Shown here: piece after piece, positions 1 through 64,000 of the stretch
Numbering within the stretch: position 1 is the stretch's first letter
How the letters are laid out: each line of letters starts with the position of its first letter
IMG/VR virus record: IMGVR_UViG_3300031760_000003
Location: 1 to 64,000 of that record
Length of the DNA stretch: 64,000 bases
Origin: a virus
Lineage: Duplodnaviria > Caudoviricetes
Strand: one strand, 5' to 3'
The notes under the pieces: generated by a model
What the model saw: the letters and a program-made list of their open reading frames with translations, nothing else
Told to the model about the DNA's origin: nothing
Databases searched by the model: none
Made by a program: the position numbers and the translations under genes

Positions 1-1
1 T

Positions 2-1600
2 GGCATAGTAAGTAGTGAACTACAAACATTAACAATAGATGGTATAACATATACAATTACAGGTAATGTAACTGCGAATCCTACGGTTACAGCATCAGAC
101 CCCGATTTAACATCTATTGGAATTGGCGGAACTAATTATATAATAGCTGGTGGTGGCGGAGGTTCTTCAAGATTAAGTGGACTCGTTGATGTTTCTATTG
201 ACGGTGACTTAACAGATGGACAGGTTCTCATATATAATGCCACTATGGATATGTGGACTAATGGAGAGGTTATAGCAACAGTAGCAGATATTGGAGATAT
301 CGGAAATGTTTCTTTAAACTCTCTTACAAATGGACAGATACTACAATATGACGCAACTAATAATGTTTGGGTAAATGTTAATGCTCCTAGTGGTGGTGGC
401 GGCGACCTTTCAGATTTAGGAGACGTTAATTTAGGAACTCTTGCTGATAAGCAAGTTTTACAATATGATGCGGCAACTCAAAAATGGATTAATGCGACAT
501 CTCCCGCGGGAAGTAGCTCACTTTCTACTTTAACAGATGTTAATTTATCATCTTTAACAAATGGGCAAATCTTAGTTTATGATAATAATACTCAAAAGTG
601 GGTAAATGCAGCAGCCCCAACAGGAGCAGAAATAGACGATACTGCCACTGCCGCAAATAAAGTATGGTCAAGTAATAAAACGTCAACAGAAATAAGTAAT
701 GTTCCTAATACAAATACCTATAACACATTAAATACTTCAGCAAAAACTCTTATCGGTGCTATTAACGAAGTAGCTAAAGATAAAAATATTGCTAATGAAT
801 ACGATTCTACTGCAACTTATGCTGTTAATGATTATTGTATTTATAATGGGACTTTGTATAAATGCATTGCGGCGGTCACTACCGCTGAAGCTTTTGACAA
901 TACAAAATGGTCTGCAACAAAAGTAGTAAATGAATTAAATCAAGGTGGCGGCGGTAGTTCTACGTTAAGCGGTCTTACTGATGTAGATTTAACAACTCCC
1001 GCAAATGATGAAGCTCTTATATATGATAGTACAGAGCAGAAATGGGTAAATAAACCCATTCCCGCATCAGTAGAAATTGATGATACAACAACTTCTACAA
1101 CTAAAGTATGGTCAAGTGATAAGACTTCGACCGAAATAGGTAACATACCGAATACAAATACCTATCAAAACCTTAATACAACATCAAAAACTTTAATTGG
1201 AGCTATTAATGAAACCGCTAATGATAAAAATGTTTCAGATGCTTATAATAGTAGTGCAACTTATTCTGTTGGTGACTATTGTATTTACAATACTACTCTC
1301 TATAAGTGCAATACAGATATTGATACTCCAGAAGCTTTTGATAGTACCCATTGGACTGCTACTACAGTCGCAAAAGAATTAGGGGATAATAAGATAATTT
1401 TAACGGAAACCCTTGAGGCGGGTGAGACATCGTTAACATTTACAGATGTTCGTATCCAAGATAATAGTTGGTTAACTCTTGCTCCAGAGAATGCTATTCT
1501 TTATCCTACAGGCATGAGTGCTTCTGCAGGTAGTGTAACATACACATTTGCCGCACAAGCGGAGGATGTAGTTTTTCAATTAAAAATATTTAACAGATAA
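2..1600 (+). CDS. Repeat-rich tail fibre/adhesin-like virion protein, 5'-truncated by the window
   Basis: Frame is open from position 2, in frame with ORF 245..1600. Several L-x-x-L-x-D-V...GQ(I/V)LxY...W(V/I)N repeats, two IDDT-x4-KVWSS repeats and two Y-x5-Y-x3-DYCIYN-x-TLYKC modules resembling CBM5/12 carbohydrate-binding domains. Confidence 0.65.
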   Translation, partial: GIVSSELQTLTIDGITYTITGNVTANPTVTASDPDLTSIGIGGTNYIIAGGGGGSSRLSGLVDVSIDGDLTDGQVLIYNATMDMWTNGEVIATVADIGDIGNVSLNSLTNGQILQYDATNNVWVNVNAPSGGGGDLSDLGDVNLGTLADKQVLQYDAATQKWINATSPAGSSSLSTLTDVNLSSLTNGQILVYDNNTQKWVNAAAPTGAEIDDTATAANKVWSSNKTSTEISNVPNTNTYNTLNTSAKTLIGAINEVAKDKNIANEYDSTATYAVNDYCIYNGTLYKCIAAVTTAEAFDNTKWSATKVVNELNQGGGGSSTLSGLTDVDLTTPANDEALIYDSTEQKWVNKPIPASVEIDDTTTSTTKVWSSDKTSTEIGNIPNTNTYQNLNTTSKTLIGAINETANDKNVSDAYNSSATYSVGDYCIYNTTLYKCNTDIDTPEAFDSTHWTATTVAKELGDNKIILTETLEAGETSLTFTDVRIQDNSWLTLAPENAILYPTGMSASAGSVTYTFAAQAEDVVFQLKIFNR

Positions 1601-1630
1601 GAGGTAAAAAATTAAAAAAGGAGAAATTCT

Positions 1631-2152
1631 ATGGTAACTTTAGCACTAGATTTATCGTCTAAATCTTCTGGTTGGGCGATAAAGGTGAACGATAAAATTG
1701 AATATGGATGTATTTCTTCTACCTCTACTGATACAAACAAAAGAATAATCACCATGAGAGATGGTATTCTTGAAGTAGTAAAGAAATATGGTGTTGAAAA
1801 AATAATTGCAGAAGAAGTAAGACCGGACTTACAAAATAGTCATACTCAAAAAATATTGACTTATGTTCAAGCGGCTATTGTGTTAGCGATGTATGAATAT
1901 AATAAAAAGATTCAGATTGATTTTATTCAACCTAACTCGTGGAGAAAGAAAATTGGTATAAAAACAGGAGCGGGAGTCAAAAGAGAAGCATTAAAAGCTC
2001 AAGACATATTATTCGTAAAAGAAAAATATGGCTTGGAGGTAGAAAATGATGATGAAGCAGATGCAATTTGCATTTTAACTTCCTATATAAATCCTGCGGG
2101 AAACAGTATAGATTATTCTAAATTTGAAGATGATTCTTTTAGTTTCCAATAA
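1631..2152 (+). CDS. RuvC-like Holliday junction resolvase
   Basis: RNase H-fold acidic motifs LALDLSSKSSGWA, AEE, W(R)KK, DDEADA; RBS AAGGAG. Confidence 0.8.
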   Translation: MVTLALDLSSKSSGWAIKVNDKIEYGCISSTSTDTNKRIITMRDGILEVVKKYGVEKIIAEEVRPDLQNSHTQKILTYVQAAIVLAMYEYNKKIQIDFIQPNSWRKKIGIKTGAGVKREALKAQDILFVKEKYGLEVENDDEADAICILTSYINPAGNSIDYSKFEDDSFSFQ

Positions 2153-2202
2153 AAAAAATGCCGAGATTAAGTTAATTCTTAATCTCGGCACTATTTTTTT
2201 TT
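2151..2202. terminator. Bidirectional intrinsic terminator between convergent modules
   Basis: A8-TGCCGAGATTAAG-loop-CTTAATCTCGGCA-CTA-T9. Confidence 0.85.
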
Positions 2203-2204
2203 AC

Positions 2205-4352
2205 CTAAATTCTCTCTAACGCTCTAGATGCAGAAATTGACATCATACCATTTCCGCCAAGAGGCAAGGTAAATGATTTAATTATGAAATCACCAGATAT
2301 TCTTGACTTATTATCATTAACAGCAATTCTACTATTTGCCTCAAGATGGTAAATAGGAATACATTGTAATGTAATTTGCTCATTATATGAAGTATACTGA
2401 TATAATAAATCTCTCATAACTTCCTGTGCGGTATATCCAACAGTACCTATTGATATATTTTTATAAATACTATTGCTTACTCTTGAGAAAGTTTGACCTA
2501 TTAAAGAACATTTTTTAACATTCTTATCAGCATTATCGTCATCCATATTTATCATAATAACATCCGGAATATCCTCATTATATAATCTTCTAATTTTATC
2601 TTGTTGATAACTCTTTATTCTACTTCCAATTAAATCAACAGAATAGTCATAAATTTTATCTGCGGGTTCGATATAGTCAAAGAAATACTTTAATTCATTT
2701 GGGTTTGTTGTCAAATCTGCCTTAAAAGACTTAGTTTGGAAATTATAAATATCATCAAACAAGTCAAGTAATTCTTGCTCATATACGTCAGGTCTTATTT
2801 GTTGACTCTGTTTAACCAATCCTTGAAGATATAATTCTGCTCGCCAATCTACGGGCACGTAAAGATTTATATTGGTACCAGTAAGAGTTATGGTTTTTGT
2901 TAACTCATTATATGTAGCTCTTTTCATAGTGATAGTATCACCAGAAGCTATCATAGAGCCATCACTACTAATAATAGTATTATTGCTATAACGATAGCCG
3001 CCCGCCGCCATTTCTTCTTGCGTTGCAAGTCTTAGTCTACCAGTGTATTCTCCCATATCATTTTTCTCAAAAACAACAGGATATGCATTCATCACTGTCG
3101 GCTTACGCTTTATCGCTACATGATAATGAATAACTGAGTCATCTTTATTCTTACCCCATACATGATAATCATTCTTGATATTGGCATAATTGGGTGCATT
3201 AGTATAAGATGCAACCAAACCATTACCTTCTCTGAATGAATACTCTACTTTACTATTACTTTTAACATCAAGTAAGTAATTATCATTATTCAATATAGAT
3301 GCTTCATTATTCGATACCATTTCAACGGGGTCATAGGAATTGTTTAAATAATTCTTAATCTCCTGGAAATGAAAATTACCATCTATATCAAAAAAGTATT
3401 CATAGTTTCCTAACTCTTGTTTAACTTTATCAAGTACAGTGCAGACATTATCGCCAATAGAAGAAACTAAAGAACCTGGGAAAACAAAATCTGTATAAAC
3501 ATATCCGCAATCATCATTGTATTCAAATGGTGACCATACTCCAGGATTACTTGAAGATTTTAATACACTTTTATCCATAGTGTATCTTTTATCATTGTTA
3601 TTATGATAAAGAGTACCAGTTCCCGTGAAACGAACAATTTGTTTAATCTCTAAAGGAACATCATCTATAAAGATTTTACTTATAGGGATTCCGCCATAGT
3701 TACAAACTAATGTCTGTATAATATCAAAGAATCTCTGCGGAATGGACTCTACCGAACCTACCGCCGCATAACTTGACTCTTCCCAATTAGCACCAGACCA
3801 CTTATAATATTTACCATTGTAATAATAAACCGTATAAGTATTAGGGTCTTGCGGCAATGCCTCAACTTCCGAATAACCTATTACTTGATCGTAACTATCG
3901 AAAGTAATTGATGTAGGTAAATTACCACCTTGAGTACCATTTAGCAGACACATCTTGTCTTGACAAGTTATACTAATATTTAAACCAGAAGTAGAATGAC
4001 TGTAATTAACAGATGCAATTATAAAAACTCCTAATTTAAACCAAATAATATCAGGTCTATCTGGCAGAAGTCCATCATTAGCAAGTCCCTCATAAATCTT
4101 AACTCTTTTGTTAATTGATAACAAGTTATCTACATTTTCTATTGACTCTGTTTCTTCTGCTACAAAAGTTAATGAGCAGGTTCTTCGTAATGAAGAATCT
4201 GCATTAACTTGTAAGCTACCGGTAGTAATTCTACCTTGAATTGAAGAAATAAGTTCTTCTTTTTCATTTAAAACCTCAATCTTTGCATAATGCTCTTGAT
4301 TGTGTTCAGTATCTAATATTTTTAACTCTTCTTTTGTTAATTCTCTCTGCAT
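2205..4352 (-). CDS. Tail-tip/baseplate hub-like structural protein (DUF5048-type)
   Basis: 715 aa, last gene of the tail module; GSLQVNADSSLRRTCSL and YEYFFDIDGNFHFQ segments typical of hub-type tail proteins. Confidence 0.55.
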   Translation of the reverse strand: MQRELTKEELKILDTEHNQEHYAKIEVLNEKEELISSIQGRITTGSLQVNADSSLRRTCSLTFVAEETESIENVDNLLSINKRVKIYEGLANDGLLPDRPDIIWFKLGVFIIASVNYSHSTSGLNISITCQDKMCLLNGTQGGNLPTSITFDSYDQVIGYSEVEALPQDPNTYTVYYYNGKYYKWSGANWEESSYAAVGSVESIPQRFFDIIQTLVCNYGGIPISKIFIDDVPLEIKQIVRFTGTGTLYHNNNDKRYTMDKSVLKSSSNPGVWSPFEYNDDCGYVYTDFVFPGSLVSSIGDNVCTVLDKVKQELGNYEYFFDIDGNFHFQEIKNYLNNSYDPVEMVSNNEASILNNDNYLLDVKSNSKVEYSFREGNGLVASYTNAPNYANIKNDYHVWGKNKDDSVIHYHVAIKRKPTVMNAYPVVFEKNDMGEYTGRLRLATQEEMAAGGYRYSNNTIISSDGSMIASGDTITMKRATYNELTKTITLTGTNINLYVPVDWRAELYLQGLVKQSQQIRPDVYEQELLDLFDDIYNFQTKSFKADLTTNPNELKYFFDYIEPADKIYDYSVDLIGSRIKSYQQDKIRRLYNEDIPDVIMINMDDDNADKNVKKCSLIGQTFSRVSNSIYKNISIGTVGYTAQEVMRDLLYQYTSYNEQITLQCIPIYHLEANSRIAVNDNKSRISGDFIIKSFTLPLGGNGMMSISASRALERI

Positions 4353-4366
4353 ATAGATACCTCCTA

Positions 4367-6259
4367 TTATAATCTTATAGTATGAGTATCTGCATCTATA
4401 TGAGTATGCTTACCAATCTCATGAATTGGTGGTGCATTGTTACCAATATCCTCTAAAGACGTAATCTTATATTTAAGATAATTCTTAATGGTAGGTTCTC
4501 CAATTTCTGTTGCAGTAGCATTGAAATTATATATTAATCTACCTAAATTATTTGCAGGAGAGCAAGATACATCAGTTAATCGAACTAAAATATTACCTTC
4601 CGCAAAAGATTTGTAAAGTTTTGGCTTACCATCTGTTAAGAAAGCAATAACTTTATTCCTATACTCTCTCTCATGAGTATGGTCATATTTACCCATATCT
4701 CTATCTGCATATAGTTGAGCAATCTCACTATATTCATATAACTGTTTATCTTGTAAGAATATTTTATTCTCGTCAGAATTGAATGATATTATACCTGAAA
4801 TAGATAATACCTTGTATTTATTATTACCGTTTCGATTAATGAAAGGATATACTCCACCAAGAGTAACAGATGTGCTATCTGTAACCGTCAGTTTATAAGA
4901 ACTAATCGAATCATTATAAGCTAATCTTAATTGTTGTTCTTCCTGTCCCACCAAATAAGCATAGCTAAAATCACGAATAGTCTGAACATTATAATTAACA
5001 ACATCTCCACCTATCCTCATTTTCATAAGTTTTCCGCGGTTTTCATCTGAGTCTACTGCTTGTATACCATATCGGTAAAAGACACCACTTTCAACAGTAT
5101 AATCATAATACAAATTTTCTAACTCTAAAACGCCTCCAGATATCCTATCTCTGAAATCTAATTTTTTAATATCAACCCATTTAGTAAAATTAGAACGGCT
5201 ATCAGTTCTTCTTACATAATAGATACCCGTCTTAGATGTGTCGATTTGCTCGTTGCCGCAAAGAAAATAACCTATCCTACCATCTTCGCACTCGTCAAAT
5301 TCACTTACAACAGAAATGAAATGTGCGGTAACCCTAGGGTCATAGACCTTTCTACCACTATAAACATCATAAGATGTGTCAAGTGTCATAATCTCAACAT
5401 CAGTAGAATTTTGAGTATTAGCAGTACCTTTTGCATTTATTGTTAAAGTTTCTGTGTAATCATTTATAGTATGATATTCAAAAACTATAGTATAAGTTTT
5501 TTCGGCATCGAAATCTTCTATACCACTTATATAATCAATTTTTTGATTATCAAAATTTTGGTCTGCATATAAATAACCGCTATCATCCAATAGCGTTATT
5601 CCGTCATAAATCTTTATTCTGTAGTTATACAGATTTTCAGTTGTATCTTCTTCACACTTATATTCTCCAATAAATTCAGAACCATAAATAGTATAATCAG
5701 AAGATAAATGTCTACTCTGATAACCATTGCCGTCTATACCTTTTATTGAAGTAAATATAATTTCTGGCTGTCCAATAGGCTTTACAGTACAAATTGTTGA
5801 CCACTCAGAAAAATCACTACCATGCTCAGTTAACCATGTTGACTGACCAACTGAAGAACTTTCTTCTGAAGTGTAAGTAACTTTTGACAATCTTAACTGT
5901 ATTTTATAAATCCAACCAGGACACCATCCTGAATAACTACCATCAGTAGTATTCAAGTTTTTATTTTCAATATCTATATAATATAAATTTTCCTCCCCAC
6001 TAACTGCGGTAAAAGGAACATTTAATAATATCCCAGCCATACGATAGATTCGAGGAATACTACTTTCCGCATCATCAAAAGATGCCACACATTTCTCTCC
6101 CGTCGTTTGTTTTGTAATTGATACTTGCACATTTTCAAAGTCTGCTTCGGAGTTAAACTTTGATAATGAAAAGTAAACTCTACAATACGAATTATTTCCC
6201 GCAACAAAAGAAGGCATGTAACCATCTACTATGGGTGGATAAAGTACATATGAAGCCAT
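4367..6259 (-). CDS. Minor tail/structural protein
   Basis: 630 aa, beta-rich, within the tail module; RBS AGGAGG. Confidence 0.5.
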   Translation of the reverse strand: MASYVLYPPIVDGYMPSFVAGNNSYCRVYFSLSKFNSEADFENVQVSITKQTTGEKCVASFDDAESSIPRIYRMAGILLNVPFTAVSGEENLYYIDIENKNLNTTDGSYSGWCPGWIYKIQLRLSKVTYTSEESSSVGQSTWLTEHGSDFSEWSTICTVKPIGQPEIIFTSIKGIDGNGYQSRHLSSDYTIYGSEFIGEYKCEEDTTENLYNYRIKIYDGITLLDDSGYLYADQNFDNQKIDYISGIEDFDAEKTYTIVFEYHTINDYTETLTINAKGTANTQNSTDVEIMTLDTSYDVYSGRKVYDPRVTAHFISVVSEFDECEDGRIGYFLCGNEQIDTSKTGIYYVRRTDSRSNFTKWVDIKKLDFRDRISGGVLELENLYYDYTVESGVFYRYGIQAVDSDENRGKLMKMRIGGDVVNYNVQTIRDFSYAYLVGQEEQQLRLAYNDSISSYKLTVTDSTSVTLGGVYPFINRNGNNKYKVLSISGIISFNSDENKIFLQDKQLYEYSEIAQLYADRDMGKYDHTHEREYRNKVIAFLTDGKPKLYKSFAEGNILVRLTDVSCSPANNLGRLIYNFNATATEIGEPTIKNYLKYKITSLEDIGNNAPPIHEIGKHTHIDADTHTIRL

Positions 6260-6327
6260 AAAAATCCTCCTTTTTTCTTTAACAAGAGAGTGATATTATT
6301 AAAATACCACTCTCTCATATAAAGAAA

Positions 6328-6498
6328 CTACTCCTCTTTCTCTTTATTTGCTTGTTCTTGTTGTTCTACCTCTCTTAAATAAGATTGATAGTCCTCATAT
6401 AAATCTCTGTATACATCTTTAACAATATAGTACACAGCCTCCGCGGGAAGCTGTGTACTGTTTATTAAATCAATAAGCTGTTTTCTAAATTTTTCCAT
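6328..6498 (-). CDS. Small hypothetical protein (56 aa, MEKFRKQLIDL...KEKEE), missing from the ORF track
   Basis: AAGGAG RBS, ATG at 6498, TAG at 6328; fills the gap between tail genes. Confidence 0.65.
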   Translation of the reverse strand: MEKFRKQLIDLINSTQLPAEAVYYIVKDVYRDLYEDYQSYLREVEQQEQANKEKEE

Positions 6499-6515
6499 CC
6501 TTTTATCTCCTTTGT

Positions 6516-9500
6516 TTAAAACGCATAATTTTCTGCGGCGGGCAGGTTTCCGCCTCCGCCACCTTGCATAGCGATATAATCTGCTAAACTAACGTATGTA
6601 GTTCTTGGATATAACACGCCATCAATTTCTACTGTAGGTGTCGTCTCGTCAGGAATACCGATATAGAAATTCTCTGCCTTAATTTGACAAATAAATCTAC
6701 CATCGGAACTGTTTGAGTTATCAAGATAAAATGTATCTCCCGCCTCAAATAAGTGGCTCATAATACAATAATGTTTCGTATTAATAGAACCTCTACCTAC
6801 AACAGTTTCATATTCCATCTTATAAGGGTCGTTTTCATAAAGAATACCATTTCTACCCCAATAAGGTACACTACCTATAGAACCACCTTCTGCAGTTATG
6901 ACGGTTTCCGCATCTCTTAACTGAACCGCAGAACGCTCTGATACTGCGAAGTGTCTTGAAGGTAAGTTACCAATTTCCAGACCACCTGGATCAGTGATAT
7001 CACTACCGACTCTAGCCTTAAATATATTACCAATACGAGTACCATCAGTTCCAACATATGTTGTCATTGATGTTTCTTTACCTTGAGCATTTAATATAGC
7101 ATATCTATTACTAGATTTATCATTGCTACTATAATACATAAATGCTCTTGATTTATCGCTACTTGTATTGAATTTCCAGCAAACACTATTAGTTTCAGCT
7201 CCTGTAATAGGATCTGTAGAATAAGTAACATCACCGATGGTAACATTACCAAGAATATCTACTCTGAATTGATCAGATACTAATAAACCATCACTACCAA
7301 TATAAATCTTTTTAGGATGTTCTTGAGTTCCTTCTCTATCCAATATTAAAGCAGTTTTAAGGTCGAAATTTGTACGGTCAAGATTTTCGGCTCTATGCTC
7401 ACTATAATAGAAATAAGCGGCTTTACCAGAAGCACCTAAATCCCATCTTCTGTTATACTTATCCTCGCAGATATAAAAACATAAATCTTCTTCAACCGGT
7501 TGATATCCAGGAACTACTATATTATTTCTATAATATGGTGTTATTTCGTACCATTCGTCCGCTACCTTAAAGCTAAACAAATAATATCTATTATACGCCT
7601 CGTAAATAGGATCTGAAGCTTTGTCGATACCTAATGAATTTATTTTATAAATTCGATATCTATTTGGATCTGAAGCATCTAAATTAGGTAATGTTTCAGT
7701 AGGAAGAGGTTCTAAACTACTGACTGGTTTAAGTACATCTGTATCTCCAACCTTATCTGGTTTTACAGTACCTTTAATAGAACCAAGTTCAATTTTACCA
7801 TAATTAGTATCATCTACATAAGCTCTAAAGTATTTTTTATTGTTATTACCTAAATAAAATTCATTATTATTGGCTCTAACAATTTTTCCTATACTAAGAC
7901 CCTCATCACCAAGATAAAAACCATTCTTTTCACTTTCAAAAGAACTATGGAGTCTTCTCTCGGATGCCTCTGTCAAGTCTCCACTATAACCATCACCCGA
8001 ATAAATTGCGGGAGACTTATTAGGACTATTGTAAGCAGAGTATAAAGTCATTTTATGGTTCTCAGAGAAGATTCTATCTTCACCGATACGCCATCCGCCT
8101 AACTCACTACTCTTAGCTTTAAGATAAGTTTTAACTCCATCAAGATAGTAGAAATACATATTTGTATCAGGTTCGTAATAAACCTTTGACATTAATTCTT
8201 CATCCCAGTACCAGAATCTTACTTCGGTACTATCATAGAACAGGTATTTCTCTAAATCTCTATCATAAAAATAATAATGAATAACATCATTATCATCGTA
8301 GAAATAATAGCAAACAGTATCTTGTAAACTACTAGTTGAGTCATAAGTTTGAATTGTAGTTCTTCTTACGTAAGGACCAATAGAACCAGAGTTTACTATA
8401 TTACCATTAGAATCCCTTAAGTCATATCCATCTCTACAGAAGTAAACTTGAATATCTTCTCCGTTGTCATCATAATGATAATAACCAGAACTATCAGTCA
8501 TTAGTAATGGTGTTAATGTAGATTCAAAACCATGCTTAACTATTGTGGCTTCATAATCTCCATTAGCCTCTTCCCAATAAAACTTATCATAACCATTGTA
8601 GTAATAAAGACCTGTATCATCAATATCTATAAGACCATTTTCTTCAGAATTACCAGAATCTATGTTACCGGTAGCTTCTGTTTTATCAGTTCCTCCAACG
8701 TGCATCTGACCATTCTTATCTACCCAAAAGCCGCCATTACCAAAACGAATTTCTGGAGTAGTTAAGTCAATAAGCATACCCTTTCCGGTTTCTTTATTGT
8801 AGTTAGCAGTTCCATCTGTATTCCACTCATAGAAATTACCGGAATATAGTCTAGCTACATCATCAGTAGGATCAAGTGTAATTTGTCCCGCTTTACTTAA
8901 ACCAAATTGAGCCTTTCCTGTTTTAGCATCTAAAAAGATTGATTGTCTACCAGCGCTGAAACCGAATAAACCAATTTGACTCTTAGTGCTTTCCGCAGTT
9001 TTCTTCACGCCCATCGTAATACCGGTAAAGCGATTTGCTTCGTCTTTTGCACCAGCACCAATTTGAGGGGCTATAATATATTCGCCATTTTCATCAATAT
9101 ATAATTTATTACCATCCCAATCATTTAACCACCCAAACTCATTGGTGTTAAGTCTAAATATAATTGGTTTTAAATAAACTATATAAGATGGATCAGTTAA
9201 TGTAACTATTTTCTGTCTTGCTCGGAGTATGTTATATTCCTCTAATAAACTATCTACATTGTTAATCAATTCTGAATCATGACTATCTAAATTCATAAAA
9301 GGATTTATCTTAATGAACTCTCCTGTTTCGGGGTCCATATTAATAGTTATACTATTATCAGAATAAATACAATCATAGAATGAAGATAATAAATCAACAA
9401 AATTCTTAATAAGAATGCTTTGATAATTTACGCTTGAAATAACTTTATTTTGTCTTCCCATCCAAGCACTCTGTAATTCTTCAAGAGTATAAGAATTACT

Positions 9501-12500
9501 ATCTAATAAATAAAACTTAGATAACAGATTATTTAAACTTTGCTGCCAACTTACAAAATCTCTACCGGTGCTTTGACAAATCTCGGAAAGAATTTGTAAA
9601 CTACTATACTCTTCCTTGTTTGCTAATAAATAAGTTACTTGAGCAATAACATCTGTTTCTAATTTAGAACGTTCTATTAAATCAATAGAAGAAACGTCAT
9701 ATAAGTTAGCAATTTTATCATAGATATTACTTATTGTAATATCTGTTGAACTTACCTGCGGCAAGGCGATAAAATCTGATATTTTAGAATAAATATTCTT
9801 AATAGTATCTTCTTCTTGAGCCGATAACGCTTTTATAGATGTTATTAAAGAACTTATTTCACTAACAGTATTGTCATAACTATTTATTGTATCAACTACG
9901 CTATTAGTAATTGTATTTCCATCAGTATCTGTTATAAATGGCTTTAAGAAATCTTTTGTCCATGCGGCGGTATGACCAGAGATACCTGTCGATAAAGTTG
10001 ATAAATTAGTAAGGTCACTCTTTGTAAACTTATCACTAATTAAACCGTATACCTTATTTCTTAACTTGTAAATCTCAAGTTTAGCACTTAAAATATAAGT
10101 TAAGAAATCATAACCCGCATCAATGATTTCTGCTTGTGTAGTAGTATCAAATGTAACCTGGAAAAGATGTTGATAATTATTTAAAATCTTTTCTATTGTA
10201 GATAATTTATTTAATAAATCTGAACGATATGTTAAATATGGATTATCATTATTTACATCCGCTACCCAATTAACAATTTCACTAATTCTATTTTTGTAGC
10301 AATCTTTTAATACTACTTGTAACTGAGCTTTTTCATCTTCAAGATACTGGATACAATTTTCATCTTGCCCATCTTGATTTACGCCGTTATTAATTATAGA
10401 TAATGTATTTTCATAATTTTCAGTTAAAATTGTTAAATTAGTGTATTTATCTAAGAAATATTGTAAATTAGGTATTGAAGAATTATTTAATAAATATTTA
10501 TATTCAAATAAATTTATATTATTGTTATAAATATTTTTAACTCTTGTAGATAGTTTATTATAAGTATCTAATAATTCTTGCGTTGTATAAGTTCCTAAAT
10601 CACAATTCTTAATATTAGTTAAATTATTAATGTCAGACTGTAAAACAAGAGAGATATCATTAACAACCTCTTCAGATAACTCAACAACATATGAATTATT
10701 CCAATAACTAACATCGGTATTTGTAATATATGCTGTAATTAAATCTGATAACGGTTTTACATAATTTGTTAAAATATCTTCTTTTAAGTCTTGACTTGCT
10801 TTAGTCCAAGTGGATACTTGTTTTGCGGCAGTCGCATAAGAGCTAGTATAGTTATCTAATAAGCTATACCAAGCATTATACCTGTCATCATAATCTGCAT
10901 CTTGCTCATTAAGACCTTCAATCTCATCCGTTATAACGGTAACACCAACCGCCGCATCCGCAGAGTCCGCAGAAGGTAATAAAGATTCAATTTCTGAATA
11001 ATCAGTTAAAATATCATAATTATCTATTTGAGCCTTTAATGTAGCAACTTCAGCCTCGTCAACCACAACCATAAATCTCTTTAAAAGTTCTTGGGCTTCC
11101 GCAAGATTGTGTAATGCAGATTGATAAGAACTTTCTTTTGAAGAATAATTTATATTGTTAATAGTTGGATTCTGAATTTCAAGTATTTCTTGTAAAGCAT
11201 TTATATAATCAGTATTTTCAATTAAATTTGCAGTATCTTTATATCTTCCATAAAAACTATTAGTCTTAAATATCTGAATAAGGATATCGTAAATTTTCTT
11301 TTCATAGTCTTTTAACTCTGAAATAATACTGTTTATACTTGTAGCATAATTATCATCGCCTCTATCATAGTAAGTTCTTTCAAGAGCGGTCTGATAATTA
11401 GATGTTGCTGTTTCCTTATTATTGTTTTGCTCAGTTATTTTAGCATCTACCGCATTTATTTCAGCAATAGTATCTAATTCTTTCTGAGTTGGTTCAATAT
11501 CAAAAGTAGTAGCTAAGTTTTTAAGTTCTTCATACTGAATGACGTTACGAGCTATTTCTGAAGTATCAACATCTAAACTTGTCTGTATCTCTAAAAGTTT
11601 CTCACTAACCTCTTCAGGTGTAAGAGATCCTTCTCCAGAAATATTTGGTGACATAACAACAGAAACATAGTTATTAGCCATACCATCATCATATTTACTT
11701 ACAGGTCTTATATCTGCGGAAGTCTGCTGTATCTTCTCTTTCATTAAGAGTTTTTCACTTAACCGCCATTCATAGTTAAAGCAATCTATATCTCCATTAA
11801 TCTCCATACCGGAATTAATATTGAATATTGCTCCACTATTACCTCCATCCCATTGAGGATTTGACCCATCCGCCGCATAAGTTACAATACTATATCCTTT
11901 TGTTAAAGAAGGAAAATAAGTCATTTTGTCAAATAATTCTTTATCAACCCTTATTAACTCAACGGGATAGAAAGCATAAATAACAGTATCAGCTTCTTCT
12001 TTACTACCAGAATTAATAGTAATTTTAGCTTGAATAACTAAAATTTTATTATCACCAATAGCAGTAGTATTCCAATCACTATTACGATTAGTAGCAATAC
12101 AAAGTCTACCATCTGAAGTCATTGTAAAGAATGGCTTTATTGCAGCTTCATCAAAAATGCCCCACTCGATATTATAATCAAAAGGATTAGCAACTAAAAC
12201 TCCATCTTTATAAACCTCCACTCCTAAAGGATTTAAACCTGCGGGAGGGAAGTAGTTTACATCACAAAAGTTAGAATCTATAAGGTCAGAGTTTGTAGGT
12301 AAAATGTACCAAGGACCATGCGTACTAGTATCATCTGCAATAAACATAAGTTTTAATTTCTGCTCGATACCCGTAAAGTCTTTTTTACCATATCCGACTC
12401 CATTATATGTTAATACCGCAGAATACTTAGTACCATTAGTACCATTATCGCCCTCTTTGATAAATTGTATATCCGCAGTACCAGATAATAATAAATCATT

Positions 12501-14492
12501 GTTTACAACATTTAAATAAACTACGTTATTATTTTTATTATAATTATAATTTTTACTAATTGTATAATCAATGTCAAACTTACCATATTTACTTACAATA
12601 TAGCTATCATCAGTTTCAGAAAATTGAATATTTTTAGCCTTTTTATAACCATTAATATCAAAATTCATCATTGAATTTTTAGGCAATGTCCAAGTAAATA
12701 AGCAAGTATTATAAGTTTCTTCGCTATACTCCTCACCCGCCGCATCATAAATAGTGCAAGATAATGGGTCTATTGTACTAATTCTTGAACTAAGCGGACC
12801 GTCATAGAACTCTGACTGAGGTGAATTGCCATAACTATCATACTTATATAATTTATTGCTATTGCTCATAGAAAGATAACTTCCATCTACACTATTAATA
12901 GCAATAAGTTTTTGTACAGTACCAACAAGTTTATTATTACCGTTAGAATCTGTACGATATACAGTACATACTATAAGGTTCATATCATTTGTAATTAAAG
13001 AACCATAAAATTGTATATCTGTTATATATTCTCTTTGACCTGTTGTTTCATCAATAACTGAAACATAATTTGTTCTACAGTTTTCACCCTTATTCCAGAA
13101 ATTATTATCTATATAATCTCCGTCAGAACCATATCTCATCCAAGCATAAGTTAGATAAGAATTATCTTCACTATAATCTGATAAGGTATTAACTTTACAG
13201 GTTAAAGTAATTAAATCATTCTTTAACGCAAAAGCAGGACTAGACTCAAGAGAAATGGAAACTTGACTATCTAAATTTTCAATTAAAATAGTTTGTCCTA
13301 CGTTAGTGCCATTATAAATAATTATACACTTGTATTTTGCGGAAGTCTCTACATCACTCTGCTTAACTGTAAGTGAATATTCATCAGTATTGAGAATACT
13401 TTCAGATACAGTACCATCCGAACTTTCTTGTTCTGAATATGTATTAAGGCATCTCCATCCATAACCACCTAAAGTATTGTAGTTTTGAGAACCATATACC
13501 ACACTACTATCTTGTACAAACCAATAACAAGCAAGATTATTTAATGAAGTTTCAGCTCCATTGATTAATAGTGTAGGAATAATCTTTTTAACAGTTCTAA
13601 ATCTACTTCCTAAGAAGAAATTACCCTCAGTTGCGGTTAATAATAAATGGTATCCCGCAGTTTCACTTGAATCTATAACTTCAACGGGATAAAATTGAAT
13701 ATTACTAAGAAAAATATCATAGTAATCATCATATCGACTATCATTACTTACTCCAAAATCTTTACAGAAACCTTTAATCTGTATTTCATTTGCTCTTGAA
13801 TTGTCATAAATTAAATCATCTTCAATAGTAACGTATAATTTTTGAGTAACGTAATCTACAAAGTCATATGGAGAGCCATTCATTTTTTCAGTATTAAAGT
13901 AATATGTCTTTGTAACCTCTTCTGTGGCATCTCCAGTTATACGCTTAAATGGAAGTGTTAACTCTATACCATAGTCACCATTAACCTTCTGGTATGGATC
14001 TTCTATGGCAGTTTTTACGTCTAAACTTAAACAAAAAGTTTTATTTCTCTCTAAATAATGTGAAAATATTATATTAAAATTGCTTCCCGCAATTGCATTA
14101 GCATCTTTCTCTTCTGGGCTATGGTAAGTACAAAAAGCTAAATCGGTAACAGAATCAAAAATTGACTCTCCAATTTTCTTATATTGTACCTCAGAAGTTA
14201 TATCATAAAGACCAACATAAGGATTACTAGAGCCAATAATTGTAAGCGTACTATCTAATGCGCCATCTTTACTTAATACAAAAACAGAATCACCTTTTGA
14301 GTAGTGCGTAGTAATAGTATTAGAATATGCTCTTAACGTCTGTTTTAAATATTCAACTGAATATAAACCAATAGACGCATCTACTATATCTACAATAGTA
14401 CATTCAATAACTTTCACGTTCTTTTGTTTATCAAGAGAACTACCAATGAGAGTTTCTATTGAATCTAATATTTCTTGTGCTATTGTACTCAT
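6516..14492 (-). CDS. Very large tail-tip / central fibre / host-specificity protein
   Basis: 2658 aa directly after the tape measure gene; beta-rich N- and C-terminal parts, a long helical middle and GGWRIG-type fibre motifs. Confidence 0.65.
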   Translation of the reverse strand: MSTIAQEILDSIETLIGSSLDKQKNVKVIECTIVDIVDASIGLYSVEYLKQTLRAYSNTITTHYSKGDSVFVLSKDGALDSTLTIIGSSNPYVGLYDITSEVQYKKIGESIFDSVTDLAFCTYHSPEEKDANAIAGSNFNIIFSHYLERNKTFCLSLDVKTAIEDPYQKVNGDYGIELTLPFKRITGDATEEVTKTYYFNTEKMNGSPYDFVDYVTQKLYVTIEDDLIYDNSRANEIQIKGFCKDFGVSNDSRYDDYYDIFLSNIQFYPVEVIDSSETAGYHLLLTATEGNFFLGSRFRTVKKIIPTLLINGAETSLNNLACYWFVQDSSVVYGSQNYNTLGGYGWRCLNTYSEQESSDGTVSESILNTDEYSLTVKQSDVETSAKYKCIIIYNGTNVGQTILIENLDSQVSISLESSPAFALKNDLITLTCKVNTLSDYSEDNSYLTYAWMRYGSDGDYIDNNFWNKGENCRTNYVSVIDETTGQREYITDIQFYGSLITNDMNLIVCTVYRTDSNGNNKLVGTVQKLIAINSVDGSYLSMSNSNKLYKYDSYGNSPQSEFYDGPLSSRISTIDPLSCTIYDAAGEEYSEETYNTCLFTWTLPKNSMMNFDINGYKKAKNIQFSETDDSYIVSKYGKFDIDYTISKNYNYNKNNNVVYLNVVNNDLLLSGTADIQFIKEGDNGTNGTKYSAVLTYNGVGYGKKDFTGIEQKLKLMFIADDTSTHGPWYILPTNSDLIDSNFCDVNYFPPAGLNPLGVEVYKDGVLVANPFDYNIEWGIFDEAAIKPFFTMTSDGRLCIATNRNSDWNTTAIGDNKILVIQAKITINSGSKEEADTVIYAFYPVELIRVDKELFDKMTYFPSLTKGYSIVTYAADGSNPQWDGGNSGAIFNINSGMEINGDIDCFNYEWRLSEKLLMKEKIQQTSADIRPVSKYDDGMANNYVSVVMSPNISGEGSLTPEEVSEKLLEIQTSLDVDTSEIARNVIQYEELKNLATTFDIEPTQKELDTIAEINAVDAKITEQNNNKETATSNYQTALERTYYDRGDDNYATSINSIISELKDYEKKIYDILIQIFKTNSFYGRYKDTANLIENTDYINALQEILEIQNPTINNINYSSKESSYQSALHNLAEAQELLKRFMVVVDEAEVATLKAQIDNYDILTDYSEIESLLPSADSADAAVGVTVITDEIEGLNEQDADYDDRYNAWYSLLDNYTSSYATAAKQVSTWTKASQDLKEDILTNYVKPLSDLITAYITNTDVSYWNNSYVVELSEEVVNDISLVLQSDINNLTNIKNCDLGTYTTQELLDTYNKLSTRVKNIYNNNINLFEYKYLLNNSSIPNLQYFLDKYTNLTILTENYENTLSIINNGVNQDGQDENCIQYLEDEKAQLQVVLKDCYKNRISEIVNWVADVNNDNPYLTYRSDLLNKLSTIEKILNNYQHLFQVTFDTTTQAEIIDAGYDFLTYILSAKLEIYKLRNKVYGLISDKFTKSDLTNLSTLSTGISGHTAAWTKDFLKPFITDTDGNTITNSVVDTINSYDNTVSEISSLITSIKALSAQEEDTIKNIYSKISDFIALPQVSSTDITISNIYDKIANLYDVSSIDLIERSKLETDVIAQVTYLLANKEEYSSLQILSEICQSTGRDFVSWQQSLNNLLSKFYLLDSNSYTLEELQSAWMGRQNKVISSVNYQSILIKNFVDLLSSFYDCIYSDNSITINMDPETGEFIKINPFMNLDSHDSELINNVDSLLEEYNILRARQKIVTLTDPSYIVYLKPIIFRLNTNEFGWLNDWDGNKLYIDENGEYIIAPQIGAGAKDEANRFTGITMGVKKTAESTKSQIGLFGFSAGRQSIFLDAKTGKAQFGLSKAGQITLDPTDDVARLYSGNFYEWNTDGTANYNKETGKGMLIDLTTPEIRFGNGGFWVDKNGQMHVGGTDKTEATGNIDSGNSEENGLIDIDDTGLYYYNGYDKFYWEEANGDYEATIVKHGFESTLTPLLMTDSSGYYHYDDNGEDIQVYFCRDGYDLRDSNGNIVNSGSIGPYVRRTTIQTYDSTSSLQDTVCYYFYDDNDVIHYYFYDRDLEKYLFYDSTEVRFWYWDEELMSKVYYEPDTNMYFYYLDGVKTYLKAKSSELGGWRIGEDRIFSENHKMTLYSAYNSPNKSPAIYSGDGYSGDLTEASERRLHSSFESEKNGFYLGDEGLSIGKIVRANNNEFYLGNNNKKYFRAYVDDTNYGKIELGSIKGTVKPDKVGDTDVLKPVSSLEPLPTETLPNLDASDPNRYRIYKINSLGIDKASDPIYEAYNRYYLFSFKVADEWYEITPYYRNNIVVPGYQPVEEDLCFYICEDKYNRRWDLGASGKAAYFYYSEHRAENLDRTNFDLKTALILDREGTQEHPKKIYIGSDGLLVSDQFRVDILGNVTIGDVTYSTDPITGAETNSVCWKFNTSSDKSRAFMYYSSNDKSSNRYAILNAQGKETSMTTYVGTDGTRIGNIFKARVGSDITDPGGLEIGNLPSRHFAVSERSAVQLRDAETVITAEGGSIGSVPYWGRNGILYENDPYKMEYETVVGRGSINTKHYCIMSHLFEAGDTFYLDNSNSSDGRFICQIKAENFYIGIPDETTPTVEIDGVLYPRTTYVSLADYIAMQGGGGGNLPAAENYAF

Positions 14493-14566
14493 TTATGATT
14501 TCCTCCTTTTTTCTCATTTTATATTATATATAAAACTTGGAAATAAAATATTATTTAAAAAAGACC

Positions 14567-14597
14567 AAAAAAAAGAAGGGGAGCATTTCGCTCCCCT
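14567..14597 (-). terminator. Intrinsic terminator after the tape measure gene
   Basis: AGGGGAGC/GCTCCCCT stem with a T-tract on the minus strand. Confidence 0.7.
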
Positions 14598-14602
14598 ATC
14601 TT

Positions 14603-17600
14603 TTAAATAGTTTGTAATCCTGTTCTTTGTGCGGCAAGGTTAGGTAAACTTAATAAAGCTTCTCTTATATCATTTACATCATTTGCTGCAGGGAATTCTG
14701 CGTTAATGTTGTAAACATTATTCGAACCGCTATTATTAGTTATATTACCAGTTCCACTTACTCCGCTTATCCTTCCTAATGCAGCAGCTATTGATTCCGC
14801 AATAGCAGACTGAATAGAAGAATTAATTCCAGATAATTGTCTTATAATTGAAACTGCTTCAAGCATATTAGCTGTATCATCAGCGTTAAGAACTAATTCC
14901 TTCTGGTGTAACATAGCAAGTTTTCCATCATTAGAATTCCAACTTCCTGTATATCCACCGGTAGCAAAAGCATAATACTCACTACCCAAACCATTTTTCT
15001 TAATGTACTCTTCAGCAGCTTCTTTAGTCGCCATATATTGTTGAATAACATCTCCACCAGGAGCTTTTACCTTAATACCATGAGCTGATGAAGGCGTCAC
15101 ACTAGCACTATCTTTCATTATTTCTTTTAATATTTCTTCATCTGTCCAACCGCTACCTTTATAACTTTCGTATTGTGCCTGAGTATAAAATCCATACTTA
15201 GTTAATTCTTGAGCTAATGAGTTATATCCATCAGATCCTGTACCTGCAATAGAAACCCAGTTACCTGCAACAGTATCCCAAATACCATAGTTTCCACTAA
15301 ATTGGCTTTCAACCTTGTATCTACCCTTTTGATGATTTTCTATATTAATTCTAGAAGAAGAATCAAGTCCACTGCCACCAGTTCCACCCGCCGCAGCTCT
15401 TTGGAATTCATATTCCTTCTGAATTGCTTCATCTAAAACTGAAACAAAACTTATAGCAGCATCTCTAGCAACACCTAGTTTCTTGATATAATTCTCCATT
15501 TCAATTCCGTTTTCGTAAACAGAATCTTTAACTCTATACCAAGCATCTTCCAAAAAGCCAAGATAACTTTCGTACTCTGCAAGTTCACTAGTAGCTGTAG
15601 CAACTAAATCACTAGTAGCATCCTGTAATTCCTCAGTAGCTTCAACATCTTCATAGATTTGAGCTTCTACATCAGCATAATCTTCACCTGCGGCAATGCA
15701 TCCTTCTCTTACGGCTTCACCGTAATCAAGTTGAGCTTGAGTACATACTGTCATAGCTTCAAGCATTGCGTTCTTAACGCTGTCAGGATTGTTAGACCAT
15801 ATATCAGTAATGTCTGATGCAGCAGTAGCAAAATAGTCTATCGTTTCCCGCATAGCCTCATCGCCATGCTCAACAATAGCGTCATAAGCCTCTCCCGCAG
15901 AATTATATACATCAATAGCACTTTCAATAGCAAACTTAGCCATTTCATCAATAGCACGTTTCTGACTATCGATCATAAGATTGTAGTTGTCTGTGTTTAC
16001 CATGTACTCAGTAGCAAGTAAAGCATTTGTCTCTTCCGCAAGATTAACCTCATGTGCTTTTAATTCATCTGCTTTAGTGTTCATTTGAGTAGCATAATAA
16101 TCATTATACCAATCAATCATCATCTGATACTGTGCTTTTTCTTCTTCGGTAGCGCCAATCATTTTAGCCTCAAGGTCTGCAATAGTAGTAGACCAATCCT
16201 CTGCAAGCTTTATCATTTCCTCTTTTAAATCAGAAACATTTTGCTTTACATATTCATAGGCTTCATATTGAGCATCTAAAAGAGCTTGCTGTTTGTCGTC
16301 TAAGTCGCCCTCATCCGCAACATATTGATAACTCCAGTTTCCTGCTGTATCTCTTGTTACTTTAAGAGCATTTTTATTATTGCGGGCATCCTCAAGATCT
16401 GCCTCTGCCTGTGCAACAGCTAATCTCTTTTCAGCAAGAGTGATATCGTATTCAGTAAGAGTAGTTCTATCCTCTAAAGATTTAACTTGACTCTCGTATA
16501 AATCCTGTAACTTCTGTTGAGACTTAGTAGTTGATGCTTTATCAATAGCCTCCTGATACTTGAGACTTAATTTTTCTAACTGATAAATCTTCTCCTGGTC
16601 ATCGTAAACTCCATCTGCAGCTTCTTTTGCAAGATTCCACTGTTCAGATACGAAGTTATAACTTGAACCTTTCATCAGTTTCTTTTCAGCATCGCTAAAT
16701 GCCTTAGCCACTGTATTAGCATAACTCTTAGCAAGATTCTCTAAGTATGCCTCTTCAGCGGCATGAAGGTCTTTGATAGTATTATCCCATGCGGTTTTAA
16801 ACTTCTGAGCAGCATCAGAATCTGCACCATACTCGGCAGCAGCTTTTTCATACTGACTCTGATAAAAAGCATTCTGGTCTCTCAAAGAAGCTAACTGTGT
16901 AAGATAGTTCTTTGATTGAGCGTTATATAAGCTATCAAGGAAATCATAAGCCTGTTGACCATAAAGTAATTCTATAATCTTTGACTGATGATTTAAGTCT
17001 GCGTTGATAGCTTCGATACTATTTTGAACTTCTCCAAATTTATCAATAACTTCATCAATAGCAGAATTGTAATTATCCCAACCATTCTGGTATAAGTCAA
17101 ATAATGCTCCTGCGTCATCTACAAGCTGATCTTGTAATTCTTTTAACTTATCCTGAGCCTGAGATATTGACTCGAACATAGAGCTATCTCCGCCGGCTTC
17201 CATCTTATCGATTTCCGCCATAACCTCTTTAGCTGCTTTAAGTTCATCATCAATAGTTCCGCCTTCTCCGCCAAGAGAGTTAGCATCAAATACAGCAGTT
17301 TTAAACTGTGTACCGAAATCTGTCCATCTTGACTTAAAGTTATCTTCTATCTTTCCGATAAAGTCATTCCAGTCTCTATCTGCTTGGTGAGTATCAAGTT
17401 TAAGAGTTAACTCTGTTTCCCAACCGGTTAAGTTATTCTCTTTAATCTGGCGGGTAATGTCATCAAGTTTATCTTGAGTTTCCACCATCTTATTATAGAA
17501 TAACTCGTCATATTTATCAAGAACTTCTTTAAAGGTATTATAATCTTTCTCGTAAGCCTCAAAACTTTCATCAGATATGTTACCAGCATTATAATCTGCA

Positions 17601-20600
17601 ACTACCTGGTTATACTGTTCAAGAGAAGCCTTAGTTTGAGCAAGATAATTCTGTATCTGTCCTTCACTATCAAAGATAATTCCGTAACCTTCAAGCTGTT
17701 CTCTTAACTCTGCGGCTTCCTTATGCTGCTCTGCGGCAAGGTCATTATATTTCTGAGCCTGTATTTCAAGTAGCTCATTTTCTGCCTTCAGAGAAGAAAT
17801 TAATTCTGTACGAGATAATTTTTCCTGTTCCTTATCGAGCTTTGATAATGCATGAGTAACTTTCTCAATGGCATTATTAATATCCCAATAACGGTCATAC
17901 TCATCATCGAAATCTTTTTCTTCTTTATCTTTTGTCTTACTACTACCGCTTCCGCTACCGCCAGTTCCTTCGAAATAATCAACGGAACCCATTAAGCGTA
18001 GTTTATTGTATGCGGCTTGGATAGCTTCTTCAGCAGCATCTGCATTAACACCAAAATCTGAAGCACTTAATCCGGCTAAGCCATAAGCATCTTTAGTAAA
18101 CTGGTCAAGTAATTCCGTACCTGCCGCAACCTTACCTGCAGTCTGTAAAGCAACATCGCCAAGGTCAGAATATGTTCTACTTAATTCATCGGTGGCATCA
18201 GCAGCTTCGCCTTCTTTGAGAACATGGAGGTCAGTAATTAAGTCAGCCATTACTTGCTGTCTCATATAAGCCATCTGAACATCCATTAAAGATGAATATG
18301 TCTCATTATTAATCTTTAACTGACCATTTTCAAGCTCAAGACTAGCCACAAAGGCGTTATCCATTTCAACTAACTGTTGAATACTATCTATTGAGAGCTT
18401 ACCATTATCATTATAATCATCAACGACACTCTGTAAAGATGAATATTGAGATTGCAACATATCAATAGTAGAACCAATATTTTTATATTGCTTTTCAATC
18501 TCTGTGTTAGCCTCTGCCGCACTTACCGTACCTGCCTGTAGAGCATCCATCTCTGCCTGGAGTTCATTTGTAACATTAATTACTTTTCGAGTATATTTTT
18601 CAACGGCTCCTTGAGATGTTAAATAAGATTTTATAGGAGTTAAAGAAGAACTCATAGCTTCTGCTAAATCATTTTGGGCTTTTACCAAAAATGCTTGAGT
18701 TTTTTCACTATTATCTCCATTCGCTATTTTCTCTTGAGCATCACGAACATGTTGTTCAGCTTCAGCAATTTTATCTTCATTTTCTCTTAATACATCTGCT
18801 AATGCGCCACCACCGATGGTGTCTAAAAGTTCTATATATTGTTCAACACCAGCACTGCCATCGGTAAGTAACTCTTCAATAGCATTAAGTTGATCATCAG
18901 TTAACTGAGAAAAATCTATTGTAGAATATTTTTCTTCAAATAAATTTTCAGCTATATCAGCAGCCTGTCTAAATGTTTCGATATTGCTTTCATCAATATC
19001 GAACATATCACCAAATTTTATCGAAGTATCTAAATTATCTAATTCATCTTGTAACTCAGCAATAGACTGTTTAGTAATCTCTGCATTTTTACTAGTATTG
19101 ATTAAACCTTCAAGTAAAGCTTGACTTGCTACTCTTGTTTGAGTTTCAAAATCACTATTTTCGAAGGTTTCACGATCCATGATTAAACCAGTTTGAAGTT
19201 TAATCTCAGGTCTTCCGTCAGGGAATAAAGCGTTTATTTCATCTTCTTCAAATTTACCTTTACCATTGGCAGCTGCGAGTGTGGCAGGTATAGTCATAGC
19301 AAATTCAGAATCGGAAACTAAATTAGCAAGATTACCATATTTCTCTAAAAATTCGTCAACATCTTTGCCAGTTTCCTTAAAATAATTCTGGAATCTAGCT
19401 AAAAATACTAACTCAGCCTGGGTATGTTCTGCAAACTCCTCGAAATAACCTTCGGGATCTCCGAAGATGGCTTCCGCAAGATTATAAGCCTGAGTGTTCT
19501 TAAGTCCTTCCCCAGAAAACTGTGAAAGTATCTTATTAACTTCATCCTGTACTTGCTCTCTGCCTTCATCAGTATCAGCATAAGCACCAGAGCTTATAAG
19601 TTGGTTATAAATATCATCCCTAGTTGCAAGGAAATTTTTAGTAGTTACATCATTTGCGGTAAGTGTATTTGCAATATTTTCTTTAGTTGCAGTAATTACC
19701 TCTTGAGATATAGTATTTAAAGAATTTAAACTACCTTCAGCAGCATCAAGATATGAAAGTAATTGAGTTGACATATCTGTATTTGCTGATTGTAAAATTT
19801 CTTTTACAGCGGTAGTATCTTTAGATAATAATTCAACAAAATTATCTAAATTAATTTCATCTACTCCTAATCCTACAGTAGTAATTAAATCTTCAATACC
19901 ATATTCACTACCAAGATCCTTTAATCTAGATATAATATACGATTCATCTGTATTTTCACCTAACGAACCTTTTAATTGATAATTACCGGTCAAAGCATCG
20001 TATGCTCCACCCCAAGCACCACCTGCCGCAGCATATATATCACTGCTAACAGCATTTTTACTGCTTTCAAGAGCTCTTTCTTCTGAAGCTTTATATTCTT
20101 CGCCTCTTTTAGCAGTAGTTTCATCAATAATATTATTTAACTCTTCATAGCTTGCGGAAAGGGCTTTTATAGCGAGTTCTTCTTCGCCATATTGTAAACA
20201 TAACTTGTAAGTTTCATTTCTTAAATCTGTAATTGATCTAACATCTTCTGACTCGTTAAGTTCATCATATGCCTGCTTAAGATTCTTAATATTCTCATAT
20301 TCTTCTTTTTTCTTCTCGGCAAGCTCCGCATCTTTTCTAGCAGCCTCTTCAGCATTCTTAGCATTCTTTTCAAGATAATTATTATAAGCTGCAAGTGCCA
20401 CTTTTGCACCAACAAAAGCAACTGTTGCTATTGCAGCAACGTGTCCTAATACACCAAGACCTGTATATACTTCTTTAAGAGCTTTTAAAAGACCTCCGCC
20501 TTTCTTAACGATAGCATCTTTTAAACCACCGATACCTTTTTTAGAAAGAATCTCAAATCCTTTTAAAAGAGTCTTTTGAGGATTTTTTAAATCTTCAATA

Positions 20601-23398
20601 CTCTTTATAATATCAGTAATACCATTTTCATCTCTTAACTCGTCTAATTTTTTCTGCTCATTATCATTTGTTTTTTGAGTTCTATCTATATCTTTTTGTA
20701 CTTCTTTTTGCTTTTTACTTACTCTTTTAAATTCATCTTCATCTCCGGCATTCCATGCATCTATTCGAGCTTCTTCTAATTCATTATATTGCTCTGTTAA
20801 TTTTTCTATTGCCTTTTTGTTTTCTTCTATAACCTCTAAAGTTATTCGTATATCATCATTTTCTTGTTCTTTTTCTTCTTGGAGATTTTTAAGCCGTTTA
20901 AGTTCTTCATCACCTGCTTCTTTTGCCGCTTTTGTCACTTCTTTTATTGCGGGCGTTATTTTCTTCCAACCCGAACTAACAATAGGAAAATAAAAAACCA
21001 TATTAGTCATAGTTTGAAGTAATTTTTGTCCTATACTTAAATCATTATTACTCCAAATCTGACCAATTTTAGTAATACCGGCAATACCTGTAGCTACTTT
21101 ACTTATACCGGCACCGATGTCCATCCAGCCTTTCGCTACTGCCCTAGCATCCATAGCATCAGCAAAACTTTTTTGAGCTTCATTAAGAGAATTTTGTGCC
21201 CCAATTACGTTATTAACAGCATCTCTAAGTTTTTCTTCTTTTCCTATTTCTTCTTCAATAAGTTTTAAAGCTAATTGATGATTAATAGTATTATCTTCTG
21301 AATTATATGCTCCGCCAACTCTTAATTTTGCTTCAAGACTCTCAAAATTAATTGAACTGCCAAATTTATCACTACTTTTTGATAAAAGATCATCAAAAAC
21401 GCTCTTTGATATAGTATCTCCCTGATCTTTATTATTATCATATAGCTCTTCAATTTTATCACTTAACTCTTTATAAGTATGCTGTAGTTCAGAAGCTCCA
21501 TTAACTAACTTTGTTTGTAATTTTCCAAGATTGTCAAAATTACTAAAATCTTCTTCACTAATGCCTTTAATGACACTATTCAATTTTGTATAATCATCCT
21601 GTAATAACTCTACAGTTTTTTTATCTTCTATTAACTGCGCCCCAGATTTAGTTAATTCATTAAATCGTTTTCTTTCTTCTTCTGTTAAAAGAGACGCATT
21701 TTCATAAATTCTATGATAAAATTCTTCTTGTTCAGCTAAAGCTTTATTAGTCTCACCACCTGCGGCTAATCTTGAAGTATCTCCAACAGTATTCCTTAAT
21801 TCTTGAAGTTTATTAGCTTCTTCTAATTTTAACTGTTCTTGATTAGCCTTATTCATAGCATTTTGGCTAAAAAATGTTGCTAAAGGTCCAGTAGTAGCCC
21901 CGGCTCCCATCGCAAGTGCAGCTGGTATAATTCCTGACAGTCCGCCAAATGATTCTACTAAATGATCTACCACTTTAACTAAGCCAGTAAGCATATCATA
22001 GAATGATTTAACATCATCACTATCAAATAAACTAGAATATAAATCTTCAGATGCAGCTCTTAATTTATTTAAATGAGCCTGCATTGAGTCCATATAGATT
22101 TCATTCTGTTTAGTAAGTGTTCCTTCTGCCGTTGCCGCAGTCTTTAAGTTAGTCTGGAATTTATCCCAGTTACTCATTAATGCGACTAATTGGGTATACT
22201 GTCTTGTACCAGCAACAGTCTGTGCTAAAGCCACTTGAGTATCAGCACTTAAACTTTGCCATTTAGAACCCATTTCATCAAGGATATCATCCATATCCTT
22301 AAGATTTCCGCTAGCATCTTTAATATTAATTCCAACAGCCTCTAATGCCTGAGAATATTTACCTAATGTAGTACCATCATCAAGAGTATCTCCTAATTCG
22401 AGATCCTGGATACGAGCAAATAATGTCTTAAAAGCTGTACCTACGATATCTGCAGACTGACGAGTTTCAGATACTACTGTGGCAAGAGCGGTCGTAGCAT
22501 ACTCATAACTTAAACCAACGGTGTCCGCAACTGCCGCAAACTTTTCAAGACCTTGAGCAATTTCCTCAGAAGAAGATGCGGTTGCCGCACCAAGAGCGGT
22601 AATGGTATCGCCAAAAGATTCAAGTGACTTAGTACCATCATCGAAGTTGTTCCAAATAGCCGTCATGTATTCAGAAACTTCATCCGCGGAAGCTCCTAAG
22701 GCGTTAGCCATTTTAATGGTAACGTTAGTTCTTTCCGCAACCTGCTCATCATCCAAACCTTGCTGGTAGTAAATAAGAGAAGCATCAGTATAATCAGTAG
22801 TAGTTGTACCTAATACCTGTGCTGCATTATTTGCCTGCACCGCAAACTCTTTCATATCTTCCGCAGATTTTTGTGTAACGATACGAATATCATTTAAAGA
22901 CCTATCTAAGTCTTTAATATATCCTATAGCCTGAGAAACTGTTTTAGTAGCGGTATTTAATATAGCATTAAATCCTGTATACATTACAGTATTTTTAAAA
23001 CTGTTAAACAATTTATCAGTAAATTTATTTGTATATTGAACTGCTGTATTTAATTGATATACTTGTGAAGTAACTTTCGCAAAAGCGGCAGTTCCTTCCG
23101 GTCCTAAAGTGGCAAGGTTAGTCTTAATTTGATTTAAGCTCATTCCACTATTTTGAATACTTTTCTGGAAAGTGTTGAAATTAATACCGTTTAAATTTAT
23201 ATCAAAGGCAGAATCTAGTGCATTTTCAAGAACTCTCACTGAAGTAGTAACTTTTTCAACTTCTTCTGCAGAGAAATTCTGTAAAAAGTCTGTGTCAACA
23301 GCGCCTAACTCCTTTAGCGTTCTTTTTAATTCATTTAATCCAGACATATCAACATTTGTTTTAATACCAAGATTAAATGTTAATTGATTATTAGCCAT
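14603..23398 (-). CDS. Tape measure protein (TP901-type core)
   Basis: ~2930 aa, helical; IRIVT...DASLIYYQQG and GTAFKTLFARI core; C-terminal FATGGYTG...LHQKELVLN. Start moved to ATG 23398, which follows AGGAGG. Confidence 0.9.
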   Translation of the reverse strand: MANNQLTFNLGIKTNVDMSGLNELKRTLKELGAVDTDFLQNFSAEEVEKVTTSVRVLENALDSAFDINLNGINFNTFQKSIQNSGMSLNQIKTNLATLGPEGTAAFAKVTSQVYQLNTAVQYTNKFTDKLFNSFKNTVMYTGFNAILNTATKTVSQAIGYIKDLDRSLNDIRIVTQKSAEDMKEFAVQANNAAQVLGTTTTDYTDASLIYYQQGLDDEQVAERTNVTIKMANALGASADEVSEYMTAIWNNFDDGTKSLESFGDTITALGAATASSSEEIAQGLEKFAAVADTVGLSYEYATTALATVVSETRQSADIVGTAFKTLFARIQDLELGDTLDDGTTLGKYSQALEAVGINIKDASGNLKDMDDILDEMGSKWQSLSADTQVALAQTVAGTRQYTQLVALMSNWDKFQTNLKTAATAEGTLTKQNEIYMDSMQAHLNKLRAASEDLYSSLFDSDDVKSFYDMLTGLVKVVDHLVESFGGLSGIIPAALAMGAGATTGPLATFFSQNAMNKANQEQLKLEEANKLQELRNTVGDTSRLAAGGETNKALAEQEEFYHRIYENASLLTEEERKRFNELTKSGAQLIEDKKTVELLQDDYTKLNSVIKGISEEDFSNFDNLGKLQTKLVNGASELQHTYKELSDKIEELYDNNKDQGDTISKSVFDDLLSKSSDKFGSSINFESLEAKLRVGGAYNSEDNTINHQLALKLIEEEIGKEEKLRDAVNNVIGAQNSLNEAQKSFADAMDARAVAKGWMDIGAGISKVATGIAGITKIGQIWSNNDLSIGQKLLQTMTNMVFYFPIVSSGWKKITPAIKEVTKAAKEAGDEELKRLKNLQEEKEQENDDIRITLEVIEENKKAIEKLTEQYNELEEARIDAWNAGDEDEFKRVSKKQKEVQKDIDRTQKTNDNEQKKLDELRDENGITDIIKSIEDLKNPQKTLLKGFEILSKKGIGGLKDAIVKKGGGLLKALKEVYTGLGVLGHVAAIATVAFVGAKVALAAYNNYLEKNAKNAEEAARKDAELAEKKKEEYENIKNLKQAYDELNESEDVRSITDLRNETYKLCLQYGEEELAIKALSASYEELNNIIDETTAKRGEEYKASEERALESSKNAVSSDIYAAAGGAWGGAYDALTGNYQLKGSLGENTDESYIISRLKDLGSEYGIEDLITTVGLGVDEINLDNFVELLSKDTTAVKEILQSANTDMSTQLLSYLDAAEGSLNSLNTISQEVITATKENIANTLTANDVTTKNFLATRDDIYNQLISSGAYADTDEGREQVQDEVNKILSQFSGEGLKNTQAYNLAEAIFGDPEGYFEEFAEHTQAELVFLARFQNYFKETGKDVDEFLEKYGNLANLVSDSEFAMTIPATLAAANGKGKFEEDEINALFPDGRPEIKLQTGLIMDRETFENSDFETQTRVASQALLEGLINTSKNAEITKQSIAELQDELDNLDTSIKFGDMFDIDESNIETFRQAADIAENLFEEKYSTIDFSQLTDDQLNAIEELLTDGSAGVEQYIELLDTIGGGALADVLRENEDKIAEAEQHVRDAQEKIANGDNSEKTQAFLVKAQNDLAEAMSSSLTPIKSYLTSQGAVEKYTRKVINVTNELQAEMDALQAGTVSAAEANTEIEKQYKNIGSTIDMLQSQYSSLQSVVDDYNDNGKLSIDSIQQLVEMDNAFVASLELENGQLKINNETYSSLMDVQMAYMRQQVMADLITDLHVLKEGEAADATDELSRTYSDLGDVALQTAGKVAAGTELLDQFTKDAYGLAGLSASDFGVNADAAEEAIQAAYNKLRLMGSVDYFEGTGGSGSGSSKTKDKEEKDFDDEYDRYWDINNAIEKVTHALSKLDKEQEKLSRTELISSLKAENELLEIQAQKYNDLAAEQHKEAAELREQLEGYGIIFDSEGQIQNYLAQTKASLEQYNQVVADYNAGNISDESFEAYEKDYNTFKEVLDKYDELFYNKMVETQDKLDDITRQIKENNLTGWETELTLKLDTHQADRDWNDFIGKIEDNFKSRWTDFGTQFKTAVFDANSLGGEGGTIDDELKAAKEVMAEIDKMEAGGDSSMFESISQAQDKLKELQDQLVDDAGALFDLYQNGWDNYNSAIDEVIDKFGEVQNSIEAINADLNHQSKIIELLYGQQAYDFLDSLYNAQSKNYLTQLASLRDQNAFYQSQYEKAAAEYGADSDAAQKFKTAWDNTIKDLHAAEEAYLENLAKSYANTVAKAFSDAEKKLMKGSSYNFVSEQWNLAKEAADGVYDDQEKIYQLEKLSLKYQEAIDKASTTKSQQKLQDLYESQVKSLEDRTTLTEYDITLAEKRLAVAQAEADLEDARNNKNALKVTRDTAGNWSYQYVADEGDLDDKQQALLDAQYEAYEYVKQNVSDLKEEMIKLAEDWSTTIADLEAKMIGATEEEKAQYQMMIDWYNDYYATQMNTKADELKAHEVNLAEETNALLATEYMVNTDNYNLMIDSQKRAIDEMAKFAIESAIDVYNSAGEAYDAIVEHGDEAMRETIDYFATAASDITDIWSNNPDSVKNAMLEAMTVCTQAQLDYGEAVREGCIAAGEDYADVEAQIYEDVEATEELQDATSDLVATATSELAEYESYLGFLEDAWYRVKDSVYENGIEMENYIKKLGVARDAAISFVSVLDEAIQKEYEFQRAAAGGTGGSGLDSSSRINIENHQKGRYKVESQFSGNYGIWDTVAGNWVSIAGTGSDGYNSLAQELTKYGFYTQAQYESYKGSGWTDEEILKEIMKDSASVTPSSAHGIKVKAPGGDVIQQYMATKEAAEEYIKKNGLGSEYYAFATGGYTGSWNSNDGKLAMLHQKELVLNADDTANMLEAVSIIRQLSGINSSIQSAIAESIAAALGRISGVSGTGNITNNSGSNNVYNINAEFPAANDVNDIREALLSLPNLAAQRTGLQTI

Positions 23399-23435
23399 CT
23401 CTAACCTCCTTATAATCTCTTTTTGGTCTAAAAAC

Positions 23436-23477
23436 AAAAAATAGACCTCGTTATTTAATGTAAATAACGAGGTCTAT
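23436..23477 (-). terminator. Intrinsic terminator upstream of the tape measure gene
   Basis: ATAGACCTCGTTATTTA/TAAATAACGAGGTCTAT stem plus T-tract. Confidence 0.7.
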
Positions 23478-23500
23478 AGATTAAATCATTTTACCCTATT

Positions 23501-24010
23501 TTATTTAAGACCAGAGCTCTTGGCTATTGAAACAACATTTTCCATTTTATCTAAATCAAGAGATTCTAAGGCTTTATTAAATTTATCTGTGGCATCTGGC
23601 GCAAAAGCAAGGAATTTATCAATAAATCCTCTTGCAGAATTGCGGTAAACGGTATAGTCATCAACCATCCTAGAAAGTAATTCAAGTAAGTCTGAATAAT
23701 CTTTTGCGGGCATGGCATCAATTACTGCTTTAATAATACCATCTTTTTCTAATGAATCATATAAAGCAAGGATATCTGCTTTATCTTCATCAGAAATCTC
23801 TAAATCAGTATACTTTAATATCAGATATACTTCAAAAACAGCACTGGTAATAAGATCAGTCATCACAGTACCGCCATCCGCCTTCTGCATTACCATCTCA
23901 AGCAGATTCTTTTTTTCTTCTGTTGATAAAAATTGTTTTACCTTAATTTTAAGTTTTCCAACCTCTATTTCTTTATCGTTAGGGATTGTATTATTTATTT
24001 CATACTTCAT
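23501..24010 (-). CDS. Hypothetical protein (tail assembly chaperone position)
   Basis: 169 aa helical ORF before the tape measure gene; AGGAGG RBS. Confidence 0.45.
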   Translation of the reverse strand: MKYEINNTIPNDKEIEVGKLKIKVKQFLSTEEKKNLLEMVMQKADGGTVMTDLITSAVFEVYLILKYTDLEISDEDKADILALYDSLEKDGIIKAVIDAMPAKDYSDLLELLSRMVDDYTVYRNSARGFIDKFLAFAPDATDKFNKALESLDLDKMENVVSIAKSSGLK

Positions 24011-24039
24011 AGAAGTGCCTCCTTTTATTTCCTAATATA

Positions 24040-24068
24040 ATTATAACAAAATTTTTCTATTTTGTCAA
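24040..24068 (-). promoter_or_regulatory. sigmaA-type promoter for the 23501..24010 gene
   Basis: TTGACA-17-TATAAT with a TG extension, on the minus strand. Confidence 0.7.
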
Positions 24069-25591
24069 GATTTTTTAATTTTACTGTATAACTCTCCTAT
24101 ATTGTTAATATGAACAGAGATTTTTCTCTTGTTAAAAGTGTTTTCTACATATTTTGTAAAATCTTCATAAGGTTTATGTTCAAAACTCTTAGAACTTAAT
24201 CTTTGAACACCACTACTAATTGAAAAATCTTCATTTGAATTTTTATAATGTTGTAAAATTGCATTAATTGGAATTACCTTTACTTGTTCTCTTGAAAAAA
24301 CTACTAAAAATTTGGTATAATCATCTTTAACATATCCTTTTAAAGCTATTTTCATTGTTTGAGCATTAACTAATTCATTAGTAATTTTTTTATAATTAGA
24401 ATAATTTATATTTATAGGGGATTTCCTTTTCGCATCTGATATTCCGCTATCATTAACTCTCAAATTGGCATAATGAGCTGCGAACTCCCCGCTATTATCT
24501 ATTGATTTTAAAATTCTATCAAAGGGAGTTTTTGAAACTAAAGATACGCTTCTATCAAAATCTTTCGCATTTTTTACCGATAAATTCGTTTTTTCGCCAT
24601 TAAAAGTTATTGCCACGTCGGTTTTACGCTTATATTTTTCTGTTTTAGTAGACGTATCTATAGTAACGTCATCGCTATTATAACTCTTTTTTACTGTTTG
24701 ACTATCTTGTTGTTTTATATATTTATTTCCTAAGAATATCTTACTATTGTCAGAGTTAAACTCTTGATTCAAATTTTTTTGAATATATTTAATTAAATCA
24801 TCTTGACTGTCTCCAGAGAATTCTTCTAAAATACTACATATATTATCATCAGCTATTGCCGATAAAATTTCTCCTATTTCACCCTGCTTACCAGATACGT
24901 TCGGTAAAATAGTAAACATCTCTAATATATCATTAATTTCTTTAATTTTACCATCAGTCTCTCTTCCGCCAATATTTTTATTTATTTTTAATTTTTCTTT
25001 TATATCTTGTAAATTTGTATCATATTCTTGGAAAAGATTTTCTAAAGTGGCAATTTCTTTTTCTGTATATCCAGTTTTTGATTCTATATTTTCTATAATA
25101 TTTAAAAGAATTTCACTAGTTTTTCTTGCTTTTTTTAACCTCTCTTTAGATGATCGTCCAATATCTTTACAAGCATTTTTCATCTTATCCTTGTATTGCC
25201 TTTGAAGTTTTTGTCTTATTAGAAATAAATCTCTAACATCTTGATTTCTAAGCATAGAATATAAGTTTCCATGTAAGGTATAACTATAACCTTTTATTGC
25301 ATTTGCCCACTCATTATTAGTTGCTTGAACAATCGCATCTTTAATATTAGAATTTCCCAATAATTGAGTATATCTTTCTTCCATCTTTTCGGCAGTTTCA
25401 AAATCTTTTTTAGAAACTTTATTTTCCTTTTGATTAAAAAAAGTATCTCTTTGTCTACTCAACTTTTCTAATCGTGGTGGTGTTTCTTTAACTTTTCCAT
25501 TTTCCACATTTTTAGGTGTCTTTTTAAGACCAAAACGTTGATAATTTATTTTATGTCTATGAATTATATAATTTCCAAATATATCACTTAT
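24065..25591 (-). CDS. Hypothetical Lys-rich protein with a PD-(D/E)xK-like motif; probable ATA start
   Basis: The frame extends 28 codons beyond GTG 25507 to ATA 25591, 7 nt after GAAGGGGTG; contains GEIGE...KTDV...LSVK. Confidence 0.5.
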   Translation of the reverse strand: MSDIFGNYIIHRHKINYQRFGLKKTPKNVENGKVKETPPRLEKLSRQRDTFFNQKENKVSKKDFETAEKMEERYTQLLGNSNIKDAIVQATNNEWANAIKGYSYTLHGNLYSMLRNQDVRDLFLIRQKLQRQYKDKMKNACKDIGRSSKERLKKARKTSEILLNIIENIESKTGYTEKEIATLENLFQEYDTNLQDIKEKLKINKNIGGRETDGKIKEINDILEMFTILPNVSGKQGEIGEILSAIADDNICSILEEFSGDSQDDLIKYIQKNLNQEFNSDNSKIFLGNKYIKQQDSQTVKKSYNSDDVTIDTSTKTEKYKRKTDVAITFNGEKTNLSVKNAKDFDRSVSLVSKTPFDRILKSIDNSGEFAAHYANLRVNDSGISDAKRKSPININYSNYKKITNELVNAQTMKIALKGYVKDDYTKFLVVFSREQVKVIPINAILQHYKNSNEDFSISSGVQRLSSKSFEHKPYEDFTKYVENTFNKRKISVHINNIGELYSKIKKS

Positions 25592-25621
25592 AATAATACA
25601 CCCCTTCCCGCAGTTTTATAT

Positions 25622-25658
25622 AAAAAAAAATAAGGGGTTCATAAAGAACCCCTTATTT
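25622..25658 (-). terminator. Intrinsic terminator after the major tail gene
   Basis: ATAAGGGGTTC/GAACCCCTTAT stem with a T9 tract on the minus strand. Confidence 0.75.
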
Positions 25659-25673
25659 ATAATCTTAATCAGA

Positions 25674-26894
25674 TTAATCAAGTGTAATTGACTTACTATC
25701 TGTAGCAGTACCAAGAGTAGCTGTAACTGTAACTTCAGCACCTGATGAAAGAGCACTAACATCAACTGAGAATGCATTACCAGCTTTTGGAGCAACATCA
25801 AGATTTGTAGAACCAGAAACTGCAGTAATTGTAGGTGTATCAGTAGAACCTGTTACTGTATAAGAACCATCTACAGTATGTCCTTCAGATGTCTGCTCAG
25901 TTAAAGCACCAAGAGTTACTGTAGGAGTAACTACAGGCTCATTAGTATGAGTATCAGCATCAATATGAGTATGGAACTCTGTATCGTTAATGTCACCACC
26001 TGTAACAATCTGGATATCACAAACTGTCTTCTTACTTCTGTCGAACATTGTATAAGCAGGCATAGCATCCATTACGAAATCGAAAGTAGAAGGATCGCCA
26101 GATGCAGCCATTGTGAATGTAAATGCTGACTGTACCTTTACCTTAGGGAAGATAATTGATGCAGCAAGATCCTTACCTGTAGCTTCATCTCTGAAAAGTG
26201 TATCTGCTTCAACGTAGAAGAATCCACCAAATGAGCTAGGAAGAATATTAATTGTCTGTACGCCTTCCTTGAATGCGATATAGAAATCTACCTTAGCAGA
26301 AAAGCCTGCTGTTGTATTTGCTATTGTGAACTCTAAAGGATTAGCAGCTGTGATTTCAAGCAGATAATCTTCATCACCAGCAGCACCTGTTACAGTAATA
26401 TCACTATCTTCAATGTAATCTGTAACTGAACCTGAAGAGTTTGTCTTCATACCGAACATCGGTATATCAGAGCAGTAATAAAGTGTTGTAGCTGTAAGAC
26501 CAAGTTCACTATTTAATTCATCAAGAGTAATTCTACCCTTACCAGAGTTATCAATATTTACATCATAAGATACATGAATATGTGCAATCTTAGAAGGTGT
26601 AGCATCAATAAGACCTGCACCAGAAAGAACTGCCATACCCATAGGACTCATAAGAGCGTCAGTAACAGTGAAAGTCATTGTTTTTTCACCTTCCCAAGAG
26701 ATGAGACGGTTATAACCACGACCACCCTGTGCGTAAACTACTGTTGTAGCCTGCTCCATGTTAGAAGTTGTAGCTGTATCTATGACAAAAACGGGCTGTC
26801 CAGCTTTAAATGTTTTGCTTCCTATCTTTGTACCGTTACTAAGAGCTTTGAAAGTAACATTACAAATTTCACGAACACCAAAACGTCCTTGCAT
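25674..26894 (-). CDS. Major tail tube protein with C-terminal Ig-like extension
   Basis: Position; FGVREICNV, AQGGRG, FTMAASGDPSTFDF motifs; Thr-rich beta C-terminal domain; followed by a terminator. Confidence 0.75.
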   Translation of the reverse strand: MQGRFGVREICNVTFKALSNGTKIGSKTFKAGQPVFVIDTATTSNMEQATTVVYAQGGRGYNRLISWEGEKTMTFTVTDALMSPMGMAVLSGAGLIDATPSKIAHIHVSYDVNIDNSGKGRITLDELNSELGLTATTLYYCSDIPMFGMKTNSSGSVTDYIEDSDITVTGAAGDEDYLLEITAANPLEFTIANTTAGFSAKVDFYIAFKEGVQTINILPSSFGGFFYVEADTLFRDEATGKDLAASIIFPKVKVQSAFTFTMAASGDPSTFDFVMDAMPAYTMFDRSKKTVCDIQIVTGGDINDTEFHTHIDADTHTNEPVVTPTVTLGALTEQTSEGHTVDGSYTVTGSTDTPTITAVSGSTNLDVAPKAGNAFSVDVSALSSGAEVTVTATLGTATDSKSITLD

Positions 26895-26954
26895 ATATGT
26901 TTTCCTCCTTTTTTAGTATGCATTAATTATGTAAACGGTACAATTTTGTTACCG

Positions 26955-27689
26955 TTATACCTCTGACATCCAATCTTCTGCCTCGTCTAAACCAGTAGCA
27001 CCTGCAAGTTGTGCAGCATAATGAGCATCCCATTTAACTTTAAGAATATATCTTTGAAATTGAGTTTCTATTTGTTCAACAGTATAATTTAAAATAGTGT
27101 TTAAATCCATCTGTAAACCAATACTTAATATAGATGCATACCTTTTATATACACTAATATCTTTTTCATTTTCAAGTTCCTTATTCTTTTTGTTTTTACC
27201 TTCCATTAATTTATTTGCTATGGCTTGTGCTCGGCTATCCGCGGGAATATATACATTCTTATCAGAATCGGTACCTGGGAACATTTTAGAAAGAATCTGT
27301 TGAAATTCAAGAAAATTAGTATCATCTATGAAAGATACTATCCCCTCTTCCGCCTTAACTAACTGTATATCTCTTTCACGAATTTTTATTTCAAAGTTTG
27401 GAAATAGTAAAAATAATAAAGACATAAAGTTTTGTCTTGCATTAACTTCTTGTTGGTCTTTATTATTTACTATTGCTATAAATATCTCAAAATCACTCTT
27501 ATTCGATAAACCAGAATTGTCCTGAGATTTTCTTATAATTTTTGGAATGTACAAGATTAAATGAACAGCTATTCTAAAAGTTGTTTCGCCTATTAATCCA
27601 ATCTCTTTTATAGTTGGATTATGTATTACTATTTTAGCAGAAGTAAACGGTATATCATTATTTGTAAAAAATAATAATTTATTTTCCAT
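26955..27689 (-). CDS. Hypothetical morphogenesis protein
   Basis: 244 aa, between the head-tail genes and the major tail gene. Confidence 0.5.
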   Translation of the reverse strand: MENKLLFFTNNDIPFTSAKIVIHNPTIKEIGLIGETTFRIAVHLILYIPKIIRKSQDNSGLSNKSDFEIFIAIVNNKDQQEVNARQNFMSLLFLLFPNFEIKIRERDIQLVKAEEGIVSFIDDTNFLEFQQILSKMFPGTDSDKNVYIPADSRAQAIANKLMEGKNKKNKELENEKDISVYKRYASILSIGLQMDLNTILNYTVEQIETQFQRYILKVKWDAHYAAQLAGATGLDEAEDWMSEV

Positions 27690-28283
27690 TTATTCTTCCT
27701 CAACAGGTAAAGCGTCATCAACTCCATGAACGGCACTATATAATAAACAATAGCCGCATAAATCTTCATCAATAACCAATTCGTTACAACTGATAAAGTT
27801 AAATGTTCCAATACCAGATAATCTTGCTCCATTTAAAATTGCATCTATATAACCGGCAATCTTTAAAGGTCTAATTCTATAGTTTCCAATATCCCAATTA
27901 TCTGGATGGCACAATATATCAATCATAACAGTGCAATCTCTATAATATTCATTGCTATTATTAGGGGTGAAATTATCAAAAGTGATAATGATATAAGTTT
28001 GACTCTCTTGATTTTCACCCCTAGCAAGTTTAGGAGTATATCTTACATATCCTTCTTCTATCAGTTTTCCAACTGTAGTTTCCCTTACCTTCTTATTATA
28101 CTCCGGATTAGTTCTATTATCTAAGCAATCTTTAGTATTTATAACAAGTAATCTTTTTAATTCATCACTACAAGGCTGATTATCTACAAATAATCGTTTA
28201 ATAATCTCCTCTAAATCTTTTTCACAAGAGAGAAATGATGAATTATAGTTACCAATATAACCATTGTTTTTTGCTATTCTCAT
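27690..28283 (-). CDS. Putative tail terminator/completion protein
   Basis: 197 aa; synteny; IDILCH...RPLKIAGYID segment. Confidence 0.45.
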   Translation of the reverse strand: MRIAKNNGYIGNYNSSFLSCEKDLEEIIKRLFVDNQPCSDELKRLLVINTKDCLDNRTNPEYNKKVRETTVGKLIEEGYVRYTPKLARGENQESQTYIIITFDNFTPNNSNEYYRDCTVMIDILCHPDNWDIGNYRIRPLKIAGYIDAILNGARLSGIGTFNFISCNELVIDEDLCGYCLLYSAVHGVDDALPVEEE

Positions 28284-28310
28284 AAAAAGCCTCCTTGTAA
28301 ATCTCCTTGA

Positions 28311-29210
28311 CTATAGCGATTTTATTACAATAGGCAATTCAGCAATAACATTATCACCATCAGAATATTTTATAACAAAATCTCCCGACCTACCAGTTAC
28401 AATATCAATAGAACAAGTAGTTTGTGCGGCAGCCGTTATCTTCGCTTTACCGTTAGATACCGACCATGTACCAGACATATCAGTATTCTGTATTGAATAA
28501 GATAAATCTGTATCATAAGGATAAACCTGTAATGGTCCATCAATATAAGGTACAGTTGTGTCAGGTTCTATTATTTCAGTTTCGGTTTGAACATCCTGCA
28601 TTTCATTATCAAAATATTCTTCCAGATATACTTCTATAATATCAGGTTGCGTATATCTATCAACAGCCGCAACCCGCCAGTTATGATTATCAAATTTTAA
28701 TATTTGGTGTCTTTTGAAGAACTCATTAGTTTCTTCATTTTTAATAACATAAAACATTAAAGAATAATTCATTTCGTTATATTCTATGCTATGTTTCTGT
28801 TTCCAAACTAAATCTGTTTCAACTGGTCCCCGCAACCAAATGTGATACTTGTTTTCTTTTGCTTGTATCTCATAGTCACAACGTCTTATTTCACCTCTGA
28901 AATAAGCTTCTTCGGTATATCTCCTATCTATAACCATCCAATAAGTTTGAGTCCTATCCCAATAAAAAACCTCTCCAGGTTTCATACCAGATTCAAACTC
29001 TATCGAAATTTCCTTCTGGTCATAATCTGTAGATAACTTTATTGGATTGATTAAACATCGCCATTTTTCATCCTTAAAGGTAATCCATTCCGCTTGGTAA
29101 CTATTTTTCTTAGCACTCCTTAAAGATTGTAATTTACCTTTAACTATACGGTCATCATTCGTAGGACCGCCGATAGCGTTCATGCGGGCCTTCATTAATT
29201 CTAAAGACAT
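28311..29210 (-). CDS. Putative head closure (stopper) protein with C-terminal Ig-like domain
   Basis: 299 aa, beta-rich; synteny after the adaptor. Confidence 0.45.
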   Translation of the reverse strand: MSLELMKARMNAIGGPTNDDRIVKGKLQSLRSAKKNSYQAEWITFKDEKWRCLINPIKLSTDYDQKEISIEFESGMKPGEVFYWDRTQTYWMVIDRRYTEEAYFRGEIRRCDYEIQAKENKYHIWLRGPVETDLVWKQKHSIEYNEMNYSLMFYVIKNEETNEFFKRHQILKFDNHNWRVAAVDRYTQPDIIEVYLEEYFDNEMQDVQTETEIIEPDTTVPYIDGPLQVYPYDTDLSYSIQNTDMSGTWSVSNGKAKITAAAQTTCSIDIVTGRSGDFVIKYSDGDNVIAELPIVIKSL

Positions 29211-29509
29211 TCCTTTGCCTTCTCTAACAGGCTAAGACATTCAAAAATGCCTTTCCTATAATCTAAAAAATCATCCTTTTCGGTTAAAAGTGTTAAAGAT
29301 TCTAACCTACTTAAGAGTCGGAATAAGTCTATCTGACCGTTAAATAAACTGTCCATCCCGCCAATCTCTATAATTAAATTATGTAAGGATGATTGCCAAT
29401 CTTTCCCCTCTTCTCTATCGGGTAGCAATTTAAAAATCCTATTGCTAATTCTAATGAAATTACTCTCAATTTCACTATCATTAATCTGAATACCATATTT
29501 TAATGTCAT
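29201..29509 (-). CDS. Hypothetical protein
   Basis: 102 aa; AGGAGG RBS; tightly coupled to neighbours. Confidence 0.6.
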   Translation of the reverse strand: MTLKYGIQINDSEIESNFIRISNRIFKLLPDREEGKDWQSSLHNLIIEIGGMDSLFNGQIDLFRLLSRLESLTLLTEKDDFLDYRKGIFECLSLLEKAKECL

Positions 29510-29523
29510 TTTACTACCTCCTT

Positions 29524-30087
29524 TTAGGTTATATTTAACCCATACGAAGGCTTAGTCATTATTAAATTAGCCGTTGAGCGAATTTCTCCATTAACATTAA
29601 TTCTTCGTTTGTATACTCTCTGCAGGTGAAAGCATTGCCGCGAAAACTCTCGTATCATAACTTGTAACTTAGCCATATGATTAGCTTGAGAGGTCATTTT
29701 AAAATCAGCTCCGGTATAACGCATTTTGGTATTTTCAGTTATTGCTAACTGACGATTAAACCATTCAATAACCATTGCTAATGATAGTATATTTATTTCC
29801 TCCTGTGTTAAAGAACTATTAAATGCACCATCTCTCCATCCGGAAAGTGGTGCATCTGTATAATTACTTTCATATCCGTTATAGATACCAAGAGAATCAT
29901 AGTAACCAATTTCATAGTCAGTTATATCAAACCTAGGAAATTCGAAAAAATGCATAGCGTTTAAAAGGATACCTTGTAAGTCTTTATAAACATCAGATTC
30001 CTCCATCTCCATATACATTTCCTCAGTTACTCTTTCAAAAAAACTATCATAAATGGTAGTGAAAGGTGTAGTTTTATTTGCACTCAT
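29524..30087 (-). CDS. Putative head-tail adaptor
   Basis: 187 aa, helical; LTQEEINILS...FKMTSQANH; synteny. Confidence 0.5.
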   Translation of the reverse strand: MSANKTTPFTTIYDSFFERVTEEMYMEMEESDVYKDLQGILLNAMHFFEFPRFDITDYEIGYYDSLGIYNGYESNYTDAPLSGWRDGAFNSSLTQEEINILSLAMVIEWFNRQLAITENTKMRYTGADFKMTSQANHMAKLQVMIREFSRQCFHLQRVYKRRINVNGEIRSTANLIMTKPSYGLNIT

Positions 30088-30110
30088 CTTTCACTCTCCT
30101 TCACGTTTAA

Positions 30111-30680
30111 TTATTCTTCTCGTCTTACGACTCTCCTTTTAGGAGCATCGGCAGTGTTACTAGTAGCGTCATCCGCAACTCGTCTAACTTTTTCAGACTG
30201 CTTTGCAGAAGTATCTTCAGAACCATCATCAAATTTTGTATTCTGAATCTCTATTGCTTTGGTAACATTAAAATTAAGTTTCTCAAAAATAGCATCTCTT
30301 TTTGCAACGTCATTAAGAGGAAGAGATACTGCGAGACTTTTTACAATATCGAGAATACCTTCTGGTGCAAAGTCAAGTAAATCAAGAAATGCGGCTTGAG
30401 AACCGTTAATAAGAATATCTTTTACCTGATCTTCCGTATAGAAATATTCTCTCTCTACATCAAAACCCAATTCGTCAATAGCTGCTTTATCTTTTACAGC
30501 AAGTTTATTTAAAATCAGCGCCCTTCCGCCTTCTGAGTTATATAAAGCAAATAACTCACCAAACGAAATTTCCTTAGTCTCTTTCGGAGTAAAATGTCTT
30601 TTAATGTGAAGTTCCGGAAGAGTATATCCTAAAGAACCAACTGATATATTTGTTACTTTAATCATTTTATTGTTATCCAT
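30111..30680 (-). CDS. Hypothetical protein downstream of the capsid gene
   Basis: 189 aa; AAGGAG RBS. Confidence 0.6.
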   Translation of the reverse strand: MDNNKMIKVTNISVGSLGYTLPELHIKRHFTPKETKEISFGELFALYNSEGGRALILNKLAVKDKAAIDELGFDVEREYFYTEDQVKDILINGSQAAFLDLLDFAPEGILDIVKSLAVSLPLNDVAKRDAIFEKLNFNVTKAIEIQNTKFDDGSEDTSAKQSEKVRRVADDATSNTADAPKRRVVRREE

Positions 30681-30716
30681 ATTTGATTTTCTCCTTTTAT
30701 CTCTTGTTAAATAATT

Positions 30717-30758
30717 AAAATGGGGGAGTAAAATTCTTACTCCCCCTTATTAATTTTT
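30717..30758 (-). terminator. Intrinsic terminator after the major capsid gene
   Basis: GGGGGAGTAA/TTACTCCCCC stem flanked by A/T tracts. Confidence 0.7.
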
Positions 30759-30760
30759 AA

Positions 30761-31855
30761 TTACTGGTTAATAACGCTAAGTGATGTGTTTTCATATACG
30801 CAGATACCAGGATTTACGAGGTAAGCTGCAACACCAACCTTCTGATATGTCTGGATTTCTTCAGACCAATCACGGTTCTCGAAAGACTTAACCTGAGCTG
30901 TTCCCTGGAACGCAATCTTAATAGGCTTCTCTGAACCTGTAGGGATAATATAAGCAAGAGCAGGATTGATAACCTTTACTCTGTTTGTATCATCTTCGAA
31001 TGACTGAGGAAGAATAATAACATTATGTCCCTTGTATGAAGCAAATGTACCATTTGCCCAATACTCATTCTTCATCTCATTAGACCATCTGTCTGTGCTA
31101 ACTGCTGTAGTAGGAGCTGCACCAACAGTAGACATAGCCCAAGCTGTTGTAGGAAGCATTGTTGTAGCAAATTCATATGTACAGTAAATAGTAGATTTAC
31201 CATAAACATCTGCTGTCTGGATAAGTCTATCCATTTCTTTTTCGTCGAAAGTTGTATCTGTATGATAGTTAGCAGGTCTACCTGTAGAAATATCTGTTAC
31301 AGCTGCTGCAAGAGCATTAGCGATTTCCTTGTAGATAGCCTCGTCAATACCTTCAAGAACGATCTGATAATACTCATCAAGAGTGTATCTACCAGATAAG
31401 AGCTCTTCCCACTCAATTCTAGCAGCACCACCGATAGCTGATACAGGAACTTCGATCTCATAACCATCGAGTTTAAATGTCTCATATCTACCAGCAAGAC
31501 CAACCTTTGTGATGAACTGCTTTGCTCTCTTCTTTGAAGCCTCTGAAATTCTTACCTTGAATACAGGCTTATCATTGTTACCATATGTCTGAACGTCAGC
31601 AAATACGCCGTATGCCTGAAGAACTTTAACAGGAACAACTTCTGTAAGACCTACTTCGATAAGTTCGAAAATAAGGTTCTTGTTGTTTCTGTAATCTGCG
31701 GCAGTCTTACCAAGTTCATTAAGTTCTTTATTGAATGTAGTTCTAATAGCCTCTGCAGAAAGATCATTGCCCTGGAAAGAGAAGTTCTTAGCAGGATTTA
31801 AAGATGCTTTAGCATTAGCTCTAGCTAATTCGATAAGTTGTGTTCTATCTAACAT
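30761..31855 (-). CDS. Major capsid protein
   Basis: 364 aa after the scaffold and decoration genes; biased codon use; followed by a terminator. Confidence 0.75.
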   Translation of the reverse strand: MLDRTQLIELARANAKASLNPAKNFSFQGNDLSAEAIRTTFNKELNELGKTAADYRNNKNLIFELIEVGLTEVVPVKVLQAYGVFADVQTYGNNDKPVFKVRISEASKKRAKQFITKVGLAGRYETFKLDGYEIEVPVSAIGGAARIEWEELLSGRYTLDEYYQIVLEGIDEAIYKEIANALAAAVTDISTGRPANYHTDTTFDEKEMDRLIQTADVYGKSTIYCTYEFATTMLPTTAWAMSTVGAAPTTAVSTDRWSNEMKNEYWANGTFASYKGHNVIILPQSFEDDTNRVKVINPALAYIIPTGSEKPIKIAFQGTAQVKSFENRDWSEEIQTYQKVGVAAYLVNPGICVYENTSLSVINQ

Positions 31856-31869
31856 TTATCTTTTCCTCC

Positions 31870-32439
31870 TTACTCAATTCTCATTAACTTAACAGCAGGC
31901 TGACCATCTGCAAGTGTATAAACTTTAACTACCTGGAAAACAGGTCCAGCATAAGATGCAGGCTGTGTAGCTGTAAGATAACCATTAGCTGCGATATAAA
32001 GTGATGTTGAAACTGCAGGCATTGCAGCTGCTGCTTCTGTGCTATCCTTAATTGCATTGATGTCAGTTACTACAAAAGCATCCTCATCAATAGCGTTTGT
32101 TGTGAAAATATCTCCAACTTCTGTTGAAATAAGTCTAGGATAAATTTCACCACCAATGTAGTTACTCTTTACCATAGCGAAATCTTTATGATTCTGCTTT
32201 CTTTCATCGGGAAGGTCTTCCTCGTTATAAATAAGCATCCACTCACCAGCTCCGGTAAGATTTACTTTTCCATTAGCATAATCATATTTTGCGAATCTAC
32301 CATTCTCGATAACATCGCCCATTGTAGCTGTATCAACAGGTAACTGAGCAAGGATTTTACCCTCAACGATACCTGCAAGATGATTAGGCTCAACCTGAGC
32401 GAAACCGATTCTAGTATTTGCTTTAGCAAATCCTGGCAT
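31870..32439 (-). CDS. Head decoration/cement-type protein
   Basis: 189 aa just upstream of the capsid gene; QVEPNHL...AQLP...ENG...GDIFTTN. Confidence 0.55.
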   Translation of the reverse strand: MPGFAKANTRIGFAQVEPNHLAGIVEGKILAQLPVDTATMGDVIENGRFAKYDYANGKVNLTGAGEWMLIYNEEDLPDERKQNHKDFAMVKSNYIGGEIYPRLISTEVGDIFTTNAIDEDAFVVTDINAIKDSTEAAAAMPAVSTSLYIAANGYLTATQPASYAGPVFQVVKVYTLADGQPAVKLMRIE

Positions 32440-32469
32440 TTCTGTATCCTCCTTTGTAAAATTAAAAAC

Positions 32470-33948
32470 TTATAAATTCTTTTCAACTTCTTTAACTGCT
32501 TTAACCCATTCCGGCATAGCTGAAAGGTTATCTGCCGCAGCAAAGATGATAGGCTCATTGTTGATTGGTTCTTCTTCAACAACTTCTTCTGTAGCCTTCA
32601 TTTGTTTTCTAGCAAACAGAATAGAAAGTTTAGATTCTATTTCGTTTAAACTATATTTATCAATATTCTGAATTACATCAGCTTTATCTGCATCTGTTAA
32701 CATAGAGAATGAATTGATTAACTTATCTTTTTCTTTCTTATCTACATCAGCTTTAAATGCAACTAACTCGTTATATTTAGCCTCTAACTCAGCATACTGA
32801 TTCTTTAATGTGTTATACTCTGATTCTAAAAGAGAGTATTTTTCTTCTTTTTCTTTGTCAGCATCTTCTTTATCATCAGACTTATCGTCATCAGGCTTGT
32901 TGTCTTCGTCCTTAGCGAACTCAGCAGCGGCAGGAGCTTCTGGAGCTACCTCTTCAGCAGGTGCAGCAACAGGTTCTTCTGCAACAGGTGTAGCAGCTTC
33001 CTCAGTAGCAGAAAATTCTGCTTCTGGAGCAACTTCTTCACTAGCCTGAGCAACAGGTTCCTCAGCAGTAGATACTTCCTCCGAATTAGCTTCAAGTGTA
33101 CTTTCAGCATTTTCAAAAGTATTCTCTACAGTATTTTCAATTTTCTCTTCATTAATTTCAAGAGTTTTGTCCGAATTTTCTGAAAAATTTTCTTGAACTG
33201 TAGGAGCAACTTCTTCTGTCATATTTTCATTGGTAGGCATCTGTACTTCTCCTTTCGGTGTTTCTATTGTTTCTTTTAATTCCTTCATCATAGAGAATAA
33301 AGTTCTATTAAAAGTTTCATCTTTTGTGAACTTTGAACTAACTTCTGGTGCAGTAATGGTAGCACCTTCAAAACAAGGTTCTACATCTTCACCTAAAATG
33401 CAAAGTTTCGAAAAGATTGCGTCATTTATAATGAAAAATTCAACACCTTTATTAGTGTCAGTTGACCAATATCCTTGTAAACTTTCTTCATCAAGTTCCA
33501 TTGATTGATAATTTCCATCTTCAAGGATTCTCTTACATTCTTCGAACTGCTTAACCCACAGATAACCTTCTGTCATTAAGTAGTCTTTAATAGTAACATT
33601 CCCAAACTCATCAGTTTCTTGAAATTTTTGGAACCATATTCTGGCGTCAGGAGAAACAAAACCATAAGGTACTGTTAAAGTATTAAACTTAATTCCTTCG
33701 TCATCAATGATAATCTGCTGTCCATGGTCTCCAAAATCTTCCTTATTTTCAATATAATGTCCGACAATAGGTACGCCTGGAAGAGTTTGCGCCATTTCAG
33801 ACGCAACCTCTTTTGATATGAAACTTCCGTTTCTATTTTCTCCGACGTACAAAACTTTTATTTCACACTTTGCAATCGTTGGACTTATTGAAGTAATGTG
33901 AATGAACTCGGGAGCGTCAATAGTAGCAACGCTTAATTTTGCTGGCAT
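32470..33948 (-). CDS. Prohead protease fused to acidic scaffold
   Basis: N-terminal GENRNGS, PIVG, QSMEL, LCILG-x3-EPCFEGA; Glu/Ala/Pro-rich linker; C-terminal coiled coil. Confidence 0.7.
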   Translation of the reverse strand: MPAKLSVATIDAPEFIHITSISPTIAKCEIKVLYVGENRNGSFISKEVASEMAQTLPGVPIVGHYIENKEDFGDHGQQIIIDDEGIKFNTLTVPYGFVSPDARIWFQKFQETDEFGNVTIKDYLMTEGYLWVKQFEECKRILEDGNYQSMELDEESLQGYWSTDTNKGVEFFIINDAIFSKLCILGEDVEPCFEGATITAPEVSSKFTKDETFNRTLFSMMKELKETIETPKGEVQMPTNENMTEEVAPTVQENFSENSDKTLEINEEKIENTVENTFENAESTLEANSEEVSTAEEPVAQASEEVAPEAEFSATEEAATPVAEEPVAAPAEEVAPEAPAAAEFAKDEDNKPDDDKSDDKEDADKEKEEKYSLLESEYNTLKNQYAELEAKYNELVAFKADVDKKEKDKLINSFSMLTDADKADVIQNIDKYSLNEIESKLSILFARKQMKATEEVVEEEPINNEPIIFAAADNLSAMPEWVKAVKEVEKNL

Positions 33949-33960
33949 AACATCCTCCCA

Positions 33961-35508
33961 TTACATTGATTCTTTATTTGCTATCGTTTTTTCCGATACC
34001 ATTTCGCCCTTTTCTTCATTGGTAGGTCGACCCGCACCACTTTCCTCCTTATTTCCGCTTTTATTAGTAACCTGGCTTATTGTATCGCCATTCATAACAG
34101 AAGACATAAGCGGAGGAATAAATACATTAATAAGATCAAGTATATCGTTTTCAAAATAAGCATTTGACAATATACTACTCTGTGATTCACCAAGAGCAAC
34201 AGCAGGAAGCATCTTAGAGAATCCAATTTGCATTTGTTCTTTATACATTTTAGAAAGTTCTTTATAATTATATATTGTTGTACTTAATAATTGAACTCTA
34301 AATTGTATTTTTTTACTTTTATTAAAATTTACTACTAATTCATTTAAAAATTCTTCAAATTGTAGTAATAAATTATACATTGTAGCAGCATCATTCTCAA
34401 TAGAACGATCCAATGCGGCGGAACTATCGGTGTTAAACTGAAGATATGACACACCGGCTTCGTTATAAAGCTGTCTTTCAATCGTTTTAAGGTCATCCGA
34501 ACTTGATGTAGCACTTCCTGTCTCAGAAAAACTTTCTACATCAACGTCCGCAAATGTTGTTAAAACTTCAGTACCAATCGCATCTCCAAGCATCTGAACT
34601 GCATTGTTATGCATCTGCTGGATTTCATCTATATCGAAAATCAAATCTCCATTTTTATCAAGTGGAAATTTCTGTACGATAAGCCGCATAATTCTTTGCA
34701 TTAATTTTTTCTTATTTAAGTCTTGAGCTTCGTCAAGGTCTATAATAAGAGGAATAACCGATATAAAAGGCGGGAACTCTTCATCATTAAGAGTAAATCT
34801 AACCGTCATAGTAGGATCTAATAAATACCATCCCGCACTATCACCGGGGTCTACTTTTAACTTACCCTTTTTATATAAGTCATATCCCTTTTTAAACTCT
34901 TTCGGGAATAAGGTAACTACACGTTGTCTCATTTCTTCATTGCTATACTGGTCATCAAAATACTTCATATTAAACTCAACCGCAGGTTTAGTTCCGTACT
35001 TATAACGACTTCTACAATAATTTAAAGGCAATTCTTGTAAAACATAAGAATTTCCTTTTTCTATTTTATATCCATAGTAAGCTCCGAATCTCATTACTTT
35101 TAATGCAATTTCACCTAAAATTTTCTTTATTGAAGCTGCATCTAGTACATTAAGACATTTAATAAACTTCTCTATAATATCTTCACTTTTCATTTTCTTG
35201 TCGTTGATATATGGTGTTACAAACCAATCATATCTATACATATATGCCATATATCTCAAAATACGACCATAAATACCGCAAGTTTTAAAATAAAAATTAG
35301 AAATTTCTCTCATTAATGAGAGGTTACCATCACTGATAGCTTTTAAAACATATTGCTTATCACCAAACTTTGGATTGGCTTTTTTATAACTACCAATATT
35401 TATGATTGCATCATCTAATTTTTTAATGCCAACTTGTATTTTATTAAAGTCCATCGGAGGTCTTACTTGATTATAGTCTGAATATATGTCTGCTAATCTA
35501 TTACGCAA
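33961..35508 (-). CDS. Portal protein
   Basis: 515 aa between the terminase and protease genes; TTG start after GGGAGGTG. Confidence 0.75.
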   Translation of the reverse strand: MRNRLADIYSDYNQVRPPMDFNKIQVGIKKLDDAIINIGSYKKANPKFGDKQYVLKAISDGNLSLMREISNFYFKTCGIYGRILRYMAYMYRYDWFVTPYINDKKMKSEDIIEKFIKCLNVLDAASIKKILGEIALKVMRFGAYYGYKIEKGNSYVLQELPLNYCRSRYKYGTKPAVEFNMKYFDDQYSNEEMRQRVVTLFPKEFKKGYDLYKKGKLKVDPGDSAGWYLLDPTMTVRFTLNDEEFPPFISVIPLIIDLDEAQDLNKKKLMQRIMRLIVQKFPLDKNGDLIFDIDEIQQMHNNAVQMLGDAIGTEVLTTFADVDVESFSETGSATSSSDDLKTIERQLYNEAGVSYLQFNTDSSAALDRSIENDAATMYNLLLQFEEFLNELVVNFNKSKKIQFRVQLLSTTIYNYKELSKMYKEQMQIGFSKMLPAVALGESQSSILSNAYFENDILDLINVFIPPLMSSVMNGDTISQVTNKSGNKEESGAGRPTNEEKGEMVSEKTIANKESM

Positions 35509-35544
35509 AAGTATCTTGCACCTCCCTTATCTATTTTAACGGCA

Positions 35545-35901
35545 TTAGTATCCCGCCGCCTTCATAATATAATCATAATTAATAAACTGTTCTTCCCAAT
35601 AAGGAATAATTACCAGTGTTAAATTATGTCTCTTGCAGTATTCCCTTTTCATTTTATCATTATACTGTTGCTGATATAAACCCTTCTTGCCGCCAAACTT
35701 TGATTTAGCCTCATAATGTTGAATACCCTGATATTCGATTAAGAAGTCTATGTTACCGTCATCGTCGAAAACGGCAAAGTCAAAACGTAAAGGCCTCCCG
35801 CTACTACTTACTAAATCTGTAAATATATACTCTTCCTGAAAAGGTAAGCCCGCCATCTCTAATATTTCATGGATTTTAATTTCTCCTCGACTTGCTTTCA
35901 T
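35545..35901 (-). CDS. Vsr/DUF2726-like PD-(D/E)xK endonuclease
   Basis: SRGE...LRFDFAV...IEYQGIQHY...D-x2-K-x2-YC; start reassigned to ATG 35901. Confidence 0.7.
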   Translation of the reverse strand: MKASRGEIKIHEILEMAGLPFQEEYIFTDLVSSSGRPLRFDFAVFDDDGNIDFLIEYQGIQHYEAKSKFGGKKGLYQQQYNDKMKREYCKRHNLTLVIIPYWEEQFINYDYIMKAAGY

Positions 35902-35987
35902 CTTTTTTCTCCAAAAATATTTCCTAATAACTAATATAATGTAAAAAATAAGGTTTGGGCATTTATAAAAAATGCCCAAAATTTATT

Positions 35988-37739
35988 TTATTTTCCAAAA
36001 AACATCATATCCGCAATATTATGAGTTCTTCGTCTCTTCTTTTTATTTTCCTCTTCCTTAATGTAGTATAACGCATATTCAAAAGCAGAAAATTTATCTT
36101 TAGGGATACCTCTATTATTCTGTTTTAGAATTATATTAACACCATCATTGGATTCAACAAGATTTAACATTTGTTCCTTTAGAATGCTAGTCTGTTGATA
36201 TGGCATTAAATATTCGTTACGTTCATCCGGAGTCATATTTTGACCTACTTTTGTCTGCATCAATTTAGCTTTTGCGGTTTGTTCATCTATCAATAACTTT
36301 ATCTTGCCGCTACTTAATTGGGTCTGTACATACGAATGCGCTTCAGTATTGATAGGTGCATTAGCTTTAATTAAAAACATAGCGTTCTTTTCCGCACCCT
36401 CGATTCTTAACTGTTTATAATCTTGGTCAGCACCTTCATAAGTTCCGCCTTCAACACCAAAAGCAGGAAGTTCAGTACCATCAATAGGATCGATTTGAGC
36501 TTTTGTCATAAAGTCAACAAATCCAACTCCAAGTCCGTTAGCATCGATAACAACTCGTCTAGCTTTAAACTGATAATAAAGTTTCTTTATATAAATAGCT
36601 TGTTCTTCAAAGTGGGTCGCCGCAAAAGAATAGAAATTAACAAGAGACTTAATAGAATCTCCTTGCGGTTGCGGCGTTACTTTTATAACTGCCACTTCCG
36701 AGTTACAATCTTTTCTACCTACATCGACACCGAGTATATAATAAGCACTTTTACTTGATTTTCCACTAAACTCTTTTTCAGACAAGAGCAAAACTCTATG
36801 TCTATCAAAACTAGCACTGGAGAAATAAGCATTATCCTGGTCTCCACTCCAAACGCTACCATATTCTCGGTCGAAAGATGCTTCATTATAAGTACCAGAT
36901 AACTTCATTTCATTAACCATGTCCTTTTTAACGGCACCTTCTAGAATAGCTAATTCATAGTCTCCGCCAAAAACAAAATATTTATCTGGTTCAAAAATTG
37001 ATGCAATTAACAACTCAATTTGTTTATCGTAAGCGAAAGAATTTTTCCATCCCGCGGACGTTATATATATTTGAGATTGGTTAATGACTTCATCGGGATC
37101 AGTTGTTGTATCCGGTAAATTCCTATCAATGTTAGTTGTAGGAATAATAATCTCGTTAAGAGACTTCTCTTCTACAAGAATAACCTCTTCTATCAGTCCG
37201 CCAGTACGTCTTTGACCACGGGAAGATTCCCTTGCCGCCAGTATATCAAGAACAGAGCCATTTTTAAATATATATTTTAAGTTATCTTTTGATGTTTTAG
37301 ATACACCTCTATCAAAGTTTATTTCACGACCAAGTGCGGGAATTAACTTACAGATTTCTTCCACTTTTGACATAGTAATTAATGCTGCCTGCTCTTTACC
37401 ACCGGTAGTAACAAATAGCTTCGCGCCAGGGAAAAGTATAGCTTTCAGCATAAGAGACATTATAGCCAAAAACGATTTACTGAAACCTCGAGTAAAAGTA
37501 GCATAGACATATTTATGTCTCATGCATGCCCGCAAGAATATTCTCTGAGTATCCCTAAATTTAAAAGGACAATCATCTCCTTTTATATCATCAACAAAGA
37601 TATCTGGATATTCTCTATAATAAGCAATTAGTTTTCTTAAATCTGGCATCACCGCCTCTAATCGCTCTTGAGAGATTTCATCCTTTTTTAAATCACTAAT
37701 ATGCGAAGCAGACATATCTAACAAATTTTGTAAACTCAT
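35988..37739 (-). CDS. terL: Terminase large subunit
   Basis: Walker A TRGFSKS, RGQRR, Walker B GLIEE, motif III ITSAG, nuclease LGVDVGR, IDANGLG, KDKFSA. Confidence 0.92.
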   Translation of the reverse strand: MSLQNLLDMSASHISDLKKDEISQERLEAVMPDLRKLIAYYREYPDIFVDDIKGDDCPFKFRDTQRIFLRACMRHKYVYATFTRGFSKSFLAIMSLMLKAILFPGAKLFVTTGGKEQAALITMSKVEEICKLIPALGREINFDRGVSKTSKDNLKYIFKNGSVLDILAARESSRGQRRTGGLIEEVILVEEKSLNEIIIPTTNIDRNLPDTTTDPDEVINQSQIYITSAGWKNSFAYDKQIELLIASIFEPDKYFVFGGDYELAILEGAVKKDMVNEMKLSGTYNEASFDREYGSVWSGDQDNAYFSSASFDRHRVLLLSEKEFSGKSSKSAYYILGVDVGRKDCNSEVAVIKVTPQPQGDSIKSLVNFYSFAATHFEEQAIYIKKLYYQFKARRVVIDANGLGVGFVDFMTKAQIDPIDGTELPAFGVEGGTYEGADQDYKQLRIEGAEKNAMFLIKANAPINTEAHSYVQTQLSSGKIKLLIDEQTAKAKLMQTKVGQNMTPDERNEYLMPYQQTSILKEQMLNLVESNDGVNIILKQNNRGIPKDKFSAFEYALYYIKEEENKKKRRRTHNIADMMFFGK

Positions 37740-39004
37740 TTGTTATTATCATCCCCTTCCTCAAGAGTCTCTTGAACGGTTTGAGTATCTTCTATTTTTC
37801 CATTCTCTATAAAATTACTATACTCAATATAATCTTCATTTGAATTTTCTATGTTGTCAAAGCCTTTTGCTCTAACCTCTTGCAACTCTTTCTCTCGCTC
37901 TTCCGCACTTTCGTGTAATTTAATATAATTTTCAATCTGTTGAGCAAGAGCAGTATCTTGAGAAATTAGTTGTCTTTGATATCGTTTAAGATTCTCTATC
38001 TTTTCATCAATAATATCTTTTGTAGTTTCAATATCATGGCGGGGTATCTTGCCGCCAACCTTCTCTGCAAAATATACTAACTGACCAACAGAATCAAATT
38101 CACCGGTCTTTTCTTCTTTTCTCTGAGCCTCTGTAAACTTAGCCGACTTCATAAGGGCATCGTAAACTTTCGCAAACTTTTGATATGAATCTACATCGCC
38201 GCTATCGATAGCCTCATTCATCTTTAACGAGGTCTTACATATCATCTTAAGAGTATCAGTTCTTGCCGCACCCTGTATATCAAAAGAATCCATAAATTCT
38301 TTATACAATTCTTCCAACGATACCCATTGCGCGGGAGTGTAGTAAATACCCCATTTCATCGCTAAGTATTGCTTATCCTCTTCGGTTAAGTCTGAACCTA
38401 CATCGGGAAGTTCTACAACTTCATATGGATGATCATTTACAGGGTAAGGACTAGGAGGACCGCCCTGCCCGCCAACCGCCTTTGTAGGGTCAAGAGCCAT
38501 AACGGGAGGTGCTTCATGCATCTTCTCGTATGTGAGGAATTGAGCCTCACTAATTTCGCCATTTTCATAGGCTTCTTTCATTTTACAAATATCTTCTTCA
38601 CTTTTGGCGTGCGGACTTGCGAGGTTCGCCGCATCCTCTTCCGCCTTCTTCTGAAGCATCTCTGTATCTTTCCAACCATACTTTTGCCAATTCTTAAGTC
38701 GCATCTTGGAAAGATATTTACCCATAACCGTCATACCGGTCATTTTATAAGGGTCTTTTTGGTAAGCCCTATCCCGCAATACATCCCATTCTGATTTTAC
38801 GTAGGGGACATCAAACTTTTCGAGTATCCATAAGAATGTATCCTCTTGCCAGTTATTGACATGCATTGTAAGACAGGCTTTGCACAGCTCGCATTTAGTT
38901 CCATCTTTGTAAGTATAGAACTGTGTTAACGCCATCGTCTTCCCGCATTTAGAGCAGTACTGATGGGCGTTTTCCACAGGTGTAATTTTAGCTATCGCCG
39001 CCAT
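37736..39004 (-). CDS. Zn-finger protein upstream of terL (small terminase candidate)
   Basis: CSKC...CKAC at the N-terminus, helical C-terminus; overlaps the terL start. Confidence 0.5.
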   Translation of the reverse strand: MAAIAKITPVENAHQYCSKCGKTMALTQFYTYKDGTKCELCKACLTMHVNNWQEDTFLWILEKFDVPYVKSEWDVLRDRAYQKDPYKMTGMTVMGKYLSKMRLKNWQKYGWKDTEMLQKKAEEDAANLASPHAKSEEDICKMKEAYENGEISEAQFLTYEKMHEAPPVMALDPTKAVGGQGGPPSPYPVNDHPYEVVELPDVGSDLTEEDKQYLAMKWGIYYTPAQWVSLEELYKEFMDSFDIQGAARTDTLKMICKTSLKMNEAIDSGDVDSYQKFAKVYDALMKSAKFTEAQRKEEKTGEFDSVGQLVYFAEKVGGKIPRHDIETTKDIIDEKIENLKRYQRQLISQDTALAQQIENYIKLHESAEEREKELQEVRAKGFDNIENSNEDYIEYSNFIENGKIEDTQTVQETLEEGDDNNK

Positions 39005-40106
39005 ACCTTATAATTTTAACTCCTTTCCGCGATTCCGCACTTGCTTTGTTGCGGCAGTCTTTGCATATAGAATAGAGTCCATCTTTACTTGATTTATTTT
39101 TTGAGAAAAATCTATTAGTACCTAATTTTATCTTGCCGCATCGAGTGCATTTCTTCCAATAACCCTTTTCTTCTTCTGTATAGTGCCATAAGAGCCAATT
39201 TTCCTTAGCCTTTTCCGCAATCAATTTGGGAATGCGGTTTTGCCATAAAGAAGATAAATGCTCAACAGAATAAGTGGTGTTGAATTTTGTTTTTAATCGC
39301 TCTTGTATTTCAATATTTGTGAACCCTTTTACTTTACAATTGATGATTTCTAACATTATAGGGTTCTCCGCAAAAGTTTCTAAAACTAGGTTCTTTAAAT
39401 CTTCTAAAACCCACTTAACGTCTCCTTGCACATTTGACCAATTTCCTAAATAAAGTTTTTCATAGTTACAAAGAAGTGCGGAAATGTGCTTGGGGTTATA
39501 GAAGGAAATGATACCGTCACTCTGTACATCGCCTTCCGCATCAATAGTAACATGTTCAGTAAAGTCTATTTTAGAAAAAGCCTTTATTACATTGATGCAG
39601 TTTACAGATTGCGGTTTGAACATACTTCTTAAAACATACTGGTCTTTTTGAAGTTGGGTAAGCTGTTTATGAAGTATTCGTGAACGTTGACCCTTTGCCG
39701 CCTTTGCTTGCGCCTCTACTTGTTTTATATCTTCAACAAGTTGCCGCAAACCAGGTATTTCATCATATTCTTCTTCTGTTATTTTTTTATAATGATAAAA
39801 GATAATGTTTTTATCATTAGTTATCATATTGTAAATTGCGTCGCCGCAATTCTCATTATCCTCAAAGTGATTAACTAAGCCTTCGAAGGAGGTTTCCCGC
39901 CTATTCACAGTTACCATGTGATTTTCGGTAACAATGTAGTGCTTTTTGAAGGTGGGGTCCGCCATAACAATGTATTTACCAAGAGCCTCAAGGTAAAAAT
40001 TAGTTAATCGTTCAGGAGGAGTATTTGCAATGATTTCTTTTACTTTTTCGACTCTCTCTTCGCAAGTGGTAAGAGAGTAGTCCATTTTTATATAATCTGT
40101 TTCCAT
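38988..40106 (-). CDS. Putative DNA-binding protein with HTH-like segment and C-terminal Zn finger
   Basis: TNIEIQERL...YSVEHLSSLW; CTRC...CKDC; ATG 40106 after AAGGAG. Confidence 0.5.
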   Translation of the reverse strand: METDYIKMDYSLTTCEERVEKVKEIIANTPPERLTNFYLEALGKYIVMADPTFKKHYIVTENHMVTVNRRETSFEGLVNHFEDNENCGDAIYNMITNDKNIIFYHYKKITEEEYDEIPGLRQLVEDIKQVEAQAKAAKGQRSRILHKQLTQLQKDQYVLRSMFKPQSVNCINVIKAFSKIDFTEHVTIDAEGDVQSDGIISFYNPKHISALLCNYEKLYLGNWSNVQGDVKWVLEDLKNLVLETFAENPIMLEIINCKVKGFTNIEIQERLKTKFNTTYSVEHLSSLWQNRIPKLIAEKAKENWLLWHYTEEEKGYWKKCTRCGKIKLGTNRFFSKNKSSKDGLYSICKDCRNKASAESRKGVKIIRYGGDS

Positions 40107-40972
40107 TAAAAATTCTCCTTTTTTTAACTCTAATATTATTATAACAAAAATTTTAAAACTTTTCAATAGTTTTTTGGTCAAAAATTTTGCGGGAAGAGGG
40201 TTTTTTAAGTAGGAGGGGAGGGAGGGAATATAGTAATCGTTTTTAGAAATGAAAAAAACTTTTGGAGCGGGTGTTGTGGAGCAAAACCCATTTTACCGAA
40301 TTCGCCCAGAAAATCCCATAATACCACCCCCACCTATTGCAAAATCAGAGACCCTATCTTGTCTTTTACACGGGGGAGGGGTAGGAATTAATTCAAAACA
40401 GATAAGGAATCCTCGGTTTGTCAACTCAAGAGACAAACCGAATTTGCGTATAATATCAGTTTTACGTAAAAATTGGAACGATTTCATCATCACCAAAACG
40501 AAGAAAAAAATCCGAAAAAACACTTTTTTACCTTTTGACATCGATGTCATTTTCTGATGGAAAACTGCCTTTTTCTCTTGGCGTTTCGCATCATCGCAAT
40601 ATGGTAGAAATCGCAAATCTTTCAAAAAATCCAGGAAAAACGCACGATGGCTACACGCAGCTACACCTATACATTATTCGTCGGTCCGCATCCTACCCGC
40701 GCGGACCGAATTTTCGCATTATACCATATCTACCAAAATTTGTCAATAGTAAATATGCACAAAAATATAGAAAAAATTTTCCCGAAATTTGTACAGTTTA
40801 TCTCTTGACATTTTCTTTATGGTATGGTATAATTGTAGGCTAACAAGGATCCTGCTGCCTTAACTGGTCCTATTGTATTAAATAAAAAAAAATAAATTTT
40901 TTTAAAAAAAGTATTGACAAGATAAACTTGTAATGTTATAATGTATTTACAAGATAAGGAAAGGAAAGGTAA

Positions 40973-41149
40973 ATGATTATGACAAACACAACAACAACTA
41001 ACAACAATAAAACTTATAATTGGAGAAATGCTAGAAAAAGTCACAAGTGTATCGAAATCTCACCCTTTGAGAAAGAAGAAGCTAAAAAAAGAAAGAATTT
41101 AAACGTTGGTGTTTTCAGAGGCTTCATGTCTGATGGTCACTATCTCTAA
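40973..41149 (+). CDS. Small basic hypothetical protein (58 aa)
   Basis: Own promoter, GAAAGGT RBS, downstream terminator. Confidence 0.6.
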   Translation: MIMTNTTTTNNNKTYNWRNARKSHKCIEISPFEKEEAKKRKNLNVGVFRGFMSDGHYL

Positions 41150-41274
41150 AAGATAGTGACTTTTTATTATTTTAAAAATTTTTTAAAAAAAGTATTGACA
41201 AGGTAACCTTGTAATGTTATAATGTATTTACAAGGTAAGGAAATAAACAAAACAGAAAGTAAGAGGTAAAGGTT

Positions 41275-41460
41275 ATGACAGTAGTAGAAATCAAGGAAAT
41301 GATTAAAAATATGAAGGATACAGACAAAGTTATCTTTGTAAAAGAAACAACAGATAGAGATGGTTATCCTTATGAAGTAAAAGAAAATATCGTTGCTATC
41401 GTTAAAGAGGGAACAGAAAAAGTCAATGTTGGTTGTGGTATCATGAGATATAAAAGATAA
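41275..41460 (+). CDS. Small hypothetical protein
   Basis: Own promoter and GAGGT RBS. Confidence 0.7.
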   Translation: MTVVEIKEMIKNMKDTDKVIFVKETTDRDGYPYEVKENIVAIVKEGTEKVNVGCGIMRYKR

Positions 41461-41541
41461 AAAAATTTAAAAAAAAGTGTTGACAAAAGGTATGACATAT
41501 GATAATATATAATTATCAAGAGGAAAGGTAAGGTAACAAAT

Positions 41542-41724
41542 ATGAAAGTAACAAAAGCAATCGAAATCACAAAAGAAATCTACGAGAAATATAAAACAGG
41601 TATTCCTTCACAGGCACAGGAAGAGGTTTACGGTAGAATTGCGAAAATGGTATTCATCTATAATCCTTATGTATACAAGTCAATGGATGGAAAATATTTT
41701 GCAAGTTATTCATATTATGATTGA
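41542..41724 (+). CDS. Small hypothetical protein, paralogue of 42094..42285
   Basis: KVTK-x-IE-x-TKEIY...YSYYD shared; own promoter and RBS. Confidence 0.8.
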   Translation: MKVTKAIEITKEIYEKYKTGIPSQAQEEVYGRIAKMVFIYNPYVYKSMDGKYFASYSYYD

Positions 41725-41781
41725 CAAAATGAAACAGATATGATAATATATAATTATCAAAGGAAAGGTAGGTATAAAGTT

Positions 41782-41871
41782 ATGTTAGTAGTTATAGTGG
41801 TTACAATGTTTTCAATAATTCCAGCAGTAAAACTTGAGCAGAAAATTAAAAAAGTTATGAATATCGCTTGA
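41782..41871 (+). CDS. 29-aa hydrophobic peptide
   Basis: Own promoter and RBS; stop codon lies inside TTGACA. Confidence 0.45.
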   Translation: MLVVIVVTMFSIIPAVKLEQKIKKVMNIA

Positions 41872-42093
41872 CAAATGCTCTACCTTATGGTAGAGTTGTC
41901 GGTCTGCGATGGGTTGCCGCAGACCGATTTTACTATTATACCATCTCTTGCGGATTTTGTCAATAGGAAAATTGCACAAAAATTTACACAAACGGATCCC
42001 GATATTTGTGCAACTTTTTCTAAAAAAGGTGTTGACAAAATAAAAAGGGTATGATAATATATAATTATCAAAGGAAAGGTAAGGTAAACAGAT

Positions 42094-42285
42094 ATGAGCA
42101 AAGTAACAAAGACAATCGAAACTACAAAAGAGATTTATGATAAGTACCACGAAACAGGCGTACCTTCAAAGGCTTATGAGGAAGTTTATGGCAGAGTTGC
42201 ATCTATAGTATGTATTTATGGTCCTTGCACAGTATATAAAACACCCGATGAAAAATATGTTGCAAATTATTCATATTATGATTGA
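42094..42285 (+). CDS. Small hypothetical protein, paralogue of 41542..41724
   Basis: Paralogy, promoter, RBS. Confidence 0.8.
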   Translation: MSKVTKTIETTKEIYDKYHETGVPSKAYEEVYGRVASIVCIYGPCTVYKTPDEKYVANYSYYD

Positions 42286-42342
42286 CAAAATATTGGTTTT
42301 GTGGTAATATATAATTATCAAAGGAAAGGTAAGGTAATAAAT

Positions 42343-42462
42343 ATGAAAAGAGTTAGAGTAGAGTTTTGGTGTGATGCAATAGAAATTGCAAAAAAGGCTA
42401 TCGATGCAATCATTTATGAAGATAGTTATATAGGTTACGTAGTAGAGTATGTGGCTATTTAG
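42343..42462 (+). CDS. 39-aa protein MKRVRVEFWCDA..., paralogue of 44478..44597
   Basis: Paralogy, promoter, RBS. Confidence 0.75.
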   Translation: MKRVRVEFWCDAIEIAKKAIDAIIYEDSYIGYVVEYVAI

Positions 42463-42855
42463 GCGGCAAGGCGATATGCGGGAACGTGTATCGCCGGCGC
42501 GTCTGCACTTGAGACGCGCCGTTCTATCTATTATACCATACCTTGAATATTTTGTCAATAGTAAAAATGCACAAAAATAACAAGAAAAAAATCCTATAAT
42601 TTGTACACTTTTTCCTCTTGACAAATTCCTTGCGGTATGGTATAATGATTTGCGGCTTGCGGTGTATCATAAAAGATATATTGTATTAAATATAATTTGA
42701 TACAATATAATTCGTTAATTTTCACAAAATTTTAGGATTTTTTTGTGAAAAATAAAAATTAAAAAATTTTTAAAAAAGTGTTGACAAGATAAACTTGTGA
42801 TGTTATAATGTATTTACAAGGTAAGGAAATAAATAAAAGAAAAGAGGTATTTAGT

Positions 42856-43032
42856 ATGAGCAATATGAAAATGATGGTTACCGTTAACAATACACCTGAG
42901 GTATTAAGCAAAGGATTTGTAGTTGCAAGATACTGGGATGGAGAGCTTTGGTATTATGGCAAGTATGATTCTAAACAGTTCGCAAAAGAGGTTGCTGAAC
43001 AGGTAGACGGAATAGTCTTGACAATAGAATAA
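42856..43032 (+). CDS. Small hypothetical protein, paralogue of 46471..46641
   Basis: VNNTP...FVVAR-x2-DGELWY-x-G shared. Confidence 0.8.
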   Translation: MSNMKMMVTVNNTPEVLSKGFVVARYWDGELWYYGKYDSKQFAKEVAEQVDGIVLTIE

Positions 43033-43147
43033 GGTTAAATATGGGGAGTTGAAAAAATAACTCCCCAACAAAAAAAATAAAAAAATGCTTGACAAATAAA
43101 ATCAAAGTGATATAATATAATTATCAAAGGAAAGGTAGGTAACTAAT

Positions 43148-43378
43148 ATGAATAAAGAAAAATTTTGGGATAACATCGGATACGTAATAATGGCACTTTT
43201 ACTTGTAGGACAGGTTACTGTTGGTTGGTTATTTATGGTAGGTCAGGGTGCTTACTTACTCGGTAACATTATAAATGTTATTCGTGATTTTAAACTTGGC
43301 AGACCTCGAGCAGATAAAGTAAAAAATATTTGCTTTACTGCCATAACAGTAGGACTTATAATTTTATATATTTTTTAA
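43148..43378 (+). CDS. Small membrane protein
   Basis: Three hydrophobic segments; promoter and RBS. Confidence 0.7.
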   Translation: MNKEKFWDNIGYVIMALLLVGQVTVGWLFMVGQGAYLLGNIINVIRDFKLGRPRADKVKNICFTAITVGLIILYIF

Positions 43379-43458
43379 AAAAAGTCCTTGACAAATGAAA
43401 AAATTTTTATTATAATAAGTATATAAGATAAAACAAAAGAAAGGTTAGGTACAAAATT

Positions 43459-43674
43459 ATGAGACAGTTAATTTGGGTTAAGGCAGACGGAACAGAGTCA
43501 AAGACATACGTTAAGGGGGCAACTACTAAGTTAGTAAATCTCCCCGAGGATAACGGCAAGTCAAAACTCCTTTTCAAACTTCTCCATCAGCACTACGCAG
43601 AGGTTGGCGCAAAGGTGGTTGAAGAACTCAAGAACGGCACTTACAAGTCAGAAAATTACGCTTTATATATGTAG
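43459..43674 (+). CDS. Small hypothetical protein
   Basis: Promoter, RBS, downstream terminators. Confidence 0.7.
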   Translation: MRQLIWVKADGTESKTYVKGATTKLVNLPEDNGKSKLLFKLLHQHYAEVGAKVVEELKNGTYKSENYALYM

Positions 43675-43954
43675 CGGCAAGGGGGCTTAAAGCCCCTGCC
43701 CGCAAATCATCTTACCTCCTCCCTATACCTTAAGGCACCCTATTTGCAAGGGTGCCTTACTTTTTGGGCGTGTCGTCATGGGTCGCGACGACACGTGTTT
43801 TTCATTATACCATACTCTGAATATTTTGTCAATAGTAAAAGTGCATAAAAATTCATCTCTTCGGATCCTGAAATTTGTGCAACTTTTTTTTTAAAAAGGT
43901 ATTGACTAATGGATGCGAGTATGGTATATTATAATTACAGAAAGGGAAAAGAAA

Positions 43955-44074
43955 GAAAGTGGATAACCTTTCAAAGAGATAGTTAGCAATGAAAAGTGAA
44001 AAGTAGGGATTTCTAAATTAAAGAATTTAGAGGTTTTGAAAAATAACTTTTTACCTGACGGAAACTTTCACCGA
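43955..44074 (+). ncRNA. Structured ncRNA, copy A (homologue at 51540)
   Basis: Own promoter, no ORF, stems covary with copy B. Confidence 0.7.
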
Positions 44075-44162
44075 AACTTAAAAAATTTTTAAAAAAGTAG
44101 TTGACAAATATTAACAGATATGTTAAGATATAATCAGAAAGAGGAAAGAGAGGTAAACAGTT

Positions 44163-44396
44163 ATGATGAACAAAGAATATTTTGAAAACTTATTACAGGA
44201 ATTAGTTGCTTGTGGAATAATCTACATCAAGGAATACAAAGGCACTGTTAATGTAACTTTTGAAGATGTGGATTTTGTTGATGAAAGAGCCGAAGAATTA
44301 GAAAATTTCTTCTATGAAATGTGTGAAGGAGATTTTTATCTCTCAGGCGAAATTTTTGGTAAAGATTACGTAGTAGGTTTTGGAGATATGGAATAA
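44163..44396 (+). CDS. Small acidic hypothetical protein
   Basis: Promoter; GAGAGGT RBS. Confidence 0.7.
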   Translation: MMNKEYFENLLQELVACGIIYIKEYKGTVNVTFEDVDFVDERAEELENFFYEMCEGDFYLSGEIFGKDYVVGFGDME

Positions 44397-44477
44397 TAAA
44401 AATCTTCAAAAACCTATTGACAAATACTCACAAGTATGATATAGTATAATTAACAAAAGGAAAGAGAGGTAATGAGT

Positions 44478-44597
44478 ATGAAGAGAGTAAGAGTAGAGTT
44501 TTGGTGTGAAGCATTAGAGTTAGCAAAGAAAACTATTGATGCAGTAATTTATCAAGATAGTTATGTTGGGTATGTAGTAGAATACGTTCCCGCTTAA
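44478..44597 (+). CDS. 39-aa protein, paralogue of 42343..42462
   Basis: Paralogy, promoter, RBS. Confidence 0.75.
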   Translation: MKRVRVEFWCEALELAKKTIDAVIYQDSYVGYVVEYVPA

Positions 44598-44681
44598 CTA
44601 AAAAAATTTAAAAAAGTATTGACAACCTTTAAATTATCTGATATAATTTAATCAAGATAAAAGAAAGAGAGGTAAACGCTT

Positions 44682-44846
44682 ATGAAGAACTACACAATTA
44701 GATTTTACACAACTGTTGATACAATAATCGAAATGAACATTGAAGCAAAGAACATGCTTGTTGCAGAAAACATTGCTTATGATAACTTTGCTAATGGTGG
44801 TTATGAAGGCTCTATTGTAAGAGTTGAGGCTTCTGGAAGAATTTAA
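44682..44846 (+). CDS. Small hypothetical protein (54 aa)
   Basis: Promoter; GAGAGGT RBS. Confidence 0.65.
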   Translation: MKNYTIRFYTTVDTIIEMNIEAKNMLVAENIAYDNFANGGYEGSIVRVEASGRI

Positions 44847-45054
44847 AAAATTCTTCCAAAACCACTTGACAAAAATTATTTTTCTGGCTGGCGCGCTTAC
44901 CTTCGGCGCGCGCTGAATTTTACATTATATCACAGCACCGATATTTTGTCAATAGTAAAAGTGTACAAAAATTTACCTCTTCCGATCCCGAAATTTGTGC
45001 AACTTTTTTGTATTTACCTATTGACTTATTCTGTAGTTATGGTATACTTGTATT

Positions 45055-45340
45055 ATCAAAGAGATGAGGAATAAGGACCGAGCCTACAGGGTGGGCGAGA
45101 ATTGTGGTGACTAAGTCCTAGGGGTGTCACCGCACTCGCGAAACTAACAGAGATACCCATTAAATCGGTGGTGCCTATCACGAGGCAGTTTCTCCTAAAA
45201 GATATCGTGACAGTGACCCTTAACTTTTCCACCACTAAGGCAATGGAAAATGACCTATGTTGTGCTATCGAGCAAGGTCGGGCAGAAAATTGCATACCGG
45301 TAGCAAGTTGGAGAGGGGGTTTTAATCCCTCTCCTTTTTC
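45055..45340 (+). ncRNA. Candidate ~285-nt structured ncRNA
   Basis: Promoter at 45021, elevated GC, multiple stems, terminator, no RBS-supported ORF. Confidence 0.6.
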
Positions 45341-45564
45341 TTTTGAGCGTCGCGTCAACTCAAGAGACGCGACGTATTTTCAATTATGTTACGCATAACA
45401 TATTTTTGTCAATAGGCAATTTGAACAAAAATGCAATGGAAAAGATCCTGAAATTTGTGCATATTTTTTTTTAAATTTTTCTAAAAAGTGTTGACACGCA
45501 CCCTATAAAATGGTAGTATATATATGTAAGGAAGAGATAACAACCAACTTGGAGGTAAAAAGAT

Positions 45565-45873
45565 ATGATAAACATTAGAACACTTAGAAACATTAAGAAC
45601 AACGGTGGTTTAACACTTAAGAACGGCAAGGCTATCACTTATAAAACAGGTTGGCAGGTTGCCACTGAAGGTGTACAGACAACCGATATCAACGAAGTCC
45701 GCGGACTTATTAAAAAATACAATGGTAACTGTGGGCTGTGGCTTGAAAATGGCGTATGGTATGTTGATAAAAGCCATAGAGTAAACACAAAAAAGGAAGC
45801 ACTCCGAATCGGTAAAGAGTGCAACCAAATATCAGTTTTAAAATGGTCTGATATGTCCCTTGCCTACTGCTAA
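45565..45873 (+). CDS. Hypothetical protein
   Basis: GGAGGT RBS; promoter at 45491. Confidence 0.75.
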   Translation: MINIRTLRNIKNNGGLTLKNGKAITYKTGWQVATEGVQTTDINEVRGLIKKYNGNCGLWLENGVWYVDKSHRVNTKKEALRIGKECNQISVLKWSDMSLAYC

Positions 45874-45980
45874 AAAGTAGGCAAGAAAAAATAAAAAAAA
45901 TTTAAAAAGTGCTTGACAAAATAATCGGTATATGGTAATATATAATCATAAGGAAAACAAAGAAAGGTTGGTATAGAAAT

Positions 45981-46124
45981 ATGTTTATAGTTAAAGGTTT
46001 TAAGAACGGCGTTATGGATACAATTCACTGCTTTGGAATGTCTGAGGCATACAGAGCATATCACAAAATGATTAACTCAGGGTATGTCGGAATCGAGATT
46101 TCCGAGTCCGATATGCTCGTTTAA
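45981..46124 (+). CDS. Small hypothetical protein (47 aa)
   Basis: Promoter, RBS, terminator. Confidence 0.6.
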   Translation: MFIVKGFKNGVMDTIHCFGMSEAYRAYHKMINSGYVGIEISESDMLV

Positions 46125-46470
46125 CCTCCTACCTTACCTACGGGGCGCCAATTCGGCGCCCTCTTTTGTTTTGGACGGGCAGCGATGAACCGCCGCTGCC
46201 CGAATTTTTAATTATATCACCCTTTGCGATTTTTGTCAATAGGAAAATTGCACAAAATTTTTAACAATTTCATCCTAAAATTCTATGTATTTTTTCTTGA
46301 TGATCTCGGTGTGGATTTGTCAATAGTAAAAATGCACAAAAATTTACAGCAAAAAACTTTATCTTTGTGCAATTTTCTTTAAATTTCCCCTTGAAATCTA
46401 TTTTTGCTTTTGATATAATGTATTTACAAGGTAAGGAAAACAATTCAGTTGTGAAAGGTAGGTGCTTATT

Positions 46471-46641
46471 ATGGAGATTTTAGTAAAGGTTAACAACACA
46501 CCCGATGGATTCACTCCTAAGTTTGTAGTAGCAAGAGTTTGTGATGGCGAACTCTGGTACTGGGGCAACTTTGAGGATGAGGCTACTGCTTATGAGGTCG
46601 CAGCAAAGCTCGACGCAGTTGTGATTCCCGCCAACAAGTAA
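46471..46641 (+). CDS. Small hypothetical protein, paralogue of 42856..43032
   Basis: Paralogy, promoter, RBS. Confidence 0.8.
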   Translation: MEILVKVNNTPDGFTPKFVVARVCDGELWYWGNFEDEATAYEVAAKLDAVVIPANK

Positions 46642-46768
46642 TCACTCAAGAGGGGGTGCAAACCCCCCTCGAGTAAAAAATTTTTTTTAAAAAGTAGTTG
46701 ACTTTTTGTCCGTATGGGTGTATACTATGTATATAGTTAAGGATAAGTATTTTTAGGAGGTATTGCTT

Positions 46769-46963
46769 ATGTTTTATGTAATGTATGGACAGTATGGAGA
46801 TTTCGTTAAGGCTTTCGATACAGAGGAAGAAGCTCTTGCTTACATCGAGAGTAAATCTTGCCCTGATGATTATTGGGTTTGCACTGATGATGAAGAACCC
46901 GATGACATCGATTCGGATTTCGGTTTTGACTCTTACGAGGGTTGCTACACCTACGATTGCTAG
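46769..46963 (+). CDS. Small, very acidic hypothetical protein
   Basis: AGGAGGT RBS; Asp/Glu-rich C-terminus ending GCYTYDC. Confidence 0.7.
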   Translation: MFYVMYGQYGDFVKAFDTEEEALAYIESKSCPDDYWVCTDDEEPDDIDSDFGFDSYEGCYTYDC

Positions 46964-47027
46964 GTGTGGCACAAAAAATTTTAAAAAAGGTATTGACATT
47001 CCCTTCGGGGTATGATAATATAATAAT

Positions 47028-47228
47028 GTAAGGAGCGGGAGGGCGACGCGAAGAGCGGGTCACAAGTAGACCGTGTAAGACCTTTTAAACGCAACGAACA
47101 CCCTGAAAGCAATCTCGGGTAGGAAGCCGAGAAGCCCTTACAAAACAAAAGGCTTGAACTCCAGAGTGTGCCTTAAACACGAGAAGAAAGTGAGTAAAAA
47201 AGGAAAGACTCCGGAAGGAGTCTTTTTT
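47028..47228 (+). ncRNA. Candidate ~200-nt structured ncRNA
   Basis: Promoter at 46993, GTAAGG/CCTTAC closing stem, terminator, no ORF. Confidence 0.55.
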
Positions 47229-47439
47229 CTTTGGGCGTGGCGTCAACTCAAGAGACGCCACGAATTTAGCATTATACCATGGTCCGCATATTTTGTCAAG
47301 AGTAAATATGCACAAAGATCTGGTCGGTATACTCCTAAAATTTGTGCATCTTTTTTGCTTCTACCTCTTGCAATGTTTTAAAATTTATGTTATTATATCT
47401 ATACAAGGTAAGGAAAAACATCAAAGCGAGGTACTTAAT

Positions 47440-47667
47440 ATGGCATACTACAGATTTTGCAACATTATCATTTCAAGAAACGACTTAATTTCTATTGTCT
47501 GCACTGAAATTTTTGATAACGGCAGACGTGATGTACTCACAAAAGAGTTACAAAAAATCAAAACACCCGAGTTAATCAGACGTAAGGTACAGGCTCGTGC
47601 TTATAAGTTAGCCTTAAAGCTCGGTCTTGACGTTGACTATGTAGGATATTATGAAAAGGAGGCATAA
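47440..47667 (+). CDS. Small hypothetical protein
   Basis: ATG 47440 after GAGGT. Confidence 0.7.
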   Translation: MAYYRFCNIIISRNDLISIVCTEIFDNGRRDVLTKELQKIKTPELIRRKVQARAYKLALKLGLDVDYVGYYEKEA

Positions 47668-47669
47668 TT

Positions 47670-47822
47670 ATGGGAGATTTATTTTTAGCAATACAAGAGA
47701 AAGGGTATAATCCTGAGTTGGCAATATGTACACCCGAACCAAATAATGATAGATATATCATAGTTGCTATCCGTGGTCGATATGTCGGAAAATATGATAC
47801 TTTTAAGAGAGAATGGGCTTGA
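47670..47822 (+). CDS. Small hypothetical protein (50 aa)
   Basis: AGGAGG RBS; stop codon inside TTGACA. Confidence 0.65.
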   Translation: MGDLFLAIQEKGYNPELAICTPEPNNDRYIIVAIRGRYVGKYDTFKREWA

Positions 47823-47872
47823 CATTCTCTCTTGAATATGGTAAGATATAATTATCAAAAGAAAGGTAGGTA

Positions 47873-48067
47873 ATGATTATGAGAACACTTTGTTATGCAC
47901 TTGATTGGGAAAATACGGGAGTTTGTCTTGCACTAACAGTGCTTGAAAGTCTTTTCCCTTGTTTCGTATCTTATAACGATATCGATGAGGATACATTCGA
48001 GGTATCTATCACATGTCGCCAGGAAGATGCGGCGGCTATCGAGAGAAGGTTGGCGGCTCATATGTAA
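47873..48067 (+). CDS. Small hypothetical protein
   Basis: Promoter and RBS. Confidence 0.65.
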   Translation: MIMRTLCYALDWENTGVCLALTVLESLFPCFVSYNDIDEDTFEVSITCRQEDAAAIERRLAAHM

Positions 48068-48302
48068 GCCGCCATCTCCCAAGGCTTTGAACGTCGCGTA
48101 ATCTACCCGCCACGCGACGTATTTTGCGATTATACCATATTCGGTAAAATTTGTCAATAGGCAATTTGTACAAAATTTTTAGCATAGGAATCCCGAAATT
48201 TGTGCATATTTTTTCTATAAAAATGTTGACATATTTTTACTATGTGGTATACTAATAATGTAAGGAAGATAAACAACCAAATCGGAAAGGTAGGTAAGAA
48301 TT

Positions 48303-48575
48303 ATGGTAGTAATGTCAGATGTAGCAACAACACTTAGAGAGTCAAGAGAGGAAACTATCGAAGAGAGAGAGTATCAGGTTCAGGATGCTGTAGATAGCAT
48401 CGAATATGACCTCATTCAGTTAGAGGAAGATATAGCAATTCTCTTGGATAACTATGGCGATTATGTGGATGATATGACAGAAGAAGAGGAAGATAACTTC
48501 TGTGCAGACATTCACGAAAAGGTAGTATTCCTTGAGAAAGTAAAGGAACTCCTCAGAAAAAGACCTATCAGATAG
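48303..48575 (+). CDS. Highly acidic helical protein
   Basis: Promoter and RBS; about one third Asp/Glu. Confidence 0.75.
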   Translation: MVVMSDVATTLRESREETIEEREYQVQDAVDSIEYDLIQLEEDIAILLDNYGDYVDDMTEEEEDNFCADIHEKVVFLEKVKELLRKRPIR

Positions 48576-48635
48576 TTACAAAATAATAGAGGTGGCGGCA
48601 AGACACACCTGCCGCCGCCAAGAAAGGTAAAGGAT

Positions 48636-48833
48636 ATGAAAAAATTTACAGTAAGAATTTACGCAAGGAGTTTAGAGATATACGAGTATAGCGATATTTA
48701 TGCTTCAAACTACGTAAACGCAAAACGGGAGGCATCTACAAGATATCTGGAAAGTCACTCTTGGGAGAGCATCTTTAAGGTGACTATAATATGTCCCACG
48801 GGTGCCATAGTCACATATGACTGTCCATTCTAA
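48636..48833 (+). CDS. Small hypothetical protein
   Basis: GAAAGGT RBS. Confidence 0.65.
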   Translation: MKKFTVRIYARSLEIYEYSDIYASNYVNAKREASTRYLESHSWESIFKVTIICPTGAIVTYDCPF

Positions 48834-49017
48834 AAAGGTGTCGCCAATAGCTTTGGCGGCACGTGATTTGCTGACACGTGCCGCATTTTTTGTCAATAGG
48901 TATTTTCAACAAATTTTCATTTGAATTTTTGTGTAATTTGTCTATTGTATTTTTCCGTCAATTTGCTATAATGTATTTACAAGGTAAGGAAAACAAGCAA
49001 AACAGAAAGAGAGGTAA

Positions 49018-49212
49018 ATGCTTATGATGACAATAGAAGAAATGGTAATGTACGACCAGCTCGTAGATATGGGTATCGCAACAGCAGACGAACTTAACCT
49101 TGCAAGAAATCTTGTATCAGGCTCATGGGAGGATGTATTGACAAGCGTACTTTATATCAGAACAGGATATCGCTCAATAGAACAGATGTTTGAAGATGAG
49201 GAAGAGGACTAA
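49018..49212 (+). CDS. Small acidic hypothetical protein, related to 49928..50137
   Basis: MT(I/V)E(E/D)MV-x-Y...GI...W...G(Y/F) pattern shared. Confidence 0.7.
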   Translation: MLMMTIEEMVMYDQLVDMGIATADELNLARNLVSGSWEDVLTSVLYIRTGYRSIEQMFEDEEED

Positions 49213-49254
49213 AGTCCTCTTCCACAAAAATAATAAGAAAGTGAGGTGTCGCCT

Positions 49255-49434
49255 ATGTATAGAAAAGTCACAGTAGCAAGATATATTAATGGTAGAGATT
49301 CTATCAGATATAACAAAAAAATCAGAGTTTTAGATTATGACACCCACACAAATAAAGGCTCATGGGTTGATAATGAAAAAGCCTATATCAAAGCAATAAA
49401 AGTCACACCTAAATATATTTTTATTTTTATTTAA
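49255..49434 (+). CDS. Small basic hypothetical protein
   Basis: GAGGTG RBS. Confidence 0.6.
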   Translation: MYRKVTVARYINGRDSIRYNKKIRVLDYDTHTNKGSWVDNEKAYIKAIKVTPKYIFIFI

Positions 49435-49503
49435 AAATCCCTATTGACTTTTATTAAAAATAATGTTACAATGGTATTATCAAAAGAAAGAGAGGTAACT
49501 AAA

Positions 49504-49704
49504 ATGGAAAATTTTGTATCAGTAGTGCTTGGATCTATCGCAGAGGACATTAAGGTGTCAAAAGAGGATGTAATAGCAGATTTCGTCAATTTCAACAAGG
49601 CTATCGACGAGAAGATGGCGGAAGGCTACTCTGAGGATGAAGCAACAGAGATGGTTGCATCCTCATGGAACTTTGCTTGGTGGGATACTCAGGCAGAGGG
49701 ATAA
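49504..49704 (+). CDS. Small acidic hypothetical protein
   Basis: ATG 49504 after GAGAGGT. Confidence 0.7.
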   Translation: MENFVSVVLGSIAEDIKVSKEDVIADFVNFNKAIDEKMAEGYSEDEATEMVASSWNFAWWDTQAEG

Positions 49705-49927
49705 GCAAGTACGCGACGCTCATTAAGTTGGGCGTCGCGTTAGCACTTGTAACGCGACGAATTTTCAATTATACCACACCCTGTAAAATTTGTCAATAGG
49801 CAAAATGCACAAAAATGTGACTGTTGCAATCCCGAAATTTGTGTAACTTTTTTTCTAAAACCCCTTGCAAAGTTCTAAAATGTATGGTATTATATCTTTA
49901 CAAGGTAAGGAAAGCGAGGTATTAAGT

Positions 49928-50137
49928 ATGACACAGAGAACAGATATGACAGTAGAGGATATGGTTAACTATGAGTGGATAGTTGAAAGTGGCATTTGCA
50001 AAGCCTCTATACTTAATGCAATAGCCGTTGCTATGAAGAATAGCACATGGGCAAAAGTATTCGACGCCGTAATCTTTTACTATAAAGGTTTTAAAACCTT
50101 TGACGAGTATTATATGTATGTTATGGAAAATGAATAA
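49928..50137 (+). CDS. Small hypothetical protein
   Basis: ATG 49928 after GAGGT. Confidence 0.7.
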   Translation: MTQRTDMTVEDMVNYEWIVESGICKASILNAIAVAMKNSTWAKVFDAVIFYYKGFKTFDEYYMYVMENE

Positions 50138-50149
50138 GAGGTGGTAATT

Positions 50150-50329
50150 ATGAGAGAAATTAAGTTTGATATCCGTAAAACAATGACAAAAAAGGCATTT
50201 AAGGAAATGCAGAAAAATAGCCGTAACCTTAATGGATTCAATACCGGCACAAGAGATATGAAAACGGCAAAAAGTCCGTCAAGGTCTACACGCAAAGCCG
50301 AAACGAGAAAAATAGCAAAAGAGTATTGA
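50150..50329 (+). CDS. Small basic hypothetical protein
   Basis: GAGGTG RBS; stop codon inside TTGACA. Confidence 0.65.
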   Translation: MREIKFDIRKTMTKKAFKEMQKNSRNLNGFNTGTRDMKTAKSPSRSTRKAETRKIAKEY

Positions 50330-50386
50330 CAAAAACTGCGGCAAGGCGTATAATATAAATATAGTAAAGAAAGGTAGGTAACTAAT

Positions 50387-50602
50387 ATGAGCGATGTAGT
50401 AATTATGAGAGAAGAGATTTTAAGAGATATGAATAACTCAATACTTGCAACAGGAGATGAGGATATCTTCGATGTATGGTTTTCAGTAGGTGTCCCCGAT
50501 ATGTGTGACGATGAAACATACGCTGAAATAGCCGAGGATGAAGAGGAATATAACAGAATTAAAAAAGTTTTCAATAGACTTATGAGAGAAAGTGAGGAGT
50601 AA
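50387..50602 (+). CDS. Small acidic hypothetical protein
   Basis: Promoter and RBS; GDEDIFDVW...GVPD. Confidence 0.75.
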   Translation: MSDVVIMREEILRDMNNSILATGDEDIFDVWFSVGVPDMCDDETYAEIAEDEEEYNRIKKVFNRLMRESEE

Positions 50603-50605
50603 AAA

Positions 50606-50809
50606 ATGACAATTTTAATGGTACTTGGAATAATTATTTTAGCTTTAGGGATGGTAGCCTTAGAGGGTTGGGTAGTAATGATACTTTGGAATTGGCTTAT
50701 GCCTATGGTTTTTGGCTTACCAACTGTTACCTATTGGGTTGCATTAGCACTTATGTTTTTATTTTCTATATTAACAGGTGGATTAGTAAGAGTTAAAGAA
50801 AGAAAGTGA
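50606..50809 (+). CDS. Small membrane protein
   Basis: Hydrophobic; LWNWLMP-x-VFGLP-x-VTYW-x-A motif common in phage membrane ORFs. Confidence 0.75.
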   Translation: MTILMVLGIIILALGMVALEGWVVMILWNWLMPMVFGLPTVTYWVALALMFLFSILTGGLVRVKERK

Positions 50810-50819
50810 GGTATAAAAA

Positions 50820-50960
50820 ATGTTAACAATCGTTTGTCTTGTACTTGCAATTATGTATCTTGCGGAGTTTAATGTAGGAACAGCCCTTGCTATTTGTACT
50901 ATTATCAAGGCACTCTGTGAAGTATTTGTAGCAATTATAAAAATTATTCGAAATGATTAA
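50820..50960 (+). CDS. 46-aa hydrophobic protein
   Basis: GAGGT RBS; coupled to neighbours. Confidence 0.55.
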   Translation: MLTIVCLVLAIMYLAEFNVGTALAICTIIKALCEVFVAIIKIIRND

Positions 50961-50972
50961 GGAGAAAAAATT

Positions 50973-51368
50973 ATGACGAAACTTGATAAAGCAAAAAAGG
51001 TTATAGAGCATTATTACACCGAGGCAAGTTGTGGTATCTTTAATACCCATAACCTTGTTAATGACCCTATGGAAACTTTATATGAGGAGTCAGATGTTAT
51101 CATTGATATCTGTCGCCCGTATGAGTATTTTGAGGTCTTTGGTCTGTCTGAGGAAGAGTTTTCTGAACTCGAGAAATTCTATATGGATTTAGAAACATCG
51201 GTTTATAGTCCCCATAATCCTCAAAGATTGGATGAGGATATAAGAGAAAAGTTAACTGGGTTAGAGGAATCTATTGAAATTCGTAATTATAATAAGCCCT
51301 ATACTATGAAAGAGAAATATAATCTCTGCGTTAAATTAAAGAGAATCCTTGATATGTTTATGGATTAA
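50973..51368 (+). CDS. Hypothetical protein
   Basis: AAGGAG RBS. Confidence 0.75.
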   Translation: MTKLDKAKKVIEHYYTEASCGIFNTHNLVNDPMETLYEESDVIIDICRPYEYFEVFGLSEEEFSELEKFYMDLETSVYSPHNPQRLDEDIREKLTGLEESIEIRNYNKPYTMKEKYNLCVKLKRILDMFMD

Positions 51369-51539
51369 ATTTATAAAATGGCTCGGCATTTCTATTCGCC
51401 GAGCCGTGCGCATTTCACACGGCTCGTATTTTTGTCAAGATGGCAATTTGTATAAAAATAAAACTGATATTTTGTGCAATATTCCCTATTGTAATTATCC
51501 CATAATGTGTTATACTATAATTACAGAAAGGAAAGAAAT

Positions 51540-51652
51540 GCAAGTGGATAACCTTTCAAAGAGAAAAATGGCACTGATAATCATAAAAGTAGGGGTTGTT
51601 AAGACTTTAGCAATTTTGAAAAAAGATTATTACCCATTGGAAACTTGCCCGA
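51540..51652 (+). ncRNA. Structured ncRNA, copy B (homologue at 43955)
   Basis: Shares AAGTGGATAACCTTTCAAAGAGA, AAAAGTAGGG, TTTGAAAAA and GGAAACTT with copy A; compensatory stem changes. Confidence 0.7.
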
Positions 51653-51678
51653 CAATTTTGAAAGAGAGGAAATAAAAA

Positions 51679-51873
51679 ATGAACGACGGAAACAAATATA
51701 TAAGACCACTTACAATTAATATACCTCCCGATGTAGAGTATTTTCTCAAAGAGTGTGACGATGAGGGGTTAAATTTAACTGAAATCATTGATGCAATACT
51801 CAATGACCGAACTGAAATAAGTATAGGTGGAATCAATGCCGTTATCGCCTATGAATCAGTAACACATTTTTAA
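51679..51873 (+). CDS. Small hypothetical protein
   Basis: GAGAGG RBS; related to 51896..52084. Confidence 0.65.
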   Translation: MNDGNKYIRPLTINIPPDVEYFLKECDDEGLNLTEIIDAILNDRTEISIGGINAVIAYESVTHF

Positions 51874-51895
51874 TTAAAAGAAAGGAAATAAGAAA

Positions 51896-52084
51896 ATGGA
51901 ATTTATCAAGCCTACAACTATTATAGTACCTAAGAATTTTGTAAAATTTCTTAAGGAACTCGATGAATTTGCCAATGATACATTTACCAATGATACAGGA
52001 GAAGATATGATCAGTTTATTAAACGATATTGAAACTGAAGAAACTGAACACAATGAGTATATCAAATTTGAATATGAGGAGTAA
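51896..52084 (+). CDS. Small acidic hypothetical protein
   Basis: RBS; followed by a terminator; related to the 60047 and 60265 ORFs. Confidence 0.7.
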   Translation: MEFIKPTTIIVPKNFVKFLKELDEFANDTFTNDTGEDMISLLNDIETEETEHNEYIKFEYEE

Positions 52085-52286
52085 TTAAAAGAGGGGTTAA
52101 CCCCTCTTTTTTTTGTTCGGCGGCTCGCTTGCATTCGAAGCGAGCCGCATTTTGTCAAGTAGTAATATTCGATAAATTTTATAACTGAAATTTAGTAATA
52201 TTTACTACTTGCATTTATCCCTTATTTTGCTATAATTATACTTGTAAGGAACAAGAAAACAAGTTAAGAAAGGTTGGTAAAAAGAA

Positions 52287-53561
52287 ATGGCACTTACAAA
52301 AAATGAGAAATTTAAACTTGATGATTTTATGTGTAGACATATCAATGAGTATTTGACAACAAAAAATGTTCCTATCTCAACTATTCATTCTGATATGGAA
52401 AATGATGATGTTATATTTTCCACCCCCTTAAAGTTGGTAAGCCTTCAGGCAAGTGGCAAAAGAATAGATGAAAATATTAGTATAAAAAGAGATGGTAATA
52501 TTTTAGTATTCGTAAAAGGAGCCTTTTTAAAATTTAATGGTCTTTCTTATGAGTACGGCAAGGTTACCAAAGAAAAAAATATTATTCACCTTACAGGTTA
52601 TACGGGATTACAGTATGACGTTATCACAAAAGAGTTTAATATCAATATAAATAACTGTAAAGACTTTACTCGCCATTATGGTAATTTTGAAAATATGGCT
52701 AATAACTATGAATGGATTTTTAACTATCAGAATGACATCCATGAGATAAAAAATATAATTGAAATGTGTGAAAATTTTGGGTACAAGACAATGCCTAAAG
52801 GGTTGTCTAAAGAGTTAAATGGAAACAGTTTAACTGCCGATTATCTTAAAAAGTATCTTTTAAGAAATTATAGTGGTAAATATTACAATATAAGTGAAAG
52901 TATGTATCGTTACGCAAGTGGAATTTCAATTCCCGATTTAATTAAAACTATATCATGGATAAATGAAAACATACCTTTTGAAAGTTTTATAAAAATGGTT
53001 AAAAACGAAATAGTTTCAGAGGATTTTCGTAGTAATCTTATTATCAATGGTGACATGGAAACATTCTTTGAAAGTGTTAGACGTATGCTTAAAAAATGGG
53101 ATGATAAAGAGCCGTTTAAATTCAATTTTGAAAGAGGTCTTACCTATAACTGTGACGCAATGAACGATTATACAGATAAAGAAAAAAATAAAAAACTTGC
53201 TACTAAATTACAGGCATTTAACTTTATCAATAATCTAAAAATCAATGATGATAAATATATTGTAGTAGTACCCCAAACGCAAAGCGATAAACGTGAAGAG
53301 GGTAGACAGCAGAATAACTGTGTTGGCTCTTACTATGATGATTATATTATGTCAGGTCACGGCACTGTTTATTTCATAAGAAAGGCAAATAATAAAAATC
53401 ACTCTTTTATCACTTGCCGTTATGATTATCGTGATAATAGAACTGTCGAGGCAAGATATGTAAACAATAATAGTATCGAAGATGAAGATAAAGAAATTAT
53501 AAAGAGTCTCGATAAAATAATCAAAGAAAAACTTAATGAAAAAAGAAAGGAAGAAAACTAA
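52287..53561 (+). CDS. PcfJ-like domain protein
   Basis: C-terminal P...EGRQQNNCVGSYY...YFIRK...FIT motif. Confidence 0.7.
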   Translation: MALTKNEKFKLDDFMCRHINEYLTTKNVPISTIHSDMENDDVIFSTPLKLVSLQASGKRIDENISIKRDGNILVFVKGAFLKFNGLSYEYGKVTKEKNIIHLTGYTGLQYDVITKEFNININNCKDFTRHYGNFENMANNYEWIFNYQNDIHEIKNIIEMCENFGYKTMPKGLSKELNGNSLTADYLKKYLLRNYSGKYYNISESMYRYASGISIPDLIKTISWINENIPFESFIKMVKNEIVSEDFRSNLIINGDMETFFESVRRMLKKWDDKEPFKFNFERGLTYNCDAMNDYTDKEKNKKLATKLQAFNFINNLKINDDKYIVVVPQTQSDKREEGRQQNNCVGSYYDDYIMSGHGTVYFIRKANNKNHSFITCRYDYRDNRTVEARYVNNNSIEDEDKEIIKSLDKIIKEKLNEKRKEEN

Positions 53562-53562
53562 A

Positions 53563-53904
53563 ATGAGAAAAATCACTAACCACATTTACCTTGATGAAGA
53601 AAACGGCGCTATTGCCATTGACGCAACAACAGAGGGAGAGGCAAGAGAAATTGCTTTAAGATTTCTGCGTGATAACGGCATCCCCAACCTTTACGGAATT
53701 TCCGTAGGGGATGAAACGGCACTTGCAAGACTTGACATCCCGAGAGGTATGGAAGATACATTGCTCAACCACGATGAAGAGGGAGAGCAGATGGAAGAAT
53801 ATACAGCCCCTCTTATGCGTCAGACACTCTCACGGCTTATTGATATGGGACTTATCAGAGAAGATACCCCCTATCAGAACAACGATGACGATTATTTGTG
53901 GTAA
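53563..53904 (+). CDS. Acidic hypothetical protein
   Basis: ATG 53563, coupled to the upstream stop. Confidence 0.7.
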   Translation: MRKITNHIYLDEENGAIAIDATTEGEAREIALRFLRDNGIPNLYGISVGDETALARLDIPRGMEDTLLNHDEEGEQMEEYTAPLMRQTLSRLIDMGLIREDTPYQNNDDDYLW

Positions 53905-54129
53905 AAATGTGGCACGGCTAAGGGTAAAACCTTTGGTCGTGCCATTTTCTGTCGAAATGGCACGAATTTCGCATTATACCACCCGCCGCATATTTTGTCA
54001 ATGGTAAATTTGTACAAAAGTAACACAAGAAAAATCCTAAAATTTGTACAACTTTTTTCATCATATCCCTTGCAATTCTCAACGTATATGGTATAATTTA
54101 ATTACAGTAAAGGAAAGGAAAACAAAAGT

Positions 54130-54594
54130 ATGGCAGATAAAATTTTAGTATTTGATATGGATGGAACTATCGCAGACCTTTATGGAGTAAACGGATGGTT
54201 GGAAGATTTAAGGTCTTATAATCCTCGACCGTATGAAAATGCTCTACCTATGTATGATATGGATGAACTTAACAGGGTAGTTAATACTCTAAAGGAATCT
54301 GGTTGGAGAGTAGTTGTAACCTCTTGGTTGGCAAAGCAGAGCCACCCTACCTATGATAACAAGGTAAAGAAAGCAAAACTTAAATGGCTTGAAAAGTATA
54401 ACTTCCCCTATGATGAGATACACCTTGTTAAGTATGGTACAACAAAAGCAAATTGCACTCGTCACCACGGTGGTTATCAGGTCTTGGTTGACGATAATGA
54501 GAAAGTGAGAAAGGGTTGGAAATTAGGTAGCACAATAAACGCTAACGAAAATATATTAAAAGATTTGGTGGCTCTTATAGGAGCCACCGCCTAA
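54130..54594 (+). CDS. HAD-superfamily phosphatase (5'(3')-nucleotidase-like)
   Basis: Motif I FDMDGTIAD, VTS, K, LVDD. Confidence 0.8.
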   Translation: MADKILVFDMDGTIADLYGVNGWLEDLRSYNPRPYENALPMYDMDELNRVVNTLKESGWRVVVTSWLAKQSHPTYDNKVKKAKLKWLEKYNFPYDEIHLVKYGTTKANCTRHHGGYQVLVDDNEKVRKGWKLGSTINANENILKDLVALIGATA

Positions 54595-54618
54595 AACAAA
54601 AGAAAAGGAGAAAATAAA

Positions 54619-54870
54619 ATGAAAAAAGTAATATATGTGTTGACTTTATATGACTGTAATGGATATGATGAAGGTCGCGATGATGATGAGGTTTTAAGTG
54701 CTTATGATAGTAAGGAAGAGGCAGAAAAGGGAATGATTAAGTATTACAATGATTATATCTTTCCAAACTATGATGAGCCTAATGCCAATACTATCGAAGA
54801 TGTAGAGGCTTATTTAGATGAACTTAACTTTTATTACGATATTAAAGATATTTACTACTATACAAGATAA
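54619..54870 (+). CDS. Small acidic protein, paralogue of 59772..60032
   Basis: IYVLTLYD...LSAYDS-x-EEAEKGM...YYTR shared. Confidence 0.8.
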   Translation: MKKVIYVLTLYDCNGYDEGRDDDEVLSAYDSKEEAEKGMIKYYNDYIFPNYDEPNANTIEDVEAYLDELNFYYDIKDIYYYTR

Positions 54871-54884
54871 AGGAGAGATATAAA

Positions 54885-55106
54885 ATGAGAAAATATTTAA
54901 CAAATAATGAAATTGCTTGTGAAAGTTATGAAGACGCAATGGAGATATCAAAAATTCTTATAAAAAATAGTTATGTGGTAATGATATCAAAAGAAGAAGA
55001 AATATACGTTGTAAATTATATATGGTCAGAAAGATACGCAGACAGAAATGATGTATGCTTTCTACCAACAGAGGATGTTGAAGAAGAAATTTTTGGTGAT
55101 AAGTAG
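54885..55106 (+). CDS. Small protein, paralogue of 55740..55973
   Basis: KY-x-T-x-NEIA...S(K/R)EE...NY-x-W...DRNDV shared. Confidence 0.8.
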   Translation: MRKYLTNNEIACESYEDAMEISKILIKNSYVVMISKEEEIYVVNYIWSERYADRNDVCFLPTEDVEEEIFGDK

Positions 55107-55383
55107 CGGAGATGTCGCGGTTAGGGGCTAAAGTCCTTGGTCGCGGCGTTTTCCTGCGGAACGCCGCGTATTTTTTGTCAATATGTATTTTTACTAATTT
55201 TATTTTTCAATTTTTGGTAACATTTATCTATTGTAATTTTCCCATTATTTGTTATAATGGTATTATCAAAGAGGTAAATAATATGAAATAACTTGATTTT
55301 ATTCAAGAAAAATAAAAAATTTTTATTGACAAATAAAAAATTTTCTGTTATAATAAATACATAAGATAAAGAAAGGAAAAACA

Positions 55384-55734
55384 ATGGAACTTATCACAAT
55401 TATAGGTAGCATTTTAATATTCCTTATAGTTTTCGGTTTTCTCGGTACACTTATTGCAAGATTGATAGTGGAATCAACTTACATACCTGATATACCTCTT
55501 GTTATTGGGACAATAGTAGGAGTAATAATTTTAACCACTATCTGTACTATAATACTTGTAAGTCAGTGCGAGGGAGTTGAAGAACATTTACAAAATGGTT
55601 GTGAGTGCGGCGGTCGGTATGGTCTTTACGATGTCGAGTACAGTGAAAACCGTGGAGATATTTATTACTATAAGTGTGATAAATGTGGAGATATCTTTGA
55701 AACCACTTTCCGTATATCATTAAATGAGGAGTGA
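55384..55734 (+). CDS. Membrane protein with C-terminal Zn ribbon
   Basis: Two hydrophobic helices; CECGG...CDKCG. Confidence 0.7.
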   Translation: MELITIIGSILIFLIVFGFLGTLIARLIVESTYIPDIPLVIGTIVGVIILTTICTIILVSQCEGVEEHLQNGCECGGRYGLYDVEYSENRGDIYYYKCDKCGDIFETTFRISLNEE

Positions 55735-55739
55735 TTAAA

Positions 55740-55973
55740 ATGAAATATATTACTGATAATGAAATTGCGATAAAAAATAAAGATACGGCTTTGAAAATGG
55801 CAGAAATGCTTATATCTGAAGGCTATTGCGTAATGTTAAGTAGAGAAGAACAGTTATATATCATTAACTATGTATGGACACCTTCTGTAGAGTCAGACCG
55901 TAATGATGTAATATTTTTATCACGAGAAGAATTTGAAGATGAATTTTTCGCAAGTGATGAAGAAAAACATTGA
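55740..55973 (+). CDS. Small protein, paralogue of 54885..55106
   Basis: Paralogy; GAGGAG RBS. Confidence 0.8.
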   Translation: MKYITDNEIAIKNKDTALKMAEMLISEGYCVMLSREEQLYIINYVWTPSVESDRNDVIFLSREEFEDEFFASDEEKH

Positions 55974-56078
55974 CAAAATAAAAATTTTATGATAAAATAA
56001 ATACATAAGATAAAAAACTGTGGCACATAAAAAATATCGAGGGGTTTTACGAACAGTTTCCCCTCAAGAAACAGGTAA

Positions 56079-56152
56079 GTGCCTGTAACTCAATTGGCTA
56101 GAGTAACCGGCTTTTAACCGGTAAGTTGTGGGTTCAAGTCCCACTAGGCACA
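56079..56152 (+). tRNA. tRNA-Lys(TTT)
   Basis: Acceptor GTGCCTG/TAGGCAC, D arm, anticodon arm ACCGG-CTTTTAA-CCGGT, T arm GTGGG-TTCAAGT-CCCAC; followed by CTA rather than CCA. Confidence 0.9.
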
Positions 56153-56530
56153 CTAGGAGTTTTACTGTAAAGGGTTTCTTCCATGCGTAAATAAAAACTA
56201 TTACACGGGGCTTTTTGGTAGCACACAGTATTTTCCTCGAAAGTTAGAAAGAACTACCCCTTGGTGAAAAGGGCGAAACACTGAGATGAGTTGCACATCG
56301 CTCTCACGGTAGCCAAAATAACTAGAGCAGTTTTAGCAAGAGGTTTCTGCTTATCAAAAAACCTCACGGTAGTTTTTTACGGAGTGACAACCATTTTTCT
56401 ACCTTAAAAGAAAAAATTGTTGTTAAAAGGGTTTTTAGTGTTTAGAATAGTTGTCGATTTTTCCCCTTGCAAAACACATCAACTATCAAACGCGTTGAAA
56501 GGCATCTCTGACGAGAGATGTCTTTTTTTT
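56153..56530 (+). ncRNA. Candidate structured RNA(s) co-transcribed with the tRNA
   Basis: ORF-free; hairpins, an H-type pseudoknot at 56325-56365 and a terminal terminator. Confidence 0.45.
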
Positions 56531-56719
56531 TGTCGGCTCGACATGGGTCGCGTCGAGCCGAATTTCTAATTATACCACCTTCCGCAAAATTTGTCAATAG
56601 GCAATTCCACCAAAAACGTCTTCCCGCAACTCCCAAAATTTGTGCAATATTACTACTTGTTTTTCCTACTGTATCTGTTATAATATATATATCAGTTAAG
56701 AAAAGAAAGGAAAGTAAAA

Positions 56720-57409
56720 ATGGACAAAAGGATAAGTTATAAACTTGTAATTGACACGGAAACGTGTCCTCTTGATAAGGAACTTAATGATGTTAACCCT
56801 TATAATATGTTTACGTATGATGTTGGTTGGGCAATTGTTGATAAAAGAGGAAATGTATATGACACTAAATCTTATATTAACGCCGATATCTTCCTTGATG
56901 AAAAAGAACTTATGCAAAGTGCTTACTACTATGATAAAGTGCCTAAATATTGGGAAGATATAAAGTCGGGTAAAAGAACTTTAACCTCATTTTACAAAAT
57001 TAGAAAGTCATTACTTGACGATATCGAAAAATATAATATCAGTGAGGTTTATGCCCACAACATGCGTTTTGATTATGGTACTTTAAATAATACGCAACGT
57101 TGGTTAACTAAATCGGCATATAGATACTTTTTCCCTAAAGATGTAGTTATCTGTGATACTCTAAAAATGGCAAGACAGTTAATTGCAACTATGCCAACAT
57201 ACAAACAGTTTTGTATTGATAATGGCTATATGACTAAAAATAATCAAGTACAGTTAAAAGCCGAAACGATTTATAAGTTTATCTCAGGTGATGATGATTT
57301 TATCGAAAGTCATACAGGTCTTGAGGACGTTTTAATCGAAAAAGAAATACTTGCGTACTGTTATAGAAAACATAAAAAAATGACAAAAGAATTGTGGGAA
57401 AGGGGTTGA
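56720..57409 (+). CDS. DEDDh 3'-5' exonuclease
   Basis: ExoI IDTET, ExoII AHNMRFD, ExoIII HTGLED. Confidence 0.85.
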   Translation: MDKRISYKLVIDTETCPLDKELNDVNPYNMFTYDVGWAIVDKRGNVYDTKSYINADIFLDEKELMQSAYYYDKVPKYWEDIKSGKRTLTSFYKIRKSLLDDIEKYNISEVYAHNMRFDYGTLNNTQRWLTKSAYRYFFPKDVVICDTLKMARQLIATMPTYKQFCIDNGYMTKNNQVQLKAETIYKFISGDDDFIESHTGLEDVLIEKEILAYCYRKHKKMTKELWERG

Positions 57410-57458
57410 CAAGCCCCTTTCCGCATGGTATAATAAAGAAAAACGAGAAAGGTAGGAA

Positions 57459-57938
57459 ATGTTTATGAAACTTTTAATCACATTTATCGTACTATCAATT
57501 ATCAATGTAGTTTTCTCTACTGTTCGTTCAATTACCACTATCAAGAGTGGAAAGACAGTAGCAAGTTTTATCAGTGGTGGGTACTTTGCATTTTACAATG
57601 TAATGTTGATTTACACCGTAGCAGACTTTCCGATGTGGGAAAAATGCGTTATCACTTTTGTTTGTAACGTAATCGGCGTGTATGTGGTAAAACTTATTGA
57701 AGAGAAAATGCGAAAAGATAAGTTATGGAAAGTTGAATTAACAGTAGAAAAAGACAAGACTGAAAGCCTTGATATTCACTTAACAGAACTTGATATCCCT
57801 CATAACTACATTCAGAATATTGGTAACTACACAATTTTCAATATTTATTGTGCAACGCAAAAGGAAAGCACATTAGTAAAGGAACTTGCAACCAGGTATA
57901 ATGCAAAATTCTTCGTATCTGAAACGAAAACACTTTAA
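57459..57938 (+). CDS. Membrane protein (DUF5698/UPF0316-like architecture)
   Basis: Three N-terminal hydrophobic helices plus a soluble C-terminal domain. Confidence 0.55.
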   Translation: MFMKLLITFIVLSIINVVFSTVRSITTIKSGKTVASFISGGYFAFYNVMLIYTVADFPMWEKCVITFVCNVIGVYVVKLIEEKMRKDKLWKVELTVEKDKTESLDIHLTELDIPHNYIQNIGNYTIFNIYCATQKESTLVKELATRYNAKFFVSETKTL

Positions 57939-58173
57939 AATGTCAAGAGAAAAGGTAGATAAAAAATCTACCTTTTTTTGTGTAATTTTACCTATTGACA
58001 TGCGGCAAGAGGTATGGTATAATGGGCGGTGCGTTCGCTACTCAAACGCACCGCATTTTCGTTTATTGTATAATTTGTATAATTTTAAACTGTAAATTTG
58101 GTCATTATTACTACTTGTATTTATCCTATAATATGTTATACTTATATTATCAAAGAAAGAGAGGTAAACAGTT

Positions 58174-58335
58174 ATGGAAAATAAAAACATTATGGATATC
58201 ATTGAAGAAAAGATTAAAGAGATACCTTTAAAGGGTTCGAGAGAATCTGACTTTTTGGAACTCGGTATGCGCATTGTATACGCAGAGATTCTCGATTATC
58301 TTACAGAAGAAGAACTTACAAAAATAAGAAAATAG
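58174..58335 (+). CDS. Small hypothetical protein (53 aa)
   Basis: Promoter; GAGAGGT RBS. Confidence 0.65.
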   Translation: MENKNIMDIIEEKIKEIPLKGSRESDFLELGMRIVYAEILDYLTEEELTKIRK

Positions 58336-58374
58336 TAGTTGACAAACAATAAAAAATATGGTATAATAAATATA

Positions 58375-58460
58375 TAAGAGGTGGCGGAAAGGTAAACGCC
58401 GGATGTGACTCGTTCTCTGAAAAGAGTGTAGAATTGCAGGTTCGAATCCTGTCCTCTTAA
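58375..58460 (+). ncRNA. tRNA-like RNA with aberrant anticodon arm
   Basis: Acceptor TAAGAGG/CCTCTTA, D arm TGGCGGAAAGGTAAACGC, T arm GCAGG-TTCGAAT-CCTGT; own promoter at 58339. Confidence 0.7.
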
Positions 58461-58583
58461 CTCTAAATCAATTCATACTTACCTTCCTTTCAAAAGGCAC
58501 TGTTCAGTTTAAGACTTGGGCAGTGCTTTTTGCTTGACAAATTTTAAAAATTATGTTATAATATTATTAGAAAGTGAGAAAGT

Positions 58584-58757
58584 ATGATTTATAAAGTTGA
58601 CAATGTAAACAAAATTGACTATTATCGGCAAGATAAAGATTCTAAACAACAAAAGAAAAAAGATAAACGAGAACAAGAGAAGAAGAAACAAACAAGTTTT
58701 GAGGATATCTTTGCGGAAGAACTTGAATCTTTATCTAATTTTGATGTGAAGATATAA
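58584..58757 (+). CDS. Small charged hypothetical protein (57 aa)
   Basis: Promoter at 58534; weak RBS. Confidence 0.55.
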   Translation: MIYKVDNVNKIDYYRQDKDSKQQKKKDKREQEKKKQTSFEDIFAEELESLSNFDVKI

Positions 58758-58930
58758 GCTGCGGCAAGGCACTTTACTCGACCGCGGCGTGTTTTGACGC
58801 AACGCCGCGAGTTTTTTGTCAAGATGTATTTTCACTAAATTTTAATTTCCATTTTTGTATAATACTACCTATTGCTTTTGTCCCGAAATAGTGGTATTAT
58901 TAGTATATCAAAGAAAGAGAGGTAACAGTT

Positions 58931-59143
58931 ATGGAAAAGAAATTTGAAAATAAAGATAGAGTTTTAATGGAAAATGCCTTTTTTACTCAGGACAATATAG
59001 GTGTATATGGTTGGTATGGATTAGACTATTTTGAAATAGAAAATAAAGAAGATTTTATAAACCTAAAACGAGATGAATTTTTAACCTTATATAATTTAGT
59101 AGTAGAAATGAAAAAAGAAATTGACAGATTAGAGAATTTATAG
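58931..59143 (+). CDS. Small hypothetical protein
   Basis: GAGAGGT RBS. Confidence 0.7.
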   Translation: MEKKFENKDRVLMENAFFTQDNIGVYGWYGLDYFEIENKEDFINLKRDEFLTLYNLVVEMKKEIDRLENL

Positions 59144-59180
59144 TATAATAAAGTTAATCAAAGAAAGAGAGGTAAGCAAA

Positions 59181-59345
59181 ATGACAGATTACGAAAGATT
59201 AGTTTTAAGAATGAATATTATCGGTGGTATTTTTCAGGATATGGGTAACGAAAATGTAACCGAGAATGACCTTGAAAATATCGCTAAAGATACTGATAGG
59301 TACAAGAGATTTGTTAATGATTATGTAACCTATGGAATTGAGTGA
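59181..59345 (+). CDS. Small hypothetical protein (54 aa)
   Basis: Promoter at 59121; GAGAGGT RBS. Confidence 0.65.
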   Translation: MTDYERLVLRMNIIGGIFQDMGNENVTENDLENIAKDTDRYKRFVNDYVTYGIE

Positions 59346-59350
59346 CGGCT

Positions 59351-59364
59351 CGAACATACGTTCG
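59351..59364. promoter_or_regulatory. Candidate Gram-positive LexA/DinR (Cheo) box
   Basis: CGAACATACGTTCG matches CGAACRNRYGTTCG; 25 nt upstream of the -35 at 59390. Confidence 0.45.
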
Positions 59365-59448
59365 AACCGCACCTCCGCAAAATTTCTGCTTGACAAATAC
59401 CATTAAAGATGATATACTTATATTATCAAAGAAAGAGAGGTAACAGTT

Positions 59449-59769
59449 ATGGAATTACAAGTAACAATTATTAACCCCACAGGAAAGTATAAGCCTATGT
59501 CTTGTCTCGTACCTATTCCTATGAAAGAGGTAGTTGCAAAGAATTATGAGCCGTATAGAAATAAGGGTGTAATTAAGATTTGTCAGAACAGAAATATGAC
59601 AAGCCGTGACCTTAAAAAGTATGGTTACACACAAGTTAAAATCCGTATCTATGATGCGAAGAAAATCGAAACAGAAAATAAGGAAAGATATGACGCCATT
59701 AAAAGAGAAAAGTTTGCAAGTGGCGAGTGGAAACCCTCAAAGAGAGATATTGAGAAAGGACTGGCATAA
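59449..59769 (+). CDS. Basic hypothetical protein
   Basis: Promoter and RBS. Confidence 0.75.
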   Translation: MELQVTIINPTGKYKPMSCLVPIPMKEVVAKNYEPYRNKGVIKICQNRNMTSRDLKKYGYTQVKIRIYDAKKIETENKERYDAIKREKFASGEWKPSKRDIEKGLA

Positions 59770-59771
59770 AA

Positions 59772-60032
59772 ATGAAGAAAATAATATATGTGTTAACTTT
59801 ATATGATTATGAAATAACTGGTGATGATTGTGATGTTTCTGATAGATGTGCGATTTTAAGTGCTTATGATAGTGAAGAAGAAGCAGAAAAAGGGATGCTT
59901 AACTATTATAATAACTATATCGCTTTAGACAATAATAGTCCTATTGCTAACACTATTGAAGAAATGGAGACTTGTTTAGACAAACTTAACTTCTGGTACG
60001 AGATTACAGATACTCACTACTACACAAGATAA
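59772..60032 (+). CDS. Small acidic protein, paralogue of 54619..54870
   Basis: Paralogy. Confidence 0.8.
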   Translation: MKKIIYVLTLYDYEITGDDCDVSDRCAILSAYDSEEEAEKGMLNYYNNYIALDNNSPIANTIEEMETCLDKLNFWYEITDTHYYTR

Positions 60033-60046
60033 AGGAGAGATATAAA

Positions 60047-60238
60047 ATGAAAAAAATCCCAACAATAACAATTTGCGTAACAAAAGAAGAGCAGAAAATT
60101 TTAAAAAATTTTTATGATACAGTATGTAAAGATACTAATATATCTAATGATGATAGTATTGATATATTAGATAGCATTGCTAAAGAGTGTCCCCTTACAA
60201 ATAATGATTATATAAAAATTGATTTTAAAGAAGAATAA
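60047..60238 (+). CDS. Small hypothetical protein
   Basis: AAGGAG RBS. Confidence 0.7.
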   Translation: MKKIPTITICVTKEEQKILKNFYDTVCKDTNISNDDSIDILDSIAKECPLTNNDYIKIDFKEE

Positions 60239-60264
60239 AAACAAAATATAAGGAGAGATATAAA

Positions 60265-60453
60265 ATGAGATTTACTGTTACTAAAACAATAATTTTAAAT
60301 AAGGCAGAACGTGATGTGCTTACACGATTTGAGGCGATGATAGATGAGATGAACTTAAACGCAGATGAGATAGAACAGTTGTTGTTTGATATTTACCGTG
60401 ATAAAACGCATAGCACTGGGAGTGATATTCTCATCAATTATGTAGACGATTAA
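60265..60453 (+). CDS. Small hypothetical protein
   Basis: AAGGAG RBS. Confidence 0.7.
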   Translation: MRFTVTKTIILNKAERDVLTRFEAMIDEMNLNADEIEQLLFDIYRDKTHSTGSDILINYVDD

Positions 60454-60688
60454 AAAATAAGCCGTTCAAGCATTGACTTGGACGGCTCGTTTGCACTTGA
60501 AACGAGCCGAACTTTCCATTATACCACCTGCCGCAAAATTTGTCAAGAGAAAAAGTGAAAAAATTTTCACAAAAAGTTTTCCTAAAATTTGTGCAATTTT
60601 TTACTCAAAACTACTTGCAATTATTTTAAATAAGAGTATAATTATAATTGTAAGGAAGATAATACACAACAGAAAAGAGGTAACTGTT

Positions 60689-61210
60689 ATGAGTAAAAAA
60701 TTAAAAGGTTTAAAAAAACTTAATAAGGCTATTGGGACACCTATTAAAGAGCGTTTCGGTATTAGCAAAGTTTCTATGACAAAAGACTTTGAATATAGTT
60801 TTGTCAAAGATAGGGTTGGTTGGTCTTTAGTTGAAAACGCATACGCACAGGAAGATTTTATCTCTTTTGTTAAGGATAGATTTAACTATGAGATAGGCAG
60901 ATATAACTTTATAGCAAGTCTTTTGCATGAAGTCGGACACGCAAAAAACAATGATGATATCATTGATAGCGTTCAGGATTTTTGCATTGACGAGAAAGAA
61001 AAAATAGCAAAAGAAATCAATAATGCTACCGATAGAGAAGAAATAAAGAAAATAAACTATAAATATTTCTCTCTCCCCGATGAAATTATGGCTACGGCGT
61101 GGGCAATAAAGTATATGAAAAAACATCCACGTATAATAGCAAAAATGTGGGATGAAATGTGGTCGGCTATTTTGGACTTTTACGAAAAAAATCACCTTGA
61201 GGAAGATTAA
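60689..61210 (+). CDS. Zincin-like metallopeptidase (HEXXH)
   Basis: LLHEVGH plus downstream PDEIMA; start reassigned to ATG 60689 after GAGGT. Confidence 0.65.
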   Translation: MSKKLKGLKKLNKAIGTPIKERFGISKVSMTKDFEYSFVKDRVGWSLVENAYAQEDFISFVKDRFNYEIGRYNFIASLLHEVGHAKNNDDIIDSVQDFCIDEKEKIAKEINNATDREEIKKINYKYFSLPDEIMATAWAIKYMKKHPRIIAKMWDEMWSAILDFYEKNHLEED

Positions 61211-61277
61211 ATCTTCCTTAAGGGGTTGACAATAGCAAATTAAGTGATATAATAGTATTAGAAAGGAGATAAAAAGT

Positions 61278-61619
61278 ATGGCTAAAAAGAATATTGATAA
61301 AGAGGCATTGATAGAGAAGATAATGGCGGAATGTGCTAAAGATGGTGAGCCTGTTACGCGGGAAGAGGCAGAGGAAATGGCGGAAATGGAAATTAAAAGT
61401 GGTGACATTTCTAACTATACCATTTCAGAGAAAAAGGAAAAGGCTGTCCGTAAACCTCGTGAAAAAAAGGTTGATGATGAAAAGGCAAAAATTATAGAAA
61501 TTATAGGAAAAGCCTTGACAGATAATGGCTATAATGCTATAATAACTAATGTAGATAGAGAAATAACTATTGACAATATGTCATTGGTACTTACAAAGCA
61601 CAAGAAAGGTGGTAAATAA
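61278..61619 (+). CDS. Hypothetical protein
   Basis: Promoter at 61226; AAGGAG RBS. Confidence 0.75.
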   Translation: MAKKNIDKEALIEKIMAECAKDGEPVTREEAEEMAEMEIKSGDISNYTISEKKEKAVRKPREKKVDDEKAKIIEIIGKALTDNGYNAIITNVDREITIDNMSLVLTKHKKGGK

Positions 61620-61620
61620 T

Positions 61621-62061
61621 ATGAAATATTTAATAATTAAGTGTAATGAATTAAGTGACCAGTATGAATGTGATGCCGATAGAACTCCTGTATGTTTGAC
61701 TGATGATTTTAAAAAATATGATAGATATGAATATGAGATTTATGAAATCACATCTGAAAATACTTTCAAATTGATTAAAGAATACGGCACCTCTTCAAAT
61801 AAAGGAATGGCTGTCTATAAATGGTATAATGAGGATGATGATAAAGGTGAACCCGATGAAATTATGGTAATGGATAAGAATTATACTCGTGAAGATTATA
61901 CAAAATCAAAAATTAAGCAGATAAAATCTGATTACCATTTTAAAGATAGTGTTAATAAAATATATACTGATATAAAATGCTCAGGTAGTCATGGAGAAGA
62001 AATTAACGACGAATGGGTGGTTATTGGAGAGTATATAGAAGGTGATTATTGGGAGAGATGA
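61621..62061 (+). CDS. Hypothetical protein
   Basis: ATG 61621 after AGGTGG. Confidence 0.7.
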   Translation: MKYLIIKCNELSDQYECDADRTPVCLTDDFKKYDRYEYEIYEITSENTFKLIKEYGTSSNKGMAVYKWYNEDDDKGEPDEIMVMDKNYTREDYTKSKIKQIKSDYHFKDSVNKIYTDIKCSGSHGEEINDEWVVIGEYIEGDYWER

Positions 62062-62087
62062 TATTAAAAAAGAAAGGGTGATGTAAA

Positions 62088-62510
62088 ATGACACGTAGAG
62101 AAGAAGCGATTTTTACTAATGAACTGGTAGAACTTTTAACAGGAGATGATGATACAACTGATAAAGAATTTTTTGAACGGATAATTTGTGCAAATACTGT
62201 TATTGCGAGATGCTTGTCCCGGTTTAAAGATGACTATGATGAGGTTGATACTAAACCTACTCCCACTGTTAAAGAAGAGACTCCTGTACCTCCCTATTAC
62301 GTAGCAAGTGTTAGTAATGGAAAAACTTGTGCGAGTTTAGGTTTTTACTCAATTGAGGAAAAGGCTCAAGCAAGTATTATAAAATATGAAAATACGTTAA
62401 ACTCATCAAAGTCCTATGATAATTGGGGTGATTTTATACATGATTATTGCAATAATGAAACTCAAATCACTGATTATGATATCTCAATGGAATATCTCGA
62501 TGTTGATTAA
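62088..62510 (+). CDS. Acidic hypothetical protein
   Basis: RBS; bidirectional terminator at about 62509-62533. Confidence 0.7.
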   Translation: MTRREEAIFTNELVELLTGDDDTTDKEFFERIICANTVIARCLSRFKDDYDEVDTKPTPTVKEETPVPPYYVASVSNGKTCASLGFYSIEEKAQASIIKYENTLNSSKSYDNWGDFIHDYCNNETQITDYDISMEYLDVD

Positions 62511-62975
62511 AAAGTGCCGTAAGGCACTTTTTTATTGTTCCGACGGGTCGCGATGAACCGCCGCGACCCGAAATTTCCATTATACCACTTTCCGCACATT
62601 TTGTCAAGTGAAAATTTGCACAAAAATTTACAAGTTTTAATCCCAAAATTGTACTTTACTTTTGCTAAAATTTTTGGTATACTTATTATAGATGGAAAGG
62701 AAACAAGCCGTTAACGGCTATAAGTAAAGGGGTTTCCGTGGCTATATGTGAGGGTTTAGGTAGTCATCTAAAAAAATAAAAAATTTTTGTTGACAAACAA
62801 AAAATCTTATGTTATAATAAATACATAAGATAAAGAAAGAGGAAAAGTCAAGTACCTCTTAAAAAATTTAAAAAAAAATAAAAAAAAACACTTGACAAAC
62901 TTAATAAAGAATGTTATAATAATAACATAAAGAACAACAAACAAACAAATTTTTTAAGAAAGGTGGTCATTAACT

Positions 62976-63338
62976 ATGGCAGAGAAGAAAGTAACTAAGG
63001 TGGAGAAATTTAACGCAATTGCAAAGGTACTTGCTGATGCAGGTGTTGAGAAAATCTCTATCCGCAACGAAGAGGTCAATGTAGCAGAGTTCATCGGTAA
63101 CGAGGTTGCTCTTATCGAGAAGAAAGCATCAAAGGCTACAACCAAGAGAGTAGACAATTCAGAGGGTATCGCAAAGGTACGTGAGGTACTTGCAGACGGC
63201 AAGGCTTACACTCCTACTGAAATTCAGGCTCTCACAGGACTTGTCAATACGCAGAAAGTCGCTTCAGTCCTCAAGGCTATGGGCGATAGCGTAAAGAGAG
63301 AGTCAAAGGGCAAGAAAGTAACTTACAAACTTGCCTAA
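62976..63338 (+). CDS. Putative winged-HTH DNA-binding protein
   Basis: YTPTEIQALTG...TQKVASVL...VKRESKGKKVTY; tandem strong promoters; biased codons. Confidence 0.6.
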   Translation: MAEKKVTKVEKFNAIAKVLADAGVEKISIRNEEVNVAEFIGNEVALIEKKASKATTKRVDNSEGIAKVREVLADGKAYTPTEIQALTGLVNTQKVASVLKAMGDSVKRESKGKKVTYKLA

Positions 63339-63369
63339 TCGGAAATGGGGCTTTTAATAGCCCCACTCC

Positions 63370-63761
63370 CTTAGGGGAAATTGGGGATGGATGGCTACCC
63401 CTGTTCCGCGACTAAAACCTAACCCGAAGGAAAAAGCGTGATATCCCGTAGAAAAGACGTTACAACTCCGTAGGTGATAGATGCTACGTATTAAAAAGTC
63501 TATCGCTACCGTCAAGGTTATGAAAGTTCAACCTGACTTGCAGAGAAAAACTTGCTCCCTGTGGAAAGCGTGGTTATCCTTTCCCGTTGTGCATTACGTT
63601 AAATCCCGTAGAACAAAGAGCAGATTTACTACGATAGAAAACATGCTGCCCGGTTGGTACCACGATATAATACTACGCTTAAAGATTTCCACGTGAAAGA
63701 AATCTCTTAAAAAGCATCCCACTATTACGAGGTCTGCAACTCGCGTAGGGGTGCTTTTTTT
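63370..63761 (+). ncRNA. Candidate ~390-nt structured ncRNA
   Basis: Elevated GC, many stems, internal sequence repeats, terminal terminator, no RBS-supported ORF. Confidence 0.55.
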
Positions 63762-64000
63762 GTTTGGTCGGGCAGTTCGCTTCTCAAACTGCCCGAAATT
63801 TCCATTATATCACATCCCGCAAAATTTGTCAAGAGGAAATTTACACAAAATATAAAAAAATTTAATCCCGATTTTCGTCATTTTGCCAGTAGTATCTTTT
63901 AAAAAATTTTGATATAATCTATATATAAACAAAAGGGAAAACAAAAATTTTTTAAACGGGAGTTATAAAAAATTTAAAAAACCCTATTGACAAATTTAAA

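Follow-up and report, generated by a model that had tools for sequence, protein, structure and literature searches.

Why would a phage keep a consensus promoter at nearly every boundary between its early transcription units, pointing against the early-gene flow and with a GC-rich hairpin at the predicted start of its RNA? The question is raised by a stretch of 64,000 nt (the window) from the 165,479 bp genome of a gut or rumen phage. We favour, with a probability of about 0.4, a reading in which these units make boundary antisense RNAs that are stabilised by a 5′ hairpin and act in cis on the preceding early unit.

Leftward promoters and the register of their hairpins

The window holds 34 exact TTGACA-N16–18-TATAAT sites (0.09 expected), and 14 of them are leftward, spanning 40718–63832. 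A fifteenth leftward promoter (45383) has an 18 nt spacer and the −10 box CATAAT, and a scan of the 165,479 bp genome finds no other leftward copy with the cassette context described below. The preliminary description, which listed 15 leftward copies of TTGACA-17-TATAAT including one with the 18 nt spacer and CATAAT, is therefore accurate on both points. All 12 hexamer positions and a TG extended −10 are matched in 14 of the 15, whereas the partner promoters that drive genes match at only 8–12 of 12 positions and are weaker; this difference indicates that the backward promoters are held at consensus by selection. The 15 units, all directed towards the late cluster (2.2–40.2 kb), are listed here with two further features.

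Unit 1: 40681..40746, minus strand; hairpin 40681–40709, promoter 40718–40746
Unit 2: 41899..41963, minus strand; hairpin 41899–41927, promoter 41935–41963
Unit 3: 42495..42558, minus strand; hairpin 42495–42521, promoter 42530–42558
Unit 4: 43769..43832, minus strand; hairpin 43769–43795, promoter 43804–43832
Unit 5: 44890..44952, minus strand; hairpin ~44890–44913 (by eye, offset ~10 nt), promoter 44924–44952
Unit 6: 45348..45412, minus strand; hairpin 45348–45374, promoter 45383–45412
Unit 7: 46176..46239, minus strand; hairpin 46176–46202, promoter 46211–46239
Unit 8: 47236..47299, minus strand; hairpin 47236–47262, promoter 47271–47299
Unit 9: 48091..48157, minus strand; hairpin 48091–48120, promoter 48129–48157
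Unit 10: 49733..49796, minus strand; hairpin 49733–49759, promoter 49768–49796
Right half of the cassette (representative): 49797..49893, plus strand; rightward promoter 49865–49893, 9/12
Unit 11: 53937..54001, minus strand; hairpin 53937–53965, promoter 53973–54001
Unit 12: 56533..56597, minus strand; hairpin 56533–56561, promoter 56569–56597
Gene-sense variant: 57995..58054, plus strand; consensus promoter 57995–58023, hairpin 58026–58054
Unit 13: 60483..60546, minus strand; hairpin 60483–60509, promoter 60518–60546
Unit 14: 62544..62607, minus strand; hairpin 62544–62570, promoter 62579–62607
Unit 15: 63768..63832, minus strand; hairpin 63768–63796, promoter 63804–63832

Some units have individual surroundings. 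Unit 1 lies at the junction between leftward late/sigma-like genes and rightward early genes, and a plus-strand gene upstream of unit 2 (41782–41871) encodes a hydrophobic 29-residue peptide. The hairpin of unit 4 is abutted by a canonical plus-strand terminator, unit 7 is followed by a partial second copy of the cassette (~46300–46400), and one hairpin arm of unit 10 is copied further upstream, so that an alternative pairing is possible.

The hairpin is 27–30 nt long with a stem of 9–13 bp and ends 7–8 nt from the −10 box in 14 of the 15 copies. The offset of 7–8 nt given in the preliminary description thus holds for these 14 and not for the 44924 copy, whose hairpin, with boundaries read by eye from the sequence, lies ~10 nt away. 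The dyad is fixed 22 bp leftward of the first −10 base in 12 copies (41913, 42508, 43782, 45361, 46189, 47249, 49746, 53951, 56547, 60496, 62557 and 63782), the same coordinates as first reported; the distance is 21.5 when derived from stem, loop and tail lengths and 22.0 in a second numbering. The offset of the hairpin base (s.d. 0.8) is tighter than that of the dyad centre (s.d. 2.2), which points to a rule on an RNA 5′ end rather than on a symmetric DNA site. In related phages the offsets peak at 7–8 nt, with 94 of 98 at 2–9 nt and four beyond. Since the offsets almost end at 9 nt, the predicted RNA, its start placed by spacing rules only, would never carry two or more unpaired 5′ bases. 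This register argues that the hairpin would occupy the extreme 5′ end of the leftward RNA.

The stems vary among copies and their pairing is kept, in agreement with the original observation. In 43 units, which were chosen for having a stem, 98 cells are changed on both sides, compared with 37 ± 4.6 after shuffling (none of 500 shuffles reached 98), and the covariation score is 0.558 versus 0.04–0.17 for slid partners. Counts of G–U versus A–C show no preference for either strand, and the stems are nearly all Watson–Crick on both. The loops differ widely between phages and contain no conserved single-stranded seed; within one phage, a few loop sequences recur on different stems. A search of the window with Rfam 15, at the gathering score, returned tRNA-Lys only.

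The boundary cassette in this phage and its relatives

The units do not stand alone: each is the left part of a ~190 bp boundary cassette, one arm of a terminator and divergent-promoter arrangement with shared TTTGTGCA upstream elements. A normal terminator often comes first; the hairpin, the leftward promoter and the TGCACAAA/TTTGTGCA elements follow, ahead of a rightward promoter that is weaker and is predicted from the sequence to drive the next early genes. In the right half at 49797..49893, TGCACAAA lies beside the leftward −35 and is followed by a central ATCC(C/T)GAAA, a TTTGTGCA-type element and the rightward promoter.

The preliminary description did not list a sixteenth promoter–hairpin unit at 57995–58054, which is in the gene sense: its hairpin lies 2 nt after the −10 box, and beyond it come a T-rich tract and a leftward promoter that has decayed. 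Another promoter–hairpin unit lies at 65121, just beyond the window. This second form, with a gene-sense promoter 2–5 nt from the hairpin, amounts to 25 units, against 69 of the backward form, which is the majority. The TTTGTGCA element lies 9 nt upstream of the −35 box in 47 of 69 backward units, at 9–10 nt in 19 of 25 gene-sense units and in 7% of other promoters. As gene-sense and backward copies have the same promoter class and the same TTTGTGCA, the hairpin travels with the promoter. The predicted start in the gene-sense copies falls within the stem, and part of the hairpin would thus be lost from the RNA. In some copies two convergent promoters flank one hairpin, which is awkward for a purely RNA-based role.

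The promoter–hairpin unit was found in every related phage stretch examined in full. There, a GC hairpin starts 2–14 nt after the −10 box in 98 of 534 strong promoters, compared with 159 of 7,200 random positions (2.2%). In one pair of units, likely orthologous but matched by 78% flank identity only, the loop is kept and the stem is replaced.

Predicted transcripts and competing readings

No ATG open reading frame of at least 12 residues with a ribosome site was found within ~300 nt downstream in the 15 units. The only candidate with an ATG is a weak one in the 53973 copy (31 residues, at +286, with a poor Shine–Dalgarno match), and the remaining start candidates are weak TTG or GTG codons. 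The claim that no ORF follows therefore stands for 15 of 15, and the fixed-register promoter and hairpin first described are a real, ORF-less and clade-conserved unit with covarying stems. Upstream plus-strand genes end 62–130 nt before the leftward −10, and the predicted leftward RNA spans the terminator and 3′ UTR of the upstream gene.

The bidirectional terminators cited as examples in the preliminary description (~62510, ~47204 and ~63710) are all present. Those of unit 8 (~47194–47225) and unit 14 (~62508–62535) predict leftward RNAs of ~70 and ~65 nt, respectively, and unit 15 has its leftward terminator near 63710. A terminator scan finds a leftward terminator in three of 12 scored window units and, within 100 nt of the promoter, in 15 of 69 units family-wide; inspection by eye puts the possible number in the window at up to ~6 of 15. 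The proposed small RNA of 60–100 nt is thus supported for a minority of units, and for most leftward RNAs no terminator is predicted. Past the hairpin in the promoter direction, the sequence is C/A-rich and in 0 of 69 units T-rich.

We propose the following working of the boundary antisense RNA. The leftward promoter, with TTTGTGCA, a perfect −35 and an extended and perfect −10, would be a very strong promoter of the host sigma-A/sigma-70 type. Its transcript would begin at the base of the GC hairpin and so have no unpaired 5′ bases. Bacillus subtilis RppH requires at least two unpaired 5′ nucleotides (PMC3997798), and the enzymes of 5′-end-dependent decay in Firmicutes (RppH and RNase J1) would therefore handle such an RNA poorly. 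The non-coding RNA would extend back through the preceding early unit's terminator and 3′ end and could pair with that unit's mRNA, at its 3′ end or in read-through, leading to RNase III-dependent trimming in the style of oop or SR4, while head-on transcription would insulate neighbouring early units. The limit on the offset fits a protective hairpin at the 5′ terminus of a putative stable antisense RNA.

The same hairpin can be read in the direction of the genes, mainly as a back-up intrinsic terminator or a 3′-end stabiliser; the backward promoter would then adjoin it for compactness or block read-through as a roadblock or by head-on collision, and the leftward RNA would be a by-product. Read in this sense, a strong stem is followed by the fixed 7–8 nt spacer, whose A/T-rich sequence includes a run of T (consensus AATTTTCC) and might act as the U-tract of a weak terminator. 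The tail of the gene-sense variants is AATTTTTT, with five or more T in 11 of 25; in 28 of 69 units gene and cassette are not separated by any other terminator, and in eight window copies a stop codon lies ~25–30 nt before the hairpin. A gene-sense promoter starting inside the 5′ arm (offset 2–5) would escape such termination, while upstream transcripts would be stopped. However, 41 of 69 units already have a canonical gene-sense terminator whose end lies at most 25 nt ahead of the hairpin, so that the hairpin would seldom be needed, or even transcribed, in the gene sense. Moreover, the two positions directly after the stem are mostly A, the tail averages 3.4 T per 8 nt with five or more T in only 16 of 69, and absence of another terminator does not go with a stronger tail (3.57 versus 3.32 T). 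The perfect backward promoters and the stop of the offsets at 9 nt are left unexplained, and we regard this reading as rather unlikely. It is a little more doubtful that this clade of large Clostridia phages has, at every early-operon boundary, dedicated gene-less units of consensus promoter and 5′-triphosphate GC hairpin whose RNAs, or the making of them, amount to a separate takeover or timing system and not to mere antisense by-products. If so, decay-proof hairpin RNAs with protein-read loops could, for example, titrate a host RNase or defence sensor; alternatively, cis-acting hairpins could reprogramme the polymerase.

A further reading, in line with the preliminary description, is of abundant short hairpin RNAs acting in trans, either as terminated 60–100 nt small RNAs or as ~30 nt decay-resistant remnants that would be decoys or ligands for an RNA-binding protein of host or phage, a nuclease or a defence sensor. 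The strong promoters, the protection that a 5′ hairpin would give, the bidirectional terminators ending some units and the loops that recur within one phage, as if read by a protein, are in its favour. Yet loops are not conserved between related phages and orthologous loops change, a terminator is found in only ~22% of units, the units have no Rfam match, and neither a candidate binding protein nor a complementary target was found. With variable loops and no conserved seed, the roles suggested earlier (decoys, seed RNAs and R-loop primers) have no specific support, and a function in trans is improbable. We hold it even less probable that the unit works as DNA, with the GC palindrome in easily melted A/T-rich DNA as a cruciform or recombination seam and the cassettes as homology patches that shuffle early-gene modules, as proposed for the PeSL cassettes discussed below. 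Large palindromes in some copies, made of two convergent copies of the same promoter around the hairpin, and the nearly complete Watson–Crick pairing on both strands would suit it, as would one clear case, the 1 kb module at 43890–44920, which lies between two cassettes here and has one cassette as its counterpart in a close relative. Synteny breakpoints are nevertheless not enriched in cassettes (6 of 36 versus 16% expected, p = 0.5, from crude BLAST block ends in one genome pair), asymmetric loops of 7–13 nt hinder extrusion, the conserved quantity is the base offset and not the dyad, and a hairpin held in register with the −10 box is not required for shuffling. Lastly, the hairpin may be a promoter-proximal RNA signal that alters its polymerase, like put or nut/boxB, or the consensus promoter and GC start a polymerase sink, redirecting host RNA polymerase at takeover or at the early-to-late switch. 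Polymerase is expected to escape slowly from promoters of perfect consensus whose initial transcribed region is GC-rich; the hairpin directly follows the predicted start, loop types recur within a phage and all 15 units face the late cluster. But put RNA is far larger than a single simple hairpin, the analysis recognised no antiterminator gene, 15 promoters over 23 kb are a poor design for late transcription and a sink has no need of a palindrome, making this the most remote of the readings.

Comparison with known systems

The promoter–early stem-loop (PeSL) cassettes of T4-type phages (Arbiol 2010, PMC2839356; Comeau 2014, PMC4122927) resemble the present units, found in a large siphovirus-like phage of Clostridia, in being short repeats of a strong host-type early promoter and a stem-loop, in many copies per genome among small, variable early genes. 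The terminator stem-loop and promoter of a PeSL work for genes in one and the same direction, whereas here the promoter abutting the hairpin is backward, gene-less and in a 7–8 nt register, and a second, divergent promoter and TTTGTGCA elements are added. A stem-loop serving as terminator beside a promoter for the next gene does not describe these units, which are antisense, with T-rich tails in the promoter direction in 0 of 69. Shuffling at cassettes, as proposed for PeSLs, has no statistical support here (one genome pair, p = 0.5). SPbeta, a large siphovirus of Firmicutes, likewise repeats a short motif at many of its early promoters, the SPBRE operator, which is bound by the repressor MrpR (PMC10516654). 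The TTTGTGCA sequence differs from SPBRE, and no MrpR-like gene was identified here. It lies 9 nt or 19–20 nt upstream of the −35 box, positions about one helical turn apart, and its candidate binders are a repressor, an activator or the alpha subunit of the polymerase.

The lambda oop RNA and the P22 sar RNA are short antisense RNAs that converge on the 3′ end of an early gene. In SPbeta, the antisense RNA SR4 covers the 3′ end of the mRNA that it targets and furthers the decay of that mRNA (PMC3834814). The RNA predicted here would share with oop, sar and SR4 (bsrG) its own promoter inside or next to an early unit, a convergent direction and a small non-coding transcript complementary to the 3′ part of an mRNA, and where a bidirectional terminator is present it would end after ~60–90 nt. 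Those RNAs come from single loci with a defined target, whereas here there are 15–20 units per genome, each with a 5′-terminal GC hairpin and mostly without a terminator. Hairpins placed right at the 5′ end, preceded by no more than one unpaired nucleotide, are known as stabilisers from the Escherichia coli ompA and papA leaders and the B. subtilis aprE leader (PMC3997798); on predicted spacing, 94 of 98 hairpins here, at offsets of 2–9 nt, would likewise leave about 0–1 unpaired nt at the 5′ end. The known stabilisers act on mRNAs, whereas here the hairpin would stabilise an ORF-less antisense RNA. It is this backward, gene-less use of a promoter and 5′ hairpin that is new.

Leftward promoters and the cassettes that hold them

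The preliminary description claimed a leftward promoter array in this window, and we recovered it. The exact pattern TTGACA-N16-18-TATAAT occurs 34 times against 0.09 expected, and 14 of these copies point leftward, at 40718-63832; the copy singled out as odd (18-nt spacer, CATAAT) lies at 45383 and is the fifteenth. No further leftward promoter in cassette context was found in the whole 165,479-bp genome, an IMG/VR virus record whose first 64 kb make up the window. All 12 hexamer positions and the extended -10 TG are matched in 14 of the 15 leftward promoters, and the rightward promoters within the same cassettes match only 8-12 of the 12 positions. Read on the plus strand, 14 copies have a GC hairpin (stem 9-13 bp, length 27-30 nt) whose end is 7-8 nt short of the -10; in the 44924 copy the distance is about 10 nt. 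We refer to promoter and hairpin together as a unit. A plausible ORF stands behind none of the 15 units, as had been claimed, and a search for hidden small genes gave none that was convincing. The three bidirectional terminators named earlier are real, and tRNA was the sole match in Rfam.

No unit stands alone: each forms the left portion, on the plus strand, of a cassette of about 190 bp at an early-unit boundary. The plus-strand order is a canonical terminator (often present), the GC hairpin, a 7-8-nt A/T spacer, the leftward promoter, a TGCACAAA element, about 22 nt with an ATCC(C/T)GAAA core, a TTTGTGCA element and finally a weaker rightward promoter, the driver of the next early genes. 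With its parts in this order, the cassette amounts to two divergent promoters whose upstream elements mirror each other, and it follows directly on the end of the preceding transcription unit. A partial additional copy (-35, TGCACAAA element, TTTGTGCA-like element) at 46300-46400 directly follows the cassette at 46211 and points to local duplication or to cassettes recombining with each other.

Large leftward structural genes occupy 2.2-40.2 kb, among them a terminase-like gene and one whose 2,944-aa product has a minor-tail domain. Both GC skew and AT skew reverse at 40.2 kb, beyond which lie many small rightward genes. The gene adjoining the first cassette is:

38988-40181, minus strand: sigma-factor-like protein (phage sigma-factor PHROG match, 2.8e-47)

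It carries a fused C-terminal HNH/endonuclease VII-like zinc-finger region, its product is without any Pfam family match, and it has a near-consensus promoter of its own (40138-40166, minus strand). Between this promoter and the first cassette, about 550 bp with C-rich runs (40170-40700) hold no convincing ORF, and neither candidate ORF there matched PHROGs; an RNA could be held in this region. The nearest named relatives of the terminase are from large Firmicutes siphoviruses (Geobacillus E3, Enterococcus phages, the uncultured gut phage phAss-1 and SPbeta-like phages), and the cassette-bearing contigs of genome collections carry the labels Ruminococcus, Lachnospiraceae, Eubacteriales and Clostridium. 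The probable host belongs to the Clostridia of the gut or rumen.

The early region has grown through duplication of gene-plus-cassette modules, and paralogous pairs of tiny early genes are seen in it (41542-41724 with 42094-42285; 42343-42462 with 44472-44597). It also encodes a 424-aa protein (52287-53561, plus strand) with a PcfJ-like domain (Pfam PF14284, 2.9e-15), a family known from conjugative plasmids. An 87-nt tRNA-Val(GAC) called by ARAGORN (58375-58461, plus strand) falls below the Rfam tRNA gathering score and has its own consensus promoter at 58339. It may represent a tRNA-like RNA that is aberrant or has a long arm. CCUCC-rich 3' untranslated regions (43690-43720 and 46125-46160, plus strand), whose opposite strand resembles the phage's own ribosome-binding sites, could be inverted-module remnants or anti-Shine-Dalgarno-like sequences. 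At 41782-41871 (plus strand), a 29-aa ORF with a hydrophobic stretch at the N terminus, a lysine-rich tail, its own ribosome site and a promoter at about 41724-41752 is converged upon at its 3' end by the leftward unit at 41935, a layout like that of a type I toxin-antitoxin pair such as bsrG/SR4.

Two further promoter classes were observed. One (40914-40942, 41195-41223 and 42781-42809, plus strand) has an inverted repeat ACAAG-N5-CTTGT in the spacer and an A-run before it; it looks like an operator inside a promoter and heads small early genes. The other has a conserved AAAAATTTTTG spacer before the -10 and occurs at 24040, 43388, 55326 and 63987 in the window (the last extends to 64015, beyond the window end) and at 121314 and 126377 in the genome, thus on the late (leftward) side as well as the early (rightward) one; it may be a separately regulated set.

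Unit classes and stem changes among related phages

A scan of a viral collection with the operator-plus-35 motif as query gave 20 related contigs of 11-194 kb, and early regions were taken from five. Strong promoter-like sites were allowed at most one mismatch, and a hairpin was counted if it started 2-14 nt after the -10. A strong GC hairpin follows 98 of 534 such sites compared with 159 of 7,200 random positions, and the offset, the distance from the -10 to the hairpin base, peaks at 7-8 nt (55 units). The arrangement first observed in the window extends to a phage clade. Two classes are present: v1 (n = 69, offset 6-9) is antisense to genes, and v2 (n = 25, offset 2-5) has a gene-sense promoter on the hairpin's other side. 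They are sometimes joined, forming a convergent promoter pair. The window holds a single v2 unit:

57995-58054, gene sense: v2 unit (another lies at 65121)

In 47 of the 69 v1 units exactly 9 nt separate the end of the TTTGTGCA element from the -35 downstream of it, and in 19 of the 25 v2 units 9-10 nt do. The element has this position in 7% of other promoters and in the rest of them often lies a helical turn further off. Hairpin-associated promoters are a distinct class. An invertible promoter, with inverted -35 elements flanking the -10 and hairpin, was excluded: since offsets differ by orientation (2-5 versus 7-8), the orientations are not simple inversions of each other. By eye, the decayed right arm of the gene-sense variant is accounted for by a deletion between AAATTT repeats.

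Near and distant DNA searches for cultured phages gave a sole match, of 27 nt, in phAss-1, an uncultured phage with one or two units whose paper makes no mention of promoters or hairpins. A full-text literature search found no description of a backward, gene-less promoter-hairpin arrangement.

Stems had been said to differ between copies while remaining paired, and the alignment bears this out. In a MAFFT alignment of 43 non-identical units with nine base-anchored pairs, both sides changed in 98 cells against 37 +/- 4.6 after shuffling, and 0 of 500 shuffles reached 98. The covariation score was 0.558 compared with 0.04-0.17 for slid partners, and RNAalifold recovered the helix. As units were chosen for a stem, reasoning from the percentage paired is circular, a problem that affects neither the slid controls nor the enrichment over random positions. 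Likely orthologous hairpins of the closest relative (about 85-95% identical) show one clean compensatory pair, one entire stem replaced around an unchanged loop (a pair matched by 78% flank identity only) and, in some cases, a changed loop.

Strand, role and rival explanations

Several comparisons favour neither strand. Wobble pairs are about equal (G-T 15 versus A-C 12), with almost none in perfect-stem units, and the G-U fraction is 3.8% when read in promoter sense and 5.1% in gene sense, against 5.8% for ordinary terminators. A third arm for alternative, attenuator-like pairing is present at 49768 and 53973 and is not enriched family-wide (3/69 versus 2/138 controls).

Four results do discriminate. 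The -10-to-stem-base distance is more constant family-wide (sd 0.8) than the -10-to-dyad distance (sd 2.2), and hairpins of 35-40 nt retain the 7-9-nt offset. The offset also cuts off at 9 nt, with 94 units at 2-9 and four beyond. If transcription starts about 7 nt downstream of the -10, as predicted, two or more unpaired 5' bases would thus never occur on the RNA; B. subtilis RppH and 5'-end-dependent decay have their threshold at that number (PMC3997798). A canonical gene-sense terminator T-run lies within 25 nt before the hairpin in 41 of the 69 v1 units, so the hairpin is usually redundant as a gene-sense terminator and would seldom be transcribed in that sense. Lastly, the sequence after the hairpin in promoter direction is C/A-rich and T-rich in 0 of 69, so the hairpin is not the terminator of the leftward RNA. 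A leftward terminator lies within 100 nt in only 15 of 69 units. The interpretation proposed at the outset is partly supported, small RNAs of about 60-100 nt fitting a minority of units; the observation itself stands.

We tentatively read the unit, from its sequence features, as a strong host-type promoter making an antisense non-coding RNA with a 5'-terminal protective hairpin, most likely cis-acting (probability roughly 0.4). The leftward RNA would span the preceding early unit's 3' end and its terminator and pair in cis with the 3' end of the upstream mRNA, and head-on transcription would insulate neighbouring early units. The lambda oop and P22 sar RNAs exert the same kind of antisense action at single loci. 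SR4 of SPbeta likewise acts as an antisense RNA at a single locus (PMC3834814).

The main rival, though unlikely, takes the hairpin and its AATTTTCC tail for a back-up terminator that the backward promoter only guards. The v2 class fits this well, because a promoter starting inside the 5' arm would escape termination; however, the 41 v1 units with a terminator already in place speak against it, as does the T content of the gene-sense tail, which is independent of the other terminator's presence. Trans-acting hairpin RNAs are possible at lower odds; loop-loop or loop-ribosome-site complementarity, judged by eye, amounts to 4-nt matches only. Similarly lower odds attach to a DNA-level palindrome or recombination seam: one module insertion is bounded by two cassettes, but cassettes hold no excess of the breakpoints seen against the closest relative (6/36, p = 0.5, one genome pair). 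A polymerase-modifying or polymerase-trapping role is also possible at lower odds. Two giant ORFs raised the question of N4-type hairpin promoters, used by a virion RNA polymerase, but this idea was rejected; one of the two ORFs has a minor-tail/tape-measure-type domain, and the hairpins here follow a perfect sigma-70-type promoter instead of preceding the start site.

Significance and comparison with known systems

If the backward units are transcribed as predicted, the phages would spend their strongest promoters on antisense non-coding RNAs at each early-unit boundary, giving built-in, genome-wide insulation and timing of host-takeover genes. They would also offer a clean natural test of a nucleotide-exact 5'-terminal hairpin controlling RNA fate in Firmicutes. 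Because the units are compact, strong and modular, with freely changeable stems, they could serve as gene-expression control parts for Clostridia. Their sequence signature is suited to spotting early regions across a large group of gut and rumen phages not yet in culture.

Among described concepts, the PeSL (promoter-early stem-loop) cassette of T4-type phages comes nearest (PMC2839356, PMC4122927). The units here differ from it in lacking the co-directional terminator-promoter logic that defines PeSLs, and the PeSL shuffling role is not supported in the one genome pair compared (6/36 breakpoints in cassettes, p = 0.5). In SPbeta, the MrpR repressor binds SPBRE operators (PMC10516654), and the TTTGTGCA elements resemble these by analogy only. 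What is unusual here is that the strongest promoter copies face backwards and drive no gene.

Follow-up and report, generated by a model that had tools for sequence, protein, structure and literature searches.

The 64,000-nucleotide window analysed here (IMGVR_UViG_3300031760_000003:1-64000) comes from a Clostridia phage of 165 kb and carries a long series of hairpins in which the same apical loops return on different stems, which raises the question of whether the loops form a code. The host belongs to the gut or rumen Clostridia; the phage is large, with a very long tape-measure protein, and is not a T4-like myovirus, the nearest relatives of its portal protein being found in SPbeta-like phages, large phages of Enterococcus and Lactococcus, and phAss-1. 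We give a probability of roughly one half to a reading in which each hairpin is the stem-loop component of a composite cassette similar to the promoter-early stem-loop (PeSL) cassettes, combining an antisense 5' stem-loop with a loop vocabulary made by recombination.

A repeated cassette with a hairpin at its left end

We found 21 hairpins in total, five of which (44891, 48856, 53937, 55142 and 58783) were missing from the preliminary description. All copies are confined to 40.7-66 kb of the 165-kb genome, among small plus-strand ORFs that each have their own promoter. Fifteen hairpins belong to full cassettes of about 170 nt in one shared orientation (L-class, cassettes 1-15), which span 40.7-63.9 kb, and six to derivatives that no longer have the antisense promoter. 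Each cassette has the hairpin at its left end, followed by 7-9 nt, a minus-strand sigma-A promoter pointing into the hairpin, an inverted-repeat operator and a plus-strand early promoter. The minus promoters match TTGACA-17-TATAAT with a TG extension at 12/12 positions (11/12 in cassette 6), with the stem 7-9 nt away.

All the loops listed previously were recovered, and their reuse is far above chance. Cassette 1 (40672..40827), which sits where leftward late genes and rightward early genes diverge, has its hairpin at 40681-40709 (plus-strand loop ATCCTACCCGC), its minus promoter at 40718-40746 and its plus promoter at 40805-40833; the minus-strand RNA loop GCGGGUAG(G)AU occurs here at 40690 and again at 48100, in cassette 9 (48082..48238; hairpin 48091-48120, loop AATCTACCCGCC, minus promoter 48129-48157). 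The plus-strand loop GCACTTG, or CAAGUGC in minus-strand RNA (42505, 49743 and 60493), is shared by cassettes 3 (42486..42642; hairpin 42495-42521, minus promoter 42530-42558), 10 (49723..49877; 49733-49759, 49768-49796) and 13 (60473..60627; 60483-60509, 60518-60546). Loop ATGGGTCGC (minus-strand RNA GCGACCCAU, 43778 and 56543) is found in cassettes 4 (43759..43913; 43769-43795, 43804-43832), which has a canonical plus-strand terminator immediately upstream (43731-43759), and 12 (56524..56680; 56533-56561, 56569-56597); AACTCAAGA (UCUUGAGUU, 45357 and 47245) in cassettes 6 (45338..45493; 45348-45374, 45383-45412) and 8 (47226..47380; 47236-47262, 47271-47299); and ATGAACCGC (GCGGUUCAU, 46185 and 62553) in cassettes 7 (46166..46315; 46176-46202, 46211-46239) and 14 (62534..62687; 62544-62570, 62579-62607). 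The remaining full cassettes are 2 (41890..42044; hairpin 41899-41927, loop ATGGGTTGC, minus-strand RNA GCAACCCAU at 41909, minus promoter 41935-41963), where an additional plus-strand promoter (41868-41896) adjoins the stem on the left, 5 (44879..45033; short hairpin 44891-44911, TTACCTTCG, 44924-44952), 11 (53928..54082; 53937-53965, TCTGTCG, 53973-54001) and 15 (63759..63911; 63768-63796, CGCTTCTCA, minus-strand RNA UGAGAAGCG at 63778, 63804-63832).

Five of the derivatives, termed S-class, are placed on the plus strand. The one at 48856..48884 (loop ATTTGCTGA, the stem followed directly by ATTTTTTGTCAA, no antisense -10) looks like a terminator on that strand; the others are at 51400..51426 (loop CGCATTTCA, then TATTTTTGTCAA; minus-strand RNA UGAAAUGCG at 51409), which has one arm in common with an upstream hairpin at 51380-51405, at 52120..52148 (loop GCATTCG; CGAAUGC at 52131), at 55142..55168 (loop TTCCTGCGG, then TATTTTTTGTCAA) and at 58783..58809 (loop GTTTTGACGCA, then AGTTTTTTGTCAA). 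The hairpin at 58026..58054 (loop CGCTACTCA; minus-strand RNA UGAGUAGCG at 58036) has a degenerate antisense promoter and is left unassigned to a strand; a 12/12 plus-strand promoter (57995-58023) stops 2 nt ahead of its stem.

The stems are 9-12 bp long and carry large loops of 7-13 nt. In the 15-copy alignment, 8/10 stem pairs have changed on both sides and the covariation score is 0.731, against 0.209 in shuffles (0/500), so the stems are real structures.

Probable antisense transcription and the proposed role of the hairpin

A TG-extended minus-strand promoter with a 12/12 match, 7-9 nt away from the stem, makes leftward transcription through 15 hairpins very probable, and by this geometry the hairpin should come to lie at the 5' end of the RNA. 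Since the cassette region holds no minus-strand gene with a ribosome-binding site, the predicted leftward RNAs are non-coding and antisense. The cassette core was found in 72 IMG/VR phage loci (228 profile hits), the stem ending 7-9 nt from the -10 element in 61/98 family hairpins; the same promoter word occurs at 122 sites in Clostridia MAGs and has a neighbouring hairpin in just 5.

It had been proposed that G-U closure of the loops marks the minus strand as the functional one. The promoters support this strand independently and more strongly, but the G-U argument itself is weak: minus-strand closure is seen in 10 hairpins of the window, yet these represent just 4 loop families, opposed by the 3 (44891, 53937 and 55142) with a plus-strand U-G closure. 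In the set of 98 unique hairpins, the minus strand leads in closures (34 vs 12), a difference that is not significant family-wide once similar loops are collapsed (17 vs 11 loop clusters, p = 0.35). The minus strand has 46 G-U pairs and the plus strand 20, and the strand asymmetry has a mean ddG of -0.63 kcal/mol (p = 0.03). In derivatives without the antisense promoter the closures are reversed (minus 2 vs plus 7), and in the relative the single site with a decayed antisense -10 has two plus-strand U-G pairs.

We hypothesise that the host-type minus-strand promoter would start an RNA 0-4 nt before the stem, of which the hairpin would form the 5'-terminal stem-loop, and which would run back into the preceding early gene. 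Such an antisense RNA would most likely be stabilised against 5'-end-dependent decay and could dampen or shut off early expression. On the plus strand, the same hairpin may serve as a secondary terminator or insulator, becoming the main terminator in deletion derivatives without the antisense promoter. Two observations speak against this. Both promoters of one cassette follow the same host consensus, which would account for no difference in their timing; moreover, the antisense promoter is dispensable at single sites: close relatives have gained or lost it at 52120 and 53937.

The hairpins could instead be plain plus-strand intrinsic terminators closing early units, with the antisense promoter incidental or serving only the divergent promoter region. 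Termination by PeSL stem-loops has been shown (PMC2839356), the hairpins move together with the upstream unit in segment rearrangements, and the promoter-less derivatives retain the hairpin with good T-tracts (5-7 T in the 8 nt past the stem) and the plus-biased closures noted above. In the full form, however, the T-tracts are weak (3-5 T), terminators seldom have loops of this size (7-13 nt), the G-U bias is towards the minus strand, and the 7-9 nt between the stem and the antisense -10 are tightly kept across the 72 loci. About half of the full cassettes, at least 46/97 full-form hairpins, already have a canonical terminator just a few nucleotides upstream, most of these being unidirectional; a terminator scan flagged just 3 full-form hairpins, in a class with loops of 7-12 nt. 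In view of the upstream terminators and weak T-tracts, plus-strand termination is probably not the main function of the full-form hairpin, and we regard the terminator explanation of the series as unlikely.

The 15/15 antisense promoters aimed at a 38-kb leftward structural block, together with the mostly unidirectional upstream terminators, would also be compatible with a put-like cis-acting RNA acting on RNA polymerase, or a nut/boxB-like one to which an antiterminator binds, allowing leftward read-through into the minus-strand late genes. Such a role would require a common loop or stem consensus, which is absent across the family; like nut/boxB and put-type hairpins, the hairpins here are promoter-proximal, but a single genome holds at least 8 loop classes. 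Fifteen copies would be needless for this purpose, and relatives freely gain and lose the elements; we consider this role highly improbable.

Probable reassortment of loops and stems by recombination

The preliminary description held that identical loops sit on different stems. This is borne out by 7 loop-sharing pairs, but it is one-sided, as stems are equally reused: stem words of at least 7 nt stand under different loops in 8 pairs, against a shuffled expectation of 0.7, and no pair among these shares both stem and loop. For the four pairs with identical 9-mers, the 125-nt right flanks are just 53-61% identical. Since this equals the all-pairs mean (61%), loop reuse does not reflect recent duplication of whole cassettes.

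Comparison with a close relative revealed how such combinations can arise. The orthologue of hairpin 46176 carries ATGGGTCGC, an exact switch between two existing loop words, and at 58026 the relative keeps the loop while the whole stem is replaced by a 60483-type stem, so that this hairpin is chimeric, with the synteny break falling inside it. The orthologue of 53937 is a form without the antisense promoter, and that of 52120 retains this promoter. The relative, G001, also differs by a swap in segment order with junctions at hairpins 52120 and 53937, and by a 1-kb indel between cassettes 43769 and 44891. Overall, 6/35 synteny breakpoints lie no more than 12 nt from a hairpin, where 4.6% would be expected (p = 0.005).

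We suggest that recombination breaks at or inside the hairpins, that arms and apical loops would thereby be reassorted among copies, and that the palindrome would afterwards be re-perfected. Through this reassortment, small sets of loops and of stems would appear in many combinations within one lineage. This recombination-plus-correction model draws on two clear swaps and a single breakpoint statistic. The reused loops thus look like products of recombination and not like a molecular code.

The same breakpoints, rearrangements and stem and loop swaps, together with PeSL crossovers mapped inside the loop (PMC2839356), could mean that the primary role lies at the DNA level, the GC-rich palindromes acting as recombination hot spots (cruciforms or replication-stall sites) that shuffle early genes. 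Recombination may, however, simply follow from repeated sequence and need not be the selected function, and both the compensatory evolution of the stems and their strict position relative to the promoter favour a role at the level of RNA or transcription; we find a primary DNA-level role quite unlikely.

Loops as proposed specificity codes

The apical loops had been suggested to be specificity codes, with trans-acting proteins or RNAs as their readers, one partner per class, and possibly kissing contacts. Several features are compatible with this. Identical loops are found where stems differ by 1-3 compensated pairs and flanks are at background identity, and the exact switch at 46176 was between existing words. 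Moreover, ATGGGTCGC occurs on at least four different stems, one of them in a more distant phage (L213/L217), and within loop classes the outer positions are constant and the central triplet variable. That 9-nt loops stay identical while flanks have diverged by about 40% could reflect selection on loops, which also counts against our preferred reading.

The evidence on the other side is more extensive. Stems are reused as much as loops (8 vs 7 pairs). The preliminary description took loops evolving as fast as stems, or faster, to refute a code, and this is what the orthologues show: between the window and its closest relative, 18 hairpins differ at 11/159 loop sites (6.9%) and 11/344 stem sites (3.2%), and in a stricter orthologue set the figures are 3.1% vs 0.5% per site. 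Loops in the 72 related loci are very diverse, with 86 distinct ones among 98 hairpins and lengths of 4-14 nt. Only this lineage commonly puts a loop on a second stem (10/14, vs 2/32 in the other contigs, from lineages with 4-10 cassettes). No enrichment of targets for the loop words was seen in the rest of the genome, and six to eight classes would require equally many partners. The complementarity noted between ACCC and GGGU and between CUUG and CAAG loops does exist but is at chance in a loop-loop shuffle test (mean best match 2.63 vs 2.60; 1 pair of at least 5 nt vs 2.7 expected), and kissing is not supported. Nor are the hairpins kissing-loop antisense systems of the ColE1 RNA I/II or CopA/CopT type, complementarity above chance being absent. 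Sense and antisense copies of one hairpin are trivially complementary. A code read loop by loop is thus very unlikely. We rate as even less likely that the combination of stem and loop would mark out every one of the ~21 hairpins for recognition by trans-acting factors of phage or host. The antisense RNAs would then be individually addressable, setting when each early gene is shut off, and loop words would be under selection within the lineage.

The likeness to a tRNA arm did not hold up either: stems are 9-12 bp and not 5 bp, and the loops fit neither the anticodon nor the T arm in register (5-bp stem, 7-nt loop, U33/R37 or UUCRANY). ARAGORN and Rfam placed no tRNA at any hairpin, reporting tRNAs at 56079 and 58375 only.

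Comparison with known systems

Rfam family RF03083 (cow-rumen-3) gives a weak minus-strand match over the cassette at 51398-51524, in which the motif's terminal hairpin aligns with the UGAAAUGCG hairpin; at 26.3 bits against a gathering threshold of 86.7, with 1/21 sites matched and no above-threshold match in 12 related loci, the cassettes do not belong to this family.

5' stem-loops stabilise Bacillus mRNAs, as in the aprE leader (reviewed in PMC3997798). The resemblance lies in a stable hairpin a few nucleotides from a predicted RNA 5' end and in the Firmicute context, in which 5'-end attack comes from RNase J1 and RNase Y. Unlike those leaders, the RNA here is non-coding and antisense, its 5' end is predicted from the 7-9 nt between -10 and stem, and its stabilisation is putative. 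With cis-antisense or excludon-type control the cassettes share a strong promoter facing the preceding gene and, as predicted here, overlapping sense and antisense transcription, and transcriptional interference between convergent promoters is documented (PMC5001618); the arrangement here differs in being repeated 15 times as a mobile module, with both the antisense transcript and any regulator putative.

The closest known analogue is the PeSL cassette of T4-like phages (PMC2839356, PMC4122927), which consists of sigma-70 promoters and stem-loops and recombines even within the loop (PMC2839356). Both kinds of cassette are intergenic, ~100-170 bp long, and join a strong host sigma-70-type promoter to a stable GC-rich stem-loop; dozens of copies of each lie mainly among small early ORFan genes; and in both, copies recombine, with indels and shuffling between close relatives and crossovers at or in the stem-loop. 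The cassette described here adds an antisense consensus promoter directed into the hairpin, with an inverted-repeat operator separating its two promoters, and it differs in its Firmicute host, its large non-T4-like phage, its lack of sequence homology and its loops of 7-13 nt. As its carrier is not T4-like and its stems are mixed CG and not G-run/C-run, we consider it an analogue and not a member of PeSL proper, one that shares the conserved promoter and stem-loop cassette, the many copies among small early ORFs, and the recombination that shuffles the flanked genes.

Anatomy and distribution of the cassette

The region from 40,681 to 63,796 contains 21 GC-rich hairpins. Their stems are 6-12 bp of perfect Watson-Crick pairing, their loops measure 7-12 nt, and in every case the hairpin forms the left end of a repeated cassette. 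The order of elements is TTTGG, hairpin, AATTTnC, minus-strand promoter, inverted repeat, T-run and plus-strand promoter, the minus-strand promoter being a perfect TTGACA-17-TGnTATAAT and the plus-strand promoter following the same consensus. The inverted repeat between these back-to-back promoters (TGCACAAAAAT ... ATTTGTGCA; its arms can also be given as TGCACAAA...TTTGTGCA) falls between the -35 elements of the two promoters, as TGCACAAAAAT ... ATCCCGAAATTTGTGCAA (40756-63900), and is kept in 15 copies and in related phages; it is plausibly an operator for a regulator that would choose which promoter fires and when. A profile search of the whole genome returned 15 full copies, all in one shared orientation and all within 40.7-63.9 kb, together with a few partial copies reaching 66 kb and none in the rest of the genome. 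Six further hairpins are derivatives missing about 25 nt between two AATTT repeats, in which the antisense -10 is lost and a good T-tract directly follows the stem. These promoter-less and full forms interconvert: hairpins 52120 and 53937 (named, like the others, by start coordinate) each have the other form in the nearest relative.

The stems are under structural selection; in the 15-copy alignment stem covariation is 0.731 against 0.209 in shuffles, 8 of 10 stem pairs vary on both sides and 93% of cells pair. The cassette core is conserved in 72 IMG/VR phage loci (228 profile matches), and in 61 of 98 unique family hairpins a gap of 7-9 nt separates the stem from the antisense -10. At 122 bacterial MAG sites with the same promoter word, examined as a control, a neighbouring hairpin was present at only 5, all weak, so the association of promoter and hairpin is a property of the phage cassette.

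Two local arrangements were also observed. The plus-strand consensus promoters at 41868-41896 and 57995-58023 stop 2-3 nt short of hairpins 41899 and 58026, each of which is thus flanked by two convergent promoters, a layout that recurs in two related phage loci (L022, L056). Three-arm alternative folds, attenuator-like in type, are possible at 49711-49759, 51380-51426, 53909-53965 and 60440-60509, where the 5' arm of the cassette hairpin has a potential pairing partner in a segment upstream of it; the alternative hairpin at 51380-51405 is terminator-like on the minus strand.

Genome setting and probable host

The window covers the first 64 kb of one 165,479-bp virus record. Minus-strand genes, structural or late, occupy 2.2-40.2 kb and include a portal protein, a 2,944-aa tape-measure-like protein and a sigma-like protein; from 40.2 kb onwards coding is on the plus strand only, and small ORFs, each behind a host-type promoter of its own, fill the first 25 kb of this part. 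Cassette 1 sits at the true divergence point of the genome. Between it and the promoter of the sigma-like gene (40166-40138) lies a 500-nt stretch (40200-40680). Both strands of this stretch have overlapping ORFs, none with a clear ribosome-binding site, and the minus strand has a weak terminator-like site (40659-40641). A tRNA-Lys(UUU) is present at 56079-56153, and a long-arm tRNA at 58339-58461 (tRNA-Val(GAC) by ARAGORN, 39 bits in Rfam) has a 12/12 consensus promoter directly upstream.

A megablast search found no match of the region in GenBank phages. The portal is closest to those of uncultured gut phages (phAss-1) and of large Firmicute phages, and the cassette promoter word is common in ruminant-gut MAGs of Clostridia, Oscillospiraceae and Ruminococcus, which together make a gut or rumen Clostridium-class bacterium the most likely host. 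The cassette is a useful marker of hypervariable early regions in these uncultured phages, where host-takeover or counter-defence genes are likely.

Loops and stems evolve as a mosaic

The loops listed in the preliminary description are all present where it placed them, and their reuse is not due to chance, with identical 9-mers in four hairpin pairs. Nor does the reuse come from recent duplication of whole cassettes, since the right flanks (125 nt) of same-loop hairpins are 53-61% identical, not above the average of all pairs. From identical loops on different stems it had been proposed that the loops are specificity codes, and this was not borne out, with five tests against it. The asymmetry between loops and stems vanishes when stems are treated alike: stem words of at least 7 nt occur under different loops in 8 hairpin pairs (shuffled expectation 0.7, maximum 4 in 1,000), a loop is shared on different stems in 7 pairs, and no pair shares both, which is the prediction of free reassortment of two small pools. 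The closest relative is an IMG/VR contig of 101.6 kb with 82-96% identity in syntenic blocks; across 18 hairpins orthologous between the two, 11 of 344 stem sites and 11 of 159 loop sites had changed (odds ratio 2.25, p = 0.06). In 24 stricter automatic orthologous pairs from all loci the change was 0.5% in stems, 3.1% in loops and about 6% in flanks, so that loops evolve at least as fast as stems, the outcome that the preliminary description had itself named as refuting its idea. Loops vary greatly across the wider family, with 86 distinct loops among 98 hairpins; loops are reused on another stem in 10 of 14 cases in this genome versus 2 of 32 in other contigs with 4-10 cassettes. Family loops are 4-14 nt long and mostly of odd length, which fits an imperfect palindrome continuing towards a 3-5-nt apex.

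The suggested kissing interactions fared no better, loop-loop complementarity being at chance in a shuffle test, and the proposed likeness to tRNA arms finds no counterpart in ARAGORN or Rfam, neither of which calls a tRNA at a hairpin. In the rest of the 165-kb genome, targets of the loop words are not enriched, and in an IMG/VR scan for two loop words beside a -10 element most matches were due to chance, the real ones being the known relative and one further lineage. We also considered the loops as anti-ribosome-binding-site seeds, for which the signal is marginal (P ~0.04-0.05) and due to two or three loops (44891, 40681, 51400) rather than set-wide. The plus-strand loops TTACCTTCG (44891-44911) and ..CCTACCC.. 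(40681-40709, also 48091-48120) complement the early-gene ribosome-binding words AAGGTAA and GGTAGG, with a complement of at least 6 nt in 24 of 61 leaders for TTACCTTCG and 8 of 61 for ..CCTACCC..; the other loop words have no such complementarity.

At two orthologous sites the change is a replacement of whole words and not point drift. At 46176 the loop ATGAACCGC of the window phage is ATGGGTCGC in the relative, both words occurring elsewhere in both genomes, and the stem is retained bar one compensated pair. At 58026 it is the loop, CGCTACTCA, that is retained, and three stem pairs (six bases, both arms) are swapped for those of the 60483-type stem; the left flank is altered too, and the synteny block starts inside the hairpin. 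Synteny-block ends fall at most 12 nt from a hairpin in 6 of 35 cases versus 4.6% expected (p = 0.005), a 1-kb indel located between cassettes 43769 and 44891 distinguishes the window phage from its relative, and two gene segments are in swapped order with respect to the closest relative, with junctions exactly at hairpins 52120 and 53937 (window 52085-54596 versus loci L083/L084, at 90.8-93.3 kb of the close relative G001). Such breakpoints are also what could be cited for a DNA-level recombination role of the hairpins; site-specific recombinase sites of the lox/FRT or attC type were rejected for lack of arm conservation. Quasi-palindromes are known to undergo templated correction, by which one arm is made to match the other. 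We hypothesise that recombination at hairpins would join heterologous arms and loops, and that the palindrome would then be restored. The hairpins are a clean natural example of palindromes in dispersed repeats that evolve as mosaics, and such mosaics can mimic selection on loops.

The loop vocabulary, the strand call from G-U closure and the kissing loops are mostly explained away. A residue is the persistence of identical 9-nt loops on cassettes with flanks about 40% diverged, and a more distant phage has ATGGGTCGC again, on a fourth stem; selection may therefore still act to some degree on apical sequences.

Predicted transcription of the two strands

The promoter geometry predicts a minus-strand RNA that would begin 0-4 nt before the stem, which supports the earlier view that the minus strand is functional; the G-U argument on which that view had been built is thin by itself. 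In the window, ten hairpins with minus-strand G-U closure amount to four loop families, and three have plus-strand U-G. Across the family, folded RNAs have 46 G-U pairs on the minus strand versus 20 on the plus strand, and loop closures number 34 versus 12 (mean ddG -0.65 kcal/mol). For these family-wide closure counts similar loops were collapsed by loop-based clusters, which were preferred because single linkage of whole hairpins, with a loose threshold, merged everything; closures are then 17 versus 11 (p = 0.35), and only the energy difference is nominally significant (p = 0.03). In the promoter-less derivatives closures lean the opposite way, 2 on the minus versus 7 on the plus strand (Fisher's test against the full form, p = 0.06). 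At the only orthologous site with a decayed antisense -10 in the relative (TATAAT to TACTAC), the hairpin gained two plus-strand U-G pairs, whose minus-strand equivalents would be C-A mismatches. Our reading is that both strands are transcribed through the palindromes and that the stronger folding selection tracks the presence of the antisense promoter.

Downstream of the hairpins the minus strand has no ORF with a ribosome-binding site, and the leftward RNAs would therefore be non-coding antisense RNAs of the preceding early gene. Small ORFs starting from a loop ATG (two loop classes) or lying downstream on the minus strand were discarded, being not conserved and without ribosome-binding sites. 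Cassette 1, being at the divergence point, is the exception to this antisense arrangement; leftwards it may give rise to a discrete small RNA or to a leader.

Proposed function

We suggest that the antisense promoter would make an RNA whose 5'-terminal hairpin shields it from 5'-end-dependent decay, as 5' stem-loops protect RNAs in Bacillus (review PMC3997798), and that the preceding early gene would be expressed less because of this antisense RNA or of convergent transcription itself. For plus-strand transcripts the hairpin would be a backup terminator, and the main terminator in the promoter-less form. A pure terminator role would suit those derivatives, with their good T-tracts; for full-form hairpins the role of main plus-strand terminator is unlikely, because at least 46 of 97 have a canonical, mostly unidirectional terminator immediately upstream and their own T-tracts are weak. 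An antitermination element is a further alternative for RNA running through the hairpin. We give about even odds to the functional account drawn from these sequence features, with antisense RNA, 5' hairpin protection, early-gene damping, operator and backup terminator taken together. If the antisense RNAs exist, the cassette would be a modular off-switch for early genes, copied along with the gene. The idea of an RNA code is turned into a more ordinary, testable picture, in which a family of large phages of gut and rumen Clostridia organises its fast-evolving early genes by a mobile cassette of two promoters and a hairpin.

Comparison with known systems

At the gathering threshold Rfam reported only a tRNA. 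A loose-threshold search gave a lone weak match to cow-rumen-3 at 51398-51524 on the minus strand, with 26 bits against a gathering score of 86.7, and membership was not accepted; the terminal hairpin of the model aligns with the UGAAAUGCG hairpin, and a literature search for "cow-rumen-3" found nothing. The closest known system is PeSL, the promoter-early stem-loop cassette of T4-like phages, which shows the same recombination behaviours, with crossovers mapped even within the stem-loop (PMC2839356). The cassette described here works and evolves alike, but it belongs to an unrelated phage group and has no sequence similarity to PeSL, so it is an analogue and not a member, and to the PeSL-like layout it adds an antisense promoter and a putative operator.

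Follow-up and report, generated by a model that had tools for sequence, protein, structure and literature searches.

A previously undescribed family of ~110-nt structured RNAs in large Firmicutes phages from ruminant gut samples

Two copies of a previously undescribed structured RNA of ~110 nt are encoded on the plus strand of the phage DNA analysed here (a stretch of 64,000 nt, referred to as the window), at positions 43955-44069 (copy A, 115 nt) and 51540-51648 (copy B, 109 nt), which are the coordinates and strand given in the original prediction. Together with 12 further distinct versions identified in contigs of related uncultured phages, they form a family of 14 versions in large Firmicutes phages from ruminant gut samples. 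By new we mean that the RNA belongs to no described family, and no new mechanism is claimed. The covariance model R3 scores copies A and B with 128 and 101 bits, respectively, and the window contains exactly two occurrences of a 19-nt block (GGATAACCTTTCAAAGAGA), also when three mismatches are allowed, while shuffled sequences give 0.02 occurrences. The initial description as a two-copy RNA holds for this genome but not for the related contigs, which contain other paralogues.

Both copies adopt a common fold that comprises the four stems proposed originally and an additional hairpin of three pairs. Stem P1 (43955-43960/44064-44069 in copy A, 51540-51545/51643-51648 in copy B) closes the molecule and leads into a three-way junction with the 3-bp mini-hairpin P1a (43968-43976; 51553-51561) and a long arm, along which P2 (43982-43986/44055-44059; 51567-51571/51634-51638), an internal loop, P3 (43992-43997/44046-44051; 51577-51582/51625-51630), an A-rich loop containing AGUA/GAA and P4 (44006-44037; 51592-51617) follow one another. 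In the alignment of the two copies all 26 pairs are standard and eight of them carry changes on both sides, whereas sliding the partners by one to three columns left 35-54% of the cells paired and at most two pairs with changes on both sides; all four proposed stems are real. Homologues were found, and across the 14 distinct versions the covariation is strong, with 29 pairs, 93.3% of the cells paired and 22 pairs showing changes on both sides. In 500 shuffles these values were never reached, slid partners paired in 33-53% of the cells, and P1 to P4 were recovered independently by RNAalifold. The stems vary by compensatory changes and the bases of junction and loops are invariant. Three G-U pairs in P4 are kept in nearly all versions, indicating that the fold is possible only on the plus strand, the one that the promoter described below would transcribe.

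The long invariant blocks noted at first hold between copies A and B only and shrink to a smaller core across the 14 versions (G..G.AU, the C-G pair of P1a, GAG, AAAAGUA, GG, UGAA, AC and GGAAAC); the loops counted as invariant are GGAUA, GAG, AAAAGUA, UGAA and GGAAAC. The window shows no enrichment of GGAUA-type words. In the two copies the loop elements are located at 43999-44005 and 51585-51591 (AAAAGUA), 44038-44040 and 51618-51620 (GAA), and 44060-44063 and 51639-51642 (GGAA). The AGUA and GAA strands flanking the apical stem are invariant and, judged by sequence, consistent with a loop-E (bulged-G) module; the length of the A-rich strand is not conserved, with a single A being present in lineage C. 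A 7-bp pseudoknot between UUUCAAA and UUUGAAA, which had also been proposed, does not hold up in the family: the 5' partner varies in lineages C, D, E, I, J and K (variants include AAUCGGU and ACUCAGU) while the 3' partner is fixed, and the bases flanking the 5' partner covary as the local 3-bp hairpin instead. At most a contact of three base pairs may form between the loop of this hairpin (UCA, UCG or UUA) and the invariant UGA. A further helix, P0, can be drawn between the leader preceding the RNA and CCUUUC (43967-43972 in copy A); 84% of its cells are paired, two of its pairs covary, and it is chosen in 11 of the 14 minimum-energy folds that include the leader. P0 and P1a are mutually exclusive, and the third base of P1a covaries with its partners in both helices; the covariation of P0 and P1a comes from three to four lineages only.

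Comparison with Rfam 15 (4227 models) returned a single tRNA for the whole window at the gathering threshold and nothing but noise around both copies at E values up to 10, namely SNORD75 (18 bits vs. 50) and SAM-II (13 bits, on the wrong strand). No conserved reading frame was found either, and the reading as an unrecognised structured non-coding RNA is therefore borne out. A loop-E-type internal loop (AGUA/GAA) next to an A-rich stretch is also found in stem I of T-box leaders and in P2 of the lysine riboswitch, but the suspected relationship to these RNAs is not supported, as neither model scores in cmscan at E values up to 10. The T-box leader (RF00230) was further rejected because there is no terminator 3' of the RNA in any of the 14 versions and because the A-rich strand varies in length, down to the one A of lineage C, so that no "codon" is conserved; the lysine riboswitch (RF00168) has a five-way junction and not the single three-way junction seen here, and K-turn, distal T-loop platform and antiterminator are all missing. 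Known self-cleaving ribozymes (hammerhead, twister, twister-sister, pistol, hatchet and HDV-like) gave no Rfam match at E values up to 10, and on manual reading the junction strands GGAUAMC, AGAWA and GGAA misfit the hammerhead core in order and sequence. ARAGORN calls a tRNA-Lys and a tRNA-Val elsewhere in the window only, and a tRNA-like reading was rejected. A likeness of GGAUAACCUUUC to the 3' end of 16S rRNA was dropped, since lineages D and E (GGAUACCCACUC) and I and J (GGAUUUUCCCUUC) differ.

In every copy the RNA is the last part of a module of constant order, consisting of the motif TTTGTGCAA, a sigma-A-type promoter, a purine-rich leader resembling a ribosome-binding site, and the RNA itself, which begins 15-23 nt past the predicted start of an early transcript. 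TTTGTGCAA is found 11 times in the window, compared to 0.9 occurrences expected, and lies 5' of the promoter in every family member. For copy A, the motif (43874-43882) is followed by the promoter at 43902-43935 (-35 TTGACT, a 17-nt spacer with TG, and the overlapping -10 boxes TATATT/TATAAT) and by the leader ACAGAAAGGGAAAAGAAA (43937-43954), which has no start codon, all on the plus strand; copy A had been described as having its own promoter and no ORF, and indeed no open frame is present. The corresponding elements of copy B, also on the plus strand, are the motif at 51471-51479, a promoter read from the sequence at 51489-51521 (-35 TTGTAA and a TG-extended -10 TATACT overlapping TATAAT), whose build is common to copy A and the other family members, and a purine-rich leader at 51523-51539 that is followed by an AUG opening a 46-codon frame not conserved elsewhere. 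Conservation across all 14 versions extends to the -10 region, the first bases of the predicted transcript and ACAGARAGGRAA at its start, and in 12 of them the leader lacks a start codon. A protein-coding region or leader peptide was rejected, because only copy B is open, whereas versions A, C, D and E lack a start or are interrupted by stops in every frame; the substitutions, being paired across stems, were likewise counted against coding. In 12 of the 14 versions the RNA is separated from the next small ORF by a second complete promoter (44101-44129 on the plus strand for copy A, with an A/T-rich upstream element). These downstream ORFs are mostly unrelated to one another and without family match, including those of 77 aa 3' of copy A (44163-44396, plus strand) and of 64 aa directly 3' of copy B (51679-51873, plus strand), the latter with its own ribosome-binding site. 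Contigs from two metatranscriptome runs cover parts of 43700-52200 and neither copy A nor copy B, although contigs of this kind cannot show absence.

The module is mobile. Copy B has an identical copy in a sister phage, a sister phage whose terminase is 98% identical lacks the 1-kb cassette that holds copy A, and two diverged paralogues, 0.6-1.5 kb apart, are present in several contigs. Two relatives, 89% complete, are devoid of the RNA, which indicates that it is dispensable. The nearest relatives of the terminase come from Geobacillus, Enterococcus and SPbeta-like phages, which gives an indication of the host type. No match to the element and the 20 kb around it was obtained by blastn and megablast among 50,697 phage records, and no member was detected in the cultured relatives Geobacillus virus E3, Enterococcus phage H1, Phass-1, Alicyclobacillus phage KKP_3916 and MT836163. 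A loose pattern (AAAGTAGGG..TTTGAAAA) matched more than 100 loci in viral contigs, all of them by chance according to the covariance model, and tighter patterns matched the sister phage and G010 only; in bacterial and archaeal genomes, 15 pattern matches were obtained, none of them real, and neither a prophage copy nor a host was found. Weak model matches were discarded where the invariant loops were missing (L148, L149, L150, L152 and the match in Enterococcus phage H1), where the 5' block alone was in common (L151) or where the match fell inside coding sequence (G009/G011/G012).

We tentatively favour the explanation that the family represents a stabilised early RNA that acts autonomously and whose invariant loops bind a protein or another partner. 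The module would fire early in infection, the 5' leader would shield the transcript from 5'-to-3' decay, in the manner of a STAB-SD or polypurine stabiliser or by pairing with CCUUUC into a 5' helix, and the folded RNA would then act alone, independently of the downstream gene, binding a protein or other macromolecule via the invariant loops and thereby contributing to host take-over as decoy, sponge or scaffold. Autonomy is suggested by the second promoter in most versions, the unrelated downstream ORFs, the absence of the copy A cassette in the sister phage and the pairs of diverged paralogues, and a stabilising role of the leader by the conservation of ACAGARAGGRAA at the transcript start and the general lack of a start codon. 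Ribosome-binding-site-like or polypurine 5' stabilisers have reportedly been described in Bacillus, one of them from phage SP82. The reference list of PMC3997798 includes the two papers in question, Agaisse & Lereclus 1996 and Hue et al. 1995. The leader resembles such elements (cryIIIA; SP82 early RNA) in its purine run near the 5' end, in the absence of a start codon from 12 of the 14 versions and in its Firmicute-phage setting, but they are short and linear, whereas the leader here fronts a large conserved fold and may pair as P0. This possible pairing would hide the leader from ribosomes and compete with a STAB-SD role. Small RNAs of the CsrB/RsmZ type and 6S RNA are highly expressed and sequester proteins, and by analogy the present RNA, which likewise has several paralogues, may function via conserved single-stranded motifs and not via base-pairing seeds. 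Three GGA motifs are conserved, one each in the leader, GGAUA and GGAAAC; unlike in CsrB/RsmZ, however, there are only two to three GGA sites, located in the junction and not in hairpin loops, and an open-promoter bubble as in 6S RNA is lacking. We attach rather little weight to a more far-reaching version, in which the RNA would constitute a new functional class with a specific partner, either disarming a host protein or signalling molecule early in infection, as a sponge or decoy, or sensing a ligand as a new kind of P0/P1a switch that controls its own stability.

It seems unlikely that the RNA is instead a cis-acting 5' element of a long transcript, which would stabilise or process the mRNA or recruit a factor and give two mRNA forms per cassette. 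With no terminator after it, the RNA would always be co-transcribed with the downstream genes, and this suits such an element at least as well; furthermore, its orientation is always that of the next ORFs, it runs straight into the ribosome-binding site in versions B and C, and the purine-rich leader or P0 resembles a 5' stabiliser. RNase III processing sites occur in early phage transcripts, e.g. of T7 and SP82, and the long irregular arm P2-P3-P4 is similar to these. However, a plain stabiliser or processing site needs no ~35 invariant loop and junction bases, and the downstream genes, unrelated as they are, have a strong promoter of their own in 12 of the 14 versions.

Distinctly unlikely is a ligand-binding aptamer, be it a P0/P1a riboswitch exposing or hiding the ribosome-binding-site-like leader or a small-molecule sponge. 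The closing stem, invariant junction and covarying stems do give the RNA an aptamer-like build, and the exclusive helices P0 and P1a, with the shared covarying base and the frequent choice of P0, could form a switch, but a conserved expression platform is missing (neither a terminator nor a conserved sequestering of the real ribosome-binding site), there is no link to any gene family, and the covariation of P0/P1a comes from few lineages.

The antitermination RNAs putL and putR of phage HK022, each two stem-loops of ~70 nt, are likewise phage-encoded, present in two copies per genome just 3' of early promoters, kept in fold by compensatory changes between copies and without a dedicated terminator. 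In a put-like model the nascent RNA would bind its own polymerase, so that terminators in the early region are ignored; at least two copies per genome at a short distance (15-23 nt) from the start of an early transcript, stems that differ by compensatory changes while loops are kept, and 34 terminator-like sites in the early region against 8 expected would fit this model, which we nevertheless regard as very unlikely. Read-through past the terminators that lie 3' of the RNA is not needed where every downstream cassette has its own consensus promoter, the cassettes look insulated by terminators and converging promoters at their bounds, near-complete relatives lack the RNA, and there is no Rfam match, in a comparison made without any put sequence. 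The likeness is positional only. The RNA here, ~110 nt in size, forms a three-way junction from which a long arm extends, and the genes 3' of it have their own promoters.

Least probable of all is that the RNA cleaves itself or assembles with itself, as a new ribozyme class or as an RNA-only multimer of the kind formed by other phage-borne orphan RNAs. A ROOL RNA is encoded in the same genome and the invariant junction could accommodate a catalytic or docking core, but even at E = 10 none of the known ribozyme models scores, and no conserved palindromic loop suggests kissing contacts. Two preprints report RNA-only assemblies of ROOL, GOLLD and the short manA motif (bioRxiv 10.1101/2024.12.08.627333; 10.64898/2026.07.01.735769). 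Like these, the present RNA is an orphan with strong covariation from Firmicutes phages of gut or rumen, but it shows no sequence or model similarity to them, and unlike ROOL and GOLLD it is much smaller, has several paralogues and is located in an early promoter-rich region instead of beside tRNAs.

Very few structured phage RNAs have a known job. The clean covariation and compact size of this RNA render it fit for structural work, and the promoter-plus-RNA module, with several paralogues per phage, is well defined and could be moved into Bacillus. Binding of a host factor or ligand would make the RNA an additional RNA-based tool of phage take-over or counter-defence, and an action on polymerase or decay would make it a new cis element for Firmicute phages. 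The surrounding region resembles one for host take-over, with many consensus promoters, antisense hairpin units and a 285-nt candidate RNA, and with the RNA described here and the ROOL RNA located elsewhere in the genome this phage lineage appears unusually rich in RNAs.

Both copies of the structured RNA were found where the original prediction had placed them on the plus strand of the window, copy A at 43955-44069 (115 nt) and copy B at 51540-51648 (109 nt). In a pairwise alignment of the two, all 26 pairs of the four predicted stems are standard and 8 represent double compensatory changes, while controls with slid partners on the same alignment gave only 35-54% paired cells. A and B have a 19-mer in common (2 occurrences vs. 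0.02 expected), and folding of the single sequences recovers P2-P4, the long arm, with z-scores of -2.8 (A) and -1.6 (B). When a covariance model built from both copies, a check proposed with the original prediction, was run on the whole genome, A and B were the sole copies detected, in agreement with the 16-row final model. The description of the RNA as unrecognised held as well: the Rfam search gave no match up to E = 10, and the RNA is outside every described family.

A sister phage (terminase 98% identical) carries an identical copy B and lacks a 1-kb cassette (window 43890-44915) comprising copy A and three small ORFs. Since the break in the sister phage falls within repeated promoter units (window 43890-44915 vs. 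L004:3580-3674 in the contig compared), the sequences suggest that cassettes are shuffled by recombination between these units. One diverged version (C, 47 bits) was obtained from a scan of relatives with 58-71% identical terminases, and versions D and E from a pattern scan of metagenome contigs. The most productive search route led over a 54-aa ORF (44682-44846) that belongs to a cluster of near-identical proteins across many short contigs; contigs sharing this cluster yielded a further nine distinct versions, frequently as a pair on one contig. The resulting 14 distinct sequences form about six lineages (A-like, B, C, D/E/K, F/G/H and I/J). The RNA is absent from two relatives of 89% completeness, and it was not found in five deposited relatives (three with a named host) or in representative bacterial genomes. 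A relative with a 71% identical terminase contains GGATAACCTTTAAAAGAGAGG (L151:1507-1540), an 18/19 match to the 5' block of the RNA; in that relative it is the genuine ribosome-binding region for an ORF, the remaining fold is missing, and the match may be a remnant or the source of the RNA's 5' part.

Over the 14 sequences, the 29 pairs of the fold are 93.3% paired and 22 have changed on both sides, in an alignment that was fitted to the model and is thus biased in favour of structure; none of 500 shuffles matched the observed pairing values, and slid controls reached 33-53% of cells. RNAalifold independently recovered the closing stem P1 and the long arm from a five-sequence alignment, with 18 covarying pairs. 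In nearly every version the first three pairs of P4 are G-U, and the fold therefore exists only on the transcribed strand. No reading frame is conserved across versions. Invariant bases are located in the junction (G.GAU, GAG and GGAAAC), in the P2/P3 internal loop (C..U and AC) and in the P3/P4 loop, where AAAAGUA faces UGAA; in sequence, the AGUA/GAA element beside P4 would be compatible with a loop-E (bulged-G) module. The proposed 7-bp pseudoknot (UUUCAAA with UUUGAAA) is fully complementary in A, B, F, G and H, but elsewhere only its 3' strand is fixed, and the 5' strand reads AAUCGGU, ACUCAGU, ACUCGGU or CUUCAGU. The flanking bases instead show mutual covariation consistent with a 3-bp hairpin, P1a (CUU-UCA-AAG vs. 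CAC-UCR-GUG), which is 88% paired, with both partners altered in two of its three pairs. The loop of this hairpin (UCA, UCG or UUA) could still pair with the invariant UGA.

All versions share an upstream unit consisting of a TTTGTGCAA motif, a -35 box, a TG-extended double -10 box and a purine leader. The motif occurs 11 times in the window (0.9 expected), in every case ahead of a promoter (e.g., at 42005, 43874, 44994, 46364, 51471 and 56639), and may be a regulator site marking one promoter class. The predicted transcript start ACAGARAGGRAA is conserved among versions and could pair with a CCUUUC/CCCACUC stretch as a leader helix, P0. This helix is 84% paired with 2 covarying pairs, the pair at its centre is disrupted in 6 of 11 sequences, and minimum-energy folds including the leader choose it in 11 of the 14 versions. 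P0 and P1a are mutually exclusive, and support for each comes from few lineages. A start codon follows the leader only in B and C, where it opens short or unconserved frames. Downstream, in 12 of the 14 versions, a second consensus promoter with an A/T-rich upstream element lies 20-40 nt past the RNA and precedes a small ORF with its ribosome-binding site; in B and C the RNA leads directly into a ribosome-binding site. The downstream ORFs are mostly unrelated among versions and had no family match in Pfam or PHROG.

The module behaves as a self-contained unit: it is mobile, paralogous and independent of its neighbours, with another promoter standing between it and them. Loops kept invariant on stems that covary suggest that a specific partner is recognised. 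An RBS-like purine leader lacking a start codon is the hallmark of the STAB-SD and polypurine 5' stabilisers of Bacillus. Work on such stabilisers is included in the reference list of PMC3997798. Because of the autonomous module, the invariant loops and the STAB-SD-like leader, we favour a stabilised early RNA that would act by binding a protein or another macromolecule. Roles in cis are kept alive by the lack of a terminator after the RNA in any of the 14 versions: it might be a cis-acting stabiliser or processing site, its likeness to 5' stabilisers being partial, a put-like antiterminator, the likeness to put RNAs being positional only, or a riboswitch using the P0/P1a alternative. The likeness to orphan phage RNAs such as ROOL is contextual. 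A full-length ROOL RNA (RF03087; 261.6 bits vs. a gathering score of 99.1) is present in the same genome at G000 126759-127354 (L227:6760-7355, +), with a tRNA ~6.7 kb upstream.

The window is the opening 64 kb of an IMG/VR virus record of 165,479 bp, rated complete by CheckV. Structural genes occupy the minus strand up to ~40 kb, including the large terminase (35988-37739), whose best relatives are from large Firmicute phages (Geobacillus virus E3, 44%; Enterococcus phages, 40%; SPbeta-like phages, 32%), and two adjoining giant ORFs, one of 2658 aa (6516-14492) and one of 2944 aa (14603-23437). From 40 kb on, dozens of small plus-strand ORFs follow, nearly every one with a TTGACA-17-TATAAT consensus promoter of its own, and terminator-like sites number 34 in this region vs. 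8 expected. Metatranscriptome runs containing parts of it carry the labels sheep gut and bovine gut; no contig from the RNA runs reached copy A or B, a result that speaks neither for nor against expression. Own consensus promoters also precede a tRNA-Lys(UUU) (56079-56153, +) and an unusually long (87 nt) tRNA-Val(GAC) call (58375-58461, +). A further promoter-to-terminator unit (45021-45340, +) would give a ~285-nt RNA with no convincing ORF, no Rfam match and a fold z-score of only -0.8; RNA-run contigs of two metatranscriptome studies span exactly 45070-45303 (depth 92 in one), and its identity to the sister phage is 97% vs. ~91% in the flanks. Finally, a minus-strand repeat unit (TTTTTGTGCA..CTA, then TTGACAAAAT..TGGTATAAT, then AAATTCGG and a GC-rich hairpin) occurs at ~16 sites between 40166 and 63832, directly after the terminators of plus-strand cassettes and pointing back into them.
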